In this document: one piece after another, positions 1 to 64,000 of the stretch
Numbering within the stretch: the stretch's first letter is position 1
Layout of the letters: each line of letters starts with the position of its first letter
Assembly: GCA_009861545.1 (NCBI GenBank)
Contig: VXME01000076.1
Location: 75,325-139,324 of the forward strand
DNA from: Acidobacteriota bacterium
Lineage (GTDB): Bacteria; Acidobacteriota; Vicinamibacteria; Vicinamibacterales; UBA8438
DNA length: 64,000 nt
Direction of reading: 5' to 3'
Program-made: the position numbers and the translations under genes
The notes under the pieces: generated by a model
Told to the model about the DNA's origin: nothing
Database searches by the model: none
Seen by the model: only the letters and a program-made list of their open reading frames with translations

Positions 1-292
1 ACCGGCTGGCTACCTCTTCGAAATAACAGGCGGTCTCGTCAACTCATGCCAAACGCTGGCGTCTCGTGAAATGCTACACCGATGCGCCTGCAATCCACGA
101 GCCGGGCGCCGGCGCGTGCCGACGTGCAGGCCGGGATGAGGACGCGATTCCCGGCGCCGCGGCTCCCCGGCGACGCGCGTGCCGCCGCAGCAGCCAGCAT
201 GGTATAACGGGGGCGGGCAGGCGGCCGCCCCGCGCGCGGCCGCGTCCGGCCGCCGGGTCGGACCTCGGAGTGGAGCAGGGGAGGACGGGACG

Positions 293-505
293 ATGGACGG
301 GATGTACTGCTGCAGCTACGCGCGCTTCGCCGTGCGCGCCGGGATCGTCGCCGCCATCGTCGGCGTGGCGCTGTTCGCCGCGGCGAGTCTGGCCGGCGCG
401 CAGACGATCGGGACGGAGACGAGCCAGCCGGGGACCCATGTCATTCGGGGGCTGGCCGACGACGGCTGTCTCTACGCGGCGGCCGACGTTGCCGTCACCC
501 CCTGA
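293..505 (+). CDS. hypothetical small secreted/membrane protein (70 aa)
   Basis: ATG at 293 follows GGGGAGGA. This frame has a strong G/C third-position bias and a hydrophobic segment AGIVAAIVGVALFAAASLAGAQT. The overlapping 66..1313 frame is Arg/Pro-rich nonsense upstream of 528. Confidence 0.45.
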   Translation: MDGMYCCSYARFAVRAGIVAAIVGVALFAAASLAGAQTIGTETSQPGTHVIRGLADDGCLYAAADVAVTP

Positions 506-527
506 TTCCGGGCCGGGCCACAGGACC

Positions 528-1313
528 ATGCAGACAGGATCGACAACCGTGCGGCAGAGGCGTCTTCACGTGTCAATACCGGCGGCGGCCGTCGTGCTGC
601 TGTCGGTGGCCAACCTGTCCGGCGGCGTGTTCGAGGCGCAGGCGGGCCAGGACGGGCGGACGGTGTGGGACGGCGTCTACACGGCCGGGCAGGCGGCGCG
701 CGGCAAGGTCGTCTACGACACCAGTTGCGGTGCGTGCCATCTGCCCGACATGAGCGGTTCGGACGAGGCGCGCCCGCTCGCCGGCGAGCGCTTCATGCAG
801 GACTGGCGCGAGGACACGCTGCACACGCTGTTCGTCCGCATCCGCAACCTGATGCCGTTCGACGAGCCCGCGACCCTCAGCGCCGACGCCTACCTCGACA
901 GCGTCGCCTACATCCTCGAGTTCAACGGGTTCCCGCCCGGCGAGCGCGAGTTGACGTCGGAGGGCCTCGAGGACATCCGGATCGAGGGCCGGGACGGGCC
1001 GGCCGAGGTGCCGAGCTTCGCCCTGGTGGAGGTGGTCGGTTGCCTGACCGAGGATGCCGGCGGCTGGCTGCTGACGAACAGCACCCGGGCCGTTCGCACG
1101 CGGGACCCGTCCGCCTCGACCGAGGACGAGCTGAGCTCCCTCGGCTCCCGTCCGACGGGCACGCGGACCTTCGGCCTGATGAACGTCTACCCGAATCCGG
1201 CCGAGCACGCCGGACACCGGATGGCGGTCAAGGGATTCCTGATCCGCGACCCGAACGGCGATCGGATCAACGTCAGCTCGCTCGGGATGGTCGCCGATGC
1301 CTGCGCGCGGTAG
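528..1313 (+). CDS. periplasmic mono-haem c-type cytochrome with uncharacterised C-terminal Cys-flanked domain
   Basis: Start taken as in-frame ATG 528 of ORF 66..1313. Signal-like IPAAAVVLLSVANL and haem motif CGACH are present. The last ~100 aa resemble the stand-alone protein at 43575..44051. Confidence 0.8.
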   Translation: MQTGSTTVRQRRLHVSIPAAAVVLLSVANLSGGVFEAQAGQDGRTVWDGVYTAGQAARGKVVYDTSCGACHLPDMSGSDEARPLAGERFMQDWREDTLHTLFVRIRNLMPFDEPATLSADAYLDSVAYILEFNGFPPGERELTSEGLEDIRIEGRDGPAEVPSFALVEVVGCLTEDAGGWLLTNSTRAVRTRDPSASTEDELSSLGSRPTGTRTFGLMNVYPNPAEHAGHRMAVKGFLIRDPNGDRINVSSLGMVADACAR

Positions 1314-1323
1314 GTGAGCGCGC

Positions 1324-2871
1324 CTACTGGCCGGCCGGCTTCACCACGGCCACGCTGTTCACGTCCTTCTGGTGCCTCGCGGCGTCGTAGACCCCGCTGT
1401 CCCGCATGATCCGACGCAACAGCTCCGCGGTGTGGTCGGCGCGCTTCACCGTGCCGGTGTAGTGCACCCCGTCCGCGATGCGCAATGGCGTCCAGCCCTC
1501 CTGGCTCTCCGCAAGGAGATCGGCGCCCCGCTCGGCCAGGAACTCCACGATCGGGTTCGCGCCCCGCAGCGCGGCGCCGTGCAGCGCCGTGTAGCCCCGG
1601 TCGTCGGCCCCGTTGACATTGTGATCGCCCAGCTCCCAGGCGAGCTGCACGGCCTCGAACGCCTCCTCGTTGGTCCCGGCGCTCTCGCCCAGGTTGAAGA
1701 TGCCGACCCCGGCCGCCACCATCAGGGGCGACGCGTTGCCCTCGGTCGGCAGCCGCGAGTCGGCGCCGTACTCCGCCAGCAGGCGCATCAGCGGCGGGTC
1801 GGCATGCTTCGCGGCGAGCAGGTACGGCGTGGCGCCGACGCGGTTCAGGTTGTTTCGCTCGCGGTTGTTGAACCGCGCGGTCTGGCGTGCGTTGGGGTCG
1901 GCGCCGTTGTCGAGCAGGAAGCGCGCGAGGGCCAGGGTGTCGACGCGGTCGAGCAGCACCACCGGCGGCATGCCCTTGCCGGAGTTCGGGCGCCGGGTGT
2001 AGGCCAACTGGTGCAACGCGGTCCAGCCCTGCTCCGCCGCGTTGGGATCGGCCCCGCGCTCGACGAGGTACTGCGCCAGCGAGAAGTGCCCGTTCATCAC
2101 CGCGAGCACCAGGGCGCTGGTGCCGATGGTCGGGTCGCGCCGGGCGTCCTCCGGAGCGTCGTCCTCGGTGGCGGGCGGCCGTATGGTGTCGTTGACGTCG
2201 GCCCCCGCTTCGAGGAGCGCCACCACGGCGTCGGCCCTGCCCGCGCGGGCCGCGTACAACAGCGCGGACCAGCCGGCCGTGGAACGTTCGTCGACGGCTG
2301 CGCCGAGCTCGATCAGCGCATGGACGGCGGCCGGATGATTCTCTGCGGCGGCCCAGTGCAGCGCGGTCTGCCCGCGCCAGCTCTCGCGTGCGCGCAGGTC
2401 CGCGCCGCGGGCCAGCAGCAGCCGCAGCACGTCGACGTCGCCGGTCCGCGCTGCGGTCATCAGCACGGTCTCGCCCTCCGGCAGCGTCGTGTTCGGGTCG
2501 GCGCCGGCGTCGAGGAGCGCCTCCACGATGGCCGCGCTGCCGCGGCCGGCAGCCAGTGCGAGCGGGGTGACGCCGTAGCGGTTGGCGGCCTCCACGTCGG
2601 CGCCCGCGCCGAGCAGGAGCCGCGCGGTTTCGACCTGACCCCTGTACGCGGCCCAGTGCAGGGCGGTGGTTCCGTCCGTCTCGGCGCCGTCGACGTCGAC
2701 GTTCCTCTCCAGCAAGGCCCGGACGGCGTCGGCGTCGGCGGCCCGGGCGGCTTCCACCAGGGGCAGATCACGGGCAGGCGCTGCCGTAGCCGTACCGGCG
2801 AGCGACATGCCGAAGACCGCCAGGAGCACAACGCGCAACGACAACCCCGCCACTTTGTCGGCTATCCGCAT
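1324..2871 (-). CDS. secreted ankyrin-repeat protein
   Basis: Start ATG 2871 (MRIADKVAGLSLRVVLLAVFGMSLAGTATA signal). There are many ANK units (TALHWAA..G....LL..GADV). The upstream part of ORF 1324..3174 is non-coding-like. Confidence 0.9.
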   Translation of the reverse strand: MRIADKVAGLSLRVVLLAVFGMSLAGTATAAPARDLPLVEAARAADADAVRALLERNVDVDGAETDGTTALHWAAYRGQVETARLLLGAGADVEAANRYGVTPLALAAGRGSAAIVEALLDAGADPNTTLPEGETVLMTAARTGDVDVLRLLLARGADLRARESWRGQTALHWAAAENHPAAVHALIELGAAVDERSTAGWSALLYAARAGRADAVVALLEAGADVNDTIRPPATEDDAPEDARRDPTIGTSALVLAVMNGHFSLAQYLVERGADPNAAEQGWTALHQLAYTRRPNSGKGMPPVVLLDRVDTLALARFLLDNGADPNARQTARFNNRERNNLNRVGATPYLLAAKHADPPLMRLLAEYGADSRLPTEGNASPLMVAAGVGIFNLGESAGTNEEAFEAVQLAWELGDHNVNGADDRGYTALHGAALRGANPIVEFLAERGADLLAESQEGWTPLRIADGVHYTGTVKRADHTAELLRRIMRDSGVYDAARHQKDVNSVAVVKPAGQ

Positions 2872-2932
2872 TTCGGTTCTCCCCGATCCTGCTTGCTTCG
2901 CGATCTCTCGCGAAATGAACGGCTGCGCTTCG

Positions 2933-3214
2933 TCACTCGCCCGGCGGAGATGCCGTGCCGGCGATCGCGATCTCGACGGCTCGGACGCGATCGTCCAGAC
3001 GCCGGACGTCGGCGCGTACCTCTGCGAGGTCGGTACGCAAGTCGGCGAAGTCCGCCCGCACGTCAGCGAAGTCGGCGCGTACATCCGTTCGCAACGTGTC
3101 GACGGCGCTGGCCAGACGGTCGATCTCACGACTCGTGGAACAGGTGCCGATGGAAATGGAGCCGGCAAGGGCACCGGCGGCTACGAGTATCGTGAGCCTG
3201 TCCGCGCGCTCCAT
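2933..3214 (-). CDS. small membrane-anchored coiled-coil protein (93 aa)
   Basis: N-terminal hydrophobic stretch LTILVAAGALAGSISIG, then five consecutive heptads DVRADFA/DVRADFA/DLRTDLA/EVRADVR/RLDDRVR. It lies 61 bp upstream of the ankyrin gene on the same strand. No clear RBS. Confidence 0.5.
   Translation of the reverse strand: MERADRLTILVAAGALAGSISIGTCSTSREIDRLASAVDTLRTDVRADFADVRADFADLRTDLAEVRADVRRLDDRVRAVEIAIAGTASPPGE
2981..3085 (-). repeat. 5 x 21-bp in-frame tandem repeat (heptad-encoding) inside the small coiled-coil CDS
   Basis: Read directly: codons for DVRADFA are repeated, then diverge over five units. Confidence 0.7.
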
Positions 3215-3357
3215 TGGCCCATGTTATCGCAGATCCGGTCGCCTCTCCACGGGCGATTGTCGTTGACAACCGGTGTGAACGACGTAGGATCTACCGGGTT
3301 GGGGTATCGACTGTCCGGGTGCTTGGCCGGGATCGTGTGCGGCCGCAGGGAAAACCG

Positions 3358-5772
3358 ATGACGCGACGCTTACTCGTCCTCTTCGGCGTCTGGATGGTAG
3401 CCGGGATGGTGTGGCTCGCGCCTGCGGCGACGGCCGGCCCGGGGCAGGATCCTGCTGCTGCGGAGCCCTCGCCGGTAGCCGCCCACGAGGCGCTGCTTCA
3501 GCGCTACTGCCTGACGTGCCACAACGAGCGGCTCGCCGCCCGCGGCACGGTTCCGATCGCGTTGCGCACCGGCGACCTGGCCGACGTGCCGGGCACGGCG
3601 GACGTCTGGGAGAAGGTGATCCGCAAGCTCCGCACGGGTTCGATGCCGCCGGCCGGCAGACCGCGTCCCGAGGCGGAGGCCAGCGACGCGCTCGCGGCCT
3701 GGCTGGAGACCGAGATCGACCGCGTCGCCGCCACCCATCCCAATCCGGGACGGACGGAGCCGCTGCACCGCCTCAACCGCACGGAGTACCAGAACGCGAT
3801 CCGCGATCTGCTGGCGTTCGACGTCGACGCCGCGGCGCTGGTTCCGGCCGACGATCAGAGCTACGGGTTCGACAACATCGCGGGGGTGCTGAAGGTTTCG
3901 CCGACGCTGCTCGAGCGGTACATGAACGCGGCGCGCACGATCAGCCGCCTGGCCGTCGGGGCGTCGCCGCTGGCGCCGGCCGGCGAGACGTTCCGCATCG
4001 TATCGGACCTGTCCCAGTATCAGCATCGGGACGGCCTGCCGTTCGGGACGCGCGGAGGCATGTCCGTCGAGTACAACTTCCCGCGCGACGCCGAGTACGA
4101 GATCGAGCTGGAGCTGCTCGACCTGTTCGCCGGCGCCCCGATCCGCGAGCCGCACCAGCTCGAGCTCAGCGTCGACGGCGAGCGGGTCGCCGTCTTCCAC
4201 CTGACGCCGCCCGACCCCGACCGCGATCAGGGCGCGGCCTACAACCGCGGTCCCGACTCGCTGCGGGCCCGCGTGCAGGTCGGGGCCGGCCCGCGGGTGG
4301 TGACGGCGGCGTTCATCAAGAAGACCAGCGCGCTTGCCGAGAGCGTCCGGCAGCCCTTCGACCGGCCGCACGGCGAAGGCGACTATCTGCTGTACCAGCC
4401 GCATCTGGGCACGCTGACCATCTCCGGCCCGTTCAATACGCTCGGGGCCGGCGACACGCCGTCACGGAGCCGCATCTTCGTCTGCCGGCCGGAGGGCGAG
4501 GCCGGCGAGACGCCGTGCGCGCGGGAGATCATCTCGACGTTGGCGCGGCGGGCCTACCGGCGGCCGGTGACCGCCGCGGATGTCGACGCCCTGCTCGTCT
4601 TCTACGACGAGGGCCGGGCCACGGGCGGCTTCGAGGCCGGCGTCGAGCGGGCGGTCCGCGCCCTCCTCGTGAGCCCCGACTTTCTGTTTCGCGTGGTGTC
4701 GGATCCGCCCGGGACCGCGTCCGGGGCTCCCTACCGCCTGAGCGACCTGGAGCTGGCGTCGCGCATCTCGTTCTTCCTCTGGAGCAGCATTCCGGACGAC
4801 GAGCTGCTGGACGCCGCCGCCGCGGGGCGGCTGCGGGATCCCGGCGTCCTGGAACGGCAGGTGCGGCGGATGCTGGCCGACCCGCGGTCCGAGGCGCTGG
4901 CGAAGAACTTCGCCGGCCAGTGGCTGCGACTGCGCAACATCTCGGGCGCCCTCCCGTCGGACGTGCTCTTCCCCGACTTCGGCGAGAGCCTGCGGCAGGA
5001 CTTCGTCCGGGAGACCGAGCTGTTCTTCGACAGCGTCATGCGCGAGGACCGGAGCGTCACCGAGTTGCTGACCGCCGATTACACGTTCCTCAACGAACGC
5101 CTCGCCCGGCACTACGGCGTAACCGGCGTCTACGGCAGCGATTTCCGGCGCGTGGCGCTGACCGACCGCAACCGGCGCGGCCTGCTCGGCCAGGGCAGCA
5201 TCCTGACCGTCACCTCGTACTCCGACCGTACGTCGCCGGTCGGACGCGGCAAGTGGGTGCTGGAGAACGTCCTCGGGACGCCGCCGCCGCCGCCGCCGCC
5301 CAACGTCCCGGAGCTGGAGCCGGCCGAGGACTCGGGCAGGGTGCTGGCGATGCGCGAGCGGATGGAGCAGCACCGGGCGAACCCGGTCTGCGCGAGTTGC
5401 CATCGGTTGATGGACCCGCTGGGGTTGGCCCTGGAGAACTTCGACGCGGTGGGCCGCTGGCGCGGGCACATGCCGGGCGGCATCGCCATCGACGCGTCCG
5501 GTGCGATGCCCGACGGGACGCCGTTCGACGGCCCCGCGGATCTGCGCGGGCTGCTCGTCCGGAACCCGGAACAGTTCGTCACGGTCGTGGCCGAGAAGCT
5601 GCTGACCTACGCGCTCGGCCGCGGCGTGGAGTACTACGACGCGCCGGCCGTCCGCCGGATCACCCGCGCCGCGGCGGAGCACGACTACGGCCTGGCGTCG
5701 CTCATCGTCGGCGTCGTGAAGAGCACGCCGTTCCAGATGCGGCTGGCCAGGACGGACGCGGCCGCCAACTGA
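3358..5772 (+). CDS. DUF1592/DUF1588/DUF1585-type haem-binding periplasmic protein
   Basis: Start ATG 3358 (MTRRLLVLFGVWMVAGMVWLAPAATA). Has CLTCH haem motif, a poly-Pro GTPPPPPPPN and a second CASCH. The architecture is typical of the DUF1592 family that pairs with DUF1552. Confidence 0.9.
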   Translation: MTRRLLVLFGVWMVAGMVWLAPAATAGPGQDPAAAEPSPVAAHEALLQRYCLTCHNERLAARGTVPIALRTGDLADVPGTADVWEKVIRKLRTGSMPPAGRPRPEAEASDALAAWLETEIDRVAATHPNPGRTEPLHRLNRTEYQNAIRDLLAFDVDAAALVPADDQSYGFDNIAGVLKVSPTLLERYMNAARTISRLAVGASPLAPAGETFRIVSDLSQYQHRDGLPFGTRGGMSVEYNFPRDAEYEIELELLDLFAGAPIREPHQLELSVDGERVAVFHLTPPDPDRDQGAAYNRGPDSLRARVQVGAGPRVVTAAFIKKTSALAESVRQPFDRPHGEGDYLLYQPHLGTLTISGPFNTLGAGDTPSRSRIFVCRPEGEAGETPCAREIISTLARRAYRRPVTAADVDALLVFYDEGRATGGFEAGVERAVRALLVSPDFLFRVVSDPPGTASGAPYRLSDLELASRISFFLWSSIPDDELLDAAAAGRLRDPGVLERQVRRMLADPRSEALAKNFAGQWLRLRNISGALPSDVLFPDFGESLRQDFVRETELFFDSVMREDRSVTELLTADYTFLNERLARHYGVTGVYGSDFRRVALTDRNRRGLLGQGSILTVTSYSDRTSPVGRGKWVLENVLGTPPPPPPPNVPELEPAEDSGRVLAMRERMEQHRANPVCASCHRLMDPLGLALENFDAVGRWRGHMPGGIAIDASGAMPDGTPFDGPADLRGLLVRNPEQFVTVVAEKLLTYALGRGVEYYDAPAVRRITRAAAEHDYGLASLIVGVVKSTPFQMRLARTDAAAN

Positions 5773-5822
5773 ACGCGGAAGAAGAATCAGAGAAAACGGC
5801 TCGCTGATCAGGAGTAGCTGTC

Positions 5823-7175
5823 ATGTTCATCACCAAGACCGCGTTGCCTCGTCGGACGTTCCTCCGCGGGATGGGGGTCACCCTCGGTCTGCCGCTGCTC
5901 GACGCGATGGTGCCGGCCGCCTCGGCGCTGGCGAATACGGCGGCCAAACCGGTCCGGCGTCTCGGCTTCGTCTACATCCCGAACGGGGCGGTGATGACCC
6001 ACTGGCAGCCGGAGGGTGACGGCGCGCTCGACGAGCTGTCGCCCACGCTGAGCCCGCTCGCGCCGTTCCAGGACCAGGTCATCGTCCCGATCGGCCTGAG
6101 CCAGAAGCAGGCCGAGGCGCTCGGCGACGGCAACGGCGAGCACTCCCGGGCCGGGACCGTGTGGCTGAGCGGCGTCCACCCGAAGGAGACCGAGGGCGCC
6201 GACGTCCGCAACGGCATCACGGCGGACCAGATCGCCGCGCAGCACATCGGCGGCGACACGCCGCTGCGGTCGCTCGAGCTGGCGATGGAGCAGACCTACC
6301 TCATCGGCAACTGCGACAACGGCTACAGTTGCGTCTACACGAACAGCATCTCCTGGCGGACGGCGACGACGCCGAACCCGCACGAGACGAATCCGCGCAT
6401 CGTCTTCCAGCGGATGTTCGGCGACGGCGGCACGCGCGAGGAGCGTCTGGCGCAGGTGCAGGAGGATCGCAGCATCCTCGACTGGGTGACCGCCGACATC
6501 GCGCATCTGCAGAAGAAGCTCGGCCCGTCGGACCGCAGCAGCGTGAACGAGTACCTAGACTCGGTGCGCGAGGTCGAGCGGCGGTTGCAGGTGGCGGAAC
6601 GGCAGGGGCGCGAGTCCGTGCTGGAGCTTCCCGACCGCCCGGTCGGGGCCCCGGAGTCGTACGACGAGCACGCCCGGCTGATGTTCGACCTGGTGGCCTT
6701 GGCGTTCCGGGCCGACATCACGCGCGTCTTCGTGTTGACGCTCGGCAAGGAGCAGACCAACCGCGCCTATCCGGAGCTGGGCGTCAACGGCGCCCACCAC
6801 GCGGTGTCGCATCACCAGCACGACCCGCTGAAGTTCGAGCAGGGCCACAAGATCAACCAGTACCACATCGGTCTGACCGCCCATTTCCTGAAGGCGCTGA
6901 AAGCGACGCCCGACGGAGAAGGCAACCTGCTGGACCACTCGCTCGTGCTCCACGGCGGCGGAATCAGCGACGCGAACGAGCACTCGCACATCGACCTGCC
7001 GCTGGTCCTGGTCGGCGGGGCGGGCGGGGTCAAGGGCGGCAAGATCCTGCGGCACTCGAAGGACACGCCGATGAACAACCTGCTGCTGGCGATGCTGGAG
7101 CGGGCCGGCGTGCAAACGGACAAGTTCGGCGACGCCACGGGCAGGCTGCCGCTGGAGCCGCTCTCCGGCGTGTAG
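5823..7175 (+). CDS. DUF1552 domain protein (Tat-signal)
   Basis: MFITKTALPRRTFLRGMGVTLGLPLLDA twin-arginine leader. Canonical partner immediately downstream of the DUF1592 gene. Confidence 0.9.
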   Translation: MFITKTALPRRTFLRGMGVTLGLPLLDAMVPAASALANTAAKPVRRLGFVYIPNGAVMTHWQPEGDGALDELSPTLSPLAPFQDQVIVPIGLSQKQAEALGDGNGEHSRAGTVWLSGVHPKETEGADVRNGITADQIAAQHIGGDTPLRSLELAMEQTYLIGNCDNGYSCVYTNSISWRTATTPNPHETNPRIVFQRMFGDGGTREERLAQVQEDRSILDWVTADIAHLQKKLGPSDRSSVNEYLDSVREVERRLQVAERQGRESVLELPDRPVGAPESYDEHARLMFDLVALAFRADITRVFVLTLGKEQTNRAYPELGVNGAHHAVSHHQHDPLKFEQGHKINQYHIGLTAHFLKALKATPDGEGNLLDHSLVLHGGGISDANEHSHIDLPLVLVGGAGGVKGGKILRHSKDTPMNNLLLAMLERAGVQTDKFGDATGRLPLEPLSGV

Positions 7176-7318
7176 CGGGCCGTCGCGAATCGCTCACGGC
7201 GAGCCGGTCGGCGCCGCAGCGTGACGGCGCCGGCCGGCTCTTCGCCTGTACGAAGCTGCGGCCGTCGGCGGCGAGCCCCCGCCCGCCGGAGCGACGGCGG
7301 GCAGTGGTTCTCCGGTGC

Positions 7319-9064
7319 TCACACGAGCGGCTTGGTGTCCACGGTCACGGTCAGCACGTCGAGATCGTAGAACTGCTCGTGCCGCACTTCCTTCGCCACG
7401 TGGCGCAGGATGCGCGGCCCCACGTCCCTGAGCACCGAGTACTCCTCGTGCTCTTCGTCCAGCGCGTCGAGTCGGGCTTCCAGGTTGGCGCTGTCGGGGC
7501 CGCTCGCGAGCTCGATCTGCAGAAGGTCGTCCACCGGCCTCACTGCGACGCGGATCGGATGCGACTTCGACTCGGCCTGTCGGTCGAGCAGATACTGGAA
7601 CGCTTCCTCGCCCGCCAGCTCGAGACGGCTGGTGGCGACGTCGTCCCAACCGGCGCGTTCCGCGGCGGCGTCCAGCACGGCGCGCAGCTTCGACTGCGAC
7701 CGTACGCTCGGCTCCAGCACGATGTGTGGGCCGCGCTGTCCGAGGGACACGAGCAGGGTGAGGGCCATGGCGACGATGCCGCCGGCCGCCATGCCGTTGT
7801 CGAGCACGCCCCTGGACCATTCGGGCAGGTGGTCCGGGAAGATGACGCCGTACTGGAAGCCCAGGCCCATCCAGAACGAGATGCAGACGATGAGGCCCTT
7901 CTCGTAGTCGAACCCGCCCGTGGTGACCATGCGCACGCCCTGCCGGAACAGCAGGACGATGAAAATGAAGATGTACGCGCCGGCGACCGGGTCGGGTACT
8001 ACCTGCAGCACCGCCGCGATCTTGGGTACGAACGCCGCCAGAACGATCATGATCCCGGCGTAGAGAGCGACGCGCCGCGCGGCCACGCCGGTCAGGTCGG
8101 CGATGGAGATGCTGCTGGAGTACGTCGTGTTCGGCACGGTACCGGCGAGGCCGGAGAGCAGGTTGCCGACGCCGTCCGCGTTCAACGCCCGTTGAACCAC
8201 CTTGAAGTCCACCGGCACCGGGGTGCGGTGGGACACGCGCTGTATCGCGATGGCGTCGCCGTAGGTCTCGATGGCGCCGATGATCGTGACGATGATGAAG
8301 GGGACGAGCAAGCCGAAGAACCGCGCATCGAGCGACAGGTCCAGTCCGGGCCAGCCGGTCCGCGGCAGGCCGAACCAGCCGGCGTTCAGCAGCGGCGCCC
8401 AGTCGAGGATTCCGGCCAGGCCGGCGACTGAGGTTCCCACCAGAATGCCGATGAACGGGGCCCACAGGCGGGTCGCGCCGCGGGCGTAGAGCGACACCAG
8501 GGTGATGGCCGCGAAGGTCGCGAAGGCTACCAGCGGTCCGCTCATGGACAGGCGGTCGATGCCGGGGGGAACGCCGGCCAGCAGATCGGTCGTAATGGGA
8601 AAGACGTTGACGGCGAGCAGCATGATCACCGTACCGCCGACCGTCGGCGTGATGAGCCGGCGGAAGAACGACAACCGTGCGGAAAAGAAGAACTGCACCA
8701 GCGCCGAGGCGGCCACGAGCGTCCCCAGCAGCGGCAGGCCGCCGGTGGCCACCGCCGCCGCCGAAACGCCGATGAAGGCCCCTGACGTGCCCATGTAGAG
8801 GGGATAGCCGGCGCCTATCGGTCCTGCCGGTCGGGCCTGCAGGATGGTCGAGAGGCCGCTGACGGCCAGGGCCGCGAACACCGCCCACTCCAGTCCCTCC
8901 GGGTAGCCCGCCGCGTTCAGCACGATGATCGGGACGAGAATGATCCCGGTCAGGACGAGGGTGACGACCTGCAGACTGAGGCCGATCGTCAGTCCCTCCG
9001 ACGGTGTTTCGTCCACCGCGTACCGCAGGCGGGAATTCGAGGTCGATGCATCACTTGCGCTCAT
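7319..9064 (-). CDS. NCS2 (xanthine/uracil/vitamin C) family permease fused to a C-terminal cytoplasmic anti-sigma/HATPase-like domain
   Basis: Start ATG 9064 (MSASDAST). It has about 12 hydrophobic helices with an NCS2-like pattern. The C-terminal ~150 aa is soluble (RLELAGEEAFQYLLDR...IRVAVRPVDDLLQIELASG). Confidence 0.8.
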   Translation of the reverse strand: MSASDASTSNSRLRYAVDETPSEGLTIGLSLQVVTLVLTGIILVPIIVLNAAGYPEGLEWAVFAALAVSGLSTILQARPAGPIGAGYPLYMGTSGAFIGVSAAAVATGGLPLLGTLVAASALVQFFFSARLSFFRRLITPTVGGTVIMLLAVNVFPITTDLLAGVPPGIDRLSMSGPLVAFATFAAITLVSLYARGATRLWAPFIGILVGTSVAGLAGILDWAPLLNAGWFGLPRTGWPGLDLSLDARFFGLLVPFIIVTIIGAIETYGDAIAIQRVSHRTPVPVDFKVVQRALNADGVGNLLSGLAGTVPNTTYSSSISIADLTGVAARRVALYAGIMIVLAAFVPKIAAVLQVVPDPVAGAYIFIFIVLLFRQGVRMVTTGGFDYEKGLIVCISFWMGLGFQYGVIFPDHLPEWSRGVLDNGMAAGGIVAMALTLLVSLGQRGPHIVLEPSVRSQSKLRAVLDAAAERAGWDDVATSRLELAGEEAFQYLLDRQAESKSHPIRVAVRPVDDLLQIELASGPDSANLEARLDALDEEHEEYSVLRDVGPRILRHVAKEVRHEQFYDLDVLTVTVDTKPLV

Positions 9065-9326
9065 CGAGTGGCAGCTCCGTTCACGTGTGCGCCGCAGTGC
9101 GCTTGCGGACGGTTCGAGAGTCGTGGGAACTATAGCGCAACGGGTTGGCACGTATGGCGCAACCTGGACTCCCGTCAAGCGCACCACGGCGCACGGTCAA
9201 TCAACGAGCGGGTGCCGAGATCGACACATCCCTGCCGTATCGTCGACTCTGGTACGCCTCGTGCGTTCATGCACCCGACAGCGGCGTTGCGGCTGCATGG
9301 CCGAGTTGCCATGTAGAGTACCAGTG

Positions 9327-10649
9327 ATGATCGACCGCATCGTCGTCGAGAACTTCAAGAGCCTGCGGCGGGTGGATCTGCGCCTGGGGCGAATGAACCT
9401 GTTCGTCGGCGCCAATGCCAGCGGCAAGTCGAACTTCCTCGACCTGCTCCGCGTGCTGCAGGGTATCGGCAACGGCTTCACCATCAGCGAGATTCTGGAC
9501 GGCAAGCCGCGGAGCGCGACCAGCGCGGTGTGGGACGGCATCCGCGGCGGAAGCCGCCGGGCCTGCTTCGCGAGTGCCGCCGAGGGCCTCGGCGGCGGTG
9601 ACGTGACCATCGAGGTGCATGGCAGGTTCGCGGGTGGCCCTGATTCGCCCCGGGTCGGAGTGCAGGAGCCGGATTCCCAGGGTGAGCTCGCATCGAATTG
9701 GGAACTCTTGATCGCATTCTCGCCGACGACGAGGGGCGTGACCCGAGAGCGCTTCAAGGTGGACACTGTCATCTACGACACCGATCGCGTCGAGGGCTTC
9801 TCGGAGAAGGACGCGAAGCTACGGATCTGGTGCCCGGTCGAAGGCTCACAAGGCTGGTCCGTGGAGTTGCAGCGCACAAGTCCCGCATTGGGGCAGCTCC
9901 AGCGAAGAGTGTGGCGCCTCGATTCCGGGCTAAGAGACGGTGCGTCATCGGAGCAGTCGGAAGAAGCGTGTGGAGCTTGCCGGTACCTCGCTCGCGGGGT
10001 GGCCAGGTTGCTGGCGAACATCCAACCGATAGAGCCTGAATTGTCGATGCTGCGCGCCTATTCGCAGGTTGCCGAGGTGCAGCGCATGGGCGAACGCGGC
10101 GAGGACTTCGCGGCCCTCGTTCAGACCCTATGTAAGGACGACAGGACGAAGGACGCCTACCTGTCCTGGCTTCGCCAGCTTCGTCCCGAGGAGGTCGATG
10201 ACGTCGGCGTGCGGCAGGGCGCCATGGGCGAGCCGCTGTTCGTATTGAAGGAGAACGGCCGGGAGTTCCCCGCGGCAATCCTCAGCGACGGCACCCTGCG
10301 CTTCGCGGCGCTCGCGGCCGCGTTCTTCCAGCCGGACATGCCCGATCTGATGACGATAGAAGAGATCGAGAACGGGATTCACGCGAATCGTGCGCGACTG
10401 CTGCTGGAACTGCTGCGCAGCCAGTCTGCGGCGGCGAATACGCAGGTGGTCGCAACGACACATTCGGCGGCGGTGCTCGACTGGCTTGAGGAAGAGGACT
10501 ATCGGACGACGTTCGTCTGCAGGCGGGACGAGGAGACGGGCGAGTCGCGGATTCGTGCGCTGGCGGACGTGCCGCGTTTCATCGACGTTGTGAAGAGGAA
10601 GCCGGTTTCCGAGCTGCTCTCGGAGGGCTGGCTGGAAGCGGCGCTGTGA
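9327..10649 (+). CDS. ABC-type AAA family ATPase (AAA_15/AAA_21-like, defence-associated type)
   Basis: Start ATG 9327 (MIDRIVVENFKSLRRVDL). Walker A GANASGKSN, signature-like LSDGTLRFAALAAAF and Walker B-like LMTIEEIENGIH are present. The stop overlaps the next start (GTGA at 10646-10649). Confidence 0.85.
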   Translation: MIDRIVVENFKSLRRVDLRLGRMNLFVGANASGKSNFLDLLRVLQGIGNGFTISEILDGKPRSATSAVWDGIRGGSRRACFASAAEGLGGGDVTIEVHGRFAGGPDSPRVGVQEPDSQGELASNWELLIAFSPTTRGVTRERFKVDTVIYDTDRVEGFSEKDAKLRIWCPVEGSQGWSVELQRTSPALGQLQRRVWRLDSGLRDGASSEQSEEACGACRYLARGVARLLANIQPIEPELSMLRAYSQVAEVQRMGERGEDFAALVQTLCKDDRTKDAYLSWLRQLRPEEVDDVGVRQGAMGEPLFVLKENGREFPAAILSDGTLRFAALAAAFFQPDMPDLMTIEEIENGIHANRARLLLELLRSQSAAANTQVVATTHSAAVLDWLEEEDYRTTFVCRRDEETGESRIRALADVPRFIDVVKRKPVSELLSEGWLEAAL

Positions 10650-11220
10650 GCTTCCGCGTACTCGTCATCCCGGAAGATCCGACTTGGAACGGGTACATCC
10701 TGAAGCCCCTGACCAAGAAGTTGATGGAGAGCGCGGGGAAAACCCAAGGCCAGGATAGAAGTGCTGTCCAAGCCGCACCTCCGCGGCTATGCGGACGCGC
10801 TGCGGGCCATTCGTGAGGAACTTCCCGACGGCTACGGATTTCTTCGACCTCTGGTTGTTCTTTCCTGACGCCGACCGCGCGGGGGAAGACGCAATGGCAC
10901 GCCTGGAGGCTGACATCCAAGCCAGAGGTATCGCGCTGCTCTGCTGTCCCGCAGAGCCGGAGGTCGAGATCTACGTCTGCGTCGGGTTTCAGGACGATCT
11001 GCCGGGCGGTTGGCAGGATGCTCGCAGGCATCCTCGGATGAAGGAGGAAGTCTTCGGGCCGCTGCTGCAGAGGCACGGCGATCCAAGGCGGGCGGGCGGC
11101 GGCAGAGACCAGATGATCGAGAGGTCGCTTCAGAACCTGCAACGGCTGTTTCAGTTGTGTCCCGAGACGCAGCGGCTGCGAGATCGGATCGCGGCGCACG
11201 TCGAGGCGGCTGATGCATAA
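10646..11220 (+). pseudogene. TOPRIM-like (DUF4276-like) partner of the AAA ATPase, disrupted by two +1 frame shifts
   Basis: Sensible protein is only obtained by joining three frames: VSFRVLVIPEDPTWNGYILKPLTKKLMESAGK / KARIEVLSKPHLRGYADALRAIREELPDGYGF / (F)DLWLFFPDADRAGEDAMARLEA...AAHVEAADA. The shifts fall near 10735-10745 (G4A4C3 run) and 10839-10845 (TTTCTTC). The E...DxD pattern (IPED; PDAD) is TOPRIM-like. Confidence 0.6.
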
Positions 11221-11228
11221 TTGCAGCG

Positions 11229-12848
11229 ATGACCATGAAGATTCCCACGTTGCGGTGCCTCGTTTTCCTCGTGACGGTCTCGGTGCTCGGCACCGCCGCG
11301 GCCGCCGCCCAGGACCTGCGGATCGTGACCGCCGCCGCGGATCAGGACCGGGAGGCGGTGCTCGCGCTCCTCGATGAGGGGATCGACGTCAACACGGCAC
11401 GGCCCGACGGCGTGACCGCACTGCTCTGGGCGGCGCACCGGGACGACGTCGAGCTGGCGGAGCGGTTGCTCGCCGCCGGTGCCGACGTGAACGCGTCCGA
11501 CGACCACGGCGTGACCGCTCTGGAGCGCGCGGCCGAGAACGCGAGCGTCGCCATGGTCGAGACGCTGTTGGCGGCGGGCGCCGACGTCGACGCGGCGCAG
11601 ACCAGCGGGCTCACCCCCCTGATGACCGCTGCGCGAACCGGCGGCGCCGATGTGGTGCGCCGGCTCATCGCGGGCGGGGCGGACGCCAACGCCGCGGTGA
11701 CCGCGACCGGGAGCACGGCGCTGATGTGGGCGGTCTCGGAACGGCATCCCGAGGTCGTGCGGCTGCTGCTCGCCGCGGGCGCCGACCCGCGCGCCTCGAC
11801 GCTAAAGGGGTTCACGCCGCTGATGTACGCGGCCCGCAACGGCGACATCGCCGCCGCGGCGACGCTCATCGCGGCCGGCAGCGACGTCAACGAGCCGAGC
11901 GCCGACGGCACTCACGTGCTGCCGTTCTCGATAGTCAGCGGCCAGGACGCGTTCGCCCTGTACCTGCTGGACCAGGGCGCCGACCCCAACGGCGAGATGG
12001 GCGGCGTCTCCGCCCTGCACGCGGCGGCCGGCAACGTCAGTCCGTGGCTTCTCGAGTGGTATCGCCGCCACGGCCGCAACCGTCTCTATGCCGGTCTCGG
12101 GGGCGTGCGGTTGAGCGCGGCTCGCCGCCTTGCCCTGGTGGAGGCGCTGCTCGAGCGCGGGGCCGATCCGAACGGCCGGATCACCGCGTGGGCGATGATC
12201 ATGAACTACATCGGCTATCCGCGTAAGGGCGCCTTCGAACCCTTCGCCTGCGGTACCGGCGACCTTCGCGGCGCGACCCCGCTATGGGTGGCGGCCTACG
12301 ACATGAACGGCGCGCGGGGGCAGGCACACGTCTTCGCGGTGATGCCGAGCGCTACGACGACCGGCGTCGAGGTCATGCGGGCGTTGCTCGATGCGGGCGC
12401 CGACCTGCACCTGACGACCAGTGACGGGACGACTCCCCTGATGGCGGCGGCGGGTCTCGGCCCCGCCACCTACACGCCGCGCGAGCCCCGCGGCGTGCGA
12501 GCCCGCAGCTCGGAGCGCGCGGTCGAGTTCCTGCACCGCGCCGGCGCGGACATCAACGCCACCAACGAGGCGAACTTCACGGCGCTTCACGGCGCGGCGT
12601 TCCGCGGCATGAACGAGGTCATCGAGTACCTGGTGCAGAATGGCGCGGACATCGACGCCCGCGACTTCCGGGGCAGGACCGCCTACCGCATGGCCGAGGG
12701 CTCGAAGCAGTCGTTCCAGTTCCAGAGCTGGCCCGAGACGGCGGCGCTCCTCGCCCGGCTGGGGGCCAACACCGAGCTCGGGATCCCCGGCACGGTCCAG
12801 GAACGGCTGCGCGACATCCCGGTCGACGCCGCGAACGACCAGCCGTGA
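11229..12848 (+). CDS. secreted ankyrin-repeat protein (paralogue of 1324..2871)
   Basis: Signal MTMKIPTLRCLVFLVTVSVLGTAAAAAQ. Has repeated ANK units and a C-terminal region collinear with the first ankyrin protein (..FTALHGAAFRGMNEVIEYLVQNGADI..). Confidence 0.9.
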   Translation: MTMKIPTLRCLVFLVTVSVLGTAAAAAQDLRIVTAAADQDREAVLALLDEGIDVNTARPDGVTALLWAAHRDDVELAERLLAAGADVNASDDHGVTALERAAENASVAMVETLLAAGADVDAAQTSGLTPLMTAARTGGADVVRRLIAGGADANAAVTATGSTALMWAVSERHPEVVRLLLAAGADPRASTLKGFTPLMYAARNGDIAAAATLIAAGSDVNEPSADGTHVLPFSIVSGQDAFALYLLDQGADPNGEMGGVSALHAAAGNVSPWLLEWYRRHGRNRLYAGLGGVRLSAARRLALVEALLERGADPNGRITAWAMIMNYIGYPRKGAFEPFACGTGDLRGATPLWVAAYDMNGARGQAHVFAVMPSATTTGVEVMRALLDAGADLHLTTSDGTTPLMAAAGLGPATYTPREPRGVRARSSERAVEFLHRAGADINATNEANFTALHGAAFRGMNEVIEYLVQNGADIDARDFRGRTAYRMAEGSKQSFQFQSWPETAALLARLGANTELGIPGTVQERLRDIPVDAANDQP

Positions 12849-13895
12849 CGCTGCGCGCAACGGGACGACCAAAGAAGGCGCCGCCCGGCTATCCGTGGGA
12901 GGTGGTCGGCAGCACGCCGTACGCCGAGTCGTTCGACCTCGTGGCGGCCGACGACAACCTGAGCCGCGCCACGATCGAGGGCTGGGTCCAGCGTGCCACT
13001 GCCGAGGCCTTGTTCGAGATGGCGGGGCTCGACTTCGAGGAGGCGAAGCAGCAGGCGGCCTACCGCACGTTCGAGCCCATTCCGCTCGGGGTGACCGGGT
13101 CGCTGCGGATTCGGAACGAGCTGCGGCGCATCGACTCGCAGAACGTCATTGCGAAGATCGAGGGCAGCGGGGCCCCCGACGAGGTCGTCATGTACGTCGC
13201 CCACTGGGACCACATGGGCGTCGACCCGAGCCTGGAAGGCGATCAGATCTTCAACGGGGCGGCCGACAACGCCACCGGCACCGCCGGGCTCATCGAGATC
13301 GCGCGCGCGTTCACCCATGCGGAGGAGCCGCCGCGCCGGTCGATTCTGTTCCTCGCGGTGACGGCCGAGGAGCAGGGCCTGCTCGGATCGCGGCACTACG
13401 GGGAGAACCCGCTCTACCCGGCCGCGCAGACCGTCGCCGCGATCAATATGGACGTCCTCAACCAGTGGGGTCGGACGCGCGACATGACCATCGTCGGGGT
13501 GGGCCAGTCGGAGCTGGACGACGTGGCCGCCGACGTGGCCGCGCGCCTCGGACGCACCCTGGCGCCGGATCCGGAACCGGAGAAGGGCTTTCTACTACCG
13601 GTCGGACCACTTTTCGTTCGCCAAGGCGGGCATCCCCGCGTTCTACGGCGACCCCGGCGTGGAGTACATCGACAAGCCGGAGGGCTACGGCATCGAGAAG
13701 CGCACGGAGTACACGGTGAACGACTACCACAAGGTGTCGGACGAGGTGAAGCCCGACTGGGACCTGTCGGGGGCGCTCGAGGACCTGACGTTCATGTACC
13801 ACATGGGCGCCCGGCTCGCGGCGACCGACGAGTGGCCGGTGTGGAGCGAGACCAGCGAGTTCCGGGCGATCAGGGAGGCGCAGCGGCCGCAGTAG
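12845..13895 (+). pseudogene. M28 family metallopeptidase remnant (5'-truncated, one frameshift)
   Basis: M28 motifs VMYVAHWDHMG, NGAADNATG and FLAVTAEEQGLLGS are present. The frame changes at TTT 13589-13591, where EKGF|[20 protein letters not shown] continues in the 13659..13895 frame. There is no signal peptide or N-terminal/PA region. The ORF begins at a GTG overlapping the ankyrin stop. Confidence 0.75.
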
Positions 13896-13950
13896 GGACG
13901 GGAGCGCCGACCGGGACGGCGTGAAATCGCGCTGCCCCGAGTCGGTCGCC

Positions 13951-15048
13951 TCAGCGGACCCGATGGCTGAGGCGGCGCCAGAAATCCGCTTCGTCGGTCG
14001 CGGCCAGCGCCGCCGCCGTCACCGTATCTCGCGGCGTGTCGACGAGGGTCGGTGCGCGCTGCATGAACGCGTCCGACACCCGCTTTCCGCGCGCTTGCAG
14101 CAGGCTCTGCACGGTCGCCGCCAGTTCCTCGGCGCGACCTTTCGCGAGGCCTTCCGCGTGACCCTGTGCAACGCCTTCCGCGCGGCCCTTTGCGACACCT
14201 TCGGCACGACCCTGCGCGACGCCTTCCGCCAGCTTGCGTTCGCCCAGCACGCGCCACAGCGGATCGTCGTCGGGACCGGTTCCCTCCCGCTCGCCGAGCG
14301 TCCGTCCCACGCGCTCCAGCACCCGGTAGGTCGCGGCCGACGACACCAGCTCGGTCAATGCGGCGTGGATTTCCTTCGCCGTCCAGCCCGGAAACGCCCC
14401 GCTCGTCCGCGCGTACTGGAACCGGCCGTTCACCAGCCGATGAATCGTCAACCCGGCGGGACGCCGCCGCGTGGCCCCCGGCGGCACGACCACCCACAGC
14501 TCGGGGAAGCCCCACGCCTCGTAGAGCAGCAGCTTGCCGGGTCGCACGTCGGTTGTATGGTCCACCTCGAGCACCACGTCCGGGAAGTCGTTCTCGCCGA
14601 TAATCAGGGACTTCACGGGCGTCGCAGCGCGCGTCGGGTGCAGGTAGAGCGTCTCGTCGGCCTCCATCGCCCGCTGGGCCCGGCCGTCGGCATCCCGCAC
14701 CAGCAGGGTGACCGATCCGTACGAGATGATCGGCGTGCCGCGCACCGAGGCGATTCGTTCCGCCAGGTGGGGTAGCCGCCGCGAGGTTCCTTCGTGAACG
14801 CCGTACTTGTCGGCAACCACCCAGGCGGTCCCGGTCCGGGCGTCCCAGTGCTCGATGCGGTCGTCGAAATCCGCGAACTCCTCCCGCGTGAGCGAGATGG
14901 GCTGGCAGCCCGGGAACCGGAGCGCCTCGTAGTCCACCGACTCGCCGCGCGGCGGGTCAGAGGCCGTTGCGTCTGGTGTTTGTGTTCCGTCGCCGCCGCG
15001 CGCGGACAGCGGCGGCAGGTCCGCGTGAGGCATTCCCCATGTTAGCAC
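13951..15048 (-). CDS. Uma2-family (DUF820) PD-(D/E)xK endonuclease fused to a DUF4351-like C-terminal repeat/helical domain
   Basis: Uma2-like core ..PDVVLEVDHTTD..., then the repeats AEGVAQGR/AEGVAKGR/AEGVAQGH/AEGLAKGR and a C-terminal helical tail. Alternative start ATG at 15033. Confidence 0.75.
   Translation of the reverse strand: MLTWGMPHADLPPLSARGGDGTQTPDATASDPPRGESVDYEALRFPGCQPISLTREEFADFDDRIEHWDARTGTAWVVADKYGVHEGTSRRLPHLAERIASVRGTPIISYGSVTLLVRDADGRAQRAMEADETLYLHPTRAATPVKSLIIGENDFPDVVLEVDHTTDVRPGKLLLYEAWGFPELWVVVPPGATRRRPAGLTIHRLVNGRFQYARTSGAFPGWTAKEIHAALTELVSSAATYRVLERVGRTLGEREGTGPDDDPLWRVLGERKLAEGVAQGRAEGVAKGRAEGVAQGHAEGLAKGRAEELAATVQSLLQARGKRVSDAFMQRAPTLVDTPRDTVTAAALAATDEADFWRRLSHRVR
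14134..14229 (-). repeat. 4 x 24-bp in-frame tandem repeat (AEGxAxGx octads) within the Uma2 fusion gene
   Basis: Read directly from sequence. A degenerate fifth unit lies at 14110-14133. Confidence 0.8.
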
Positions 15049-15086
15049 CGGGGGAGGCGCGTGGAATCGGAGAGAAGAGGCGCGGA

Positions 15087-18000
15087 TCAGGGTGCTGAGA
15101 GTGTGGTTTTCGCCAACTCCAGGAAGCGGCAGAAGGGGTTGGCCAGGCGCATCTGTTCCGGGGTGCGGCAGTCCGGCGTGAGGAGGTCGGGACTGGCGAC
15201 GATGGCCGCCACGCAGCGGGCGCGGGAGGTGGCGACGTTGAGGCGGTGCAGGCTGTAGAGGAACGCCATCCCGCGCGGCGCCTCGTCGGCGGTCGAGGTG
15301 GCCATCGAGTAGATGGCGATCGACGCCTCCTGTCCCTGGAACTTGTCCACGGTGCCGACCCGTGCGCCTTCCGGCAGCGCCGCCCGCAGGGCTGCGACGT
15401 GCGCGTTATAGGGCGCCACGACCAGGATGTCCCGCAGCGTCAGCAGCTTCTGTTCACCTTCCTTGTCGATCCAGGCCGCGCCGGCGGCGAGCAGCTCGCC
15501 GAACAGCGCCGCGACGCGGTCGGCTTCCTCCGTTGAGGCGTTCGTGTTGCCGGCGTGCTCCACCGGTACGAAACGCAGGCCGTGTCCCGCCAGCGGGCCC
15601 GGTCCGACCACCGTCTGCCGAGCCAGCTCCGGGCGCGTGCCGAGCCGGCCCTCGTAGAACTGTTCCGTCGTGAACGCGCAGACTTCGGGGTGCATGCGCC
15701 AGGTGTGCTCGAGGAAGACGCCGCGGGACGGGCCGACGGTTGCCGATTCGCCCAGCAGGTGGCCGAGCGCCGAGACGTCGGCGCCGGGCGGGTGGACGCC
15801 CTGGATCGGCTGATCGAGCTGGCGCGGGTCGCCGAGCAGCACCAAGCTCTGCGCTGCCTGGCAGACGGCGAGGGTGTTGGCGAGGCTCATCTGGCCCGCC
15901 TCGTCGATCACCAGCACGTCCACCGCGTCGGCCATCTCCGGGCGGGACCACAGCCATGCGGTGCCGCCGGCGAGGTTGGCGTCGCCATTGGAGAGCGCCT
16001 CGGCCACTGTTTCGTTCGAGTGGGTCCGGACGATGCGTTCGTCCGGGCAGCCGTCGCCGTCGTTGGCCTTCTGGATCCCCCGGACATCGACAGCCGCGGG
16101 CTCGGCCGCCACGCCGCTTTGCTCGCGCCCGGGCCGCGCTCCTTCGCCGGGGCGCTCGTCCATCGCCCTGCACACGGCGCCGAGCAGGTTGGAGATCACC
16201 TTGTGGCTGTTGGCCGTCACGCCGACCCGCTTTCCGCCGGCCAGCAGGTCGAGGATCATCCGCGCGCCGGTGTAGGTCTTGCCGCTGCCGGGCGGTCCCT
16301 GCACCGGGAGGACGGAGCGGTCCAGCCGCGGGGCGATCCGCCGGACCGCATCCAGCGGTGCTTCTTCGGGAGCGACGAGGTTTTCGAGAGCAACGGCGTC
16401 TTCGGGAGCGGCGCCGTCCTCCAGAGGGAAGAGGCTCAGTGGATTGGCTCGAGGCTTCGCCGTCTCGAGACGCGGCGGCACGCGCCGCAGCAGGTCGAAG
16501 GCAGCACGACGCGCGCTCTCCGCCGCGAACCCGTCGGACGCCATGTCCCGGCCGAGGCGGAGCAGGCTGTCCCGCAACACCTGGCTGTTGACGGCGTCGA
16601 GCGGAACCAGTGCGGTCGGCTGGGGAACGGGCGAGTTGCGCCCGCGCTTCAGATCGATCGTGCGCTCCGCTTCGTCGAGCGCAACCACTGTCCCGCAGAA
16701 ACCCCGCTTGCGCTCGTCGGATTCGGCGGTGTCGGGGTTCTTCGGCGAGTCACCCACCTCGATCTCGTGCGTCTGCTCCGGGAAGCGGTATCGATGGACG
16801 ATCGACTTCTTGACCTGCCCCACCTCGCCCACGTAGCTGAGCGCGCCGAGCGTCGCCCGGCTGGCCACGTGCTCCTCCGCGCTGAAGCCGCAGCGGTCGA
16901 AGAACTCCCACCACATGGACTTCTCCTCGCGCCGGTGGAACTCCAGCAGGTGCGCCAGCAGCCGCCGCCCACGCTGCTCGTCGTCGAGTCCGTCGTCTCC
17001 CTCCGGCAGTCCAGCGGTGAGCGCCTCGAACAGCGCCGCGATCTCCGCCGCCGATTCCCGCTCCTGGTCGCGTTCTTCGTCCCGTACCGCGGGCCGCGGC
17101 ACTGGCTGTCCTGTCAACGCCTCCAGATCGTGCCGGCATCCCGCCAGCCACTCGGCCAGCCGCAGCGTCGACAGGCAGTCGTCGCGGTTGTAGCCCTCTA
17201 TCTCGGCGCGGAGGGCGTTCGCCGTGCCGTGCGCCTCGCCCGACTCCAGCGCCGCCTCGAACCGGACCAGCGCCCGTGTTGCGGTCGTCAGGTCGATCCG
17301 GCGCACGAAGCCGTAGAACGGCTCCAGCTTCTTGATGGAGTACCCCTCGACCGAGGCGCGCAGCCCCTGGCGGACCACCCGGTGCAGGTCGACGAAGACG
17401 CGCCCGCGCAGCAGCCGATCCACCTCTTCCTCGCGGGTGGCGTAGCGGCTCATCAGGCGCTTGACCGCGGTCGTCTCGTAGGCGCCGTAGTGGTAGATGT
17501 GGAAGCCCGGATACTCCCGCCAGCGCGCCGTGACGCGGTCGATGAAACGCTCGAACGCACGCTTCTCGGCCGGTTCGTCGAGCGCCCAGCAGCCGTCGTA
17601 TCTGCCGTGCCGATCCGCGGCCCCGAAGAGGTACTCGAACCCGCCGTTCATTGCGAAGGCATCGCCTTCGAGATCGAAGAAGAGGTCGCCCGGCGAGGTT
17701 TCCGGCAGCGCGGCGAGTCCCTTGTCTTCCTGGACCGGCGTGATCAGCTCGTGCATGCGCCGGCCTTCACGCCGTCCCTGATCCTGGATGCGCGCCTGCT
17801 CCCGGATCCGAAGCAGCGCGTCGTGGCTCACGCCGTCCGGCGGCGGAGACGCCGTCGGGTCGAGCGCCCCGAGACCCGCCATCGTCGTCACGCCCCGGTC
17901 GACCAGCTTGCGCCGCTGCCTGCGCGTGATCCCGGCGACCAGCGACAGGTGATCGTCAGTGCGTCGGCGATCCGCACAGCCCTGCTTCCAGTCGCAGAGC

Positions 18001-18716
18001 GCACAATGGTCGACCGGCTCCGGATAGGTGTCCGGCGGCTCCGCCGCGTGCGCCTCGAAGCGCCGGCGGACGGCGCGGTAGTACGCGGAGTACTCCACGA
18101 CCGGGAAGCTTGCTTCTCGAGGCCCGTCGCTGCCGCCGAGCGCCATGTGCATTCGCTCCGGCGTGGTGCCTTGCACCTGGGCCAGCAGGTCCGAATACAG
18201 CAGAAGCTGGAGCAGCGCCTCGCCCTTTGCGACGCGGGCCAGCTTCGCGTCGAGCACCTCGTACGACCAGCCGCCCAGCGCGCTTGCTTCGTCCACCCGG
18301 AGCAGGAAATCGGGATAGCCGCTCCACTGCCCGTCGTCGTCTTGCAGGCGCCCCTGGTAGACGACGTCGACCCCGCGCCGCATCGTTTCCCGGGTGCGCG
18401 CCGCGGCTTCCTCCGGGTCGCGCTCCGAGAACGGCGACTCGGGTGGCGTGACGATTTCCACGGCGCGGCCTTCTGCCGCGAACCGTTCCAGAAGGCGCCG
18501 TTCGTGCTCGATCCCGCGTTGCTTCAGGACCTCCGCGCGGGGGTCGTCGTACGGCGTCGGCCGCTCGATCTCCCCGAGCGCGGCGGCGCGGCGCAGGCCC
18601 GTCAGGTGGGCACAGGAGAGGTGGCGGCTGAGGTCGGTGGCGGAGAACAGGAGTCGGCCGTCGGCGTGGCGCATCGGGCGGGACGATAGCACGGGTTGTG
18701 ACGGAGGACCGGTCAC
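15087..18716 (-). CDS. RecB/Cas4-like nuclease (TM0106-type) + RNase H-like domain + SF1 (Upf1/Dna2-like) helicase fusion, 1209 aa
   Basis: The N-terminus has LFSATDLSRHLSCAHL plus CALCDWKQGC, a Cas4/AddB-style Cys cluster. FFDLEGD lies in the middle. The C-terminal helicase motifs are GPPGSGKTYT, VLVIDEAGQM, LLGDPRQL, VDKFQGQE and NVATSRAR. GTG start at 18716; alternative ATG at 18674. Confidence 0.85.
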   Translation of the reverse strand: MTGPPSQPVLSSRPMRHADGRLLFSATDLSRHLSCAHLTGLRRAAALGEIERPTPYDDPRAEVLKQRGIEHERRLLERFAAEGRAVEIVTPPESPFSERDPEEAAARTRETMRRGVDVVYQGRLQDDDGQWSGYPDFLLRVDEASALGGWSYEVLDAKLARVAKGEALLQLLLYSDLLAQVQGTTPERMHMALGGSDGPREASFPVVEYSAYYRAVRRRFEAHAAEPPDTYPEPVDHCALCDWKQGCADRRRTDDHLSLVAGITRRQRRKLVDRGVTTMAGLGALDPTASPPPDGVSHDALLRIREQARIQDQGRREGRRMHELITPVQEDKGLAALPETSPGDLFFDLEGDAFAMNGGFEYLFGAADRHGRYDGCWALDEPAEKRAFERFIDRVTARWREYPGFHIYHYGAYETTAVKRLMSRYATREEEVDRLLRGRVFVDLHRVVRQGLRASVEGYSIKKLEPFYGFVRRIDLTTATRALVRFEAALESGEAHGTANALRAEIEGYNRDDCLSTLRLAEWLAGCRHDLEALTGQPVPRPAVRDEERDQERESAAEIAALFEALTAGLPEGDDGLDDEQRGRRLLAHLLEFHRREEKSMWWEFFDRCGFSAEEHVASRATLGALSYVGEVGQVKKSIVHRYRFPEQTHEIEVGDSPKNPDTAESDERKRGFCGTVVALDEAERTIDLKRGRNSPVPQPTALVPLDAVNSQVLRDSLLRLGRDMASDGFAAESARRAAFDLLRRVPPRLETAKPRANPLSLFPLEDGAAPEDAVALENLVAPEEAPLDAVRRIAPRLDRSVLPVQGPPGSGKTYTGARMILDLLAGGKRVGVTANSHKVISNLLGAVCRAMDERPGEGARPGREQSGVAAEPAAVDVRGIQKANDGDGCPDERIVRTHSNETVAEALSNGDANLAGGTAWLWSRPEMADAVDVLVIDEAGQMSLANTLAVCQAAQSLVLLGDPRQLDQPIQGVHPPGADVSALGHLLGESATVGPSRGVFLEHTWRMHPEVCAFTTEQFYEGRLGTRPELARQTVVGPGPLAGHGLRFVPVEHAGNTNASTEEADRVAALFGELLAAGAAWIDKEGEQKLLTLRDILVVAPYNAHVAALRAALPEGARVGTVDKFQGQEASIAIYSMATSTADEAPRGMAFLYSLHRLNVATSRARCVAAIVASPDLLTPDCRTPEQMRLANPFCRFLELAKTTLSAP

Positions 18717-18826
18717 GCGGGCCTCGCGATGGGATCCGGATCGTTAGAGGCCATGTCCGGCGGCGTCTGGTACGATTCCGTCGTGGTGGGAGCTGCGATG
18801 AACCGTGGACCGGACGGCGCGACCGC

Positions 18827-19081
18827 ATGAGCCGAAGCCGGCTGCTTCTACAGCGGATTCTCGCCGGTCGCTCGGATGCGAATCTGCGCTTCGACGACCT
18901 GCGTGTCTTGCTCCGGGAACTTGGATTCATCGAACGCGTGCGGGGAAGCCATCACATATTCAGGAGGGAGGGTGTTACCGAGAGAATCAACTTGCAGCGT
19001 GACAATGGCCAGGCCAAGCCCTATCAGGTGCGGCAGGTGCGTCACGTGATCCTGAAGTACGGGCTGAAGGTGAACGAGTGA
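18827..19081 (+). CDS. hicA: HicA-family mRNA interferase toxin
   Basis: Start ATG 18827. FDDLRVLLRELGFIERVRGSHHIF and a KPYQVRQVRHVI-type C-terminus are typical of HicA (YcfA-like). Overlaps the next gene. Confidence 0.85.
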   Translation: MSRSRLLLQRILAGRSDANLRFDDLRVLLRELGFIERVRGSHHIFRREGVTERINLQRDNGQAKPYQVRQVRHVILKYGLKVNE

Positions 19082-19293
19082 TGTACAAGTACGAGATCAT
19101 TCTCTACTGGAGCAAGGTCGATGGCGTGTTCGTTGCCGAGGTGCCCGAGCTTCCCGGGTGCATGGCGCACGGCGACACGCAGGAAGCCGCTCTCGGTAAT
19201 GTCAACGAGGCGATGGAACTCTGGATCGATACGGCGAGAGAATCAGGTGACCCCATACCGGAGCCCAAGGGTGAACGTCTGATGTTGGCATAG
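19078..19293 (+). CDS. hicB: HicB-family antitoxin (UPF0150 fold, short form)
   Basis: YKYEIILYWSKVDGVFVAEVPELPGCMAHGDTQEAALGNVNEAMELWI. GTG 19078 or ATG 19081 overlaps the hicA stop. Confidence 0.85.
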   Translation: MMYKYEIILYWSKVDGVFVAEVPELPGCMAHGDTQEAALGNVNEAMELWIDTARESGDPIPEPKGERLMLA

Positions 19294-19342
19294 CGAAGAC
19301 GGCCGCCGCTCATCGTGTCGAGCATCCGGGAGGGGGGCTGTC

Positions 19343-20140
19343 GTGAGGGTGGAAGGACTCGCGGCCCGGGTCACGCCCGACTCGTGTCGGGACCCGGTGC
19401 CGGGACCAGATTGGTTCGGTACGTTGGCCGAATGGAGCGTTCTCGATTCGGATGCCGTCTCGGAGTTGCAGGAACGTGGCTTTGCGATCCTTCCCAGCGC
19501 GGTGCCGTCCGGCGAGATGGAACAGTTGGTTGCTGCCTACCACCGGGTGGAGGCTTTGGCGACGGGCGACGACGTCAGTATCGGCAGCACTTCGACGAGG
19601 GTGACCGACTTCGTCAATCGCGGGGCGGAGTTCGGTCGACTGTACGTGTTGCCGCAGCTGCTCGACGCGTGCTGCCGCGTCATCGCAAGACCGTTCAAGC
19701 TCAGCACGCTGCACGCACGGACGCTGCCGCCGGGCGCGGCCGCCCAGGCCCTGCACGTCGACGTAGGGCGACACTCGTCCGAGTGGCCGCTCATGGGCTT
19801 CATCCTGAGGGTCGATGACTTTCGGCCGGACAACGGCGCGACGCGGTTCGTTCCGGGTTCGCATCGGTGGCCACGTGCGCCCCGGGACTCGATGGCCGAT
19901 GTGACGGTAGAACACGACGAGCAGGTATTGGCCTGCGGCTCTGCCGGGTCGCTGGTGGTCTTCAACGGGTCGACGTGGCACGGCCACACGGCCAATGTAT
20001 CGAACGAGCCGCGACGATCGCTCCAGGGCGCGTTCGTTCCCCGGGACGGTCGCGCAGCAACCGACTTCGCGGCCCGCATGCAATCGGAGACGCGCAAACG
20101 GCTTGGCCCGCTCGCGCGGTACGTGCTTGCGCTAGGATGA
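19343..20140 (+). CDS. phytanoyl-CoA dioxygenase (PhyH) family Fe(II)/2-oxoglutarate oxygenase
   Basis: GTG start. HxD in ALHVDVG, GATRFVPGSHRW and the distal His in STWHGHTAN. Confidence 0.8.
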   Translation: MRVEGLAARVTPDSCRDPVPGPDWFGTLAEWSVLDSDAVSELQERGFAILPSAVPSGEMEQLVAAYHRVEALATGDDVSIGSTSTRVTDFVNRGAEFGRLYVLPQLLDACCRVIARPFKLSTLHARTLPPGAAAQALHVDVGRHSSEWPLMGFILRVDDFRPDNGATRFVPGSHRWPRAPRDSMADVTVEHDEQVLACGSAGSLVVFNGSTWHGHTANVSNEPRRSLQGAFVPRDGRAATDFAARMQSETRKRLGPLARYVLALG

Positions 20141-20153
20141 TTGAGGGTCTCTC

Positions 20154-20408
20154 GTGCATCTTGATGACGATTCACTGCTCGCCGAACCGGGCATCCGGCG
20201 AGCGTTCGCCACGGCGCTGTATCGCGACCGCAGCCTGTCGCTCGGACAGGCCGCGCGATTCTCGGAGCTCAGCATCGCCGAGTTCATCCGGCACGTGTCT
20301 CGGCTCGGGATTCCTGTCGTCGGTGGCACTTCGGACACCGTCCGCGAGGACGCCGAGGCGATCATCGAATGGCGGGGCGGCTCGTCGCAGCCGACGCGAG
20401 CCCGTTGA
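20154..20408 (+). CDS. UPF0175 family antitoxin-like protein
   Basis: RRAFATALYRDRSLSLGQAARFSELSIAEFIRHVSRLGIPV is the typical UPF0175 HTH pattern. Confidence 0.75.
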   Translation: MHLDDDSLLAEPGIRRAFATALYRDRSLSLGQAARFSELSIAEFIRHVSRLGIPVVGGTSDTVREDAEAIIEWRGGSSQPTRAR

Positions 20409-20419
20409 TAGGCCCTGTC
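20369..20419 (+). pseudogene. 17-codon remnant of a DUF3368 (PIN-like) toxin gene, fused in frame to the DUF2283 gene
   Basis: MAGRLVAADASPLIG matches the characteristic N-terminus (..vvDasPLIaL..) of the DUF3368 partners of UPF0175. It overlaps the UPF0175 3' end as intact pairs do, and the sequence then switches to DUF2283. Confidence 0.45.
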
Positions 20420-20635
20420 ATGAAGCTGCACTACTACGCCGACACCGATAGTCTTTATGTTGAGTTGAAGTCATCATCAGGGACGGAGACGCGCGAGGTC
20501 GCGAGTGGGTTCAACGTTGACCTCGATGCCAACGGAGAGGTCGTGGGGTTCGACATCGACCATGCCTCCAGGCGCCTCGAGCTCTCGACGCTGGAGACGA
20601 GAGCGCTGCCCATCCAGGTGTACAGGGCCGGGTGA
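20420..20635 (+). CDS. DUF2283 domain protein
   Basis: MKLHYYADTDSLYVELKSSSG...NVDLDANGEVVGFDIDHAS is the canonical DUF2283 pattern. Confidence 0.75.
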   Translation: MKLHYYADTDSLYVELKSSSGTETREVASGFNVDLDANGEVVGFDIDHASRRLELSTLETRALPIQVYRAG

Positions 20636-20689
20636 AGGCGTGTTGACCAAGCGCCCCTGGAGAGTGTGACTCGGACGTCAGGAGACAAG

Positions 20690-21586
20690 ATGGCGATTCC
20701 GGACTACCAGACCATCATGTTGCCTTTGCTTGAAGTGGCTGGGGACAACGAGGTTCATCGGGTTCGGGATGCGGTGGACGATCTTGCCGAGCGCTTCAGG
20801 CTCACCGAGGAGGAGAGGCAACAACTGATGCCTGATGGCCGGCGGGCCAGATTCAAGTACAACGTCGCCTGGTCCCGAACCTACCTGAAGAAGGCTGGTC
20901 TGCTGGAGGATCCTCGGCGCGGAGAATTCCGGATCACCCAACGAGGTCGTAAGGTTCTTGCTGGCAAGCCCGCTAGAATCGACACCAAGCTCCTTCAGAA
21001 GTTCAAGGAGTTCAAGGACTTCATCGGCAAGGACCAGTCGTCAATGCAAGGGGGGACAGACCCCGAGTTGACGCCGGAGGAGGCTATACAGGCTGCTCAC
21101 ACGACGCTGCAAAAGAGTCTTGCAGCAGACCTTCTCGATCAAGTGAAACGGGCGTCTCCTGCCTTCTTTGAGCAGCTTGTAGTAGATGTCCTGGTCCACA
21201 TGGGCTACGGAGGTTCGCGGCAGGAAGCGGGGGAGGCCATCGGGCAGGCGGGAGACGAAGGCATCGACGGCATCATCAAGGAGGACCGTCTGGGTCTGGA
21301 CATCATCTACATTCAAGCCAAGCGTTGGGCGAATACCGTGGGGCGTCCTGAGGTGCAGAGGTTTGCCGGCGCCCTGGCAGGAAAACGAGCACGCAAGGGC
21401 GTCTTCATAACAACGTCCTCGTTCTCCGGCGAGGCGGTAGCCTATGCGGCCAGCATTGAGACCAAGGTAATCCTCATCGCGGGGGCACAGCTCGCGGAGT
21501 TGATGATCGACTATGGGGTCGGCGTCACGACCGAAGCCACGTACGAGCTGAAGCGAATCGATGCGGACTACTTTGCCGATGAATGA
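20690..21586 (+). CDS. mrr: Mrr-type restriction endonuclease (Mrr_N winged helix + Mrr catalytic domain)
   Basis: ATG 20690 follows GGAGA. MAIPDYQTIMLPLLEVAG (Mrr_N) and the catalytic core GDEGIDGII...IYIQAKRW are present. Confidence 0.9.
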   Translation: MAIPDYQTIMLPLLEVAGDNEVHRVRDAVDDLAERFRLTEEERQQLMPDGRRARFKYNVAWSRTYLKKAGLLEDPRRGEFRITQRGRKVLAGKPARIDTKLLQKFKEFKDFIGKDQSSMQGGTDPELTPEEAIQAAHTTLQKSLAADLLDQVKRASPAFFEQLVVDVLVHMGYGGSRQEAGEAIGQAGDEGIDGIIKEDRLGLDIIYIQAKRWANTVGRPEVQRFAGALAGKRARKGVFITTSSFSGEAVAYAASIETKVILIAGAQLAELMIDYGVGVTTEATYELKRIDADYFADE

Positions 21587-21659
21587 CCACGGATGGTCGT
21601 ATCCAAGGCTGACGGAAGACGAAACCTCAGAAAGTGAGCCGATGTGTGGCGTCGGTGCG

Positions 21660-24600
21660 TCACTCCAGCAGACCGGCCATCGCGGTTGCCGCATCGAGGC
21701 CGCCGTCCGACTCGGAGAGATGCTGCCGCTGCGTGCCGGTGAGCCACTCCACCTGGCTGCCGGTGGCATGGCGTGTCACCGCGAGGACGTGTTCGACCTG
21801 TTCCGCTACCGCGCGGACGTGGGAGATCACGCCCACCATGCGGCCGCCGGCCGCTACGGTGTTCAGCGCTTCGACCGCCGTGTCGAGATTGTTGCGATCC
21901 AGAGAGCCGAATCCCTCGTCCAGGAACAGCGATTCCAGCCGGCCGCCGCTGCGCGCCATCATCTCGACCATGCCGAGCGCGAGCGACAGCGAGGCGATGA
22001 ACTGTTCGCCGCCGGACAGGCTGGCCGGGGATCGGTCCTGGCCGGAATCCGCATCCAGCACGCGCCACTGTTCGTCGGCGTCGCCGGGATCCACGAAAGC
22101 GTACTTGCCGTTGCTCATCTCGCCGAGCATCCGCGACGCGTGAACCAGGAGGCGTCGCGAGCGCCGTAGCGTCAGCCATTTCAGGAAGGCGCCCGGCTTC
22201 AGGGCGTCCTCCAGGTCGCCCAGCGCCCGTTCCCTTCCCAGAACCTCCTGGAGCAGCGTGCGCAGGCGGCGGACGTCGTCGATGATCGCTGCGAAGTGCT
22301 CTGCCGACTCCCTGGCGCGGCGCTCGGCGAAGCGGGCGTCGTCGGCCCGCGCGCGTGCGGCGGCCACGACCGCCTCGATATCGCGGACGTCGATCTCGGC
22401 GCCCAGCCGTTCGGCGAGGGCGGCGAGCGCCTCGCGGGCGGCGGCGGCCTTGTCGGAAGCGGCCCGTGAATGCTCGTCGGCGGAGCGGGCCGTCCCCGCG
22501 GCCTGCCTGCCGATCTCGCCGATATGCGACTCCAGCGCCGCCGCGTTTCTCGCCGAGACGGCCGCGGGGACGTTCGTGTCGAGGCCCAGCCGGCTGACCG
22601 ACTCGACGAGGAGGTCGCGGTGGGCATGGAGGTCCGCGACCAGCGCGTCGATGGGCGCGTCAACGTCGTTCGCCCGCCGGGTCGCCAGCGTCGAGCGGGC
22701 TTCTCGAACGCCGTCGAGCTCATGTCGCAGGCGGTCCTGCTCGCGCTTTCGCGCCCCCAGGACCTGGGCGCGCTGCTGTGCCGACCCGGTCCGCTCGCCG
22801 ACTGGGCCCAGATCCACTTCGTGCAGATCCGCAACGTCGGCAGGCAGATCCAGGCCGGGCCGGAACGGCTGCGGAATGGTCCGTATCGTCGCAAGTAGTC
22901 TCTCCAGGGCTTTCTCACCGGTTCGCCGGGTACGCTCGACCAGCGCTCTCGCGTTGGAGGCGGCCTCCTGAGCCACGCCCGCGGCCTTGTCCTGCCGGGT
23001 AGCGTTCTCCCGCAAGTCCTCGCCGACGCGATCGTGCTCGGCCAGGCGCTCGGCGGTCTCCTTGCGCGTTGCCTCCAGAGGGGCGATCAAGGCGTCCCGC
23101 GTGGGAAGCGGTGCGGCGGTGTCGAGTTCGACTTCCCGCGCCAACTCCTGCAGAGCGTTCCGGAATCGAGTCCCGGACGCGGTGCGTCTGGCCTCGGTGT
23201 CGGCCATCTGGCGTTGGATACCTTTTCGCTCGGCGTCGAGTGACGTTGCCCGGCCGGCTGCTTTTCTCGCGGCATCGTGCGCCGCCTTGGCGACCTGCCG
23301 GGCCTCGGTGAGTCTCATGCCGTCGGGCGCCTCCCAGTCGGCGGTGAGACGGCGGCGGCAGATCGGACAGGCGTCGCCCGGGTGCAGATCGTGCGCCGCG
23401 GCCGCCGCCGATTCCGCACGCTGCGCGACGGCCAGATGCTCGTCGGCGCTTGCGGCCTCCAGCGTCGCGCGGCGCTCCGACTCCCGTGCCGATTCCAGCC
23501 CTCGCCCGCAATCGGCTTCCTCCGTCCGGAGTACATCTGCCTGCTTGCGGACGTGGTCCAGCTCGGCGGCAAGCTCGGCGCAGCGAGCGTGTTTTTGCTC
23601 GACGGAGGCCCGGCGCTCGTTCGCCGTCCGCGCGGCCTCGTCCAGAGGCGGGCGTTTGGCGGCGTGTTCCTCGTCCTGCTTCTCCGCGTCCGCAGCGCTC
23701 TCGGCCGCGTGCTGTGCCTCGGTCTGCGTCTTCGCCGCGTCCTCCACGCTGGCGCGGAGCGTGGCGGCGGCTTCCTCACCGGCCTTCGCGAGGGAGGGCA
23801 GGCCTTGCAGCGTTGTCAGGGCCGCCGTGACCGCTTCGCTTGTCGGGCCGTCGTCGGCCGGGATGCGAGCCAGTGCGTCCTCCAGGTGCGCCTGACGCTC
23901 CTTCAGTGCCGCGTCTTCCGCGGCGAGCTGTCGTTCGATGGCAGCGATGGGCGCCAGCCGGCCGGCGGCCTGCTCGGTATCCAGAGCGCGCAGCCGCTCG
24001 GCGACGTCGGAGGCCGTTTGCCGCGCCTTGTCCGCCGCCAATACGGCCTCGCGGCCGGCGGATGCCGCCTGCTCGTCGTCGGATGCCGCCGCCGCCAGCC
24101 GTCGGGCCGTCTCCGCGGTCTCCTGGAGGTGCTTCAGATGAGATGCAGGATCTTCCGGATACCCCGACGCGGCCTGCTCCAGTTGAATCCGCAGCGTCTC
24201 GGTCTCCCGCCGCGCCTTGCCGGCCAGCTCTCCGGCCTCCTCCAGCTCGTCGGTGCGCCATACCTGCCGCAGTATTCGGCTCCGGTCGCGCGGCTCGTCC
24301 TCCACCAGCAGGCGCGCGAAACGGCCTTGTGGGAGGACGACGGTGCGCAGGAAGGCATCGCTGTCGAGTCCCAGGAGTTCCTCGATGCGCTCGTTGACGC
24401 GCCGGACCTGCTCGACCTGCTCGACCGTCGCGTCGTCGTCGCCGACTCGCCGAAGCAGTGCCCGTACCTGGCCGACGTCGCCCTGGCCGCCGCGTCGCAG
24501 CGTACGGGTCACCTCCCAGGTCTCGCCGGATACCCGGAACCGCAGCACGACCCGCAGGTGGACCGACGTGTCGTTCATCAGCTCCTGGTTGGCGCGCGCC

Positions 24601-24800
24601 GTGAATGTCGTTTGCCCGTACAGCGCGTAAGTGATCGCCTCCAGGATCGAGGACTTGCCCGCCCCGGTGTCGCCGACGATGGCGATGTGGTCGCGGCCGG
24701 TGAAATCGATGGTCGGCCTGCGGGGGGTGGTGCCGCCGTCCTGCGCGGGCGGTGTCCGGAACGACCGCAGCCCTTCGATGGTGAGCTGGAGGGGGCGCAT
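21660..24800 (-). CDS. sbcC: SbcC/Rad50-like SMC ATPase
   Basis: Walker A GDTGAGKSS, a long coiled coil with zinc hook CPICRR, signature LSGGEQF and Walker B LFLDEGFGSLD. Confidence 0.9.
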   Translation of the reverse strand: MRPLQLTIEGLRSFRTPPAQDGGTTPRRPTIDFTGRDHIAIVGDTGAGKSSILEAITYALYGQTTFTARANQELMNDTSVHLRVVLRFRVSGETWEVTRTLRRGGQGDVGQVRALLRRVGDDDATVEQVEQVRRVNERIEELLGLDSDAFLRTVVLPQGRFARLLVEDEPRDRSRILRQVWRTDELEEAGELAGKARRETETLRIQLEQAASGYPEDPASHLKHLQETAETARRLAAAASDDEQAASAGREAVLAADKARQTASDVAERLRALDTEQAAGRLAPIAAIERQLAAEDAALKERQAHLEDALARIPADDGPTSEAVTAALTTLQGLPSLAKAGEEAAATLRASVEDAAKTQTEAQHAAESAADAEKQDEEHAAKRPPLDEAARTANERRASVEQKHARCAELAAELDHVRKQADVLRTEEADCGRGLESARESERRATLEAASADEHLAVAQRAESAAAAAHDLHPGDACPICRRRLTADWEAPDGMRLTEARQVAKAAHDAARKAAGRATSLDAERKGIQRQMADTEARRTASGTRFRNALQELAREVELDTAAPLPTRDALIAPLEATRKETAERLAEHDRVGEDLRENATRQDKAAGVAQEAASNARALVERTRRTGEKALERLLATIRTIPQPFRPGLDLPADVADLHEVDLGPVGERTGSAQQRAQVLGARKREQDRLRHELDGVREARSTLATRRANDVDAPIDALVADLHAHRDLLVESVSRLGLDTNVPAAVSARNAAALESHIGEIGRQAAGTARSADEHSRAASDKAAAAREALAALAERLGAEIDVRDIEAVVAAARARADDARFAERRARESAEHFAAIIDDVRRLRTLLQEVLGRERALGDLEDALKPGAFLKWLTLRRSRRLLVHASRMLGEMSNGKYAFVDPGDADEQWRVLDADSGQDRSPASLSGGEQFIASLSLALGMVEMMARSGGRLESLFLDEGFGSLDRNNLDTAVEALNTVAAGGRMVGVISHVRAVAEQVEHVLAVTRHATGSQVEWLTGTQRQHLSESDGGLDAATAMAGLLE

Positions 24801-24801
24801 C

Positions 24802-26058
24802 TCAGGCGCCCCTTCCGTCCCGTTTGGACGCGAGGGCGTGCAGCGTCTCCTGCGCGTTCAGCTTGAGGGGGGTGAGTCCGAAGTCGGCCGCCGCCGCCTG
24901 GCCGGCGCTGCCCAGGGCCTGCGCGAAGAGCGCGCCGACCGCTTCGTGGGGCGCCTTGATCCCGCGCGCCGCGGTGGTGCGCCACTCCGTGAACAACTCG
25001 TCGAGCGCCGGTTCCGCGTCGCCCTCGCCGGCGGTGTCTATCGGCTTCACCGGCTGGTTCGTGATGGTGTTGATCAGCTCGAACACCGTGCACCGCGGCG
25101 ACCATTCGGCCAGCCGGTCCGCGAGGTCGGGGATGGGATCGTCGGAGACCACCCGCGCCTTCAGTATGCAGCCGTCGAGCCCACCGTTCGCGGCGCGGGT
25201 CTCGAGGTCCGCCAGCGTGCCGGCGAACTCGGTGAGAGGCCGCCCGCCCGGCAGGTCGTGCGTGTTCACCTCGACGCCGTCCCCGATGTTCACCAGCACC
25301 GCGTGCTTTGCCTGCCTGCGCTCACCGAAGTCCAGGGGGATGAGTGAGCCCGCGTAGCGTCCCTGCGCCGTGCCGCCCGGCAGGAGCTGCGGGTCGTGGA
25401 TGTGGCCGAAGGCGCAGTACAGCGCGCGCTGGAGTCCCTCGACGTGCGTGGCGTAGTCCTCGCCGACCGTGATCCGCCGCTCCGACTTGCCCGGCCGGGC
25501 GCCCTGCACGTGCAGGTGCGCGGCGTAGAGGACGATGCCGCGGGCGCCCGCTTCCCGGTGCGCTTCGTCGAGCAGGCGCTGGTTCAACGTCTTGACGCCG
25601 TCCGCGTAGTTGCCCTCGAAGCGCGCCGGATCGTCCGTCGCGAACTGCGCGATCGCACTCGGCTGAATGAACGGCACGCAGACCACGGCTACCGGGGCGT
25701 CCGAGATCGCTGGAAACGGCAGCACCTGCGGCGTGGCCACCAGCCACAGCCGGCGCGGGGTAGCGGCCCCGGCGAGGTCGTCGATCACGCGGAACAGCAT
25801 CGACGAGTCGTGGTTGCCAGCGATCACGACCGTAGGCGCCAGCTCTGCCAGCCGTCTCAAGGCGCGCACGCCGAGCCGTAGCGCCTCGTACGGCGGCCGG
25901 GACGCGTCGAAGAGGTCGCCCGTATGCAGGATCAGGTCGGGCCGCGCCGACTTGGCGATGTCCAGCAGTCCGCGGAGAGCCTCTTCATGATCCGGCGCGC
26001 GGTCGTGCCGGCCGAGCTTCGCTCCCAGGTGCCAGTCGGAGGTGTGGAGCAGCTTCAC
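24802..26058 (-). CDS. sbcD: SbcD/Mre11-like nuclease
   Basis: GTG start at 26058 inside ORF 24802..27189. Phosphoesterase motifs DWHLG, GDLFD, GNHD, AHLH and GHIHD are present. The stop lies 1 nt before the sbcC ATG. Confidence 0.9.
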   Translation of the reverse strand: MKLLHTSDWHLGAKLGRHDRAPDHEEALRGLLDIAKSARPDLILHTGDLFDASRPPYEALRLGVRALRRLAELAPTVVIAGNHDSSMLFRVIDDLAGAATPRRLWLVATPQVLPFPAISDAPVAVVCVPFIQPSAIAQFATDDPARFEGNYADGVKTLNQRLLDEAHREAGARGIVLYAAHLHVQGARPGKSERRITVGEDYATHVEGLQRALYCAFGHIHDPQLLPGGTAQGRYAGSLIPLDFGERRQAKHAVLVNIGDGVEVNTHDLPGGRPLTEFAGTLADLETRAANGGLDGCILKARVVSDDPIPDLADRLAEWSPRCTVFELINTITNQPVKPIDTAGEGDAEPALDELFTEWRTTAARGIKAPHEAVGALFAQALGSAGQAAAADFGLTPLKLNAQETLHALASKRDGRGA

Positions 26059-27911
26059 AGGTCGACCTCGGGTCCGGCCAGGGCGCCCATGGTGCTCAGG
26101 ATCCGGTCGGTCTTCCGCTTGTCCGCGGCCTCGTCCGCCGCCGCCTCGTCCGGATTGGTCGCGAACGGCGGGAACGGGAAGCGGATGGGGATCGGCTCGG
26201 GCACGATCGGCTGGGAGACGACCATCGTGCCCGGCATGAAGCGGGTCGCGCGGTCCCGCAGCGCCGGCGTCAGGAAGCGGTAGGCGTCGGACTCGCTGGC
26301 GTCGAGCCGCCCGGCCACCTTGAGCGAGGCGTTGCGCGGCAGCGCCTGCGCCACCGCGGAGGCGGCCTGCTGCGCGCCGATGAGCAGGACGCCGAGCGAG
26401 CGGCCGCGCTCGGCGATGTCCACCAGCAGGTCCTTCAGCGGCGAGAAGCCGTGCGCGGGCGCGTACTTGTTCAACTCGTCGAGCACGACGAAGCGCAGCG
26501 GGGTGCGGCCCGTCCCCTGCTTCTCCCGCCAGACGCGGTCGAGCAGAGCGCCGACCACGAAACGCTGGGCGTCGTCGTGCAGCGTGGAGATGTCGACCAC
26601 GTGCAGCTTGGCGTTCTCGGCGGAGACCGGCTCGAGGCCGCAGCCGATCAGCGGACCGATGTGGCGCCGCAGCTTCAGCAGCCGCCGCAGGAACGCCTGC
26701 CGCGTTCCGGACTGCGCCCGGCCGAACCACTCGTTCATCAGGCCTTCGTCGTCCGTGGACACCACCTCCTCGAGCAAGTCGATGAGATCGCCGAAATCGC
26801 GCATTACGTGCCCGGCGCCGGCCGATGCCTCGTCCGGCTCGCGTTCGGCCAGCCGGTCCGGGTTGAAGCCGGTGTTGGGAGGCACGATCTCGGCGATCAC
26901 CACGGCGCCGGTCGGGTCTCCCGCCAGCCGCCGCAGGCGTCGCAGGAGCTGGATGCGGACCTGCTGCTCCACGAAGCCCACCTGGGTCGAGCGCTCGTCG
27001 TCGGCGGTGAAGCAGAACTGCAGGAGCTGCTCGCGGATGAACTGCTCCGGGGTCCAGCCGTAGGCGTTCACGTCGGCGGTCCGGCGGGTCTTCACGTCGG
27101 CGACGTTGGTCTGCACGCCGGCCCGGCGCGGCGCGTAGAGCCGGACGGAGCGGAACGGCCCCGGATCGTCGATGCCGAGCGCGCGCCATTTCTCGATCGC
27201 CTCCGCCTTGCCCGCGAACTCGGCGTTCGGGCGGTCGACGTGCAGCAGATCCTCCCCCTTCGTGTTGAAGACCAGCGCACGCACGCTCTCGCGTCCGGCC
27301 CGGCCGCCCAGCAGATCCATGCCCTGCTCGGTTTCCAGGAGCTGGTAGAGGAGGAACAGCGCATAGGAGGTCTTGGTGGCGACGCCCGAGATGCCGGAGA
27401 TCGAGACGTGGCCGCCGGATCGGCCGTCGACGAAGCGCATGTCCGCGTAGACCGGCGCGCCGCCCAGGTCCAGGCCGACCGGCAGCTTGCCGCGTGTCAT
27501 CTCGTCCTCGAACAGGGCGGCCGTGCGGTGCTCTCCGACAGCCCGTGTCGCGGCGGCCCCGGCGTGCGGCGCGACGAACAGCTCGGGAACCACCCGCAGG
27601 ACGCGGACCTCGGCCCGCCGGACGTGCTCCGCCGGCAGCGTCCGGTCGACTACCCGGCCGGTGTCCGATGGCAGGTCGGCGCCCTCGAAGCGGGATCGCA
27701 GCTCGGTGACGATGCCGTAGTGTGTCACCTGCCTGCCGCCGGGCAGGTCGGTCGCGACGGCGACCAGCTCGTCGAGCTGGATCAACACGTCCGGGTCGAG
27801 CACCACGTGGAAGGTGCGCGAGTCGCTCTCGACCGATCCGTCGACCAGTCCTATGCGTCCATCGTCGTGCGGCGGACCGTCCGCCGGCGGCGGCATGCTC
27901 ATTCGCTTCAT
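26055..27911 (-). CDS. herA: HerA-like (DUF87/FtsK-HerA superfamily) hexameric ATPase
   Basis: ATG 27911 overlaps the nurA stop (ATGA). Has an N-terminal HAS-barrel-like FHVVLDPDVLIQLDELVAV, the P-loop SGISGVATKTS, Walker B RFVVLDELNKYAP and LLIGAQQ. The stop overlaps the sbcD GTG (GTGA). Confidence 0.8.
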   Translation of the reverse strand: MKRMSMPPPADGPPHDDGRIGLVDGSVESDSRTFHVVLDPDVLIQLDELVAVATDLPGGRQVTHYGIVTELRSRFEGADLPSDTGRVVDRTLPAEHVRRAEVRVLRVVPELFVAPHAGAAATRAVGEHRTAALFEDEMTRGKLPVGLDLGGAPVYADMRFVDGRSGGHVSISGISGVATKTSYALFLLYQLLETEQGMDLLGGRAGRESVRALVFNTKGEDLLHVDRPNAEFAGKAEAIEKWRALGIDDPGPFRSVRLYAPRRAGVQTNVADVKTRRTADVNAYGWTPEQFIREQLLQFCFTADDERSTQVGFVEQQVRIQLLRRLRRLAGDPTGAVVIAEIVPPNTGFNPDRLAEREPDEASAGAGHVMRDFGDLIDLLEEVVSTDDEGLMNEWFGRAQSGTRQAFLRRLLKLRRHIGPLIGCGLEPVSAENAKLHVVDISTLHDDAQRFVVGALLDRVWREKQGTGRTPLRFVVLDELNKYAPAHGFSPLKDLLVDIAERGRSLGVLLIGAQQAASAVAQALPRNASLKVAGRLDASESDAYRFLTPALRDRATRFMPGTMVVSQPIVPEPIPIRFPFPPFATNPDEAAADEAADKRKTDRILSTMGALAGPEVDL

Positions 27912-28891
27912 CCCTCGCGGTTGCGTTGCAGAACGGCCTCTCGTACGGCTCGAAGGGCCAGACGCGGGTCGCCCTGTAGATGGTGCAGGTGCCGTTCCAG
28001 ACCGGCTATCGGGGTCAGGTTGACCGGGGCCCGCGCGTCCCGGTGGAGTGCCGACGCGAAGTCCGGCAGCCAGCCCGCGGCCCGGTCCGCGGCCTCTACC
28101 GCGGCGGCCAGACCGATCCCGGCCGGCATCTCGATGCGGGCGATGCCTGCCCACGGGCCCGCCCACGGCCCGGGGTCGCCTACCCGCAGGTAGCAGCCGT
28201 ACAGCTCGTCACCCATCGCGAAGAGGCCCGAACGTCCGCGCACGGCGAGGCTCGGCACCCGGGTCCAGTGTTCGTGCGCAAGCATACGGCGATGATGCGT
28301 CTTGACGTAGCCGACTACAGGCAGGCCGCGCCGATGGCGGATGCCGTGGAGCGGGCCGTCGAGCACGGTCAGCCAGCCATCGGCGCAGAGCTGTTCGGCG
28401 ATGTCTGACTCGGCGTCGCGCATCAGCCGCTGGAGCTGCTGCCGGGCGGCTTCGATGTCGGCGCCGTCGACCGCGTACGGCTCCCACCGCCAGCCGTCCC
28501 GGTGGTCGGGCAGGTGGCCGGCGTTTCCGCCCGTGAAGATGGCCGTGCGTCCGATGCTCACCCGATCGAAGCGGGCCGGTGCGTAGGCGGTGACGAGCAC
28601 CGCGCCGGCGGCCCAGCTTCCCGCGAGACCCGTGTTCGCGTCGCCCGCGGCGCTGGTGTGGGTCAGGCGCGCCTCGGTGCGCATCGTGCCGTCCACGAAC
28701 GCGAGGCGGTGCGGGCGCTCCCCTGCGGGCGGGCGGTGTGCCTCGAACGCCCCGGCGTCCTCCACGAGCTCGCACTCGACGGCGTGCGGCGAGTCGTCGT
28801 CCGCCCGAAACCCGGCGCCGTAGGCGGCATCGAAGGCCTCGACGCCGAGCTTGCCGTTCCTATGTGCAGCGTCCGCCTGGTGCTCCGGCAT
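27908..28891 (-). CDS. nurA: NurA-like nuclease
   Basis: Acidic motifs LAFVDGT and TVLDGPL sit where the NurA metal ligands lie. Size (327 aa) and position immediately upstream of herA, with translational coupling, also fit. Called by motifs and context only. Confidence 0.6.
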   Translation of the reverse strand: MPEHQADAAHRNGKLGVEAFDAAYGAGFRADDDSPHAVECELVEDAGAFEAHRPPAGERPHRLAFVDGTMRTEARLTHTSAAGDANTGLAGSWAAGAVLVTAYAPARFDRVSIGRTAIFTGGNAGHLPDHRDGWRWEPYAVDGADIEAARQQLQRLMRDAESDIAEQLCADGWLTVLDGPLHGIRHRRGLPVVGYVKTHHRRMLAHEHWTRVPSLAVRGRSGLFAMGDELYGCYLRVGDPGPWAGPWAGIARIEMPAGIGLAAAVEAADRAAGWLPDFASALHRDARAPVNLTPIAGLERHLHHLQGDPRLALRAVREAVLQRNREG

Positions 28892-29001
28892 CGGAGATCT
28901 CTATTTCGGCGCAGCCTCTCTCGGAACTGTGAGCGTACGCCGACAGCGGTGACGGATCCTGACAGCGAGGTTGGGCGCCCTCGACTTGACTCGTGCTCCC
29001 A

Positions 29002-30096
29002 TCACCTCGGCTTCAGTATCTCGAAGAGCCTGGTCCGCTTCTTCTGCACGGCGCAATCGAGCGGCGTCCGTCCGTTCGCATCCTGCGCGCCGACGTCGGC
29101 GCCGGCGTCGACGAGGCTCTCGACGTAGTCGGCGCGCACGCCCCGCAGGGCGGCGAAGTGCAGGGCGGTCTTGCCGGTTCGATCCGCGGTGTTGACGTCG
29201 ACGCCGCGCGCAATCAGCCAGCGGCTGGCGCCGGGGCGCCTGAAGTACATCAGGTCCATGAGCGGCGTGCGGCCGTTGAAGACCTGCTCCCAGTCGGCGC
29301 CATACCGGTCGAGCAGCGCGCACGCACGCTCGTCCCCCTGATAGGTGACGGCGAACACGGCCGGGTTCGGATCGGCACCACGTTCGAGCAGGAACGCGGC
29401 CAGCGCAAGGTGCTGCTGCCATGCCAGGGCGTGCCACAGCGGCGTGGCTCGAAAGACCTCGTCGCCGTCCACGATCTCCTCGGCGGCGTCCAGGTCGGCC
29501 CCGGCGTCCAGCAGCAACGCCGCGCACAGCAACGCGCGGTCGCTGCCGTGCAGCTTCCACAGCCCCGACAGCGCGACGTAGTGCAACGGCGTTCTGCCAC
29601 GCGGATCGACCTCCCGCGCGCGATCCGGGTTGCGCAACGCTCGGACGAGGCGACCGTTGTCGAGCAGGCTGGCGGCCAGGTGGACGCTGATTCTGGCGCC
29701 GCCGCTCCGCAGCAGATCGATGAAATCCTGGGCCGGCGCCATGGCGGCGTACGCCAGCGGCTCGAAGTGGTGGGGACCGGCGCGCAGGTTCGGATCGGCG
29801 CCGCCCTCGAGCAACGCGACGAGCGCCTTCCGGTGGCCGTCATGCCTGGGAATGGTCGCGTGGTGCTCGGTGAGCCGGGTGAGCGGTGTATGGCGCGCGC
29901 CTGTGCCGGAGATGACATTCGGGTTGGCGCCGGCGGCAATCAGGGCCCGCACCATGTCGGCGCGACCGGCGTGGGCCGCGTCGACGATGGGCTTCCAGTG
30001 GCCGAGGCCGTCCGGATGGCGCTCGATGGCGGTTTCGAGGGCCGTCAGGTCGCCGGCCGCGATGGCGTTGCACTGGTTCTTGTAGCCCCTTGTCAT
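29002..30096 (-). CDS. cytoplasmic ankyrin-repeat protein (no signal peptide)
   Basis: Start ATG 30096 (MTRGYKNQCNAIAAGDL). Several ANK units (TPLHYVA, TALHFAALRG..). Lies 110 bp upstream of nurA on the same strand. Confidence 0.85.
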   Translation of the reverse strand: MTRGYKNQCNAIAAGDLTALETAIERHPDGLGHWKPIVDAAHAGRADMVRALIAAGANPNVISGTGARHTPLTRLTEHHATIPRHDGHRKALVALLEGGADPNLRAGPHHFEPLAYAAMAPAQDFIDLLRSGGARISVHLAASLLDNGRLVRALRNPDRAREVDPRGRTPLHYVALSGLWKLHGSDRALLCAALLLDAGADLDAAEEIVDGDEVFRATPLWHALAWQQHLALAAFLLERGADPNPAVFAVTYQGDERACALLDRYGADWEQVFNGRTPLMDLMYFRRPGASRWLIARGVDVNTADRTGKTALHFAALRGVRADYVESLVDAGADVGAQDANGRTPLDCAVQKKRTRLFEILKPR

Positions 30097-30300
30097 GTTT
30101 GTCAACCTTCCCTGCCACGGTTGCATGCCGGGAAGAGGGTACCGCCGCGCGGCAGGCGTGGGCGACCCGGCGGTCCCGACGAGCCACCGGAACACGCTGA
30201 GTGCACCCCTCGTGCGGCGCGTCAAGCCGTTGCACTGCACGATTCGTGAGTCCCGTCGATGGGGCCTTGAAGGAGAAGAAAAGTATGGCCATAATGCAGT

Positions 30301-30585
30301 ATGGTCACCACTACCATCAAGACAACGTACTCGCTGGACGTCGAGTCCGTGCGAGCGCTCGAGGAGTTGGCCGGCCGCTGGGGAGTCTCGAAGTCGGAAG
30401 CGCTCCGGCGGGCCATCCGGAGCGAAGCCGGTCGACAACCCGCCAGAGGCGGGGATGCGCTGGCGGCGCTCGACCAGCTTCAGGCGTCGCTGCGCTCACG
30501 CAACATCGATCTCGATCAGTGGGCGCGGGAGGTGGAGTCCGAGCGGCAGGCCGCGGGCCGGCGGCTCGGCTCGGAAACGCGATGA
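30301..30585 (+). CDS. ribbon-helix-helix antitoxin (VapB/CopG-like)
   Basis: TTYSLDVESVRALEELAGRWGVSKSEALRRAIR is an RHH pattern. The stop overlaps the next ATG (ATGA). Confidence 0.7.
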   Translation: MVTTTIKTTYSLDVESVRALEELAGRWGVSKSEALRRAIRSEAGRQPARGGDALAALDQLQASLRSRNIDLDQWAREVESERQAAGRRLGSETR

Positions 30586-30812
30586 TTCATCTGGATACGA
30601 GCTTTCTCGTTCGCGCGCTGATTCCGGGGACGCCGGAAGAGACGAAGCTGCGGAACGTGGCCGCGCGCCTGTTCAACGAGTCGGGGCGGCGTCGCGGGAC
30701 GATCATCGATTGCATGATCGGGGCGGCCGCTCTCGCCGACGGCGCCAGCGTCGCGACATCGAACGTAGCCCACTTCAGCCGATTCGCTGCTGCCGGCCTG
30801 AAGCTGGCGTAG
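30582..30812 (+). pseudogene. PIN-domain VapC-like toxin with apparent internal in-frame deletion (76 aa)
   Basis: The N-terminal MIHLDTSFLVRAL and the C-terminal IIDCMIGAAALADGASVATSNVAHFSRF are both present. However, the two conserved Asp lie only ~38 aa apart (about 90 expected) and the middle acidic motif is missing. The junction is near 30656. Confidence 0.55.
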
Positions 30813-30832
30813 GTCCCGGCCCGGGTCGGCCG

Positions 30833-32992
30833 CTACGGCGGGTCCGTCGTCTCCTCGCCCTCAAGCTCTCCGAGGCGCACAGCCCAGAGGCCCGAGTTCA
30901 TGTCCGAGAAGAAGATCGTTCCCTTGTGCGGCTGGGCGCCGAAGACCTGCGCCGCGTTCGGGACGAAGCCCTCGGGGTCGAGCGGCAGGAAGCGGGCTAT
31001 CTCCCGGCCTTGGCGGTAGAGGTTGCCGAGCAGTTCGCCCGAGACGTCCACGACCCGGAGGCCTCCGTTGTAGAACGCCACGTACATCACGTCGTCCTCG
31101 ACCCAGATGTTGTGACTCCCGGCCTCCGGGACCTCGTAGCGGGCGACCAGGCGCGGCGGCGACTCGAACTCGTCCCACTCCAGGATGTGAACCCAGCCGC
31201 GCCAGCGATGGGGCTCGTTCTCGTAGCCGGGCGTACCGGTGCCGATGGCCGACTCCGGGCTGTAGTTCGGGCCGCTGCGCGCCGCTTCGTCCCCGGCGAA
31301 AATGTAGAACTTGCCGGTCGACGCGCTCCGGTAGGGATAGACGGCGTGGTTCCAGCCGGTAGGGAACGGGAACTGCCCGATGAGCCGCGGCTCCTGCGGG
31401 CTCCCGCCCCTGCCGGCCCCGCCGACGTCGACCACCGCCACCCCGTCCGTCCAGTTCGCGGAGTAGGCGATGCCATCCCGGACCACGACATCGTGGATGG
31501 AGCGCGCCGGGTTGTCGAGCGCAAAGCTGCCGACCCGCCGCGGGGCCGCCGGATCCTCGATGCTGATGATGTCGTAGCGTCGGGCGGCGGAGAGCGCGTA
31601 CACGTGCCCGTCGTGGATGAAGGTGTTGTGGACGCCGCCCGTGAGCCGGTCGTCGTACTCGGCGATTTTCCGCACACCGACCGCCGGATCGGACACGTCG
31701 AAGATGACCAGCCCGTTCCGGCGGTTGGAGGCTCCCTCGCGGGAGATCACCGCCGTCGCGCCGTCCTCCGAGACCTTGACGTCGTTCACCGAGCGCGCGT
31801 CCACGCGGACGATGTCGACGACCTCGAGGCTCGCCGGATCCGTCACGTCCCAGACGTAGGCGTGGCCAGCGGCGCTGTGTGTCCCGGTCAGCGCGTAGTC
31901 TCGCCCGTTGGGCGCCTCCCACACCCAGAGATCGGTAGTGGCGCGATCCTGCACGCGGCCGTGCCCGACCAGCTCGATGGGCCGCCGAACCCCGCGCTCG
32001 ACGACCCGGATCATGGCGGAGGCCGCTACCGACCCGGTGCGGGCGACCACGGTATAGGCGCCGGGAAGATCGGCGACGAAGCGCCCGTCCTGCGTGATCA
32101 GGCCCGATGAAGGGCCCCCGCTGGTCATAGCGTCGCTGATCGCGGACACGCTGAAGGCGACCGGGATGTCCTCGATCGAGCGCCCTTCGGCGTCGGTCAC
32201 GGTGGCGGTCAGGTACGTCACGTCTCCGGTGCGGACGGCGTTCCGGTCGGGTGTCAGCGTGATACGGGCTGCAGGATTCGGCTCCACGTCGAGCGTCATC
32301 TCAGCCGTCGCCGCGCCGGCGGCCGCCGTGATCGTGACCCTGCCCGGCGCGCCGAGCATCAGCACGCCCCGGCGGGTGGTCCGCTGGTTGGCCGGCGGTT
32401 GCCCGATCGGCGACGCGATCGAACCGTCCGAGGTTTCCCAGTCGACCTCGACATCGTCCGCGAACGCTCCGTTGTCGTCGAGCGGCGTGGCCTCGAGCGT
32501 CACCTCGGTGCCGGCATAGAAGGGGCCCGGAGCGTTCAGCACGATCGACGCCGGCGGCCGCGGCAGTATGGTGAGCGGAACGCGCCGCTGCAGGTAGCCG
32601 CCCGCATCCGAATCGGCCGCCGGCGGGTCGCGCTGACTGCCCACCACGCGCACCAGCACGGCGTACTCGCCCGGACGGACGGTCGAGACGCGGCCGTCGG
32701 GCGATACCCTGAAGATGTTGAATCCCCAGGTGCGTTCCTCCAGGTTCCAGTACTGCCCGTAAAGGGGGAGATAGAGCACCTCGGCCTCGATCTCGTTCCC
32801 CTCGCCGTCGAGCACGGTGGCGCGGATGCGGGCGGTCTCGCCGGCCGTCAGCGTGATCTCCTCGGGCGAGACGGTGAGCGTGTGGGGCGCCGCCACTTCC
32901 TGTTCGGCCTCGTCCTGTGCGAACGCGCAGGCGGGAACGAGCAGGCCGGCGGCTACTATCGTCGAACGTAGCAAAGAGCTGGAAGGGAACAT
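30833..32992 (-). CDS. secreted Ig-like (Big_2-type) + LVIVD-repeat beta-propeller protein
   Basis: Start ATG 32992 (MFPSSSLLRSTIVAAGLLVPACAFA). Ig-like TVSPEEITLTAGETARIRATV domains, then LVIVD-type repeats (GLVIFDVSDP, GVAVVDVGG, GLRVVDVSG). Confidence 0.8.
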   Translation of the reverse strand: MFPSSSLLRSTIVAAGLLVPACAFAQDEAEQEVAAPHTLTVSPEEITLTAGETARIRATVLDGEGNEIEAEVLYLPLYGQYWNLEERTWGFNIFRVSPDGRVSTVRPGEYAVLVRVVGSQRDPPAADSDAGGYLQRRVPLTILPRPPASIVLNAPGPFYAGTEVTLEATPLDDNGAFADDVEVDWETSDGSIASPIGQPPANQRTTRRGVLMLGAPGRVTITAAAGAATAEMTLDVEPNPAARITLTPDRNAVRTGDVTYLTATVTDAEGRSIEDIPVAFSVSAISDAMTSGGPSSGLITQDGRFVADLPGAYTVVARTGSVAASAMIRVVERGVRRPIELVGHGRVQDRATTDLWVWEAPNGRDYALTGTHSAAGHAYVWDVTDPASLEVVDIVRVDARSVNDVKVSEDGATAVISREGASNRRNGLVIFDVSDPAVGVRKIAEYDDRLTGGVHNTFIHDGHVYALSAARRYDIISIEDPAAPRRVGSFALDNPARSIHDVVVRDGIAYSANWTDGVAVVDVGGAGRGGSPQEPRLIGQFPFPTGWNHAVYPYRSASTGKFYIFAGDEAARSGPNYSPESAIGTGTPGYENEPHRWRGWVHILEWDEFESPPRLVARYEVPEAGSHNIWVEDDVMYVAFYNGGLRVVDVSGELLGNLYRQGREIARFLPLDPEGFVPNAAQVFGAQPHKGTIFFSDMNSGLWAVRLGELEGEETTDPP

Positions 32993-33345
32993 GATGTGTG
33001 CTGCCCGGCAGTCCTCGCGCGCAACTCCCGTCGTCGGCATCGTCGGCAATCGCCCCGCCGTGGGCAGACCGGGCGCCACCGCCTCCGTGTTGCGACATCG
33101 TATCCACTCTCGGACGTCGCGCCAAGGCGCGGACTCGATCCAAATCGCAGAGGAGAAACGTCAACCGTGCAGATGTTGATCGGTCGCGTCGCCGCGGCGC
33201 CATCAGGCCCATCGAGCCACGTTTTGACAGGCTTGTTGTTGGCATCTAGAGTTCGAGTATTCGCGAAACGCGAGCGTGACGAGGATGCGTCGGCACGCGG
33301 ATTCGCCGTGCCTGTTGTTCGGGTCGTCAGCAGGAGGAATTCCAG

Positions 33346-33828
33346 ATGAGCTCCATGACGAGGACGAGGTTGTTCGTGGCCGGAGCCCTTGTGGTCGGGT
33401 TCGGTCTTGGGTGGGCGGTCAAGGGCGGTCAGGGTGTGGTGGAGGCGCAGGCGTCGGACGCTCCGTTCATGATGCAGCGGATCTATACAGGCACCGATGG
33501 ACTTTCGCACGTCGAGAACATCCCACTGAACGCGGACTCGGTGATGGAGGAGGTCACCGGCATGCGGGTCCGGGTGTCACCGCCGGGGAGCTTCATCGAC
33601 TGGCATGTGGCCCCGGGGCGCCGATACATCATCAATTTGACGGGTGGCGGACAGCTCGAGGTGGCGGAAGGCAAGGTCGATTTGCCCGCAGGGTCGGTCG
33701 AATACATCGACGATCTGACAGGCCAGGGGCACACGACGGCGAACGTCGGCGACGCACCTCGCGTCTCGATCCACCTCGAGTTCGCGGACCAGAACCAGCA
33801 CATCGGACCCCTCGGCACCGGGCAGTAG
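33346..33828 (+). CDS. membrane-anchored/secreted cupin-like protein
   Basis: AGGAGG RBS, an N-terminal TM/signal and a beta-rich GSFIDWHVAPGRRYIINLTGG...VEYIDDLTGQGH pattern. Confidence 0.6.
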   Translation: MSSMTRTRLFVAGALVVGFGLGWAVKGGQGVVEAQASDAPFMMQRIYTGTDGLSHVENIPLNADSVMEEVTGMRVRVSPPGSFIDWHVAPGRRYIINLTGGGQLEVAEGKVDLPAGSVEYIDDLTGQGHTTANVGDAPRVSIHLEFADQNQHIGPLGTGQ

Positions 33829-33942
33829 CCCGGCAAGCATCGAGGTGATCACCGTACGGTTCCACCAGGGGCGGGGGACCGGAATCCATCCCGGTTCGGC
33901 TGGAGCGCGGTGAGACGGCGGATCTACTGATCCCGCTGTCAG

Positions 33943-34956
33943 CTACATCGCGCCGATCCAGTAGAGGCAGCCGGGACCGGCGCCGTCGCCCATGGGTATC
34001 TCGCGTATGACCTCGAGCGTGTCCAGATCCACGACCGCGACGCGGTCCGCGGCTCGCAGCCCCAGATAGGCGCGTGAGCCGTCGGGCGCCACCAGGACGG
34101 CGCCGTCGCCGGTGTCCGTCGAGCCCACGGTCACTCGCTCGATGACGGTCCGGGAAGCAGCGTCCATCACCACCAGGGATGCCGCTTCGCCGTCGATGAT
34201 CAGCACGCGGCCGTCCGGGGTGAACTTCAGGCGATTGGCATCCTGCATACCCAGGTCGAGCGTCTCGACAACCCGTCGGCTCGCCACGTCGATTATCGAC
34301 ACGCCCCCATCGCCGCGGGTCGCCGTCCAGAGCTCCCGGCCGTCCGGCGACAGGTCGAGGCCCTCGGGCCTGACGCCCGGTACGGGGATATCGGTGAGCG
34401 TCGCTCGAGCCGGACCCGCCATGGCGCCCTCGACCATCGTCACGGTGTTCGAGCCGATGTTCGGCAGGAACATCAGGTCCCGGTCCTGATCCAGCACGAG
34501 CATGTGCGTGCCGTCCTGGCCGATCCCGAGCGTCCAGTCGATCTGGTCCGTTGACGGATCGTAGCGGCCGATGGACTTGTAGCCCTCGATGGTGAAGTAC
34601 ACCTTGCCGGCGGCGAACAGCACATCGTGCGTCAGACTGCCGGGGCCGGGATCCACCCGCCGGATTTCCTCCTGGGCCGCGATGTCGATGACCGAAATCC
34701 CATCGACCATGCTCGCCACGAACGCCAGCCGGCCGTCCGCCGACGCGGTGACCTCGTGCGGGTCCCTGCCGGTCGGCACGCGCCCGAGAACGGTTCCGCT
34801 CGCCGGGTCGACGATCGCGAGGGCGCTGGCATCCCTCAGCAGGACGAGAAGTCGCTCGGGCGACTGCGGCTGGGCGTCGGCGACGCCCAGCACGGTGACG
34901 ATCACCGCGAGCGACAGCGAGACGATCCACCGGAGCGACGTGTTGACTGAGCTCAT
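33943..34956 (-). CDS. YVTN-family beta-propeller repeat protein (periplasmic)
   Basis: ATG 34956 follows AAGGAGG. Repeated motifs GRDPHEVTASADGRLAFVAS, PEGLDLSPDGRELW and LVAPDGSRAYL. The long ORF 33943..36018 upstream of this start is shadow sequence. Confidence 0.85.
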   Translation of the reverse strand: MSSVNTSLRWIVSLSLAVIVTVLGVADAQPQSPERLLVLLRDASALAIVDPASGTVLGRVPTGRDPHEVTASADGRLAFVASMVDGISVIDIAAQEEIRRVDPGPGSLTHDVLFAAGKVYFTIEGYKSIGRYDPSTDQIDWTLGIGQDGTHMLVLDQDRDLMFLPNIGSNTVTMVEGAMAGPARATLTDIPVPGVRPEGLDLSPDGRELWTATRGDGGVSIIDVASRRVVETLDLGMQDANRLKFTPDGRVLIIDGEAASLVVMDAASRTVIERVTVGSTDTGDGAVLVAPDGSRAYLGLRAADRVAVVDLDTLEVIREIPMGDGAGPGCLYWIGAM

Positions 34957-35133
34957 CCGGAACCTCCTTGACGATCGGGCTGGACTGCCGGATCGGCAAC
35001 GGTTCCAGCAGGACACGCGACACAGTCGGCCGATTATACCCGCGTGGTCTTCTATCGCCGCACCGTTCGCCGCTTGCTCCTCTGGGCACCATCGCATATA
35101 ACCCCCACCGGAAGACGGCGCGGTGACGCACGC

Positions 35134-35994
35134 ATGCCGGTAGTCGACGTCGACGGGCTCACCTTCACCTACGCGTCCGGAACGGCCCCCGCGGTGCGGG
35201 ATCTTTGCTTCCGCATCGACCGCGGCGAGATTTTCGGGTTTCTCGGACCCAACGGCGCGGGGAAGTCGACCACCCAGAAGCTGTTGATCGGGCTGCTGCG
35301 GGGTTATCGGGGCACAGTCTCGGTAATGGGCCGCGACCTCGCGGACTTGGGAGCCGACTACTACGAGCGCATCGGCGTCTCGTTCGAGCTGCCCAATCAC
35401 TATCTCCGGTTGACCGGCCTGGAGAACCTCCGCTACTTCCGGGCGCTGTACCGGGGCGAGACCCGAGAGCCGGAGGCGCTGCTCGAGTTGGTGGGTCTGG
35501 CGGAGGACGGCGCGCGCCTCGTCGCCGAGTACTCCAAGGGTATGAGTACGCGGCTCGGTCTGGCGCGCGCCCTGCTCAACGATCCGCAACTGATCTTCCT
35601 GGACGAGCCGACGGTGGGGCTCGACCCCGTCAGCGGGCGGCACATCCGGAACCTCATCCGGGACCTGAAGGCGGCCGGCCGCACCGTGTTCCTGACCACG
35701 CACGACATGACGGTGGCCGACGAGCTGTGCGACCGCGTGGCCTTCATCGTCAACGGCGAGATACGGCTCGTCGACTCGCCGCACGGCCTGAAGCTGGCCC
35801 ACGGCGCGCGGACGGTGGTGATGGAGTACGACCTCGACGGCCGCCCCGGGCGGCGCGAGTTTCCGCTCGACGGACTCGGCGACGACGCCGATTTCCTGGT
35901 CCTGCTGCGTGAGGCCACCGTCCACACCGTGCACACCCAGGAAGCCACCCTCGAGGACGTCTTCCTGCGGATCACCGGCCACAGCCTGCAGTGA
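35134..35994 (+). CDS. ABC transporter ATP-binding protein
   Basis: Walker A GPNGAGKST, signature YSKGMSTRLGLA and Walker B LIFLDEPTVGLD. Confidence 0.9.
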   Translation: MPVVDVDGLTFTYASGTAPAVRDLCFRIDRGEIFGFLGPNGAGKSTTQKLLIGLLRGYRGTVSVMGRDLADLGADYYERIGVSFELPNHYLRLTGLENLRYFRALYRGETREPEALLELVGLAEDGARLVAEYSKGMSTRLGLARALLNDPQLIFLDEPTVGLDPVSGRHIRNLIRDLKAAGRTVFLTTHDMTVADELCDRVAFIVNGEIRLVDSPHGLKLAHGARTVVMEYDLDGRPGRREFPLDGLGDDADFLVLLREATVHTVHTQEATLEDVFLRITGHSLQ

Positions 35995-35998
35995 ACCG

Positions 35999-36727
35999 AT
36001 GCACAGGCTGGCCGCCACCGTGCGCCTGGACCTCCGCCTGCAGATGCGGAACGGCTTCTACTACGCGGTGGCCTTCGTGCTGGTCTGCTGGTTCATCGTG
36101 CTCACCCTTCTCCCACCGATCGACTGGGGCTACCTGTTGCCGGCCGTCGTGTTCGGCAACCTCGTGATGGTCAACTTCTACTTCGTCGCGGGCCTCGTGC
36201 TGCTGGAGAAAGGCGAGGGGACGCTGGAGGCCCAGGTGGTGACGCCGCTGGCCGACTGGGAGTACCTGGCCTCGAAGACACTGACGCTGGCCGCCCTCTC
36301 GGTGGTCGAGCAGGTGGCCATCGTCTGGTCGGCGTACGGCGGCGGCTTCGCGGCCGGCCCGCTGATCGCCGGCACCGTGCTGGCGGGCGTCCTGTACACG
36401 TTGACCGGCTTCCTTCTCGTCGCCCGCTACCGGTCGATCAACGAGTTCCTGTTTCCCTCGGTCCTCTTCACGACCGTTCTCTCGCTCCCGATGCTGCACT
36501 ACTTCGGCCTCTGGGACACCGGGCTGCTCTATCTCCATCCCTTCACGGCGCCGCTCGTGTTGCTGGGCGGGGCGTTCCGGCCGCTTGGGCCATGGCAGTG
36601 GATCTACGGCGTGCTGTACTCCGCCGCCTGGGCCGGGCTGCTGCTGCTCGCCGGCCGGCGGGCGTTCGACCGGTTCATCGTCGCGCGGGAGAGACGCGGC
36701 AGCGCCGCCGGTGAGGGAGGCTGCTGA
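35999..36727 (+). CDS. ABC-2 type transporter permease
   Basis: Six predicted hydrophobic helices, directly after the ATPase gene. Confidence 0.8.
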   Translation: MHRLAATVRLDLRLQMRNGFYYAVAFVLVCWFIVLTLLPPIDWGYLLPAVVFGNLVMVNFYFVAGLVLLEKGEGTLEAQVVTPLADWEYLASKTLTLAALSVVEQVAIVWSAYGGGFAAGPLIAGTVLAGVLYTLTGFLLVARYRSINEFLFPSVLFTTVLSLPMLHYFGLWDTGLLYLHPFTAPLVLLGGAFRPLGPWQWIYGVLYSAAWAGLLLLAGRRAFDRFIVARERRGSAAGEGGC

Positions 36728-37467
36728 TGCCGACCGCCGCCGCCGTCATCCGCGCGCTCGGCCCCATCGACCTCAAGAGCGTCGCCCGCGACAGCATGCT
36801 GCGGTGGCTTATCGGCACGCCGATCGTCCTCGCTTTCGTGTTCCGGTGGGGCATCCCGGCCCTCGACGGCTGGCTCGGCGAGCGCTACGCCTTCGACCTC
36901 ACCCCGTACTACCCGCTGCTGACCAGCTTCCTCGCGCTGATGACGCCGACGCTGTTGGGTTCGGTCGTCGGCTTCCTGTTGCTCGATCAGCGCGACGACC
37001 GCACGCTCACGGCTCTGCAGGTCACGCCCCTCACCGTGCAGGGGTACCTCGCCTACCGCATCGCCGTCCCGATGGCCGTGAGCGTGCCGGTCATGATGGC
37101 GGGCATCGCCATCGCGGACCTGGTCGAGATGGGTATCGTCGCGGCCTTCGCGGCCGCCGTCCAGGCGGCCCCCGCCGCGCCGCTCTACGCGCTGTTCGTC
37201 GCCGCGTTCGCGGCGAACAAGGTCCAGGGGTTCGCCCTGCTGAAAGGCGCCGGGGTGCTCACCTGGCCGCCGGTTTTGGCCTGGTTCGTCGCGTCGCCGT
37301 GGCAGGTCGCGATCGGGCTCGACCCGCTCTACTGGCCGCTCAAAGTCTTCTGGATGCTCGAGGCCGGCGAACCCCGCGTGGTCCTCTACTTCCTGGCCGG
37401 CCTGGGCTACCAGGGGGGGCTGATTGCGCTCCTGCTGCGGCGCTTCAAGACCGTGATCGCTCGATAG
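36727..37467 (+). CDS. ABC-2 type transporter permease (second subunit)
   Basis: The ATG overlaps the previous stop by 1 nt. Polytopic hydrophobic protein. Confidence 0.8.
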   Translation: MPTAAAVIRALGPIDLKSVARDSMLRWLIGTPIVLAFVFRWGIPALDGWLGERYAFDLTPYYPLLTSFLALMTPTLLGSVVGFLLLDQRDDRTLTALQVTPLTVQGYLAYRIAVPMAVSVPVMMAGIAIADLVEMGIVAAFAAAVQAAPAAPLYALFVAAFAANKVQGFALLKGAGVLTWPPVLAWFVASPWQVAIGLDPLYWPLKVFWMLEAGEPRVVLYFLAGLGYQGGLIALLLRRFKTVIAR

Positions 37468-37572
37468 CGGCGAGAGTCGCGTTCAGAGACGTCGGGCGGC
37501 GTGGCGCAACGATAGGAGATGGCTCCTGCCCGGTGACATAATCGGCCAGAACTCGAACCCGGAGGAGGCGTC

Positions 37573-39342
37573 ATGCCCGCATCCGACTCGCCGTCGTTCC
37601 GGACCTGGCTGGCGGCGTTCGCGTTCGCCGCCGTCACCGTCGCCGCTTCGTTGCCGGCGCAGGCGCAGGTCGCGCGCATCGATCCGGTCACCGACGCGGA
37701 GCTGCAGGATCCCAGCCCCGACGAGTGGCTCATGTGGCGCCGCACGCTGAACGGCTGGGGCTACAGTCCGCTCGACCAGATCGATCGCGACAACGTCGCC
37801 GACCTCCGCATGGTCTGGTCCCGCGGGTTGGGTCCGGGTCGCCAGCAGGGCACCCCGCTGGTCCGCAACGGCGTGATGTACATGCCGAATCCGCGCGATC
37901 TCATCCAGGCGATCGACGCGGTGACCGGGGATCTGCTGTGGCAGTACCAGCGCGATCGCCCGGACGATCTCGCCGACTACATGATCCCGGGCCTGATCGG
38001 CCACAACCGCAACATCGCCATCTACGACACGCTCCTCTTCGACAGCACCAGCGACGACTACGTGATTGCCCTCGACGCGACCACCGGGGAGGTGGTCTGG
38101 GAGACCGAGGTCCTCGACTACCGGGTGAACCCGGCGAATCAGACCTCCGGTCCCATCGTCGCCGACGGCAAGGTGATCTCGGGGCGGAGCTGCCATCCGC
38201 GCGGCGGGCCGCACGCCTGCGTCATCGTCGCCCACGACGCGCTGACCGGCGAGGAGCTCTGGAGGCGCCGCCTGATTCCGGGACCGGGCGAGTTCGGTGA
38301 CGAGACCTGGGGCGACGTCCCCTTCGAGGAGCGGGGGCACGTCGGCTCCTGGATGGTGCCGAGCTTCGATCCCGAGCTGAACCTCGTCTACCTGGGCACG
38401 TCGGTCACCTCGCCGGCGCCGAAGTTCATGCTCGGCGGGGTCGACAGGACCCACCTCTACCACAACTCGACCCTGGCGCTGAACGCCGACACGGGAGAAA
38501 TTGTCTGGTACTACCAGCACCTGAACGACAGTTGGGACCTCGATCATCCGTTCGAGCGTCTGCTCGTCGACACCCCGGTCCGACCCGACCCGGCCGCGGT
38601 GAGCTGGATCAACCCGCGGCTGCAGCCGGGCGAGGAGCGCCGCGTCCTGACCGGCATTCCGGGCAAGACGGGCGTCGTCTACACCCTCGACCGGGAGACC
38701 GGCGAGTTCCTGTGGGCCACCCCGACCATCACCCAGAACGTCATCAGCGGCATCGACGGGGCGACCGGGGCGGTGTCGGAGAACGCGGAGCTGGTCTTCA
38801 CCGCGCAGGGGCAGGTGGTGCTGGCCTGTCCGCACGCGAGCGGCGGGAAGGACTGGGAGGCCGGTGCCTACAGCCCGCTGACGAACACGATGTACATGCC
38901 GCTGCGGAACGTCTGCGCGCGGATGCGCGCCAGTACCTTCGAGGACGAGGAGGCGAGCCGGCTGTACGCCATCGCGTGGCGCAGCCAGATCGCGCCGGGT
39001 ACCGATCAGGTCGGCGCGGTGCACGCGATCTCCGCCGAGACGGGGGCGACCGCCTGGGTATACGAGCAGCGGGCCGCCACCATGTCGCTGGCGGCGACCG
39101 GCGGCGGGCTGGTGTTCGGGGGCGACGTCAACGGGCGGTTCCGCGCCTTCGACGACCGGACCGGAGAGGTCCTCTGGGAGATCAACCTCGGCTCGTCGGT
39201 CTCCGGGTTCCCCATCACCTACGCCGTCGACGGCCGGCAGTACGTCGCCGTCAGCACGGGGACGCCGCGCTTCATCGACCTGACCCCCGAGCTGCGTCCG
39301 AGCCTCGGCAACAACCTGTTCGTGTTCGCTCTGCCGGAGTGA
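37573..39342 (+). CDS. PQQ-dependent dehydrogenase, methanol/ethanol family (paralogue 1; no vicinal Cys pair)
   Basis: GGAGGAGG RBS and a signal peptide. Has the propeller W-motifs and EWLMWRRTLNGWGYSPLDQI. The active-site region is NDSWDLDHPFE (Asp322-x-Asp324). Confidence 0.9.
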   Translation: MPASDSPSFRTWLAAFAFAAVTVAASLPAQAQVARIDPVTDAELQDPSPDEWLMWRRTLNGWGYSPLDQIDRDNVADLRMVWSRGLGPGRQQGTPLVRNGVMYMPNPRDLIQAIDAVTGDLLWQYQRDRPDDLADYMIPGLIGHNRNIAIYDTLLFDSTSDDYVIALDATTGEVVWETEVLDYRVNPANQTSGPIVADGKVISGRSCHPRGGPHACVIVAHDALTGEELWRRRLIPGPGEFGDETWGDVPFEERGHVGSWMVPSFDPELNLVYLGTSVTSPAPKFMLGGVDRTHLYHNSTLALNADTGEIVWYYQHLNDSWDLDHPFERLLVDTPVRPDPAAVSWINPRLQPGEERRVLTGIPGKTGVVYTLDRETGEFLWATPTITQNVISGIDGATGAVSENAELVFTAQGQVVLACPHASGGKDWEAGAYSPLTNTMYMPLRNVCARMRASTFEDEEASRLYAIAWRSQIAPGTDQVGAVHAISAETGATAWVYEQRAATMSLAATGGGLVFGGDVNGRFRAFDDRTGEVLWEINLGSSVSGFPITYAVDGRQYVAVSTGTPRFIDLTPELRPSLGNNLFVFALPE

Positions 39343-39446
39343 CCGCGGCGGGCGACCGCCGGTCGTCGAGTCGATGTCGACCGGCGTCCCTCGGCCGCCC
39401 GATCGCGGCCCGAAACTGGTATCCACCCGCGTACCGGAGGTTCACC

Positions 39447-40751
39447 ATGACGCACGCAAGCTCGCTGGGACGGTCTCGCACGCTCTTCGTCATCCTCACG
39501 CTGTGCCTGTTCATCGCCATCAGCAACGCGCAGCAGGGACGCCGGGGGATCGGCCCCGACACCCTGCCCGACGAGCCGCGGATCCTGGGCTTCGGCGACC
39601 AGCAGTTCCGTGTCGTCCCCATCAAGGGCTTCTTCCGTCCGTCGGCCGTGGACTTCCTGCCGAATGGCGACATTCTGGTCGCCGAGCGCTCGGGCGGCCT
39701 GCGCATCATCCGCGACGGGGTGCTCGATCCGGAACCCATCCGCGGCATGCCCGAGGTGCTCAACAGCTACGGTGGCCGGCTGGGCCTGTGGGACGTGGCG
39801 GTGCATCCGCGGTTCGCCGAAAACCGGCTGGTCTATTTCACGTACCTGAAGCCCGACCGGAGTGACGACGTGCCGCAGGATGCGGCCGTGTCCCAGGCGC
39901 CCGCGGGAACGTCGGTGCTGGCGCGCGCCCGCTTCGACGGCGCCAACACCCTGACCGACGTCGAGGACATCTTCGTCTCGGACGCCCGGGTCAGCGGCTT
40001 CAGCGTGGCCAGACTGATCTTCGCCCCCGACGGCAGGATCTTCATGTCGATCGGCATGCCGCTGCGCGACCGGGAGCACGGTGGCAGCAATCGCATCGGC
40101 ACGGCAGAGCAGTCCCAGGAACCCGGCAGTCACGCCGGCAAGATTCTGCGCCTCAACGACGACGGGACCGCGCCCGAAGACAATCCCTTCATCGGGGACC
40201 CGGCCTATCGACCGGAGATCTACGCCCTGGGCTTCCGCGATCCGCTGGGCCTGATCATCCATCCCGAGACCGGCGAGCTCTGGGAAGTGGAGCACGGTCC
40301 GCAGGGCGGCGACGAGCTCAACATCGTCAGGCCGGGCCGGAACTACGGCTGGCCGGTCGTTTCGTACGGCCGCGCGTACACGGGAGAGGCCACGGCGGGC
40401 ACGGGCGGGACGGGCCCGGAGCTGCCCGAGCCCTGCGCGCCGGGCATGGAGCAGCCGCTGCTCTATTGGTACCCCGTCATCTCTCCCGGCGGCATGGCCC
40501 TCTATACGGGCGACAGGTTCCCGGCGTGGAGGGGCAGCCTGTTCGTCGGCGGCATGGCCACCACGCAGCTCCAGCGCATCGTCTTCAACCAGCGGGGCCT
40601 GCCGGTGCGTCACATCCCGCTGCTGACCGAGCTCAACCAGCGCATCCGCGATGTCAAGCAGGGGCCGGACGGCCTGCTGTACGTGACGACGGATCACGAG
40701 GCAGGGGCAGTGCTGAGAATCGAGCCGGTCGAAGGCGAAGGGGCAAACTGA
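39447..40751 (+). CDS. PQQ-dependent sugar (glucose/sorbosone) dehydrogenase
   Basis: Start ATG 39447 within ORF 38532..40751. Motifs GDILVAERSGGLRII, GKILRLNDDGTAPEDNPF and HGPQGGDELNIVRPGRNYGWP. Confidence 0.85.
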   Translation: MTHASSLGRSRTLFVILTLCLFIAISNAQQGRRGIGPDTLPDEPRILGFGDQQFRVVPIKGFFRPSAVDFLPNGDILVAERSGGLRIIRDGVLDPEPIRGMPEVLNSYGGRLGLWDVAVHPRFAENRLVYFTYLKPDRSDDVPQDAAVSQAPAGTSVLARARFDGANTLTDVEDIFVSDARVSGFSVARLIFAPDGRIFMSIGMPLRDREHGGSNRIGTAEQSQEPGSHAGKILRLNDDGTAPEDNPFIGDPAYRPEIYALGFRDPLGLIIHPETGELWEVEHGPQGGDELNIVRPGRNYGWPVVSYGRAYTGEATAGTGGTGPELPEPCAPGMEQPLLYWYPVISPGGMALYTGDRFPAWRGSLFVGGMATTQLQRIVFNQRGLPVRHIPLLTELNQRIRDVKQGPDGLLYVTTDHEAGAVLRIEPVEGEGAN

Positions 40752-40752
40752 G

Positions 40753-40778
40753 GGCGGAGCTATCCGATGATCTCCGCC
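40753..40778. terminator. possible bidirectional hairpin between convergent genes
   Basis: GGCGGAG-N12-CTCCGCC, a perfect 7-bp stem. There is no U-tract, so it is weak. Confidence 0.3.
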
Positions 40779-40804
40779 AGGCCCTCGCTTCGAATTCGTG
40801 TTTC

Positions 40805-41794
40805 CTACGGCTCCAGGCTAGCCGTATAGGCCACGATGTTCACGATGTCCTCGAGTGTGAGGTTTTCCACCGCGGCGTCCATCAGGTCCGACCACGCCCC
40901 GTCGCGCACGCCGGTCTGCAGGTCGTAGAGCTGCCGGGCCATGTAGCTCGGCGAGCGGCCGGCCAGCGCCGGCACGGGGCCGAGTCCGCGCAGGTCGGCG
41001 CCGTGACAGGTGGTGCAGGCCACCGAGTTGTCGCCGCCCGTGAGCACGATGTTGCGTCCCCGCCCTACTGCGCCCGACGGCACGTAGGCGATGAAGCCGG
41101 AAGCGTCGTCGCGCAGCTTGGTCCGGGTCAGGTCCTCCGGCGTCTCGACCACGCGCGTGCCGATCGGCTCGGCGCCGCCGCCCTCGACCACCTCGTGGAT
41201 CCACCCCGCGAAGCGCGTCTTCGGCACCGCGTCGGTCTCCACGACGCGGACCCACGGCTTGAAGTCGATCGACGAGAAGTACTCGGCTGCGATCCGCGCC
41301 TCCGCGTCGGTGGTGGCCAGTCCGATCCGCTCCATGAAGGAGGGCGGGCCCATGCGCGGCTCACCCGGCCGGCGCAGACCGTTCCGCCAGTCCGTCATCT
41401 GCTGCACGATGTACTCGTACGGTTGGCCGGCGACGCCGGCGTTCTCCGGCTTGCCCTGGCCGTTCGGCAGATGGCAGTAGCCGCACGCGACGACGCCCTC
41501 GCCGCCGCCGCTCGCCACGACCTCCGGCATCGGCGGATGGGCGTCGGGGTGCCAGTCGGGCGGGCCGTTGTCGATATTGATCGCCGAGCGCGGCATCGAC
41601 ACGCTGGAGCCGGGCACCGTGACGATCTCGTCGGGATCGGGCGTGTCCGCGTTCTCGACCGGCTCGTTGAGCACGTACGCCCAGGGCAGCACGGCGTTCG
41701 CCCCCTCGGCTTCCTGCTGCGCCTGCAGATCCACGCCGGCTGCGAGTCCGGCCGCCGCCAGCACCATCACCCATGCGCTGCTCGACTGTCGCAT
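40805..41794 (-). CDS. di-haem c-type cytochrome
   Basis: GAGGAGGA RBS, a signal peptide, and haem motifs CGYCH and CTTCH. Confidence 0.85.
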   Translation of the reverse strand: MRQSSSAWVMVLAAAGLAAGVDLQAQQEAEGANAVLPWAYVLNEPVENADTPDPDEIVTVPGSSVSMPRSAINIDNGPPDWHPDAHPPMPEVVASGGGEGVVACGYCHLPNGQGKPENAGVAGQPYEYIVQQMTDWRNGLRRPGEPRMGPPSFMERIGLATTDAEARIAAEYFSSIDFKPWVRVVETDAVPKTRFAGWIHEVVEGGGAEPIGTRVVETPEDLTRTKLRDDASGFIAYVPSGAVGRGRNIVLTGGDNSVACTTCHGADLRGLGPVPALAGRSPSYMARQLYDLQTGVRDGAWSDLMDAAVENLTLEDIVNIVAYTASLEP

Positions 41795-42014
41795 CGCGTC
41801 CTCCTCGGGCCTGCGCGCTGCACCACGCGGCTGATTGTGTCCCCACCGAACAGGCCCATCTTACACGCCCGATCAGCGCTGCCGCCGCGACCCGCGAGGC
41901 GTTGCCGATTGAACCGCCGCGCTCGTCGTATTACGATTGACTGCTGCTGCCGGCGCCTGCAACCACCCTGCGCGCCGGCCCGGGAATTCGGCAACATCGT
42001 TGGAGATCAGACCG

Positions 42015-43484
42015 ATGACGCGACTGGTCGCACTGTCTGCCGGCATCTTGATCGCATTGTCGTTCGCGGCCGCTCCAGCCGTCGCGGCCGAAGGGACCCC
42101 CACCTACAACGAGCGCGTCGGGGACATCCTGCTCGACAACTGCGCGAGCTGCCACCGACCGAACCAGGTGGCGCCGATGTCGCTGCTGTCGTACCGCGAC
42201 GCGCGGCCGTGGGCGCGGGCCATCAAGGCGAAGGTCGTCTCGCGCGAGATGCCGCCGTGGTTCGCCGACCCGCGGTTCGGCACGTTCTCCAACGACATCA
42301 GCCTGAGCGACGAGGAGATCGAGACGATCGTCGCGTGGGTCGACGGCGGCGCGCCGCAGGGCGACGGGCCGGCCCCCGAGCCGCCCGATTTCGCGGCGGC
42401 GGGCTGGAGCCATCCCGACGGGCTGGATCCGGACTACGTCATCGAGTTCCCGATCGCGTGGAAGATCGACGCGGAGGGAGAGACCCCGAACTTCAACCTG
42501 TTCACGCCGCTGCCTTTCGACGACGTCATGCGCGTGTCGGCGACCGAGGTGCGGCCCGGCAACTACGCGGTGACCCACCACATCACCACCGGCCTGGTCG
42601 ACCTGCCGCCGGGGACGAAGCTGGGCCGCGGGCCGGCGTGGCCGGGCGGGCCGCTGGTGGACTACGTACCGGTGGAGGATCCGGACGCCGACCCCGAGGA
42701 GACCGACGCGGACGATGACGCGGCCGTGGAGGAGCAGTCCGACGAGGAGCTCGAGGAGCGCCGCCGGGCGCGCGCCGGCTTCGGCCCGTACATCCCGGGC
42801 GTGGGCGCCAGGGTGGTCCGCGACGGCCAGGTCCGCGAGGTGCGCGGCGACCTGTTCGACTACATCATCTGGAACCTGCACTACCAGGCCACCGGCAAGC
42901 CGGAGCGGGCCCGACCGTCCATCGGCGCCTGGTTCGCCAACGACACGGACGGGAAGTACCAGCGCACCCTCTCGTTGCGCGAGTACACCTCCGAGAACGA
43001 GCAGCTCGTGGCGCCGCCTCCGCTCACCGAGGAGGAGCGGCGGGCCGCCAACCCCGACCGGCAGGCGGGCCAGGGGCTGAACCCGCTGCTGGCGCCCATC
43101 CCGCCGCACGATCCGAACTGGACGGTCACCGGAATCGGGGCGTTCCGGAACGACGCCGTCCTGCACAGCCTGTTCCTGCATATGCACGTGCGCGGCAAGG
43201 ACGTGACCTACGTGCTGACCTACCCGGACGGCCGGGAGGAGATCCTGCTCCGGGTGCCGAACTACGCCTTCGACTGGCAGTTCGAGTACGACCTCGTCGA
43301 GCCGATCCGGGTGCCGGCGGGGAGCACGGTGAAGGCCATCGCCCGCTACGACAACTCGCGGGCCAACCGCCTGAATCCGGCTCCGCACAAGGAGGTCTAC
43401 TGGTCGGAGCAGAGCTGGGACGACATGTTCCTCGCCAACGTCAAGTACACGCTGGAGGACGAGGACACGGCGGGCGACAACTGA
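42015..43484 (+). CDS. secreted haem-binding protein with Cu2-monooxygenase-C-like beta-sandwich domain
   Basis: Start ATG 42015 with a signal peptide. CASCH haem motif followed by SREMPPWFADP. The C-terminal LHMHVRGKDVTY...YAFDWQ pattern resembles the copper type II ascorbate-dependent monooxygenase C domain. Confidence 0.7.
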   Translation: MTRLVALSAGILIALSFAAAPAVAAEGTPTYNERVGDILLDNCASCHRPNQVAPMSLLSYRDARPWARAIKAKVVSREMPPWFADPRFGTFSNDISLSDEEIETIVAWVDGGAPQGDGPAPEPPDFAAAGWSHPDGLDPDYVIEFPIAWKIDAEGETPNFNLFTPLPFDDVMRVSATEVRPGNYAVTHHITTGLVDLPPGTKLGRGPAWPGGPLVDYVPVEDPDADPEETDADDDAAVEEQSDEELEERRRARAGFGPYIPGVGARVVRDGQVREVRGDLFDYIIWNLHYQATGKPERARPSIGAWFANDTDGKYQRTLSLREYTSENEQLVAPPPLTEEERRAANPDRQAGQGLNPLLAPIPPHDPNWTVTGIGAFRNDAVLHSLFLHMHVRGKDVTYVLTYPDGREEILLRVPNYAFDWQFEYDLVEPIRVPAGSTVKAIARYDNSRANRLNPAPHKEVYWSEQSWDDMFLANVKYTLEDEDTAGDN

Positions 43485-43574
43485 CGCGCGGTCGCGCCGC
43501 GTGATCCGGGAAGGGCCGGGCGTGCGTCGCGCCGGCCCTTCTTCTTCCCCGCCTGCAGCCTGGAGCATCGATAC

Positions 43575-44051
43575 ATGTCGTACGGGAAGACAGCGGTCCT
43601 TCTGCTGGCCGCGGCCGTCTGGCTGGCGCCCGCGTCCACCCGGGGCCAGCGGGTGGCCGCGACCGGCGGCGCGCCCGCGGTCGAGATCGTGCACACGGTC
43701 GGTTGTGTGGAGCGCCGCGCGGGGGAGGCCGAGTGGTGGCTGGCGCGCGCCGCCGAGCCGACGGTGACCGAGGCCGGCGTGTTCGACGAAGACGAGGTGA
43801 ACGAGGCGCGCGCGCAGGCTCTCGGTACGCACGTGTTCCACCTGGTGGGCGTGGCCGATTTTCTCGGCGCCGAGGCCCTGCTGCGCTCGTTCGACCGATC
43901 GTCCTTCACGACCCCGGATCAGGTGAACGCCACCGGCGAGCTGCGCGCGGGCCGCACGGTCCTGATCAAGGGGCTGTTGATCGAGTCGGACGATGCCGCG
44001 CGGATCAACCTGTTGTCCGTCGTGGGGTTGGCCGACACTTGTGGCGAGTAG
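43575..44051 (+). CDS. secreted protein of unknown function (Cys-flanked domain shared with 528..1313)
   Basis: Has a signal peptide. VGC...WWL...GTHVFHL...IKGLLI...RINLLSVVGLADTC aligns with the C-terminus of the first cytochrome. Confidence 0.65.
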   Translation: MSYGKTAVLLLAAAVWLAPASTRGQRVAATGGAPAVEIVHTVGCVERRAGEAEWWLARAAEPTVTEAGVFDEDEVNEARAQALGTHVFHLVGVADFLGAEALLRSFDRSSFTTPDQVNATGELRAGRTVLIKGLLIESDDAARINLLSVVGLADTCGE

Positions 44052-44064
44052 GGAGTCGCTTGTG

Positions 44065-44775
44065 ATGATCAGGCTCGTTGCATGCACCGTGCTCCTCGTC
44101 GCGGCGGCGGCGCCGCTGGGGGCGCAGACCACCGCGCAGATCGAGGCGGAGCCGATCGTGAAGCTGCGGGAGGGCGAGACCCTGACCCCCGACCAGTGCC
44201 TGTCCGAGCAGGAGCTGGAGCTGATCGACGCGCTGAACGCGCTGCGGCGGCCGACGGTCGGCGTGGAGCGGGACGGGGAGGGCGACGATCCGGCGCCGTT
44301 CGACCCGCACTACCTGGTCGGCGCCTGGAACATCGAAGGGGTGCTGCCGGAATCGCCGTTGGCTCCGTCCGGCTACTTCGTCGGCACCGAGACGGTCCGC
44401 CACGTCGGCGGGTGCACCTACGCGAGCACCGTCGAGGCGTCGGTGGACGATTTCCCGGTGACCATCGAGGCCCTCATGGTCTACGACCGGCGCGCGAAGT
44501 ACCTGGTGCGCATCGAGGACGACAGCCGCGGCTTCCGCCTCGTGAAGCTCGGCCGGGTCGGCGGCGACCCGGGCGGTTACTTCTCCCACCACTGGGAGGC
44601 GGCGCCGCTCACGCGCGAGGAGTCCGAGATCCGGTTGCGGGGCCGTACCTACATGACCTCGCCGTTCGCCTACCAGGTGCGGACCCGCATCTCGATAGAC
44701 GGCGGTCCGTTCATCAACTTCGGCTCCGTCTGGTGGGAGCGCGCCGAGGCCGAGCAGCAGGAGTCTGCGCCGTAG
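44065..44775 (+). CDS. secreted hypothetical protein (lipocalin/DUF1579-like by pattern)
   Basis: GGGAG RBS, GTG 44062 or ATG 44065, and signal MIRLVACTVLLVAAAAPLGA. Good codon bias. Confidence 0.6.
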   Translation: MIRLVACTVLLVAAAAPLGAQTTAQIEAEPIVKLREGETLTPDQCLSEQELELIDALNALRRPTVGVERDGEGDDPAPFDPHYLVGAWNIEGVLPESPLAPSGYFVGTETVRHVGGCTYASTVEASVDDFPVTIEALMVYDRRAKYLVRIEDDSRGFRLVKLGRVGGDPGGYFSHHWEAAPLTREESEIRLRGRTYMTSPFAYQVRTRISIDGGPFINFGSVWWERAEAEQQESAP

Positions 44776-45122
44776 AACGGCGTGGATCAGGTCCCTCGGG
44801 CACAAGGCGGCGACGGTCTTATCGTCCACACACGAACACGGTTGCGGGAGGGGGCAGGCGGGCATCCGTCCGTCCGTGCTCGGGCTGTTGATTGCGGCGG
44901 CGCGCTGCGTGTCGCGGCCCTTGTGCGGCACTTCCGTCGACCGCTCGCCGCGGAGCCTCCGCATCGGTCTTGCGCGCGGCGCTCGCGGCGCCACACATGG
45001 TTGCAAGTGGTTCATTCCGTGCGACTTGCTTGCACGGGACGTGCACCGTGCCGGTCGCTGCCGGTCGTTCGACATCCTGGATCATCGCCGGTCGCAAGGA
45101 CGGTTGGTCCGTCGGGCGGGAA

Positions 45123-45152
45123 TCCACAGAAGCTGTGGAAAAGCCTGTGGAA
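45123..45152. promoter_or_regulatory. candidate operator: inverted repeat TCCACAG-AAG-CTGTGGA plus a third CTGTGGAA half-site 12 bp downstream
   Basis: Read directly. Lies in a 620-bp non-coding gap about 250 bp upstream of PQQ dehydrogenase 2. Confidence 0.2.
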
Positions 45153-45395
45153 GAACGCGTCGTTCCCGTGAAGGCGATGCGTCAATTCGGACGGGTTCAG
45201 CGATTTGCACCATCGCGGGGCGTGACCATCGGCCCCACGTGAGTGCACGGATGGATCGCATGCCGCGGCGGCGCCCGGGACACCGCTCGGTTCACGCCGG
45301 TGAGCCGCCTGTGGTGTTTGGTACGTGCTATGGTGCCTTCAACGGAATCGACGCATTTGTCACGGCCGCAGGCCTGCGGTCGAAGGGAGTCCACG

Positions 45396-47096
45396 ATGAC
45401 TCGTCCCGTCGCGATTGTCACCCTCGCCGCCCTCGTCGTGCTCGCCGTCCTGGCGCAGGCCGCACCGGCGGCCGCCCAGGCCCCCGCCGTCAGTTCCGTC
45501 ACCGACGCGGTGCTGGCGGACCCGCCGCCGGAGAGCTGGCTGAACTGGCGCCGGACGCAGGACGGCTGGGGGTACAGCCCCCTGGATCGGATCACGCGCG
45601 AGAACGTCGGCAATCTCCGCATGGTCTGGTCGTGGGCGATGGAGCCGGGTTCGCAGCAGACCACGCCGATCATCCACGAGGGGGTGATGTACCTGGCGAG
45701 TCCCGGCAACATCGTGCAGGCGCTCGACGCCGCCACCGGCGACATGCTGTGGGAGTACCGCCGGCAGTTCCCCACCGCGCGGGGCCGCGGGCGTCCCAAC
45801 CGCAACATCGCGATCTACCAGGACAAGATCATCCTGAACACCGCCGACGCGAACATCGTGGCCCTGGATGCGCGGACCGGCGAGATCGTGTGGGAGGCGG
45901 AGGTCGCCGACTCGTCGAAGGGCTTCTTCTTCAGCAGCGGCGCGCTGGTGGTGGAGGGCGTGGTGGTCTCCGGGATGGCCGGCTGCCTGCGGTTCTGGGA
46001 GGAGGGCTGCTTCATCACCGGGCACGACGCCGAGACCGGGCGCGAGCTGTGGCGGACGTCTACCGTGGCGCGGCCGGGCGAGCCGGGGGGCGATACCTGG
46101 GGCGACCTGCCGATGATGTTCCGCGGCGGCGGCGACGCCTGGATCGCCGGCAGCTACGATGCGGATCTCGGCCTCACCTACTGGGGCGTGGCGCAGGCCA
46201 AGCCCTGGGCCCAGGTGAGCCGCCGCACCGACGCGGACGCGCTCTACACCAGCTCGACCCTCGCGCTCGATCCCGCGACCGGCGAGATGCGCTGGTACTT
46301 CCAGCACCTGCCGGGAGAGTCCCACGACATGGACGAGACCTTCGAGCGCATCCTCGTCGAGGTCGACGGACGGCCGTCGGTCTTCACGATGGGCAAGCTC
46401 GGCATCCTGTGGCAGCTCGACCGCGAGACCGGCGGGTTCATCAACGCCACCGACCTCGGCTACCAGAACATCGTCGACATCGAGCCCGAGACCGGACGCA
46501 TGTCGTTCCGCCCCGGCATGATGCCGGTCCTGGACGAGGAGCTGTCGTTCTGCCCGAGCCACTCGGGCCTCAAGAGCTGGCGGGCTATGGCCTACAGCCC
46601 CGAGACCGAGGCGTTCTACATTCCCCTGACGCTCAACTGCCAGCGGACCATATACAGCGAGGTCGAGTTCCGCGAGGGCGGCGGCGGCGCCGGGATGGTG
46701 TTCCGCGAGAACTTTCTGCACCCGGACAGCGATGGGAACATGGGCGAGTTCGTCGCGATGCACGTCAGCGGCGAGATCCTCTGGTCGCATCGCAAGCGGT
46801 CGCCCTACATCTCGGCGGCGCTGACGACGGCCGGCGGCCTGACGTTCGTCGGCACCTACGACCGGCGGGCGTACGCTTACGACATCGCGACCGGCGAAGA
46901 GCTCTGGCAGACGCGCCTGCCGACCGCGGTGCAGGGGTTCCCCGTCACCTACAGCGTGGATGGCCGGCAGTACGTCGCGATCGGCACCGGCACGGGGGGC
47001 GGGAGCTGGACGACGATGCCGGCGGAACTGATCCCCGACGTACGGCGTCCGAACGCCGGCAACGGCCTGTTCGTGTTCGCACTGCCCGTGAAGTGA
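45396..47096 (+). CDS. PQQ-dependent dehydrogenase, methanol/ethanol family (paralogue 2; no vicinal Cys pair)
   Basis: AAGGGAG RBS, start ATG 45396 and a signal peptide. SWLNWRRTQDGWGYSPLDRI is present. The active-site region is GESHDMDETFE (Asp311-x-Asp313). Confidence 0.9.
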   Translation: MTRPVAIVTLAALVVLAVLAQAAPAAAQAPAVSSVTDAVLADPPPESWLNWRRTQDGWGYSPLDRITRENVGNLRMVWSWAMEPGSQQTTPIIHEGVMYLASPGNIVQALDAATGDMLWEYRRQFPTARGRGRPNRNIAIYQDKIILNTADANIVALDARTGEIVWEAEVADSSKGFFFSSGALVVEGVVVSGMAGCLRFWEEGCFITGHDAETGRELWRTSTVARPGEPGGDTWGDLPMMFRGGGDAWIAGSYDADLGLTYWGVAQAKPWAQVSRRTDADALYTSSTLALDPATGEMRWYFQHLPGESHDMDETFERILVEVDGRPSVFTMGKLGILWQLDRETGGFINATDLGYQNIVDIEPETGRMSFRPGMMPVLDEELSFCPSHSGLKSWRAMAYSPETEAFYIPLTLNCQRTIYSEVEFREGGGGAGMVFRENFLHPDSDGNMGEFVAMHVSGEILWSHRKRSPYISAALTTAGGLTFVGTYDRRAYAYDIATGEELWQTRLPTAVQGFPVTYSVDGRQYVAIGTGTGGGSWTTMPAELIPDVRRPNAGNGLFVFALPVK

Positions 47097-47125
47097 GCAC
47101 GGCGTTCAGCAGGGAGAGGTTCGCC

Positions 47126-47455
47126 ATGGCGGAGTACACGTACGAGCAACTGAAGCACAAGACGATCGGCGATCTGCGCGAGATTGCCCGCGGCCTGGAC
47201 CACGAGGCGGTGCAGGGATTCTCGCAGCTCAACAAGGAGCACCTGCTGCCGGGGCTCTGCAAGGCCCTGGGGATCGACACCCACGAGCACCACCACGTGG
47301 TGGGCGGGTTCGACAAGAACGGCGCCAAGAAGACGATGCGGGCGCTGAAGGCCGAGAAGCAGTCTGCGTTCGAGGCGGGCGACCGCGCGCGGGTGAAGAT
47401 GCTGCAGCGGCGCATCCACCGGATCAACCACCAGATCCGGGCCCACGTGCGGTGA
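47126..47455 (+). CDS. small Rho_N/SAP-like domain protein with His-rich segment
   Basis: GGGAGAGG RBS. YEQLKHKTIGDLREIARGLDHEAVQGFSQLNKEHLL resembles the Rho N-terminal domain, and THEHHHV is His-rich. It is the only genuine part of the 859-aa ORF 44876..47455. Confidence 0.6.
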   Translation: MAEYTYEQLKHKTIGDLREIARGLDHEAVQGFSQLNKEHLLPGLCKALGIDTHEHHHVVGGFDKNGAKKTMRALKAEKQSAFEAGDRARVKMLQRRIHRINHQIRAHVR

Positions 47456-47558
47456 GCAGGCCGGGGAGTGAGACCCGCGCCGCATCCGCGCGCACGCGCC
47501 GAGGCTGGTCCCGGCCGGGTCCTGCGTCCGGCCTTGGCGTAGATGAGGCTCGGCTCGA

Positions 47559-48011
47559 TTAGCTGATGCCGAGCAGCTCGACCTCGAAGAGCAGGGTCGC
47601 GTCGCCGGGGATGGGGCCCTGCCCACTGCTGCCGTAGCCGAGTTCGGGCGGAATGACGATGCGCCGGAGACCGCCGACCCGCATCCCGAGCACCCCCTGG
47701 TCCCAGCCGGCGATCACGCCACCGGCCCCCAGCGTGAACTCGAACGGGTCGCGCGACCGACTGGAGTCGAACTCCATGCCCTTGTTCTCGGCGGCGTTCG
47801 GGTCGTAGAGCCAGCCGGTGTAGTGCACCGAGAGCGTGTCCCCGTTCATGGCCTCCTGCCCGGTTCCCACGGTCAGGTCTTCGGTGCTGAACGGCACGTC
47901 GAGCCCTACGCTGGGGGAAGTGGGCGAGGTGGGGCCGCCGTTGCCGTCATCGCCGCCGCACGCCACGGCAAGCAGCAGCGCCGGAATCAGGAGAACGAAT
48001 CGCCGCATCAT
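47559..48011 (-). CDS. FKBP-type peptidyl-prolyl isomerase lipoprotein
   Basis: Lipobox LLAVAC. FKBP core VHYTGWL..G..FDSS...[35 protein letters not shown]. Confidence 0.9.
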
Positions 48012-48039
48012 GTATGCCTCCACGTGATAGCGTACAACG

Positions 48040-48477
48040 ATGCCGGGCCTGCTCTTTCTCTGCGTCGCCAACTCCGCGCGCAGCCAGATGGCCGAAGGGC
48101 TCGCGCGGGCGCGGTTCGGCGACCGCGTCCGGATTGCCAGCGCCGGGTCGTCGCCTGCCGCGGTCAATCCATTCGCCATCGCCGCGCTCGACGAGGTCGG
48201 GATCGACATCAGCGGGCAGCGTTCCAGGAGCGTGGAGACGATCGACCCGGCGTCGGTGGATCTCGTCGTGACGTTGTGCGCCGAGGAGGTCTGCCCGGCG
48301 TTCCTGGGGACGGCGCGGCGGTTGCACTGGCCGCTGCCGGACCCCGCCGGCGGGGCCGGGTCCGACGCGGAGAAGCTCGATGGGTTCCGCGCCGTCCGCG
48401 ACGAGATCGCGCGGCGTCTGGGGGCCCTGGACGAGCTGCTGTCCGACGCGAGGGCCGAAGCGGCCACGGAAGGCTGA
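48040..48477 (+). CDS. ArsC-type low-molecular-weight phosphatase family protein (arsenate reductase/LMW-PTP)
   Basis: P-loop [13 protein letters not shown] and distal cysteines TLCAEEVCP. Confidence 0.8.
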
Positions 48478-48480
48478 TCC

Positions 48481-49686
48481 ATGTTCCTGCCGCTCGGCGA
48501 CGAGCCGAACCCGCGCGGCGTGCCGGTTGTCACCTACACCCTGATCGGCATCAATGTCGCGGTGTTCCTGTTCGTGACGCTGCCGCTGAGCGCCGTCCGC
48601 CCCGCCCTGGACGACCCCGCGCTCTTCGAGTACCTGAACGCGATTCGCCCGCAGCTCCCAAGCCGGATGGAGGCGGAGCGGCTGCTCATGCAGGTCTCGG
48701 CCTACGATCTCGTCGTCTTCTCCTACGGCTTCCGGCCGGCCGACCCGAGCGCGATCGCGCTGCTGACCTCGTTGTTCCTCCACGGCGGGTTCATGCACCT
48801 GGCCGGCAACATGCTCTTCCTCTGGATCTACGGCGACAACGTCGAGCATCGCCTCGGTCCGGCGCGCTACCTGGTGGCGTATCTCGGCACCGGATTCCTG
48901 GCCACTCTGTCCCACGCGGTGCTGGACTTCGGATCCGTCCTGCCGATGGTCGGTGCGTCGGGCGCCATCTCCGGCGTGCTCGGGTTCTACTTCATCTGGT
49001 TTCCGAGGAACCGGGTGCGGTTGTGGATCATGCTGTTCCCGTTCTTCATGCACGTGATCTACGCGCCCGCGCGGCTGGTGCTGGGGATGTACCTGATCGT
49101 CGACAACCTGCTGCCGTTCCTCGTGACGCGGGGCGCCGGCGGCGGCGTGGCCTACGGCGCGCACATCGGCGGCTTTCTCGGCGGCCTGGCCTACGCCTGG
49201 TGGAGCGAGCGGCGCGAGGTGCAGCGCCGGCCGCGGGACTTCGAGCCGGATCCGGACCCGGCCGAACCCGCCTTCGACGCGGATCCGTCATCGGTGCGCG
49301 GCGTGCGGCAGTTGATCGCCGCCGGCGAGCACGGCCGGGCCGCGGCCGAGTACTTCCGCCTGAGCGCGGCGCGCACGGCGCGGCTGCTGATGCCGGGCGA
49401 CTCCATCAACTTCGGACGCTGGCTGGCCAACAACGGGCATCCCGACGCGGCGCTGGTGGTCTATCAGCGGCACCTGCGCGACTACCCGCTCGGCCCCTAC
49501 GCGGCCGAGGCGCATCTGGGGGCAGGTCTGGTGCAGCTCTACGCGCGCGACCAGCCGACCGCCGCGTACCAGCACCTCGTCGCGGTGCTCGACGCCGATC
49601 CGCATCCCGATACGGAGGGCTACGCGCGCCGGGCATTGATGGAGATCGCCGCCCGCCAGAAGTTCCGGACGCCCCGCGTGCACTGA
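48481..49686 (+). CDS. rhomboid family intramembrane serine protease with C-terminal TPR-like domain
   Basis: [22 protein letters not shown] and the catalytic GASGAISGV. The C-terminal soluble domain is helical. Confidence 0.85.
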
Positions 49687-49742
49687 ACGTCGGCTGCCGC
49701 CGGATCGGTGCGGCGCGCGACGGCCGGCCGCGCCGGGCGCGA

Positions 49743-51245
49743 TCACGGCCGGCGGGGAATCGGTTCGGTGAGGTAGCCAATCAGCTCGCGTTTCCACCAG
49801 TCTCCGTCCTCCGCCTCCTCCGGCGTCGTGAACCGGTAGCGGTACAGCACGAGACGGACGAAGGCGGGCGGTTCGTCGGGGAACGGATTGTGCTCGAGCA
49901 GGCCGAGCGCGGTCGGATCGTTCTCCAGCACGCGATCGACCAGAGCGAACAGCCAGTGGGCCTGCCGTTGCGGGTCGAGCGCCGCAAACCACATCTGCCA
50001 GTCGAGGCGCGGCATGTGCGGTTGGACGAAGCCGGGCGCCCGCGCGAGGTCGCCGGCCTTCCAGGGGAACGCGTACTCCGTCCAGGCGACGCCGTCCGCC
50101 GATCCTTCCATCACGATCTCCGGCCGGTCGGTCGTCATCACCCGGAATAGGCCGTAGCCGTTGACGGATCGCAGCGGGGCCACGGCGCCGAGCAGCGCAT
50201 CGGACCAACCCGGCATCGGCGTCGGCCGCCGGATCTCTCGCACGAACGTCAGCGCGCTCAGGACCGCCAGGATCGTGACCGGCACCGCCATGGCCATGCC
50301 CCGCGCGCCCGGTCGAGGCGCTCCCCGCTGCGCGTATCCGGCCGGCGCCCGCAACCAGGGCAGCGCGCCCGCGATTACCGCGTCGTCCAGCAGGGAGATG
50401 TACAGCGTGACGGTCAGCAGGTTGAAGAAGCCGTAGTTGCCGCTGACCGCGATAAGCACCTGCAGCAGGCAGAGCAGGGCGCAGCCGGCGGTCCGAACGC
50501 GCCGGAAGCGGGGCGGGACCAGGATGACGAACGGCACGGCGAGCTCGATGAAGAACATCATCCCGACCGACACGGTCCCGAACCAGTCGGGGGCGTTGTG
50601 CGCGTACCAGCTCGCCCACGTGGGGATGGGCTGCGTCTCGTAGTGGTACCGCAGTGCGGTCAGGCCCCACCAGGTCTGGTCGTTGCTCAGCAGCTTGGTG
50701 ACGCCGGACAGAAAGGTCAGTTTGAACGCGAGCCCCCAGACCAGCCAGCGGGCCGCTGCGCTCTCCGGCCCTCGCGTCTCGATCGGCGGCCACCAGCCCC
50801 TTGGCGCGTAGAGCACGGCCAGCAGGCCGGTCTCCAGCAGCAGCAGGTCCCACTGGAAGAACAGGAAGTCCTGTCCGGCGACGGTCAGCGACAGGTACAC
50901 GGCCCAGAGCGATGGAAATACGGCGATGGGGGCGGCGCCGGCCATCGCGGCGACCGACAGGACGATTCCGAGCCAGCACAGCATCGCGAGCAGCGCGTCG
51001 CCCGGCCAGAGCCACAGCAGCGTCGGAAGCTGCACGTAGGCTTCGCGGCCCCACAGGTCGTGCGCCCGTTCGAGATAACCCGCGGCCGGGAGCAGGCCGT
51101 CCGATCCGACCAGGCCCGCGAGCTGCGGCGTGAGCGAGGCGAAGGCCACGAAGTAGACGAAGCCGAGCAGGCGGAGGAAGACGCCGCGGGACAGTGTGAA
51201 GCGGGGTGGATCGGCGGAGAGCAGGAGATGGCCGCTTACGGGCAC
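49743..51245 (-). CDS. lipase maturation factor (LMF1-like) family membrane protein
   Basis: Polytopic protein with the pattern FLRLLGFVYFVAFASL..QL.GLVGS.GLLP and a C-terminal ...HMPRLDWQMWFAAL. GTG start. Confidence 0.75.
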   Translation of the reverse strand: MPVSGHLLLSADPPRFTLSRGVFLRLLGFVYFVAFASLTPQLAGLVGSDGLLPAAGYLERAHDLWGREAYVQLPTLLWLWPGDALLAMLCWLGIVLSVAAMAGAAPIAVFPSLWAVYLSLTVAGQDFLFFQWDLLLLETGLLAVLYAPRGWWPPIETRGPESAAARWLVWGLAFKLTFLSGVTKLLSNDQTWWGLTALRYHYETQPIPTWASWYAHNAPDWFGTVSVGMMFFIELAVPFVILVPPRFRRVRTAGCALLCLLQVLIAVSGNYGFFNLLTVTLYISLLDDAVIAGALPWLRAPAGYAQRGAPRPGARGMAMAVPVTILAVLSALTFVREIRRPTPMPGWSDALLGAVAPLRSVNGYGLFRVMTTDRPEIVMEGSADGVAWTEYAFPWKAGDLARAPGFVQPHMPRLDWQMWFAALDPQRQAHWLFALVDRVLENDPTALGLLEHNPFPDEPPAFVRLVLYRYRFTTPEEAEDGDWWKRELIGYLTEPIPRRP

Positions 51246-51358
51246 GCCACATTCTATGTGGGTAGGCTATAGGCGTGAAAGCGGTACGGATCTGCCACCG
51301 GAACATCCTGGCGAACGGCCGGGGCGGCGATCCGACGGCTGACCGCGCCCTGCGCCGG

Positions 51359-51979
51359 TCAGCGCTCTTGCGGGACGAAGATGTCGCGGGCCGGCATTTC
51401 GACCGCCGGCAGCGTCGTGGCGTTCATCGCCTCGTCGGCCGCGATGAGACCGTTCTCTGCGAGGATCCAGGCGACGAGGCCGTAGACTTGGTCGGCCTCC
51501 AGCGTACCGGGCGCGTTCGACGGCATCGCGCGGCGGATGTAGTCGAACAGCGTCGTGGCGTAGGGCCAGTAGTTGCCGACCGAGTACGGCACGTCGGGAC
51601 CGTCGCCGCGCCATTCCTCGTAGCGCGGCCCGAACGGCGGCGTGGTCTCCGGCGTGTATCCGACCAGCCGATCCGCGATGCCGCCCTCGCCGGACTGTCC
51701 GTGGCAGACGGCGCACTGTCGCGCGTAGACCGGGGCGCCGCTCGCCGCCGTTCCCTCGCCCTCGGGCAGGCCGGTGCCGTCGGGCATGACGTCGATGTCC
51801 CAGGCGGCGATCTCCGCCGCGGTCGCGGCGCGGCCGAAGCCGAACGACTCGGGGATCGACTGCGCACCGTCACCGCCGGCGTTCTGTGCCGCGGCCGGCC
51901 CCGCAAGCAGGAAACCGGCGGCGCTCAGCGCCAGCGCGGCGACGACCAGCGATGTCGTCAACGTCCCCTTCTGCGTCAC
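51359..51979 (-). CDS. sorB: c-type cytochrome subunit of sulfite dehydrogenase (SorB-like)
   Basis: GTG 51979 overlaps the sorA stop (GTGA). Has a signal peptide and the haem motif CAVCH. Confidence 0.75.
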   Translation of the reverse strand: MTQKGTLTTSLVVAALALSAAGFLLAGPAAAQNAGGDGAQSIPESFGFGRAATAAEIAAWDIDVMPDGTGLPEGEGTAASGAPVYARQCAVCHGQSGEGGIADRLVGYTPETTPPFGPRYEEWRGDGPDVPYSVGNYWPYATTLFDYIRRAMPSNAPGTLEADQVYGLVAWILAENGLIAADEAMNATTLPAVEMPARDIFVPQER

Positions 51980-53184
51980 GCGTCCCACGGCGGCTCCTCC
52001 CGGTAGTAGACCTGCCCGTTCGGCTGGATGCGCCACGCGGTGATCGGGTTGAGGTGATACCCGCGCGCGCGGCGGCCGCGAACGGCGCGCAGCGCGGCCC
52101 GCGTCGGCTGGACGTAGCCGGTGTCGTCGGTGGCCCGGCTCATTATCTCGGTCCCGGAGCCATCCCAGCGCCACAGGTGCCGGAAGCGGGTGTGCGCCTG
52201 CCGCAGGACCGGCTCCTGCAGGCTCGCCTCCTGCCAGGTGCGGCCACCGTCGGTGCTGACGTCCACTTTCGCGATGGTGCCCCGCCCCGACCACGCGACG
52301 CCGCGGAGCTCGATCCAGCCCGGCTCGACCACGTCCGGCCAGGCCGGCGAGGTGATGATCGAACGGGCGTCGAAGACGAAGCTGAACTGCCGCGCCGTGC
52401 CGTCGGCCAGCGGGTCGGTGTACTTCGAGGTCTCCTCGCGCGTCATGAACGGGGCGTCGGCCAGCTCGATGCGGCGCAGCCACTTGACGTTGGAGTTGCC
52501 CTCCCAGCCCGGCAGCAGGAGCCGCGCCGGGTAGCCCTGCGACGGCCGCAGCGCCTCGCCGTTCTGCGCGTAGGCGACCATCGCGTCGTCCCAGGCCTTC
52601 TCCATGGGGACGCTGCGTGTCATCACCGCGGCGTCCTGTCCCTCGGCCAGGAACCACGTCGCGTCGGGGCTCGCGCCGACCTCGCGGAACAGCGTGGCGA
52701 GCGACACGCCGGTCCACTCGGTGGTGGAGGTCATGCCGCAGACCAGCTCCGGCTTCGTTTCCGGTCCGGCGCCCGTGGGATAGTTGCCGGAGCACTCCAG
52801 GAAGCAGATGCGCGACGTGGCGGGGAAGCGCTTCAACTCGGCGAGCGTGAGGATCGTCGGCCGCTCGACCAGCCCGTGGATCAGGAGCCGGTAGTCGTCG
52901 GGGTCGACCGCCGGCACGCCGCCGTGGTGCCGCTCGAAGTGGAGGTCCGACGGCGTGATCATGCCGTGGAGATCCTGCAGCGGCGTCCGCGACGAGAGGC
53001 CGGTGACCCTGCCGCGCGCCAGCGGCTCGTGGGGCGACCGCGCCCCGAGCGCGCTCGCCGGCCCCCCCGGGGACTTCGTGGTGTCCTGCGCGTGGACGCG
53101 CTGGCCGACCGGCGCAAGCGTGGCGGCGCCGATGGCGCCCGCCGCGCCGGTCAGGATATCCCTGCGGGTGACTGTTCTCGCCAT
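51976..53184 (-). CDS. sorA: molybdopterin sulfite oxidase/dehydrogenase catalytic subunit (SorA-like)
   Basis: GGAGGGA RBS and Tat leader MARTVTRRDILTG. The molybdopterin Cys is in FLECSGN, and there is a C-terminal dimerisation domain. Confidence 0.9.
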   Translation of the reverse strand: MARTVTRRDILTGAAGAIGAATLAPVGQRVHAQDTTKSPGGPASALGARSPHEPLARGRVTGLSSRTPLQDLHGMITPSDLHFERHHGGVPAVDPDDYRLLIHGLVERPTILTLAELKRFPATSRICFLECSGNYPTGAGPETKPELVCGMTSTTEWTGVSLATLFREVGASPDATWFLAEGQDAAVMTRSVPMEKAWDDAMVAYAQNGEALRPSQGYPARLLLPGWEGNSNVKWLRRIELADAPFMTREETSKYTDPLADGTARQFSFVFDARSIITSPAWPDVVEPGWIELRGVAWSGRGTIAKVDVSTDGGRTWQEASLQEPVLRQAHTRFRHLWRWDGSGTEIMSRATDDTGYVQPTRAALRAVRGRRARGYHLNPITAWRIQPNGQVYYREEPPWDA

Positions 53185-53355
53185 GGGTCCTCCCTCCGTG
53201 AGACGCGCGCGGGGCGCCGATGATCTCCTCCGATTCCGGAAACCGCTGCTCGGCGTGCTTCGAGGAAGATCATCCTGCCGTCCGCGACGACGTCGAATAT
53301 CCTGTTGGTTGTCTCCGTATACTACCCGTTGCGCGAATCCGCGTGAACCGGCACG

Positions 53356-53976
53356 TTGCCCCTGTACCGCGAGCGCCTGCTTCGAGCCGCGGGTGCGGGC
53401 GGCGTTCGAGCGTGCGCCGGCAATGCACGCGGACGGCGAATCCGCGTGACGGAGGCGGCGAACGGAGTGGCCGAGGTGGCGAGCCGGGGAGCGGCGGGTG
53501 GGGAAGTACCGGCCGCGGTGCTGCGCCGGGTGTGCGGGCTGCTCGACGAATGCGCCATTCCCTTCCAGTTGACGGGCGACGTCGCCGCCGCCGCGTACGG
53601 CGCCCCGCGCCCGATCCGCAGCGTGGAGTTGTTCATCGCGGCCGAGCACGTGCCCGCGCTGCTGCGGCGGGCGGAGGAGCACGTCGTCGACTATCCCTGG
53701 CGTCGGCGCGACGACGCCTGGGACCGCGTCGCCCTGTCGCTGTCCTTCGACGGGGTGACTATCGACGTCTGCATCGCGGAAGCGGCCCGGTTACGGGAGG
53801 CGGCGACGGGAGCGTGGCGGGAGGCGGCCATCGACCCCGCGGTGTCCGTGACCGTGAAGGTCCGGGGCGTGGAGGCGCCGGTGATGCCGCGCAGGCAGCT
53901 TCTGGATCAGAAGCGCCGGCTCGACCGCGAGGTCGACCGGCAGGATCTCCGGGACCTCGCCCGGGAGGATCCGTGA
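53356..53976 (+). CDS. hypothetical protein, degenerate nucleotidyltransferase-fold-like
   Basis: LTGDVAAAAYGAPRPIRSVELFI resembles a GG..G..R.T.DIDL NTase motif, but the acidic residues are replaced. The start is uncertain (ATG 53356 or GTG 53446). Confidence 0.4.
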   Translation: MPLYRERLLRAAGAGGVRACAGNARGRRIRVTEAANGVAEVASRGAAGGEVPAAVLRRVCGLLDECAIPFQLTGDVAAAAYGAPRPIRSVELFIAAEHVPALLRRAEEHVVDYPWRRRDDAWDRVALSLSFDGVTIDVCIAEAARLREAATGAWREAAIDPAVSVTVKVRGVEAPVMPRRQLLDQKRRLDREVDRQDLRDLAREDP

Positions 53977-54078
53977 CGCGCGGCAATGCAGTACGATATC
54001 CGGCCCCCGTGGGCGTCCGCGCTCCGGGGTTCGCTATGCTGAAAAAGACGTGGGTTCTGCCTGCGTCGAGGAGGAACG

Positions 54079-54738
54079 ATGCTGTTCGCCAATCCAGCCA
54101 GTCTGCGTATGCCGACCGCGGCGGAGGCGTTGCCCGGCCGTGACGCGACGCTGCCGGTGCCGGCGGGGCACTTCGTGCACGGCCGCCCGATCGTCCCGCC
54201 GTTTCCGGAGGGGACCCGCAAGGCGGTGTTCGGCCTGGGTTGCTTCTGGGGCGCCGAGCGGACGTTCTGGGAGCTCGACGGCGTCTACTCGACCGCCGTC
54301 GGCTATGCCGGCGGGTTCACGAAGAACCCGACGTACGAAGAGGTGTGCAGCGGCGGGACGGGCCACTCGGAGGTGGTGCTCGTCGTTTACGACCCGCGCG
54401 TCATCGACTTCGAAGGCCTGTTGAAGGTCTTCTGGGAGAGCCACGACCCGACCCAGGGGATGCGGCAGGGCAACGACGTCGGCACGCAGTACCGCTCCGC
54501 CATCTTCGTGGACGACGCGCAACAGCAGCGCGCCGCCGATGCCTCGCGCGACGCCTACCAGCCGGGACTGACCGCGGCCGGCTACGGTCCGATCACGACC
54601 GAGATCCGCACGGCGCCGCCCTTCTTCCACGCCGAGGAGTACCACCAGCAGTATCTGGCGAAGAACCCCGGCGGCTACTGTGGTCTCGGCGGGACCGGCG
54701 TCGCCTGCCCCCGACCGGCGGAAGTCTCGCAAGCCTGA
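54079..54738 (+). CDS. msrA: peptide-methionine (S)-S-oxide reductase
   Basis: [20 protein letters not shown] active site and GHSEVV, YHQQYL motifs. Confidence 0.95.
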
Positions 54739-54758
54739 GGGGAGCCGGCTGCGGCCCG

Positions 54759-55532
54759 ATGATCGACTGGACCGCCTACGAGGCGGTGCTCTTCGACCTC
54801 GACGGCGTCCTCACCGCCACCGCCCGGCTGCATGCCGCGTCGTGGAAGCGGATGTTCGACGACTATCTGCGCAGTCGGGCAGCCGCGCGCGGCGAGCCGT
54901 TCCGGCCGTTCGAGATGCCCGGCGACTATGCGCGGTTCGTCGACGGCAGGCCGCGCTACGACGGCGTCCGGACCTTCCTCGCGTCGCGCGGCATCACCCT
55001 GGAAGACGGGGTGCCCGAGGATGCGCCCGGGCTGGAGACGGTCTGTGGTCTCGGCAACCGGAAGAACGCGATGTTCACCGAGCTGCTTGCCGGTGAGGGG
55101 GTCGAGGTCTACGAAGGTTCCCTGGCGGTGGTCCGGCACCTGCGCCGCCACGGCGTGCGCTGCGCCGTCGTCTCCTCGAGTCGGAGCTGCGAGGCCATCC
55201 TGCGCGCGGCCGCGCTGGCCGACCTGTTCGAGCTGCGGGTCGACGGCCAGGTTGCCGTGCGGCAGGGACTGGCCGGCAAGCCGGCGCCCGACACCTTCGT
55301 CTACGCGGCGCGGGTGCTCGGCGTCGCGCGGTCGCGGGCCGTCGTGGTCGAGGACGCGATTGCCGGCGTCGAAGCCGGAAGCGCCGGCGGTTTCGGACTG
55401 GTCGTCGCGATCGATCGCAGCGGGGAGGCGGAAGCGCTCTCACGGGCCGGCGCCGACCACGTGGTGACCGACCTGGGCGACACGTTGAAGCACGCGGACG
55501 GGGACGCAGCCCGACCCTCGGAGGCCCGCTGA
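54759..55532 (+). CDS. pgmB: HAD-superfamily beta-phosphoglucomutase
   Basis: Start ATG 54759 within ORF 54240..55532. DLDGVL nucleophile motif, GKPAPD and EDAIAGVEAG. Adjacent to the GH65 phosphorylase. Confidence 0.8.
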   Translation: MIDWTAYEAVLFDLDGVLTATARLHAASWKRMFDDYLRSRAAARGEPFRPFEMPGDYARFVDGRPRYDGVRTFLASRGITLEDGVPEDAPGLETVCGLGNRKNAMFTELLAGEGVEVYEGSLAVVRHLRRHGVRCAVVSSSRSCEAILRAAALADLFELRVDGQVAVRQGLAGKPAPDTFVYAARVLGVARSRAVVVEDAIAGVEAGSAGGFGLVVAIDRSGEAEALSRAGADHVVTDLGDTLKHADGDAARPSEAR

Positions 55533-55535
55533 ACC

Positions 55536-57935
55536 ATGGGTGACCTTCACCGCCGGCATCCGCCCCAGGACATCTACCCGCGCGAGCCCTGGCGCCTGGT
55601 GGAGACGCACTTCGACGAGCGCTACCTGGCCGCCGCCGAGTCGCTGTTCGCCACCGCGAACGGCTATCTGGGGATGCGCGGCACGTGCGACGAGGGGCAG
55701 CCGGTGGTGCACAACGGCACCTACGTCAACGGCTTCCACGAGACGTGGCCCATCGTCTACGGCGAGGAGGCCTACGGTTTCGCGAAGCTCGGCCAGACCA
55801 TCGTCGACGTGCCGGACGCGAAGATCATCCGCCTGTACGTCGACGACGAGCCGTTCTTCCTGCCGACCGCGACGCTGGAGGGTTTCGAGCGGGCGCTCGA
55901 CTTGCAGGCCGGCACGCTGGATCGGGAGCTCGTCTGGGCGCATTCCTCGGGTCAGCGCGTCTCCATTCGGTCGCGGCGCCTCGTCTCGCTGGAACACCGG
56001 CATCTGGCCGCGATCGAGTACGAGGTCACGCTGCTGGCGAGCGACGCACCCGTCGTCATCGTGTCGGAAGTCGTCGACAGCGAACGTTCCGCGCGTCCCA
56101 ACGGCGACCCGCGCACCCGGCAGTTCGGTTGCGAGGTGCTCGATACGGAGGTGACCCGCACCGCAGAGGCGCGCGTGGTCCGCGGCTACGTCACCAGGTC
56201 GAGCGGGATGACGCTGTCCTGCGCCATCGATCACGAGGTGCGGACCGACTGCTCGTTCAACGTGAAGGCATCGGCCGACGAGGCGGCGGGCCGCGTGGTC
56301 TATTCCATCGACGGCACGGTAGGTACCCGCATCCGGCTCATCAAGTACATCACCTACCACTCGTCGCGCCGCCGCCAGGTCGAGGAGCTCTGCCAGCGTG
56401 CCGAGCGGGTCCTCGATCGGGCGGTGGAGAAGGGGTTTCAGGACCTGCTCGACAGCCAGAAACGCTTTCTCGACGACTTCTGGAACTGCAGCGACGTGGA
56501 GGTGCGCGACAACCCGGAGTGGCAGCAGACGATCCGGTTCAACCTGTTTCAAATGTGCCAGGCGACGGCGCGCGCCGAAGGCGTGGGCGTGCCGGCCAAG
56601 GGCCTGACCGGGCCCGGATACGAGGGGCACTATTTCTGGGACACCGAGATCTACGTGCTGCCGTTCCTCACGTATACCAAGCCGCGGATCGCGCAGAACC
56701 TGCTTCGTCAGCGGCACGCCTTCCTGGACGAGGCCCGCGCACGCGCGCGGGAGGTCAACCAGCGCGGCGCGCTCTTCCCCTGGCGCACCATCAACGGCAA
56801 CGAGGCCTCCGCGTACTACGCGGCGGGGACGGCGCAGTACCACATCAACGCGGACATCGTGTACGCGCTTCGCAAGTATGTGGACCTCACCGGCGACCGG
56901 GAATTCCTCAAGGAGGTCGGCGCGGAGATCCTGGTCGAGACCGCGCGCCTGTGGGTCGACCTCGGCTTCTTCGGCCGCCACGACGGCAAGTTCCGGATCA
57001 ACGGGGTGACCGGGCCGGACGAGTACAACACCGTCGTCAACAACAACCTGTACACCAACCTGATGGCGCGCGAGAACCTCTGGTACGCCGTGGAGACCAT
57101 CCGGGCGCTGGCGGAGAGCGATCCGCAACGATTCGGGTCGCTGGTCCGCGACACCGGACTTCGCCAGGAGGAGATCGATGACTGGCGGCAGGCGGCCGAC
57201 CGGATGTACCTGCCGTACGACGAACGCGACGGCGTGCACCTGCAGGACGACTCCTTCAAGGACAAGCAGGACTGGGACTTCGCCAGCACGCCCGCGGAGA
57301 AGTACCCGCTGTTGCTGCACTACCACCCGCTCGTGATCTACCGCTATCGCGTCGTCAAGCAGGCGGACGTCGTGCTGGCGATGTTCCTCCTCGGCCACGA
57401 GTTCTCGCACGACCAGAAGCGGCGCAACTTCGTGTACTACGACCGGCTCACGACGCGCGATTCGTCGCTGTCGTGCTCCATCGAGAGCATCATCGCGGCC
57501 GAGGTGGGGGAGATGGACAAGGCGTTCAGCTACTCCATCGACGCGGGGCTGATGGACCTGGCGGACGTGGCCGGAAACGTGCAGGACGGATGCCACATCG
57601 CGTCGATGGGCGGCTTCTGGATGACGCTCATCTACGGTTTCGCGGGGATGCGCGACACCGACGGCCGCCTCAGCTTCGCGCCCAAGGTGCCGGAGAAGCT
57701 CGGCGGCCTGCGTTTCCCGCTGGAGATCCGCGGGCAGCGCCTGGAGGTGGATCTGACCCCGACGTCCGCGACCTACGTGGTGCGGGGGGAGGCCGCGCTG
57801 CGCATCGCGCACGAGGACGAGCTGGTCGAACTGGAGCCGGACGTTCCGGTCACCCGCGCGGTCCGCCGACGCCCGCAGGTCGACGGCGAGGCGTCGACCG
57901 TGACGGCTTCGTCCGGTGCGGGGACGGTTACGTAG
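55536..57935 (+). CDS. glycoside hydrolase family 65 disaccharide phosphorylase (trehalose/maltose/kojibiose type)
   Basis: N-terminal ESLFATANGYLGMRG, then the catalytic region GYEGHYFWDTEIY and (alpha/alpha)6 barrel motifs. Confidence 0.9.
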   Translation: MGDLHRRHPPQDIYPREPWRLVETHFDERYLAAAESLFATANGYLGMRGTCDEGQPVVHNGTYVNGFHETWPIVYGEEAYGFAKLGQTIVDVPDAKIIRLYVDDEPFFLPTATLEGFERALDLQAGTLDRELVWAHSSGQRVSIRSRRLVSLEHRHLAAIEYEVTLLASDAPVVIVSEVVDSERSARPNGDPRTRQFGCEVLDTEVTRTAEARVVRGYVTRSSGMTLSCAIDHEVRTDCSFNVKASADEAAGRVVYSIDGTVGTRIRLIKYITYHSSRRRQVEELCQRAERVLDRAVEKGFQDLLDSQKRFLDDFWNCSDVEVRDNPEWQQTIRFNLFQMCQATARAEGVGVPAKGLTGPGYEGHYFWDTEIYVLPFLTYTKPRIAQNLLRQRHAFLDEARARAREVNQRGALFPWRTINGNEASAYYAAGTAQYHINADIVYALRKYVDLTGDREFLKEVGAEILVETARLWVDLGFFGRHDGKFRINGVTGPDEYNTVVNNNLYTNLMARENLWYAVETIRALAESDPQRFGSLVRDTGLRQEEIDDWRQAADRMYLPYDERDGVHLQDDSFKDKQDWDFASTPAEKYPLLLHYHPLVIYRYRVVKQADVVLAMFLLGHEFSHDQKRRNFVYYDRLTTRDSSLSCSIESIIAAEVGEMDKAFSYSIDAGLMDLADVAGNVQDGCHIASMGGFWMTLIYGFAGMRDTDGRLSFAPKVPEKLGGLRFPLEIRGQRLEVDLTPTSATYVVRGEAALRIAHEDELVELEPDVPVTRAVRRRPQVDGEASTVTASSGAGTVT

Positions 57936-58022
57936 GTCGCCGAACCATCGCAGGCGGTACCGACAACCCGCCTCGGAGCTCGCGCGCCCTCTGCCTGACA
58001 GGAGCAGACGTTCCGAAAGGCG

Positions 58023-58775
58023 CTACCGCACGGTCTGCAACTGGTTGTCGACCCGCAGGACGCCCTGCGTCTGCGCGACGATCCGCTGCATCTCGATGTA
58101 CTCGATCCGGCTCTGCACGTAGCCGACTAACGTGACGACGCTGTTGTTCACGATGATGTGGAACGGCGGGTTGGTCATCGACACGAGCCGCTCGAAATGC
58201 TCGCTTCTCGCGAGCTGGCGACCGATCGCATTCCGCAGCCGGTTGTCCGAGCTGCTGGGAGAGAGCGGGGTGAGGTTCACCTGGACGTCCTGGACGCCGC
58301 GCACCTTGGCGATGCGCTCGAACAGCTCGCCCGCCTTGTCGCGTTCCGGCGTCACCTGCCCGAAGATGCGCACGGCCCCGTTGTCGATGCGCCCGTCGAT
58401 GTAGTCCCAGACCCGGTAGTGCGGATAGCGCTGGATCGCGCGGCTCACGTCCTCGACCAGCTCTTCCTGGTCCTCCTGGACCGGCACCTCGATCTCGCTG
58501 ACCACGGTGCCGACGCCGCGGATGTCGAAGGTGCGCCGCAACGCCTCGTTCTTGTCCCAGAAGTGGCGCACCCTCCCGGTCAGCGTCACCTCGTCGCCGG
58601 CCACCGACACCTCGAGCCGGCGCAGGGCGCGGTCCCCCCGCAATTCGCGCTCGACGGCCTGCTTGATCTGCTCCGGAGACTGGGCGGCGGCGGGGGCCGC
58701 GGCGGCGGTCACGCCGACGACGGCGATCGACAACGCGGCGGCGATGCTGGTGAACTGTCTCTGAATCGCGTCCAT
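58023..58775 (-). CDS. periplasmic BON-domain protein (three BON repeats)
   Basis: Start ATG 58775 follows GGAGAT, with a signal peptide. The V.V..G.VTL.G.V pattern occurs three times. Confidence 0.85.
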   Translation of the reverse strand: MDAIQRQFTSIAAALSIAVVGVTAAAAPAAAQSPEQIKQAVERELRGDRALRRLEVSVAGDEVTLTGRVRHFWDKNEALRRTFDIRGVGTVVSEIEVPVQEDQEELVEDVSRAIQRYPHYRVWDYIDGRIDNGAVRIFGQVTPERDKAGELFERIAKVRGVQDVQVNLTPLSPSSSDNRLRNAIGRQLARSEHFERLVSMTNPPFHIIVNNSVVTLVGYVQSRIEYIEMQRIVAQTQGVLRVDNQLQTVR

Positions 58776-58926
58776 GCTTGATCTCCTGGGCAGGCGGCCC
58801 GTCTCTTCACTTGTACCACACCCGCGGGACCCGCGGTGCGGCCATGCCGCGCGGGGCGGCCGTTGTGCCACGCCGGAGCCTCTCGCGCGGCGTCGAGCGG
58901 ACCGGCCGGCCTGACGTCAGTTGGGT

Positions 58927-59868
58927 TCACTGCGGACGCTCGGGCTCCGACCGGGGCACGCGCGCGCGGGCGGTGTAGGTGGCGTGCGCGAGCTGGTCCT
59001 GGAAGTACGCGGTCTGCGACGCCCAGGCCACGAGCTGTGCGAACAGGTGGACCACGATACAGAGCTGTCCGCCCACGAACGCCCCGCGCATCGCCGGGCT
59101 GACGGCGGCGGAAGCGGCCAGGGACCAGACGGCGAGTGCGGCCGCGGTGAGCACCGCGTTCATCAGCCACAGTCCGGCGACCGCGGCCGGGCGCCGGCGG
59201 ACGAAACGCAGCGCGGCAAGGAGCGCTCCCACCATGCTCCGGCGATCTTCGACGACCGCGCGGACTCTGGCGTAGTCGAAGAGCAGGCCGACACCGGCCA
59301 CGCCGGCGCCGAACGTCACCTGCAGCGCGGACCGGAGCGGTCCGGCGTCGGCAGACACGGTCGGCAAGTGCACGGGAGCGCCGGAGGGGTCGTCCAGGAG
59401 CCAGGAATACAGCCCGCCGAACAGGATCCAGTACACGGCGCCGGCCAGGGCCGCAAGGCGCGCCAGCGGCCAGAAATGGTGCCGGCACGTGGCGAGGAAA
59501 GCCGCCCCTGCCGTCCGCTGCTGGCAGGCCAGCCGGTCGAGAATGCCGCCTGCCAGGAACGTCCAGACGACTACGCCGGCGGCGGCGATTCCGTTGGCCG
59601 CTCCGAGCGGCCACCCGGCGTACAGGTCGCCGAGAGTCGAGAGCACGGCCTGAAAGCCGACCAGACCGGGCCCGAAGGTCTGCGGGATGCCGGCGAGCGC
59701 TCCGGCCGCCGCGGCAGGTCGGAGGTGCACCGCGCCCGCGCCGCCCGGGACGAGCTGCATCCCCAGCAGGACGGCGAGGGTGACGCCCCAGGCGCCGAGA
59801 AGCAGCGCCGGGGCGGCCGCGACGCGCCGGAGACCGCCGATGAAGGCGACGAAAGCCATGACGGGCAT
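58927..59868 (-). CDS. hypothetical polytopic membrane protein
   Basis: Six or more hydrophobic segments and consistent codon bias. No recognisable family. Confidence 0.55.
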   Translation of the reverse strand: MPVMAFVAFIGGLRRVAAAPALLLGAWGVTLAVLLGMQLVPGGAGAVHLRPAAAAGALAGIPQTFGPGLVGFQAVLSTLGDLYAGWPLGAANGIAAAGVVVWTFLAGGILDRLACQQRTAGAAFLATCRHHFWPLARLAALAGAVYWILFGGLYSWLLDDPSGAPVHLPTVSADAGPLRSALQVTFGAGVAGVGLLFDYARVRAVVEDRRSMVGALLAALRFVRRRPAAVAGLWLMNAVLTAAALAVWSLAASAAVSPAMRGAFVGGQLCIVVHLFAQLVAWASQTAYFQDQLAHATYTARARVPRSEPERPQ

Positions 59869-60085
59869 CGTATGCGAACGCGCGTCGAGGGGAGGGAATC
59901 GGGGAGACTGGATCGGATCGGCGGGGCGGGTTCCGGGAGCCGGACGCGTCTGGCGCGCCCGGCTCCCGGCGGTGTCCGTGTCCGTTTCGCTCTCGCCGGG
60001 GCCGGCGCCGTCCGCGGCGGCGCCCGTTCCTGCGTTAGCGTCCTGCTCTTCGTCGTCGTCTGCGCGGATCCCGCGGCGCAGGTCC

Positions 60086-61711
60086 CTACTCGGCGAGGCC
60101 GAACGTGAAGACGACGTTGCCCGCCGCGATCGAGACGTACTGCTCGCCGTCGACCGCGTAGCTGATGGGCGCCGAGTGGACGCGGGCGCCCACCGTCATG
60201 TACCAGAGCTCCTCGCCGCTGACCGCGTCGATGGCGAAGAAGTAGCCGTCGACGGTGCCGCCGAAGACGATGTCGCCGGCGGTGGACATCAGTCCCGAGG
60301 TGGACCGCGGCGCGATGGGGTACTCCCATTGGACGTCGCCCGTCGCCGGATTGATGGCGCGAACCGCGCTGTGGTAGTTGTCGATCGGCCCGGCGCTCTC
60401 GCCGCCGCCCCCGAGGTACTGCTCGCCTTCGACGTACTCCTCCTCGCGGATGAAGAAGATCTGCTCGCCGTCGAACGCGTTGACGTAGAGCAGGCCGGTG
60501 CGCGGGCTGAAGGTGGGCGACCACCAGTTGGTGCCGCCGCCGATGGTCGGCGAGACCAGGGTGCCTTCGACCGACGGCTCCATGTTCGGCACGCGGATCG
60601 GGCGGCCGTTCTCGTCGAGCCCTTCCGCCCAGGTCTGCAGGGCGTAGGGCTTGCCGACCAGGAACTCGCCGGTCTCGCGGTCGAGCGTGTAGTAGAAGGC
60701 GTTGCGGTTGGCCCACAGCATCGCCTTGCGCATCTCGCCCTCGTACAAGATGTCGGCGAGGATCGGCACCTGGATCGCGTCCCAGTCGTGGATGTCGTGC
60801 GGCGTGAACTGGAAGTACCACTCCAGGTTGCCGCCGTCGCCGTTCAGGGCGAGCACCGAGTCGGAGTAGAGGTTGTCGCCCAGGCGCACCTCGCCGTTCC
60901 AGTCGGGGCCGGGATTGCCGGTGCCCCAGTAGATGAGGTCGAGGTCGGGATCGTAGGCGCCGGTGATCCAGGTCGGCGAGCCGCCGGTCCGCCACGACTC
61001 GCCGAGCCAAGTCTGGTTCCCCGGCTCGTCCGGCCCCGGGATGGTGTAGGTGCGCCAGTTGCGCACGCCGCTCGCCGGGTCGTAGGAATCGAGGAAGCCG
61101 CGGATGCCGTACTCGCCGCCCGCGATGCCCGTGATCACCTGGTCCTTGACGATGAGCGGCGCCGCCGTCTTGCTGTAGCCGCTCGTGTGCGGGGCGGTCT
61201 CGGTGTCCCAGACGACGTTGCCGGTGCGCGCGTCGATGGCGACGATGTGCGCGTCGAGCGTGCTCATGAAGAGCGTCTCGCCCAGGATGGCCACGCCCCG
61301 GTTGTTGCGCCCGCAGCAGATGCGCAGATCGTCCGGCAGATCGTGGTTGTAGCGCCAGTACTGGCGGCCGGTGGCGGCGTCGAGGGCCACGACGTTGCTC
61401 GGGGCCTCGGTGACGAACATGACCCCGTCGACGACGAGCGGCGTGGTCTCGGCCCGGTCGATTTCCGGGATCTGGTAGGCCCACTTCAACTCGAGATTGC
61501 CGACGTTGCGGTTGTGGATCTGGTCGAGGCGGCTATACCGCTTGCTGTCGAGCGTCCCCGAGTACATGAGCCAGTTCTCGGGCTCGTCCGCGGCGTTCAG
61601 CAGGCGCTCCCAGGTGACCGGGCGCAACGAGGGTCCCGCGTCTTCCTGGGCCGTCGCCGCCGCCGGCGCCACCAGCGCGATCAAGGCCGATACGGTCGCA
61701 AGTCGTTTCAT
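60086..61711 (-). CDS. PQQ-dependent alcohol dehydrogenase, canonical quinoprotein type (paralogue 3)
   Basis: Start ATG 61711 follows GGGAGAG, with a signal peptide. Has the vicinal Cys pair RICCGRNNRG (Cys132-Cys133). The active-site region is PHDIHDWDAIQ (Asp309-x-Asp311). Confidence 0.9.
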   Translation of the reverse strand: MKRLATVSALIALVAPAAATAQEDAGPSLRPVTWERLLNAADEPENWLMYSGTLDSKRYSRLDQIHNRNVGNLELKWAYQIPEIDRAETTPLVVDGVMFVTEAPSNVVALDAATGRQYWRYNHDLPDDLRICCGRNNRGVAILGETLFMSTLDAHIVAIDARTGNVVWDTETAPHTSGYSKTAAPLIVKDQVITGIAGGEYGIRGFLDSYDPASGVRNWRTYTIPGPDEPGNQTWLGESWRTGGSPTWITGAYDPDLDLIYWGTGNPGPDWNGEVRLGDNLYSDSVLALNGDGGNLEWYFQFTPHDIHDWDAIQVPILADILYEGEMRKAMLWANRNAFYYTLDRETGEFLVGKPYALQTWAEGLDENGRPIRVPNMEPSVEGTLVSPTIGGGTNWWSPTFSPRTGLLYVNAFDGEQIFFIREEEYVEGEQYLGGGGESAGPIDNYHSAVRAINPATGDVQWEYPIAPRSTSGLMSTAGDIVFGGTVDGYFFAIDAVSGEELWYMTVGARVHSAPISYAVDGEQYVSIAAGNVVFTFGLAE

Positions 61712-61713
61712 CT

Positions 61714-62517
61714 TCAGCTCTCCCTGCGCAGCGAGAAGAGGTAGGCGACCAGGTCGTCCATCTCGCTCGCGTTCAGACCCTCGGCAGCCGGCATGGTGGA
61801 GGTCTTGATCTGCTCGAGAGAGCGGACCTCGCTCTTCATGAAGCTCCAGAGGTTCTCGTCGTTGTCCATGATGCGGACCGTGAACGTGTCCTCGTTCATC
61901 CGCAGCCCTTCGATGGTCGAGCCGTCGGCCCGGTTGATCCGCATCGTCCACCAGCGGGGCGCGACCTCGGCGTCCGGGTCGCTGAGAGAGGTCGTTATCT
62001 CGTCGGGGTCGAGCCGGCTGCCGACCGTCGACAGGTCGGGGCCGGTCCGGCCGCCCTCACCGCGGACCATGTGGCAGGTCGAGCAGTTCGCACCGGCGTA
62101 CACCTGCTCGCCACGCCCCGCATCACCGGGCAGGTCATAGTCGGCGGGATCGAGGTTCAGCGAGTTGATGTAGGAGACGATCTGCCAGACACTCTGATCG
62201 GACGCCCGCGGGCTGATGCCGATCATGGCGGTGCCGTCGATCCCGTCGCGGATCACGTCGAACATGCCGGCGTCGCTGCTCACGCGCGAGAACTGGCCGG
62301 TCGTCAGGTCCGGGGCCCCGGTCTCGTCGTTGCCGCGGCCGTCGCGACCGTGGCAGCGCCCGCACTGGGCGCGGAACACGCGTTCGCCCATCCGGACGTC
62401 GATCAGCGTTTCGTACGGGTTCTCCTGGGCCTCGGCCGGCGCGGCGGGGCCGGCGACGACGACCAGGGCGGCAACGAGCGCGGCCTGGATCAGCCCGACG
62501 AAGAATACTCTGCGCAT
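61714..62517 (-). CDS. di-haem c-type cytochrome, probable electron acceptor of the downstream PQQ dehydrogenase
   Basis: ATG 62517 follows GGAGG, with a signal peptide. Haem motifs CGRCH and CSTCH. Ends 2 nt before the dehydrogenase ATG. Confidence 0.85.
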   Translation of the reverse strand: MRRVFFVGLIQAALVAALVVVAGPAAPAEAQENPYETLIDVRMGERVFRAQCGRCHGRDGRGNDETGAPDLTTGQFSRVSSDAGMFDVIRDGIDGTAMIGISPRASDQSVWQIVSYINSLNLDPADYDLPGDAGRGEQVYAGANCSTCHMVRGEGGRTGPDLSTVGSRLDPDEITTSLSDPDAEVAPRWWTMRINRADGSTIEGLRMNEDTFTVRIMDNDENLWSFMKSEVRSLEQIKTSTMPAAEGLNASEMDDLVAYLFSLRRES

Positions 62518-62549
62518 CGTGCTACCTCCGAGGATCAAAAAGTGCAGGA

Positions 62550-62578
62550 ATCATAATCGCTTTCGAGCGCGGTGTCTC
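62550..62578 (-). promoter_or_regulatory. sigma70-like promoter candidate for the cytochrome/PQQ-ADH operon
   Basis: On the minus strand, GAGACA-N17-TATGAT sits in an unusually AT-rich patch ~35 nt upstream of the ATG. Confidence 0.3.
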
Positions 62579-62627
62579 GCGCCCGCCGCGCCGGCGGCTC
62601 GCCCGTGCGACGCTCCTGGAGCCGCCT

Positions 62628-62873
62628 TCAGAAGCCGGCCGCCGCCGACAGCAGCATGCCGCGCAGCATCCGGACCGCGAACAGCAGCACGAGCGGCGAA
62701 AAGTCCAGCCCGCCCATGTCCGGCAGCACCGAACGGATGGGGCCGAGCAGCGGCTCCGTCATGGCGTGCAGGAAGTTCCCGATGGGGTTGTCCGGCGGAA
62801 GCTGCACCCACGAGGCGATTACCGCGCCGAAGACGATGAACGAGTAGACGTCGAGGAGGCCGATGAGCAGCAT
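62628..62873 (-). CDS. yggT: YggT family membrane protein
   Basis: An 81-aa protein with the typical pattern ...IVFGAVIASWV....NP...FL...TEPLL.PIR..LP..GGLDFSPLV. Confidence 0.85.
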   Translation of the reverse strand: MLLIGLLDVYSFIVFGAVIASWVQLPPDNPIGNFLHAMTEPLLGPIRSVLPDMGGLDFSPLVLLFAVRMLRGMLLSAAAGF

Positions 62874-62944
62874 GACGGTTCAGGGCTGGCCGGGATTCGG
62901 AGCTTGCTGAATCCCCCTTCCATCACGGATCATACAAGGCTTAC

Positions 62945-63448
62945 GTGATGAAGACGCTGCTGGTTCTGCGGCATGCCAAGTCGAGCTGGAAGCACCGGGA
63001 CACGTCCGACCACGACCGGCCGCTGAACAAGCGCGGAAAGCGGGACGCGCCGCGGATGGGGCGCGTCGTGGCGGCGCAGGGGCTGTGCCCGGACGTCATC
63101 GTGAGCTCGACCGCGAAGCGCGCGCGCTGGACGGCGGACGAGGTTGCGCAGCATGCCGGCTACGAGGGGACGGTGCAACTGGAGCGCCGCCTCTATCTCG
63201 CCAGCCCGGACGAGATCGTCGATGTCGTACGCGCCGTCGCCGGCGCCGCACGGCGCGTGCTGGTCGTGGGGCACAACCCCGGGCTGGAAGACCTGGTGGC
63301 GCGTCTGGCGGGACGCCCCGAAACGCTGCCGACCGCCGCTCTGGCCGAGATCCGCCTGTCGATCCGGGCCTGGAAGGATCTGGACACGACCAGCGCCGGC
63401 ACCCTCGCCGGCGTGTGGCGGCCGCGCGAGCTGCCCGACGACGCCTGA
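62945..63448 (+). CDS. sixA: SixA-type histidine phosphatase
   Basis: LVLRHAKS catalytic RHA motif, RPL..RG and VGHNPGL. Confidence 0.85.
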   Translation: MMKTLLVLRHAKSSWKHRDTSDHDRPLNKRGKRDAPRMGRVVAAQGLCPDVIVSSTAKRARWTADEVAQHAGYEGTVQLERRLYLASPDEIVDVVRAVAGAARRVLVVGHNPGLEDLVARLAGRPETLPTAALAEIRLSIRAWKDLDTTSAGTLAGVWRPRELPDDA

Positions 63449-63514
63449 TTCCTCCCGCCGGGCCCGTTCGCTCGGGGACGTCGCGCGCCTTGCGGCCGTC
63501 GGCTCCGGCTCGTC

Positions 63515-64000
63515 CTACGGGCGGTCGGACTCTTCTTCCTCGTCCTCTGCCGTGCCGCGCGCGAGCTCGTCGGCCGCGCGCGCTTCTTCCCGTTCGACGG
63601 CCAGCTCGTCGTAGAGAGCGGCGAAGCTCCGCTCCGCGAAGGGGCGGCCCGCGACGAGCGGCCAATCGAGGTCCGACGTCTCCAGAAGGCGCAGCGCGTC
63701 CTCACCCGCCACGCCGCGGTACAGGAGCTGCATCGCGCGCATTCGCAGCGTCACGAACCGATCGCGGAAGACCTGCACGTCGCGCTTCGTCAGGGCCGGT
63801 CCGGCCCCGGGAACCGCGGTCTCGAACTCGAGAGCGAGAATCCCGTCCAGCGTCTCGACCCAGCCGCGGCTGCCGCCCCCCGCCGCGTAGTCGATGAACG
63901 GCATCCCCCGGACCACGAGATCGCCGGCGTACAGGACACCCAGATCGGGGAAGAGAACGGCGGTGTCGCTGCCAGTGTGCGCCGGGGCGAAATGGTGCAG
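63515..64000 (-). CDS. MBL-fold metallo-hydrolase (3' part; gene runs off the window end)
   Basis: The frame is open to position 64000 (LHHFAPAHTGSDTAVLFPDLGVLYAGDLV...). The C-terminal tail is acidic. Confidence 0.7.
   Translation of the reverse strand: MHHFAPAHTGSDTAVLFPDLGVLYAGDLVVRGMPFIDYAAGGGSRGWVETLDGILALEFETAVPGAGPALTKRDVQVFRDRFVTLRMRAMQLLYRGVAGEDALRLLETSDLDWPLVAGRPFAERSFAALYDELAVEREEARAADELARGTAEDEEEESDRP

Follow-up and report, generated by a model that had tools for sequence, protein, structure and literature searches.

Predicted metal sites of three paralogous Asp-x-Asp PQQ dehydrogenases in a sponge-associated Vicinamibacterales bacterium

Background

Does an Asp two residues beyond the catalytic Asp (the +2 Asp) identify the metal of every PQQ dehydrogenase that carries it? 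The question is raised by a 64-kb stretch of DNA (hereafter the window) from the genome of a sponge-associated member of the Vicinamibacterales (Acidobacteriota), which encodes three paralogous enzymes with this residue, here called P1, P2 and P3. The rule that a +2 Asp means a lanthanide has been validated for enzymes that also possess the Glu and Asn ligands (XoxF, ExaF and PedH), and a published survey (Voutsinos et al. 2025, PMC11996626) takes D-x-D alone as sufficient for lanthanide binding. A preliminary description of the window had proposed an all-lanthanide set of alcohol/aldehyde dehydrogenases, each wired to nearby c-type cytochromes. Our own reading is that the three periplasmic enzymes probably represent three metal-site designs, P3 being of the canonical lanthanide type and P1 and P2 belonging to the sorbose-dehydrogenase lineage, in which the metal would be either a lanthanide or calcium.

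Three genes and a shared Asp-x-Asp motif

The three genes encode secreted eight-bladed PQQ propeller dehydrogenases (PF01011 and a signal peptide in all three), and each translation has an Asp at +2 from the catalytic Asp:

37573..39342, plus strand: P1, secreted 589-aa eight-bladed PQQ dehydrogenase of the 4CVB/DepA/sorbose-dehydrogenase type (PF01011)
45396..47096, plus strand: P2, secreted 566-aa PQQ dehydrogenase, a separate clade of the lineage that has no Cys-Cys (PF01011; NJ tree)
60086..61711, minus strand: P3, secreted 541-aa PQQ dehydrogenase of the methanol/ethanol family (TIGR03075 score 550, above 480)
38536..38544, plus strand: P1 Asp322-Leu-Asp324, catalytic Asp and +2 Asp (translation; WDLD in 120/120 homologues)
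46326..46334, plus strand: P2 Asp311-Met-Asp313 (gapless and in register with P3 and PedH; both Asp invariant in 40 homologues)
60779..60787, minus strand: P3 Asp309-Trp-Asp311 (pairs with PedH WDFD; D.D in 120/120 homologues)

Translation confirmed the positions given in the preliminary description, namely DLD within SWDLDHP, DMD within SHDMDET and DWD within HDIHDWDA, the last of them on the minus strand, a location of P3 that the description had left unstated. Pairwise identity is 44% between P1 and P2 and 34-35% between either of them and P3. Strong conservation (73-95% identity across many genomes) was found for the three proteins, and column mapping showed the PQQ-stacking Trp, the PQQ-binding Lys/Arg and the catalytic Asp to be kept in all of them. 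Both Asp columns are invariant in an alignment of 79 sequences from the three clades, and because this invariance extends to the 120 homologues of P1 and the 120 homologues of P3, the Asp-x-Asp is, on sequence grounds, not a chance motif.

The register of the motif is observed directly in the alignments, where the +2 Asp of each enzyme falls on the lanthanide-binding +2 Asp of PedH, a column occupied by Thr in the Ca-type ADH IIB. This placement was obtained with MAFFT L-INS-i, with a MAFFT alignment of 111 sequences, with phmmer (P3-PedH, P1-PedH, P1-ADHIIB, P2-PedH, P2-ADHIIB and P2-P3) and with hhalign (P2-P3 and P1-P2). Only the two direct P1-P3 alignments (hhalign and phmmer) were shifted or ambiguous, likely because the Trp in the H-D-W-D of P3 attracts the W-D of P1. 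Asp322 and Asp324 of P1 pair with D297/E299 of 4cvb, D304/E306 of DepA and D323/D325 of PedH. Among the 111 aligned sequences 92 have D-x-D and five D-x-E, these five being the solved 4cvb, 7wmd and 22vi together with two representatives from the library in the same cluster. In this wider family, where N-x-D and G-x-D variants occur, the catalytic Asp varies more than the +2 Asp.

A predicted lanthanide-type site in P3

Besides the Asp pair, P3 contains the remaining elements of the known lanthanide site, and its partner gene lies next to it:

61313..61318, minus strand: P3 vicinal Cys132-Cys133 (translation; RICCGRNNRG in 120/120 homologues)
61112..61114, minus strand: P3 Glu200 (GGEYG), canonical Glu metal ligand (pairs with PedH GGEFG; GG-E-[YF]-G in 120/120)
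60914..60916, minus strand: P3 Asn266 (GTGNPGP), canonical Asn metal ligand (pairs with PedH GTGNPAP; GTGNPGP in 120/120)
61714..62517, minus strand: dihaem c-type cytochrome, 267 aa, with CGRCH and CSTCH (CxxCH count; PF13442)

Among PDB entries P3 comes closest to PedH, a lanthanide enzyme from Pseudomonas putida KT2440 (6zcv/6zcw, E 5.5e-109, 39% identity), and the MAG proteins identical to P3 bear the NCBI name 'PQQ-dependent dehydrogenase, methanol/ethanol family'. With PedH and the ExaF/XoxF types P3 shares the eight-bladed fold, the vicinal Cys-Cys, the Glu of GGE[FY]G, the Asn of GTGNP, the catalytic and +2 Asp, the signal peptide and a neighbouring cytochrome c gene. It differs from PedH in having His (HDWD) rather than Trp (WDFD) before the catalytic Asp, in its dihaem partner, which is only weakly similar to PedF or MoxG, and in falling within an Acidobacteria-specific clade that comes near the TIGR04528 model without reaching its cut-off. 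The Ca-dependent quinohaemoprotein ADH IIB (1KV9) and ExaA (1FLG) have the same fold, Cys-Cys, Glu and Asn ligands and catalytic Asp as P3, but ADH IIB differs in its +2 residue, Thr instead of the Asp of P3, and in a C-terminal haem domain that P3 does not have. P3 is very probably a lanthanide-type alcohol dehydrogenase, as judged from its predicted ligands, its family-model score and its conserved cytochrome pairing. PQQ would be held beside the vicinal disulfide, and the metal, most likely a light lanthanide, would have Glu200, Asn266, Asp309 and the additional Asp311 as ligands, the same set as in XoxF, ExaF and PedH; the substrates would be small alcohols or aldehydes.

P1 and P2 in the sorbose-dehydrogenase lineage

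As the preliminary description had noted, the Cys-Cys (in RICCGR) is found in P3 only, and P1 and P2 have no vicinal cysteines. Both score below the TIGR03075 cut-off of 480 (345.7 for P1 and 384.8 for P2). The best PDB matches of P1 are 4cvb (E 9.5e-131), then 9m2c, 7wmd and 4mh1, and its AF2 model (pLDDT 82.5) gives Foldseek TM values of 0.88/0.92 to 9m2c and 4cvb; those of P2 are 22vi (E 2.9e-110), then 4mh1 and 4cvb. Alignments and hhalign showed the canonical Glu and Asn ligands to be missing in P1, in P2 and in the 4cvb type alike. The sequences thus place P1 and P2 in the lineage of 4CVB, DepA and sorbose dehydrogenase, which has neither the canonical Glu and Asn nor the Cys-Cys; the three metal sites of the window appear to differ from one another, with the complete known lanthanide site predicted in P3 only. 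The following residues bear on the sites of P1 and P2:

38194..38196, plus strand: P1 His208, after the first Cys of the disulfide loop (Asp in 114/120 orthologues by regex; column of DepA Gln191)
46194..46196, plus strand: P2 Gln267, in the column of the canonical Asn ligand of GTGN (hhalign, AQAKP-W against GNPGPDW)
45999..46004, plus strand: P2 Glu202-Glu203, an acidic pair in the Cys197-Cys205 loop (4-5 residues past the canonical Glu column)

The matching enzymes, Pseudogluconobacter saccharoketogenes PQQ-ADH (4CVB/4CVC), Devosia DepA (7WMD/7WMK), Ketogulonicigenium sorbose dehydrogenase (4MH1), 9M2C and 22VI, are, like P1 and P2, PQQ dehydrogenases of Type I that have no vicinal disulfide. 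They have in common with P1 and P2 a Cys...Cys loop in place of the GGE[FY]G segment, the absence of the canonical Asn, the catalytic Asp, the PQQ-stacking Trp, the PQQ-binding Lys and a C-terminal ...FVFALP tail. Identity to them is 37-41%, and the solved enzymes come from Alphaproteobacteria whereas P1 and P2 come from Acidobacteriota. All solved members have Glu at +2 where P1 and P2 have Asp; the Asp of GGRDW is replaced by Ser in P2, the Asn column is Gln in P2, and the position of P1 His208, Asp in most of its orthologues, is Gln in the solved enzymes. In DepA this Gln191 is a substrate contact according to a docking study (PMC12566506).

The +2 carboxylate is nearly universal in this lineage, Asp being the commonest residue and Glu that of the solved members, which were studied with Ca, either as crystals or in assays. 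The NJ tree groups P1 in one clade with the D-x-E enzymes (4CVB, DepA and 22vi), a subgroup nested among D-x-D sequences, and gives P2 a clade of its own. The Gln at position 267 occurs in 41/41 sequences of that clade and in 117/120 of a larger set of P2 homologues; the positions of Glu202 and Glu203 are always Asp or Glu in the 41 homologues, with a [DE][DE] pair in 112/120. Asp247 is also conserved in the P2 clade, and the canonical Glu column is occupied in P2 by Leu198, which is variable. We regard the acidic pair as a candidate replacement metal ligand, and the +2 Asp of both P1 and P2 as a putative ligand. The site of P1 would then be of the 4CVB type with Asp in place of Glu at +2, and in P2 the Gln at the Asn position and the acidic pair near the Glu position could bring the site to a lanthanide-like coordination number.

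Characterised relatives in this lineage have open active sites and act on sugars and on bulky secondary alcohols such as deoxynivalenol, and for this reason the alcohol/aldehyde label of the preliminary description is doubtful for P1 and P2, which may act on similar substrates.

Lanthanide or calcium in P1 and P2

The possibility that all three enzymes are lanthanide-dependent, P1 and P2 binding the ion through non-canonical coordination spheres, has been anticipated in the literature. Voutsinos, Banfield and McClelland (2025, ISME J, PMC11996626) described a third clade, related to 4CVB and akin to sorbose dehydrogenases, that is exclusively D-x-D, marine, mostly from Acidobacteria and Gammaproteobacteria and predicted to be lanthanide-dependent. 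These authors modelled a D-x-D enzyme on 4CVB with both Asp within metal interaction distance, and reported that marine Acidobacteria can carry such genes by the dozen. P1 and P2 resemble that clade by its description; it has many paralogues per genome, and several P1-like paralogues per genome were likewise found in the Vicinamibacterales. There are differences: the clade was described from the free-living Tara fraction, P1 and P2 come from a sponge-associated MAG, and our NJ tree puts them in two clades with different ligand sets. Also in favour are the register and invariance of the +2 Asp across three clades, its better conservation than that of the catalytic Asp in the wider family, the invariant Gln and acidic pair of the P2 clade, and the fourth active-site carboxylate that most P1 orthologues have where 4CVB has Gln, which would suit a trivalent ion. 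The P1 of the window has His and not Asp at this position 208, however, and lanthanide-uptake genes were not found in the window (we detected no pqq, TonB-receptor or lanmodulin genes in its 64 kb). The rule was validated with Glu and Asn ligands that P1 and P2 do not have, the Ca-linked lineage already carries D-x-E, and two-Asp sites without Glu are predicted to prefer Ca (a 2026 preprint, bioRxiv 10.64898/2026.07.14.738520). The E. coli membrane glucose dehydrogenase has D-x-D, and those m-GDHs that have been characterised form complexes with Ca, Mg, Zn and Sr. The all-lanthanide set therefore stays a published prediction (PMC11996626) and not a conclusion. What stands of this claim is the register in all three enzymes and the convincing case of P3; for P1 and P2 we consider lanthanide dependence possible rather than probable.

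Alternatively, P1 and P2 could be Ca-dependent or metal-promiscuous sugar/polyol dehydrogenases, in which the +2 carboxylate merely stands in for the lost Glu and Asn. D-x-D would then be uninformative about lanthanides, and P3 would be the only lanthanide user. The structure of 4CVB contains calcium-bound PQQ, and DepA and the Ketogulonicigenium ADHs were assayed and found active with Ca. Three of the four Ca ligands of 4CVB are reportedly unlike those of other enzymes. P1 shares its clade with 4CVB, DepA and 22vi, and because these solved Ca-linked members are already D-x-E, the +2 carboxylate is not validated here as a test of lanthanide versus calcium. The computed Ca preference of two-Asp sites points the same way, as does the composition of seawater (Ca at ~1e-2 M versus lanthanides at ~1e-11 M). 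Nevertheless, the D-x-D members of the lineage are uncharacterised, which leaves the case for Ca no stronger than that for lanthanides. The sharp partition of Asp and Glu by subclade also suggests that they differ in function, additional candidate oxygen ligands are conserved in the P2 clade, and the published modelling favours lanthanides. We therefore give this explanation, too, only tentative credence. Adopting a conservative view, we retain the reading of three metal-site designs with the metal of P1 and P2 being a lanthanide or calcium, a caution that would be excessive if the D-x-D criterion of the survey is right.

It is highly improbable that one or more of the three are cofactor-less, non-catalytic 'empty quinoproteins' in an organism unable to make PQQ. 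The TIGR04528 model ('acido-empty-quinoprotein group A'), which describes Acidobacteria without PQQ synthesis, gives P3 a high score of 520.9 bits, and the P2 homologues are named at NCBI only 'PQQ-binding-like beta-propeller repeat protein'. All three proteins nevertheless fall under the cut-off of 650 of this model, they conserve the PQQ-stacking Trp, the PQQ-binding Lys/Arg and the catalytic Asp, their overall conservation is very strong and P3 is paired with a cytochrome c. The pqq genes are missing from the window, but a single 64-kb window is not informative on the rest of the genome, and non-producers are described in the literature as importing PQQ through TonB-dependent transporters. 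P1, P2 and P3 are best seen as further members of known or already predicted kinds, with a D-x-D pattern already reported in marine Acidobacteria.

Electron acceptors and gene neighbourhoods

Of the proposed wiring of each enzyme to c-type cytochromes, only the part concerning P3 stands firm. The dihaem cytochrome gene (TIGR02603 score 105, above 68; weak PedF and MoxG matches) lies 2 nt upstream on the same strand, a pairing that recurs with a homologue of 73% identity from a different sample, and its product is the probable acceptor to which P3 would pass its electrons. The contexts of P1 and P2 are not conserved. P2 has close by only a gene for a monohaem protein, 1.9 kb upstream, and downstream of P1 there are two genes:

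40805..41794, minus strand: dihaem cytochrome c, 329 aa, 1.4 kb downstream of P1 (two CxxCH motifs)
39447..40751, plus strand: six-bladed PQQ aldose-sugar dehydrogenase (Asd/YliI-like), directly downstream of P1 (PF07995)

None of the neighbourhoods of 78 P1 orthologues contains this dihaem cytochrome, and sequence comparison found no relation between it and the cytochrome of P3; its link to P1 is possible but unsupported. The product of the aldose-sugar dehydrogenase gene scores 112 against TIGR03606, below the cut-off, and matches 7cdy (E 1.5e-57) and 2g8s (E 4.5e-55) in the PDB.

The three PQQ propeller dehydrogenases and their motifs

Translation of the genes for the three secreted eight-bladed PQQ propeller dehydrogenases, here called P1, P2 and P3, confirmed the observation from which the preliminary description started, namely that all three carry an Asp two residues past the catalytic Asp (the +2 Asp, giving the motif D-x-D).

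37573-39342, + strand: P1, 589 aa, PF01011, signal peptide
45396-47096, + strand: P2, 566 aa, PF01011, signal peptide; ATG preceded by a GAAGGGAG ribosome-binding site
60086-61711, - strand: P3, 541 aa, PF01011, signal peptide

The motif positions proved exact, with 38536-38544 reading DLD in P1 and 46326-46334 reading DMD in P2, while P3, encoded on the minus strand, has DWD at 60779-60787 and CC at 61313-61318. The latter is the vicinal pair Cys132-Cys133, which is absent from P1 and P2, as had been described. P1 and P2 share 44% identity, and each shares 34-35% with P3. Identical proteins occur on sponge-metagenome scaffolds (ENGE20-1, SAMN12347671 and SAMN12347672) and in the NCBI MAG GCA_009836255.1, labelled Acidobacteria.

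Register of the second aspartate

P1, P2 and P3 were aligned by MAFFT L-INS-i with PedH, the Ca-type alcohol dehydrogenase ADH IIB and the solved enzymes 4CVB, DepA (7WMD) and 22VI, and in all three proteins the +2 Asp fell in the register of the lanthanide ligand.

Catalytic residue and +2 residue in the MAFFT L-INS-i alignment
PedH: D323, D325
ADH IIB: D295, T297
4CVB: D297, E299
DepA: D304, E306
P1: D322, D324
P2: D311, D313
P3: D309, D311

The alignment of P3 with PedH is unambiguous (TPHDIHDWDAIQ against TPHDGWDFDGVN). The same register was reproduced in a MAFFT alignment of 111 sequences, in a 79-sequence alignment where both Asp columns are invariant, in pairwise phmmer comparisons of P1 and P2 each with PedH and ADH IIB, and in the hhalign profile pairs P2-P3 and P1-P2. 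Direct comparisons of P1 with P3 alone disagree, hhalign producing a two-residue shift through inserted gaps and phmmer a broken alignment. Because P3 reads H-D-W-D, its Trp becomes paired with the W-D of P1, and we consider the shift an artefact since P1 is fixed to P2 by the shared D-x-D-x-x-F-E-R anchor and the alignment of P2 with P3 has no gaps. Given the agreement of the other alignments, the second Asp does not lie out of register, the outcome that the preliminary description had named as telling against its proposal.

P3 has the canonical site and a paired cytochrome gene

The canonical metal site of the XoxF/ExaF/PedH type is complete in P3, comprising Glu200 (in GGEYG), Asn266 (in GTGNPGP), Asp309 and Asp311 in addition to the Cys pair, and each of these metal-site residues as well as Cys-Cys is kept in all 120 homologues compared (73-100% identity). 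P3 passes the TIGR03075 model (methanol/ethanol family PQQ dehydrogenase) with 550.0 bits against a cut-off of 480.05, in agreement with its name at NCBI. None of the three proteins passes TIGR04528 (acido-empty-quinoprotein group A; cut-off 650 bits), for which P3 scores 520.9, P2 302.8 and P1 261.4. The gene beside P3 is the following:

61714-62517, - strand: dihaem cytochrome c, 267 aa, its stop 2 nt ahead of the P3 start

This cytochrome scores above the cut-off of TIGR02603 and matches PedF and MoxG weakly. The pair recurs, with a 4-nt overlap, at a 73%-identical homologue of P3 from another sample (locus L084), and by analogy with exaA-exaB and xoxF-xoxG the two genes form what is an operon-like pair. 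We consider it very probable that P3 is an alcohol dehydrogenase of the lanthanide type that hands its electrons to this cytochrome.

P1 and P2 belong to a lineage without the canonical Glu and Asn

With 345.7 and 384.8 bits, respectively, P1 and P2 miss the TIGR03075 cut-off of 480.05, and judged by these scores they are relatives of that family outside its membership. Their best solved relatives are 4CVB (a Pseudogluconobacter PQQ alcohol dehydrogenase), DepA (7WMD/7WMK), 9M2C, 22VI and 4MH1 (a Ketogulonicigenium sorbose dehydrogenase), with E values from 1e-131 to 1e-98, and the AF2 model of P1 (pLDDT 82.5) superposes on 4CVB-type structures with TM scores of 0.88-0.92, against 0.78-0.83 for PedH. 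In this lineage a Cys...Cys loop takes the place of GGE[FY]G, and the column of the canonical Asn holds Gly, Val or Gln. Neither P1 nor P2 has the canonical ligands: in P1 the Glu region shows Pro or His and the Asn column Val, and P2 carries Leu198 at the Glu column and Gln267 at that of the Asn. Sequence and fold comparison place P1 and P2 in the 4CVB/DepA/sorbose-dehydrogenase type without vicinal disulfide, that is, they are members of a disulfide-less lineage of sugar and secondary-alcohol dehydrogenases. They differ from every solved member of it at the +2 position, which is Glu in those enzymes (W-D-x-E-C/S) and Asp in P1 and P2.

The two proteins also have different sites from one another. 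P1 retains a 4CVB-like set consisting of Asp322, Asp324 and Asp427. We take the Asp of the W-D motif in 4CVB to be the catalytic base, Asp333; the enzyme reportedly uses Asp333 in that role and is said to differ from other quinoproteins in three of its four Ca ligands. In P2, the Asp of the GG[RK]DW motif of 4CVB and P1 is replaced by Ser394, Asp247 is the residue before the PQQ-stacking Trp, and Gln267, at the canonical Asn column, is invariant in the P2 clade. The Cys197-Cys205 loop of P2 encloses Glu202-Glu203, two neighbouring acidic residues that vary in the P2 clade only between Asp and Glu; they follow the canonical Glu column by 4-5 residues. P1 is peculiar at residue 208 (38194-38196, in SC-H-PRGG), which is His, whereas 114 of 120 orthologues, including those 93-96% identical, have Asp; assembly error is not the explanation, since the exact protein is found on contigs of two samples. 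In DepA the same column holds Gln191, which docking places in contact with the substrate (PMC12566506).

What D-x-D means in the P1/P2 lineage

A family alignment was built from a search with P2 of 50%-identity cluster representatives, and its 111 sequences comprise 103 near-full-length matches, P1-P3 and five solved structures. D-x-D is present in 92 of them and D-x-E in five, namely the solved 4CVB, 7WMD and 22VI plus two library representatives grouping with these. Some sequences read N-x-D or G-x-D, and the +2 Asp is therefore more conserved than the catalytic Asp. The neighbour-joining tree contains four groups: P3 with PedH and ADH IIB (with Cys-Cys, Glu and Asn); P1 with the D-x-E enzymes, whose motif is confined to a small subclade nested within D-x-D sequences; P2 in a separate clade; and proteins with N-terminal cytochrome c fusions, also D-x-D. 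Tabulation of the +2 residue against other active-site columns across the family by regular expressions gave covariation dominated by noise. Among the family representatives P0241-P0390, many relatives of P2 are N-terminal cytochrome c fusions, extended at the N-terminus by about 150-190 aa that hold a single CxxCH close to residue 50. Nearly all of them are D-x-D, and in a few relatives Asn or Gly replaces the catalytic Asp with the +2 Asp retained.

Calcium is the metal with which the solved D-x-E enzymes have been used: 4CVB holds Ca-PQQ, and DepA and the Ketogulonicigenium alcohol dehydrogenases were assayed with 1 mM Ca. A carboxylate at +2 is therefore a lineage-wide feature, and by itself does not discriminate between lanthanide and Ca here. 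We infer that this carboxylate is very probably a metal ligand, and the +2 Asp of P1 and P2 is likely one. A literature search turned up neither a D-x-D enzyme of the 4CVB lineage with characterised biochemistry nor a DON or PVA dehydrogenase tested with lanthanides.

Which metal P1 and P2 may use

A survey of ocean PQQ dehydrogenases by means of the D-x-D motif (Voutsinos, Banfield and McClelland, ISME J 2025; PMC11996626) described a third clade, related to sorbose dehydrogenase and exclusively D-x-D, which is found mainly in Acidobacteria and Gammaproteobacteria, in many copies per genome, marine Acidobacteria carrying up to 70 motif-bearing genes. In the authors' model of that clade, based on 4CVB, both Asp lie near the metal. 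P1 and P2 match the description of the clade in their D-x-D motif, kinship with 4CVB and acidobacterial host, and may belong to it. The same authors state that third-clade enzymes still need biochemistry, and point out that the membrane glucose dehydrogenase of E. coli has the motif and that characterised enzymes of that kind complex Ca, Mg, Zn and Sr. A later preprint (bioRxiv 10.64898/2026.07.14.738520) predicts two-Asp sites without Glu to prefer Ca, and finds metal choice better predicted by coordination geometry than by sequence motif.

The interpretation in the preliminary description, an all-lanthanide set of dehydrogenases, is partly supported: it very probably holds for P3, with its full canonical site, and is less secure for P1 and P2, which have no canonical Glu or Asn and whose solved relatives are used with Ca. 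The metal of P1 and P2 may be a lanthanide or calcium; we rate a lanthanide as somewhat less likely than not, with a better case for P2 than for P1. More tentative is the broader reading that P1- and P2-type proteins might be true lanthanide enzymes whose coordination spheres resemble no lanthanide site solved so far, the D-x-E enzymes (4CVB, DepA) being a derived Ca-using offshoot. Were that so, the lanthanide sphere of P2 would consist of two Asp, Gln267 and the acidic pair on the disulfide-closed loop, and that of the P1 orthologues of up to four Asp without Glu or Asn, both of them new ways of binding a lanthanide that could interest those who separate metals. Lanthanide biochemistry would then reach beyond small alcohols to the oxidation of sugars and polyols by a sponge symbiont surrounded by picomolar lanthanide, and rare earths would matter beyond methanol and ethanol oxidation in the abundant marine and sponge Acidobacteria that carry many such genes.

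The general pattern was published in 2025 for marine Acidobacteria on the same motif evidence, and P1-P3 are of known or predicted kinds. What is new here is a set of three highly conserved test cases in one genome, with a canonical, a Gln-containing hybrid and a 4CVB-like site, and the caution that the D-x-D rule stands without validation in a lineage missing the canonical Glu and Asn ligands.

Genomic neighbourhood of P1 and P2

Each of the three enzymes had been proposed to be wired to a nearby c-type cytochrome. The proposal stands for P3, where the genes are 2 nt apart and the pair recurs; for P1 and P2, whose neighbours are inconsistent among orthologues, such a link is at most a possibility. 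The relevant genes are:

33943-37467, just upstream of P1: divergent YVTN beta-propeller gene, then an ABC-2 type ATPase and two permease genes
39447-40751, + strand, directly 3' of P1: six-bladed PQQ aldose-sugar dehydrogenase, Asd/YliI-like (PDB 7cdy, E about 1e-57; 2g8s, about 1e-55)
42015-43484, + strand: secreted monohaem protein, 489 aa, CASCH at residue 43, His-rich (HHITTG, HMHVRGKD), very acidic linker

After the six-bladed dehydrogenase comes the gene for a 329-aa dihaem cytochrome c, convergent to P1. In a 2026 preprint, lanthanide binding is claimed for many six-bladed PQQ enzymes of bacteria. Among the 78 loci related to P1, all from Acidobacteriota MAGs mostly labelled Vicinamibacterales and several from genomes with multiple paralogues, neither the sugar dehydrogenase, the cytochrome nor the YVTN/ABC-2 genes recur consistently. 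A lanthanide uptake system like PedA1A2BC (PedA2/PedB) upstream of P1 was considered and rejected, as the scores are far under the cut-offs and the genes are absent at the 78 P1 orthologues: the best NCBIfam match of the YVTN propeller, to the PQQ-dependent catabolism-associated beta-propeller model (TIGR03866), reaches 96.3 against 287.3, and the ATPase scores 126.3 against 302.25 with TIGR03864 and is matched better by DrrA-type models.

For P2, the 489-aa monohaem protein is encoded 1.9 kb upstream and no cytochrome gene lies downstream. Other Vicinamibacterales have an 82%-identical P2 orthologue in a cluster unlike the present one, together with genes for an NHL protein, another PQQ enzyme and a cytochrome c, and the gene of a 61%-identical homologue comes after one for a PF04199 cyclase. 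Loci L086-L088 (6001-13300) and L085 (4933-7704) show these arrangements: the P2 orthologue heads a row of NHL-repeat, second PQQ propeller (661 aa), 350-aa cytochrome c and DUF6152 genes, and more distant P2 homologues follow a PF04199 cyclase domain or are fused to it (P0452 and P0454, about 905 aa). A cytochrome partner common to the enzymes was likewise rejected, the P1-side cytochrome having no similarity to that of P3 or of the P2-orthologue cluster. Two further secreted proteins, of 158 and 236 aa, are encoded after the monohaem protein (43575-44051 and 44065-44775), and all three (42015-44775) are without Pfam or NCBIfam match. Within the window we found no genes for PQQ biosynthesis, TonB-dependent receptors or lanmodulin.

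Other genes in the window

Scans of composition and tRNA genes showed nothing relevant to mobile or foreign DNA. The remaining features of interest are:

1324-3180 (-), 11214-12848 (+) and 29002-30495 (-): three ankyrin-repeat proteins
3196-7175, + strand: planctomycete-type gene pair, DUF1592/1588/1585/1587/1595 with N-terminal cytochrome c, and DUF1552 (HXXSHH)
8907-10649, 15087-18743, 21660-24857 and 26055-28900: large ATPase/nuclease genes
51976-53790, - strand: SoxC-type sulfite dehydrogenase, TIGR04555 489 bits against 420, in a 604-aa frame with about 225 residues before the matched domain
55533-57935, + strand: glycoside hydrolase family 65 (maltose/trehalose/kojibiose phosphorylase type)

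Ankyrin-repeat proteins are a hallmark of sponge symbionts, and the three in the window thus fit a sponge symbiont and the sponge-metagenome origin of the identical contigs. The run of large genes resembles an island for DNA repair or defence, and the GC content falls to 0.62-0.66 at 18-22 kb; the run includes an AAA_15/AAA_21 protein, a helicase with RNase_H_2, an SbcC/Rad50-like protein and a NurA-domain protein adjoining a 717-aa protein without matches. The family 65 gene, located between P2 and P3, would suit a role of this region in sugar metabolism.
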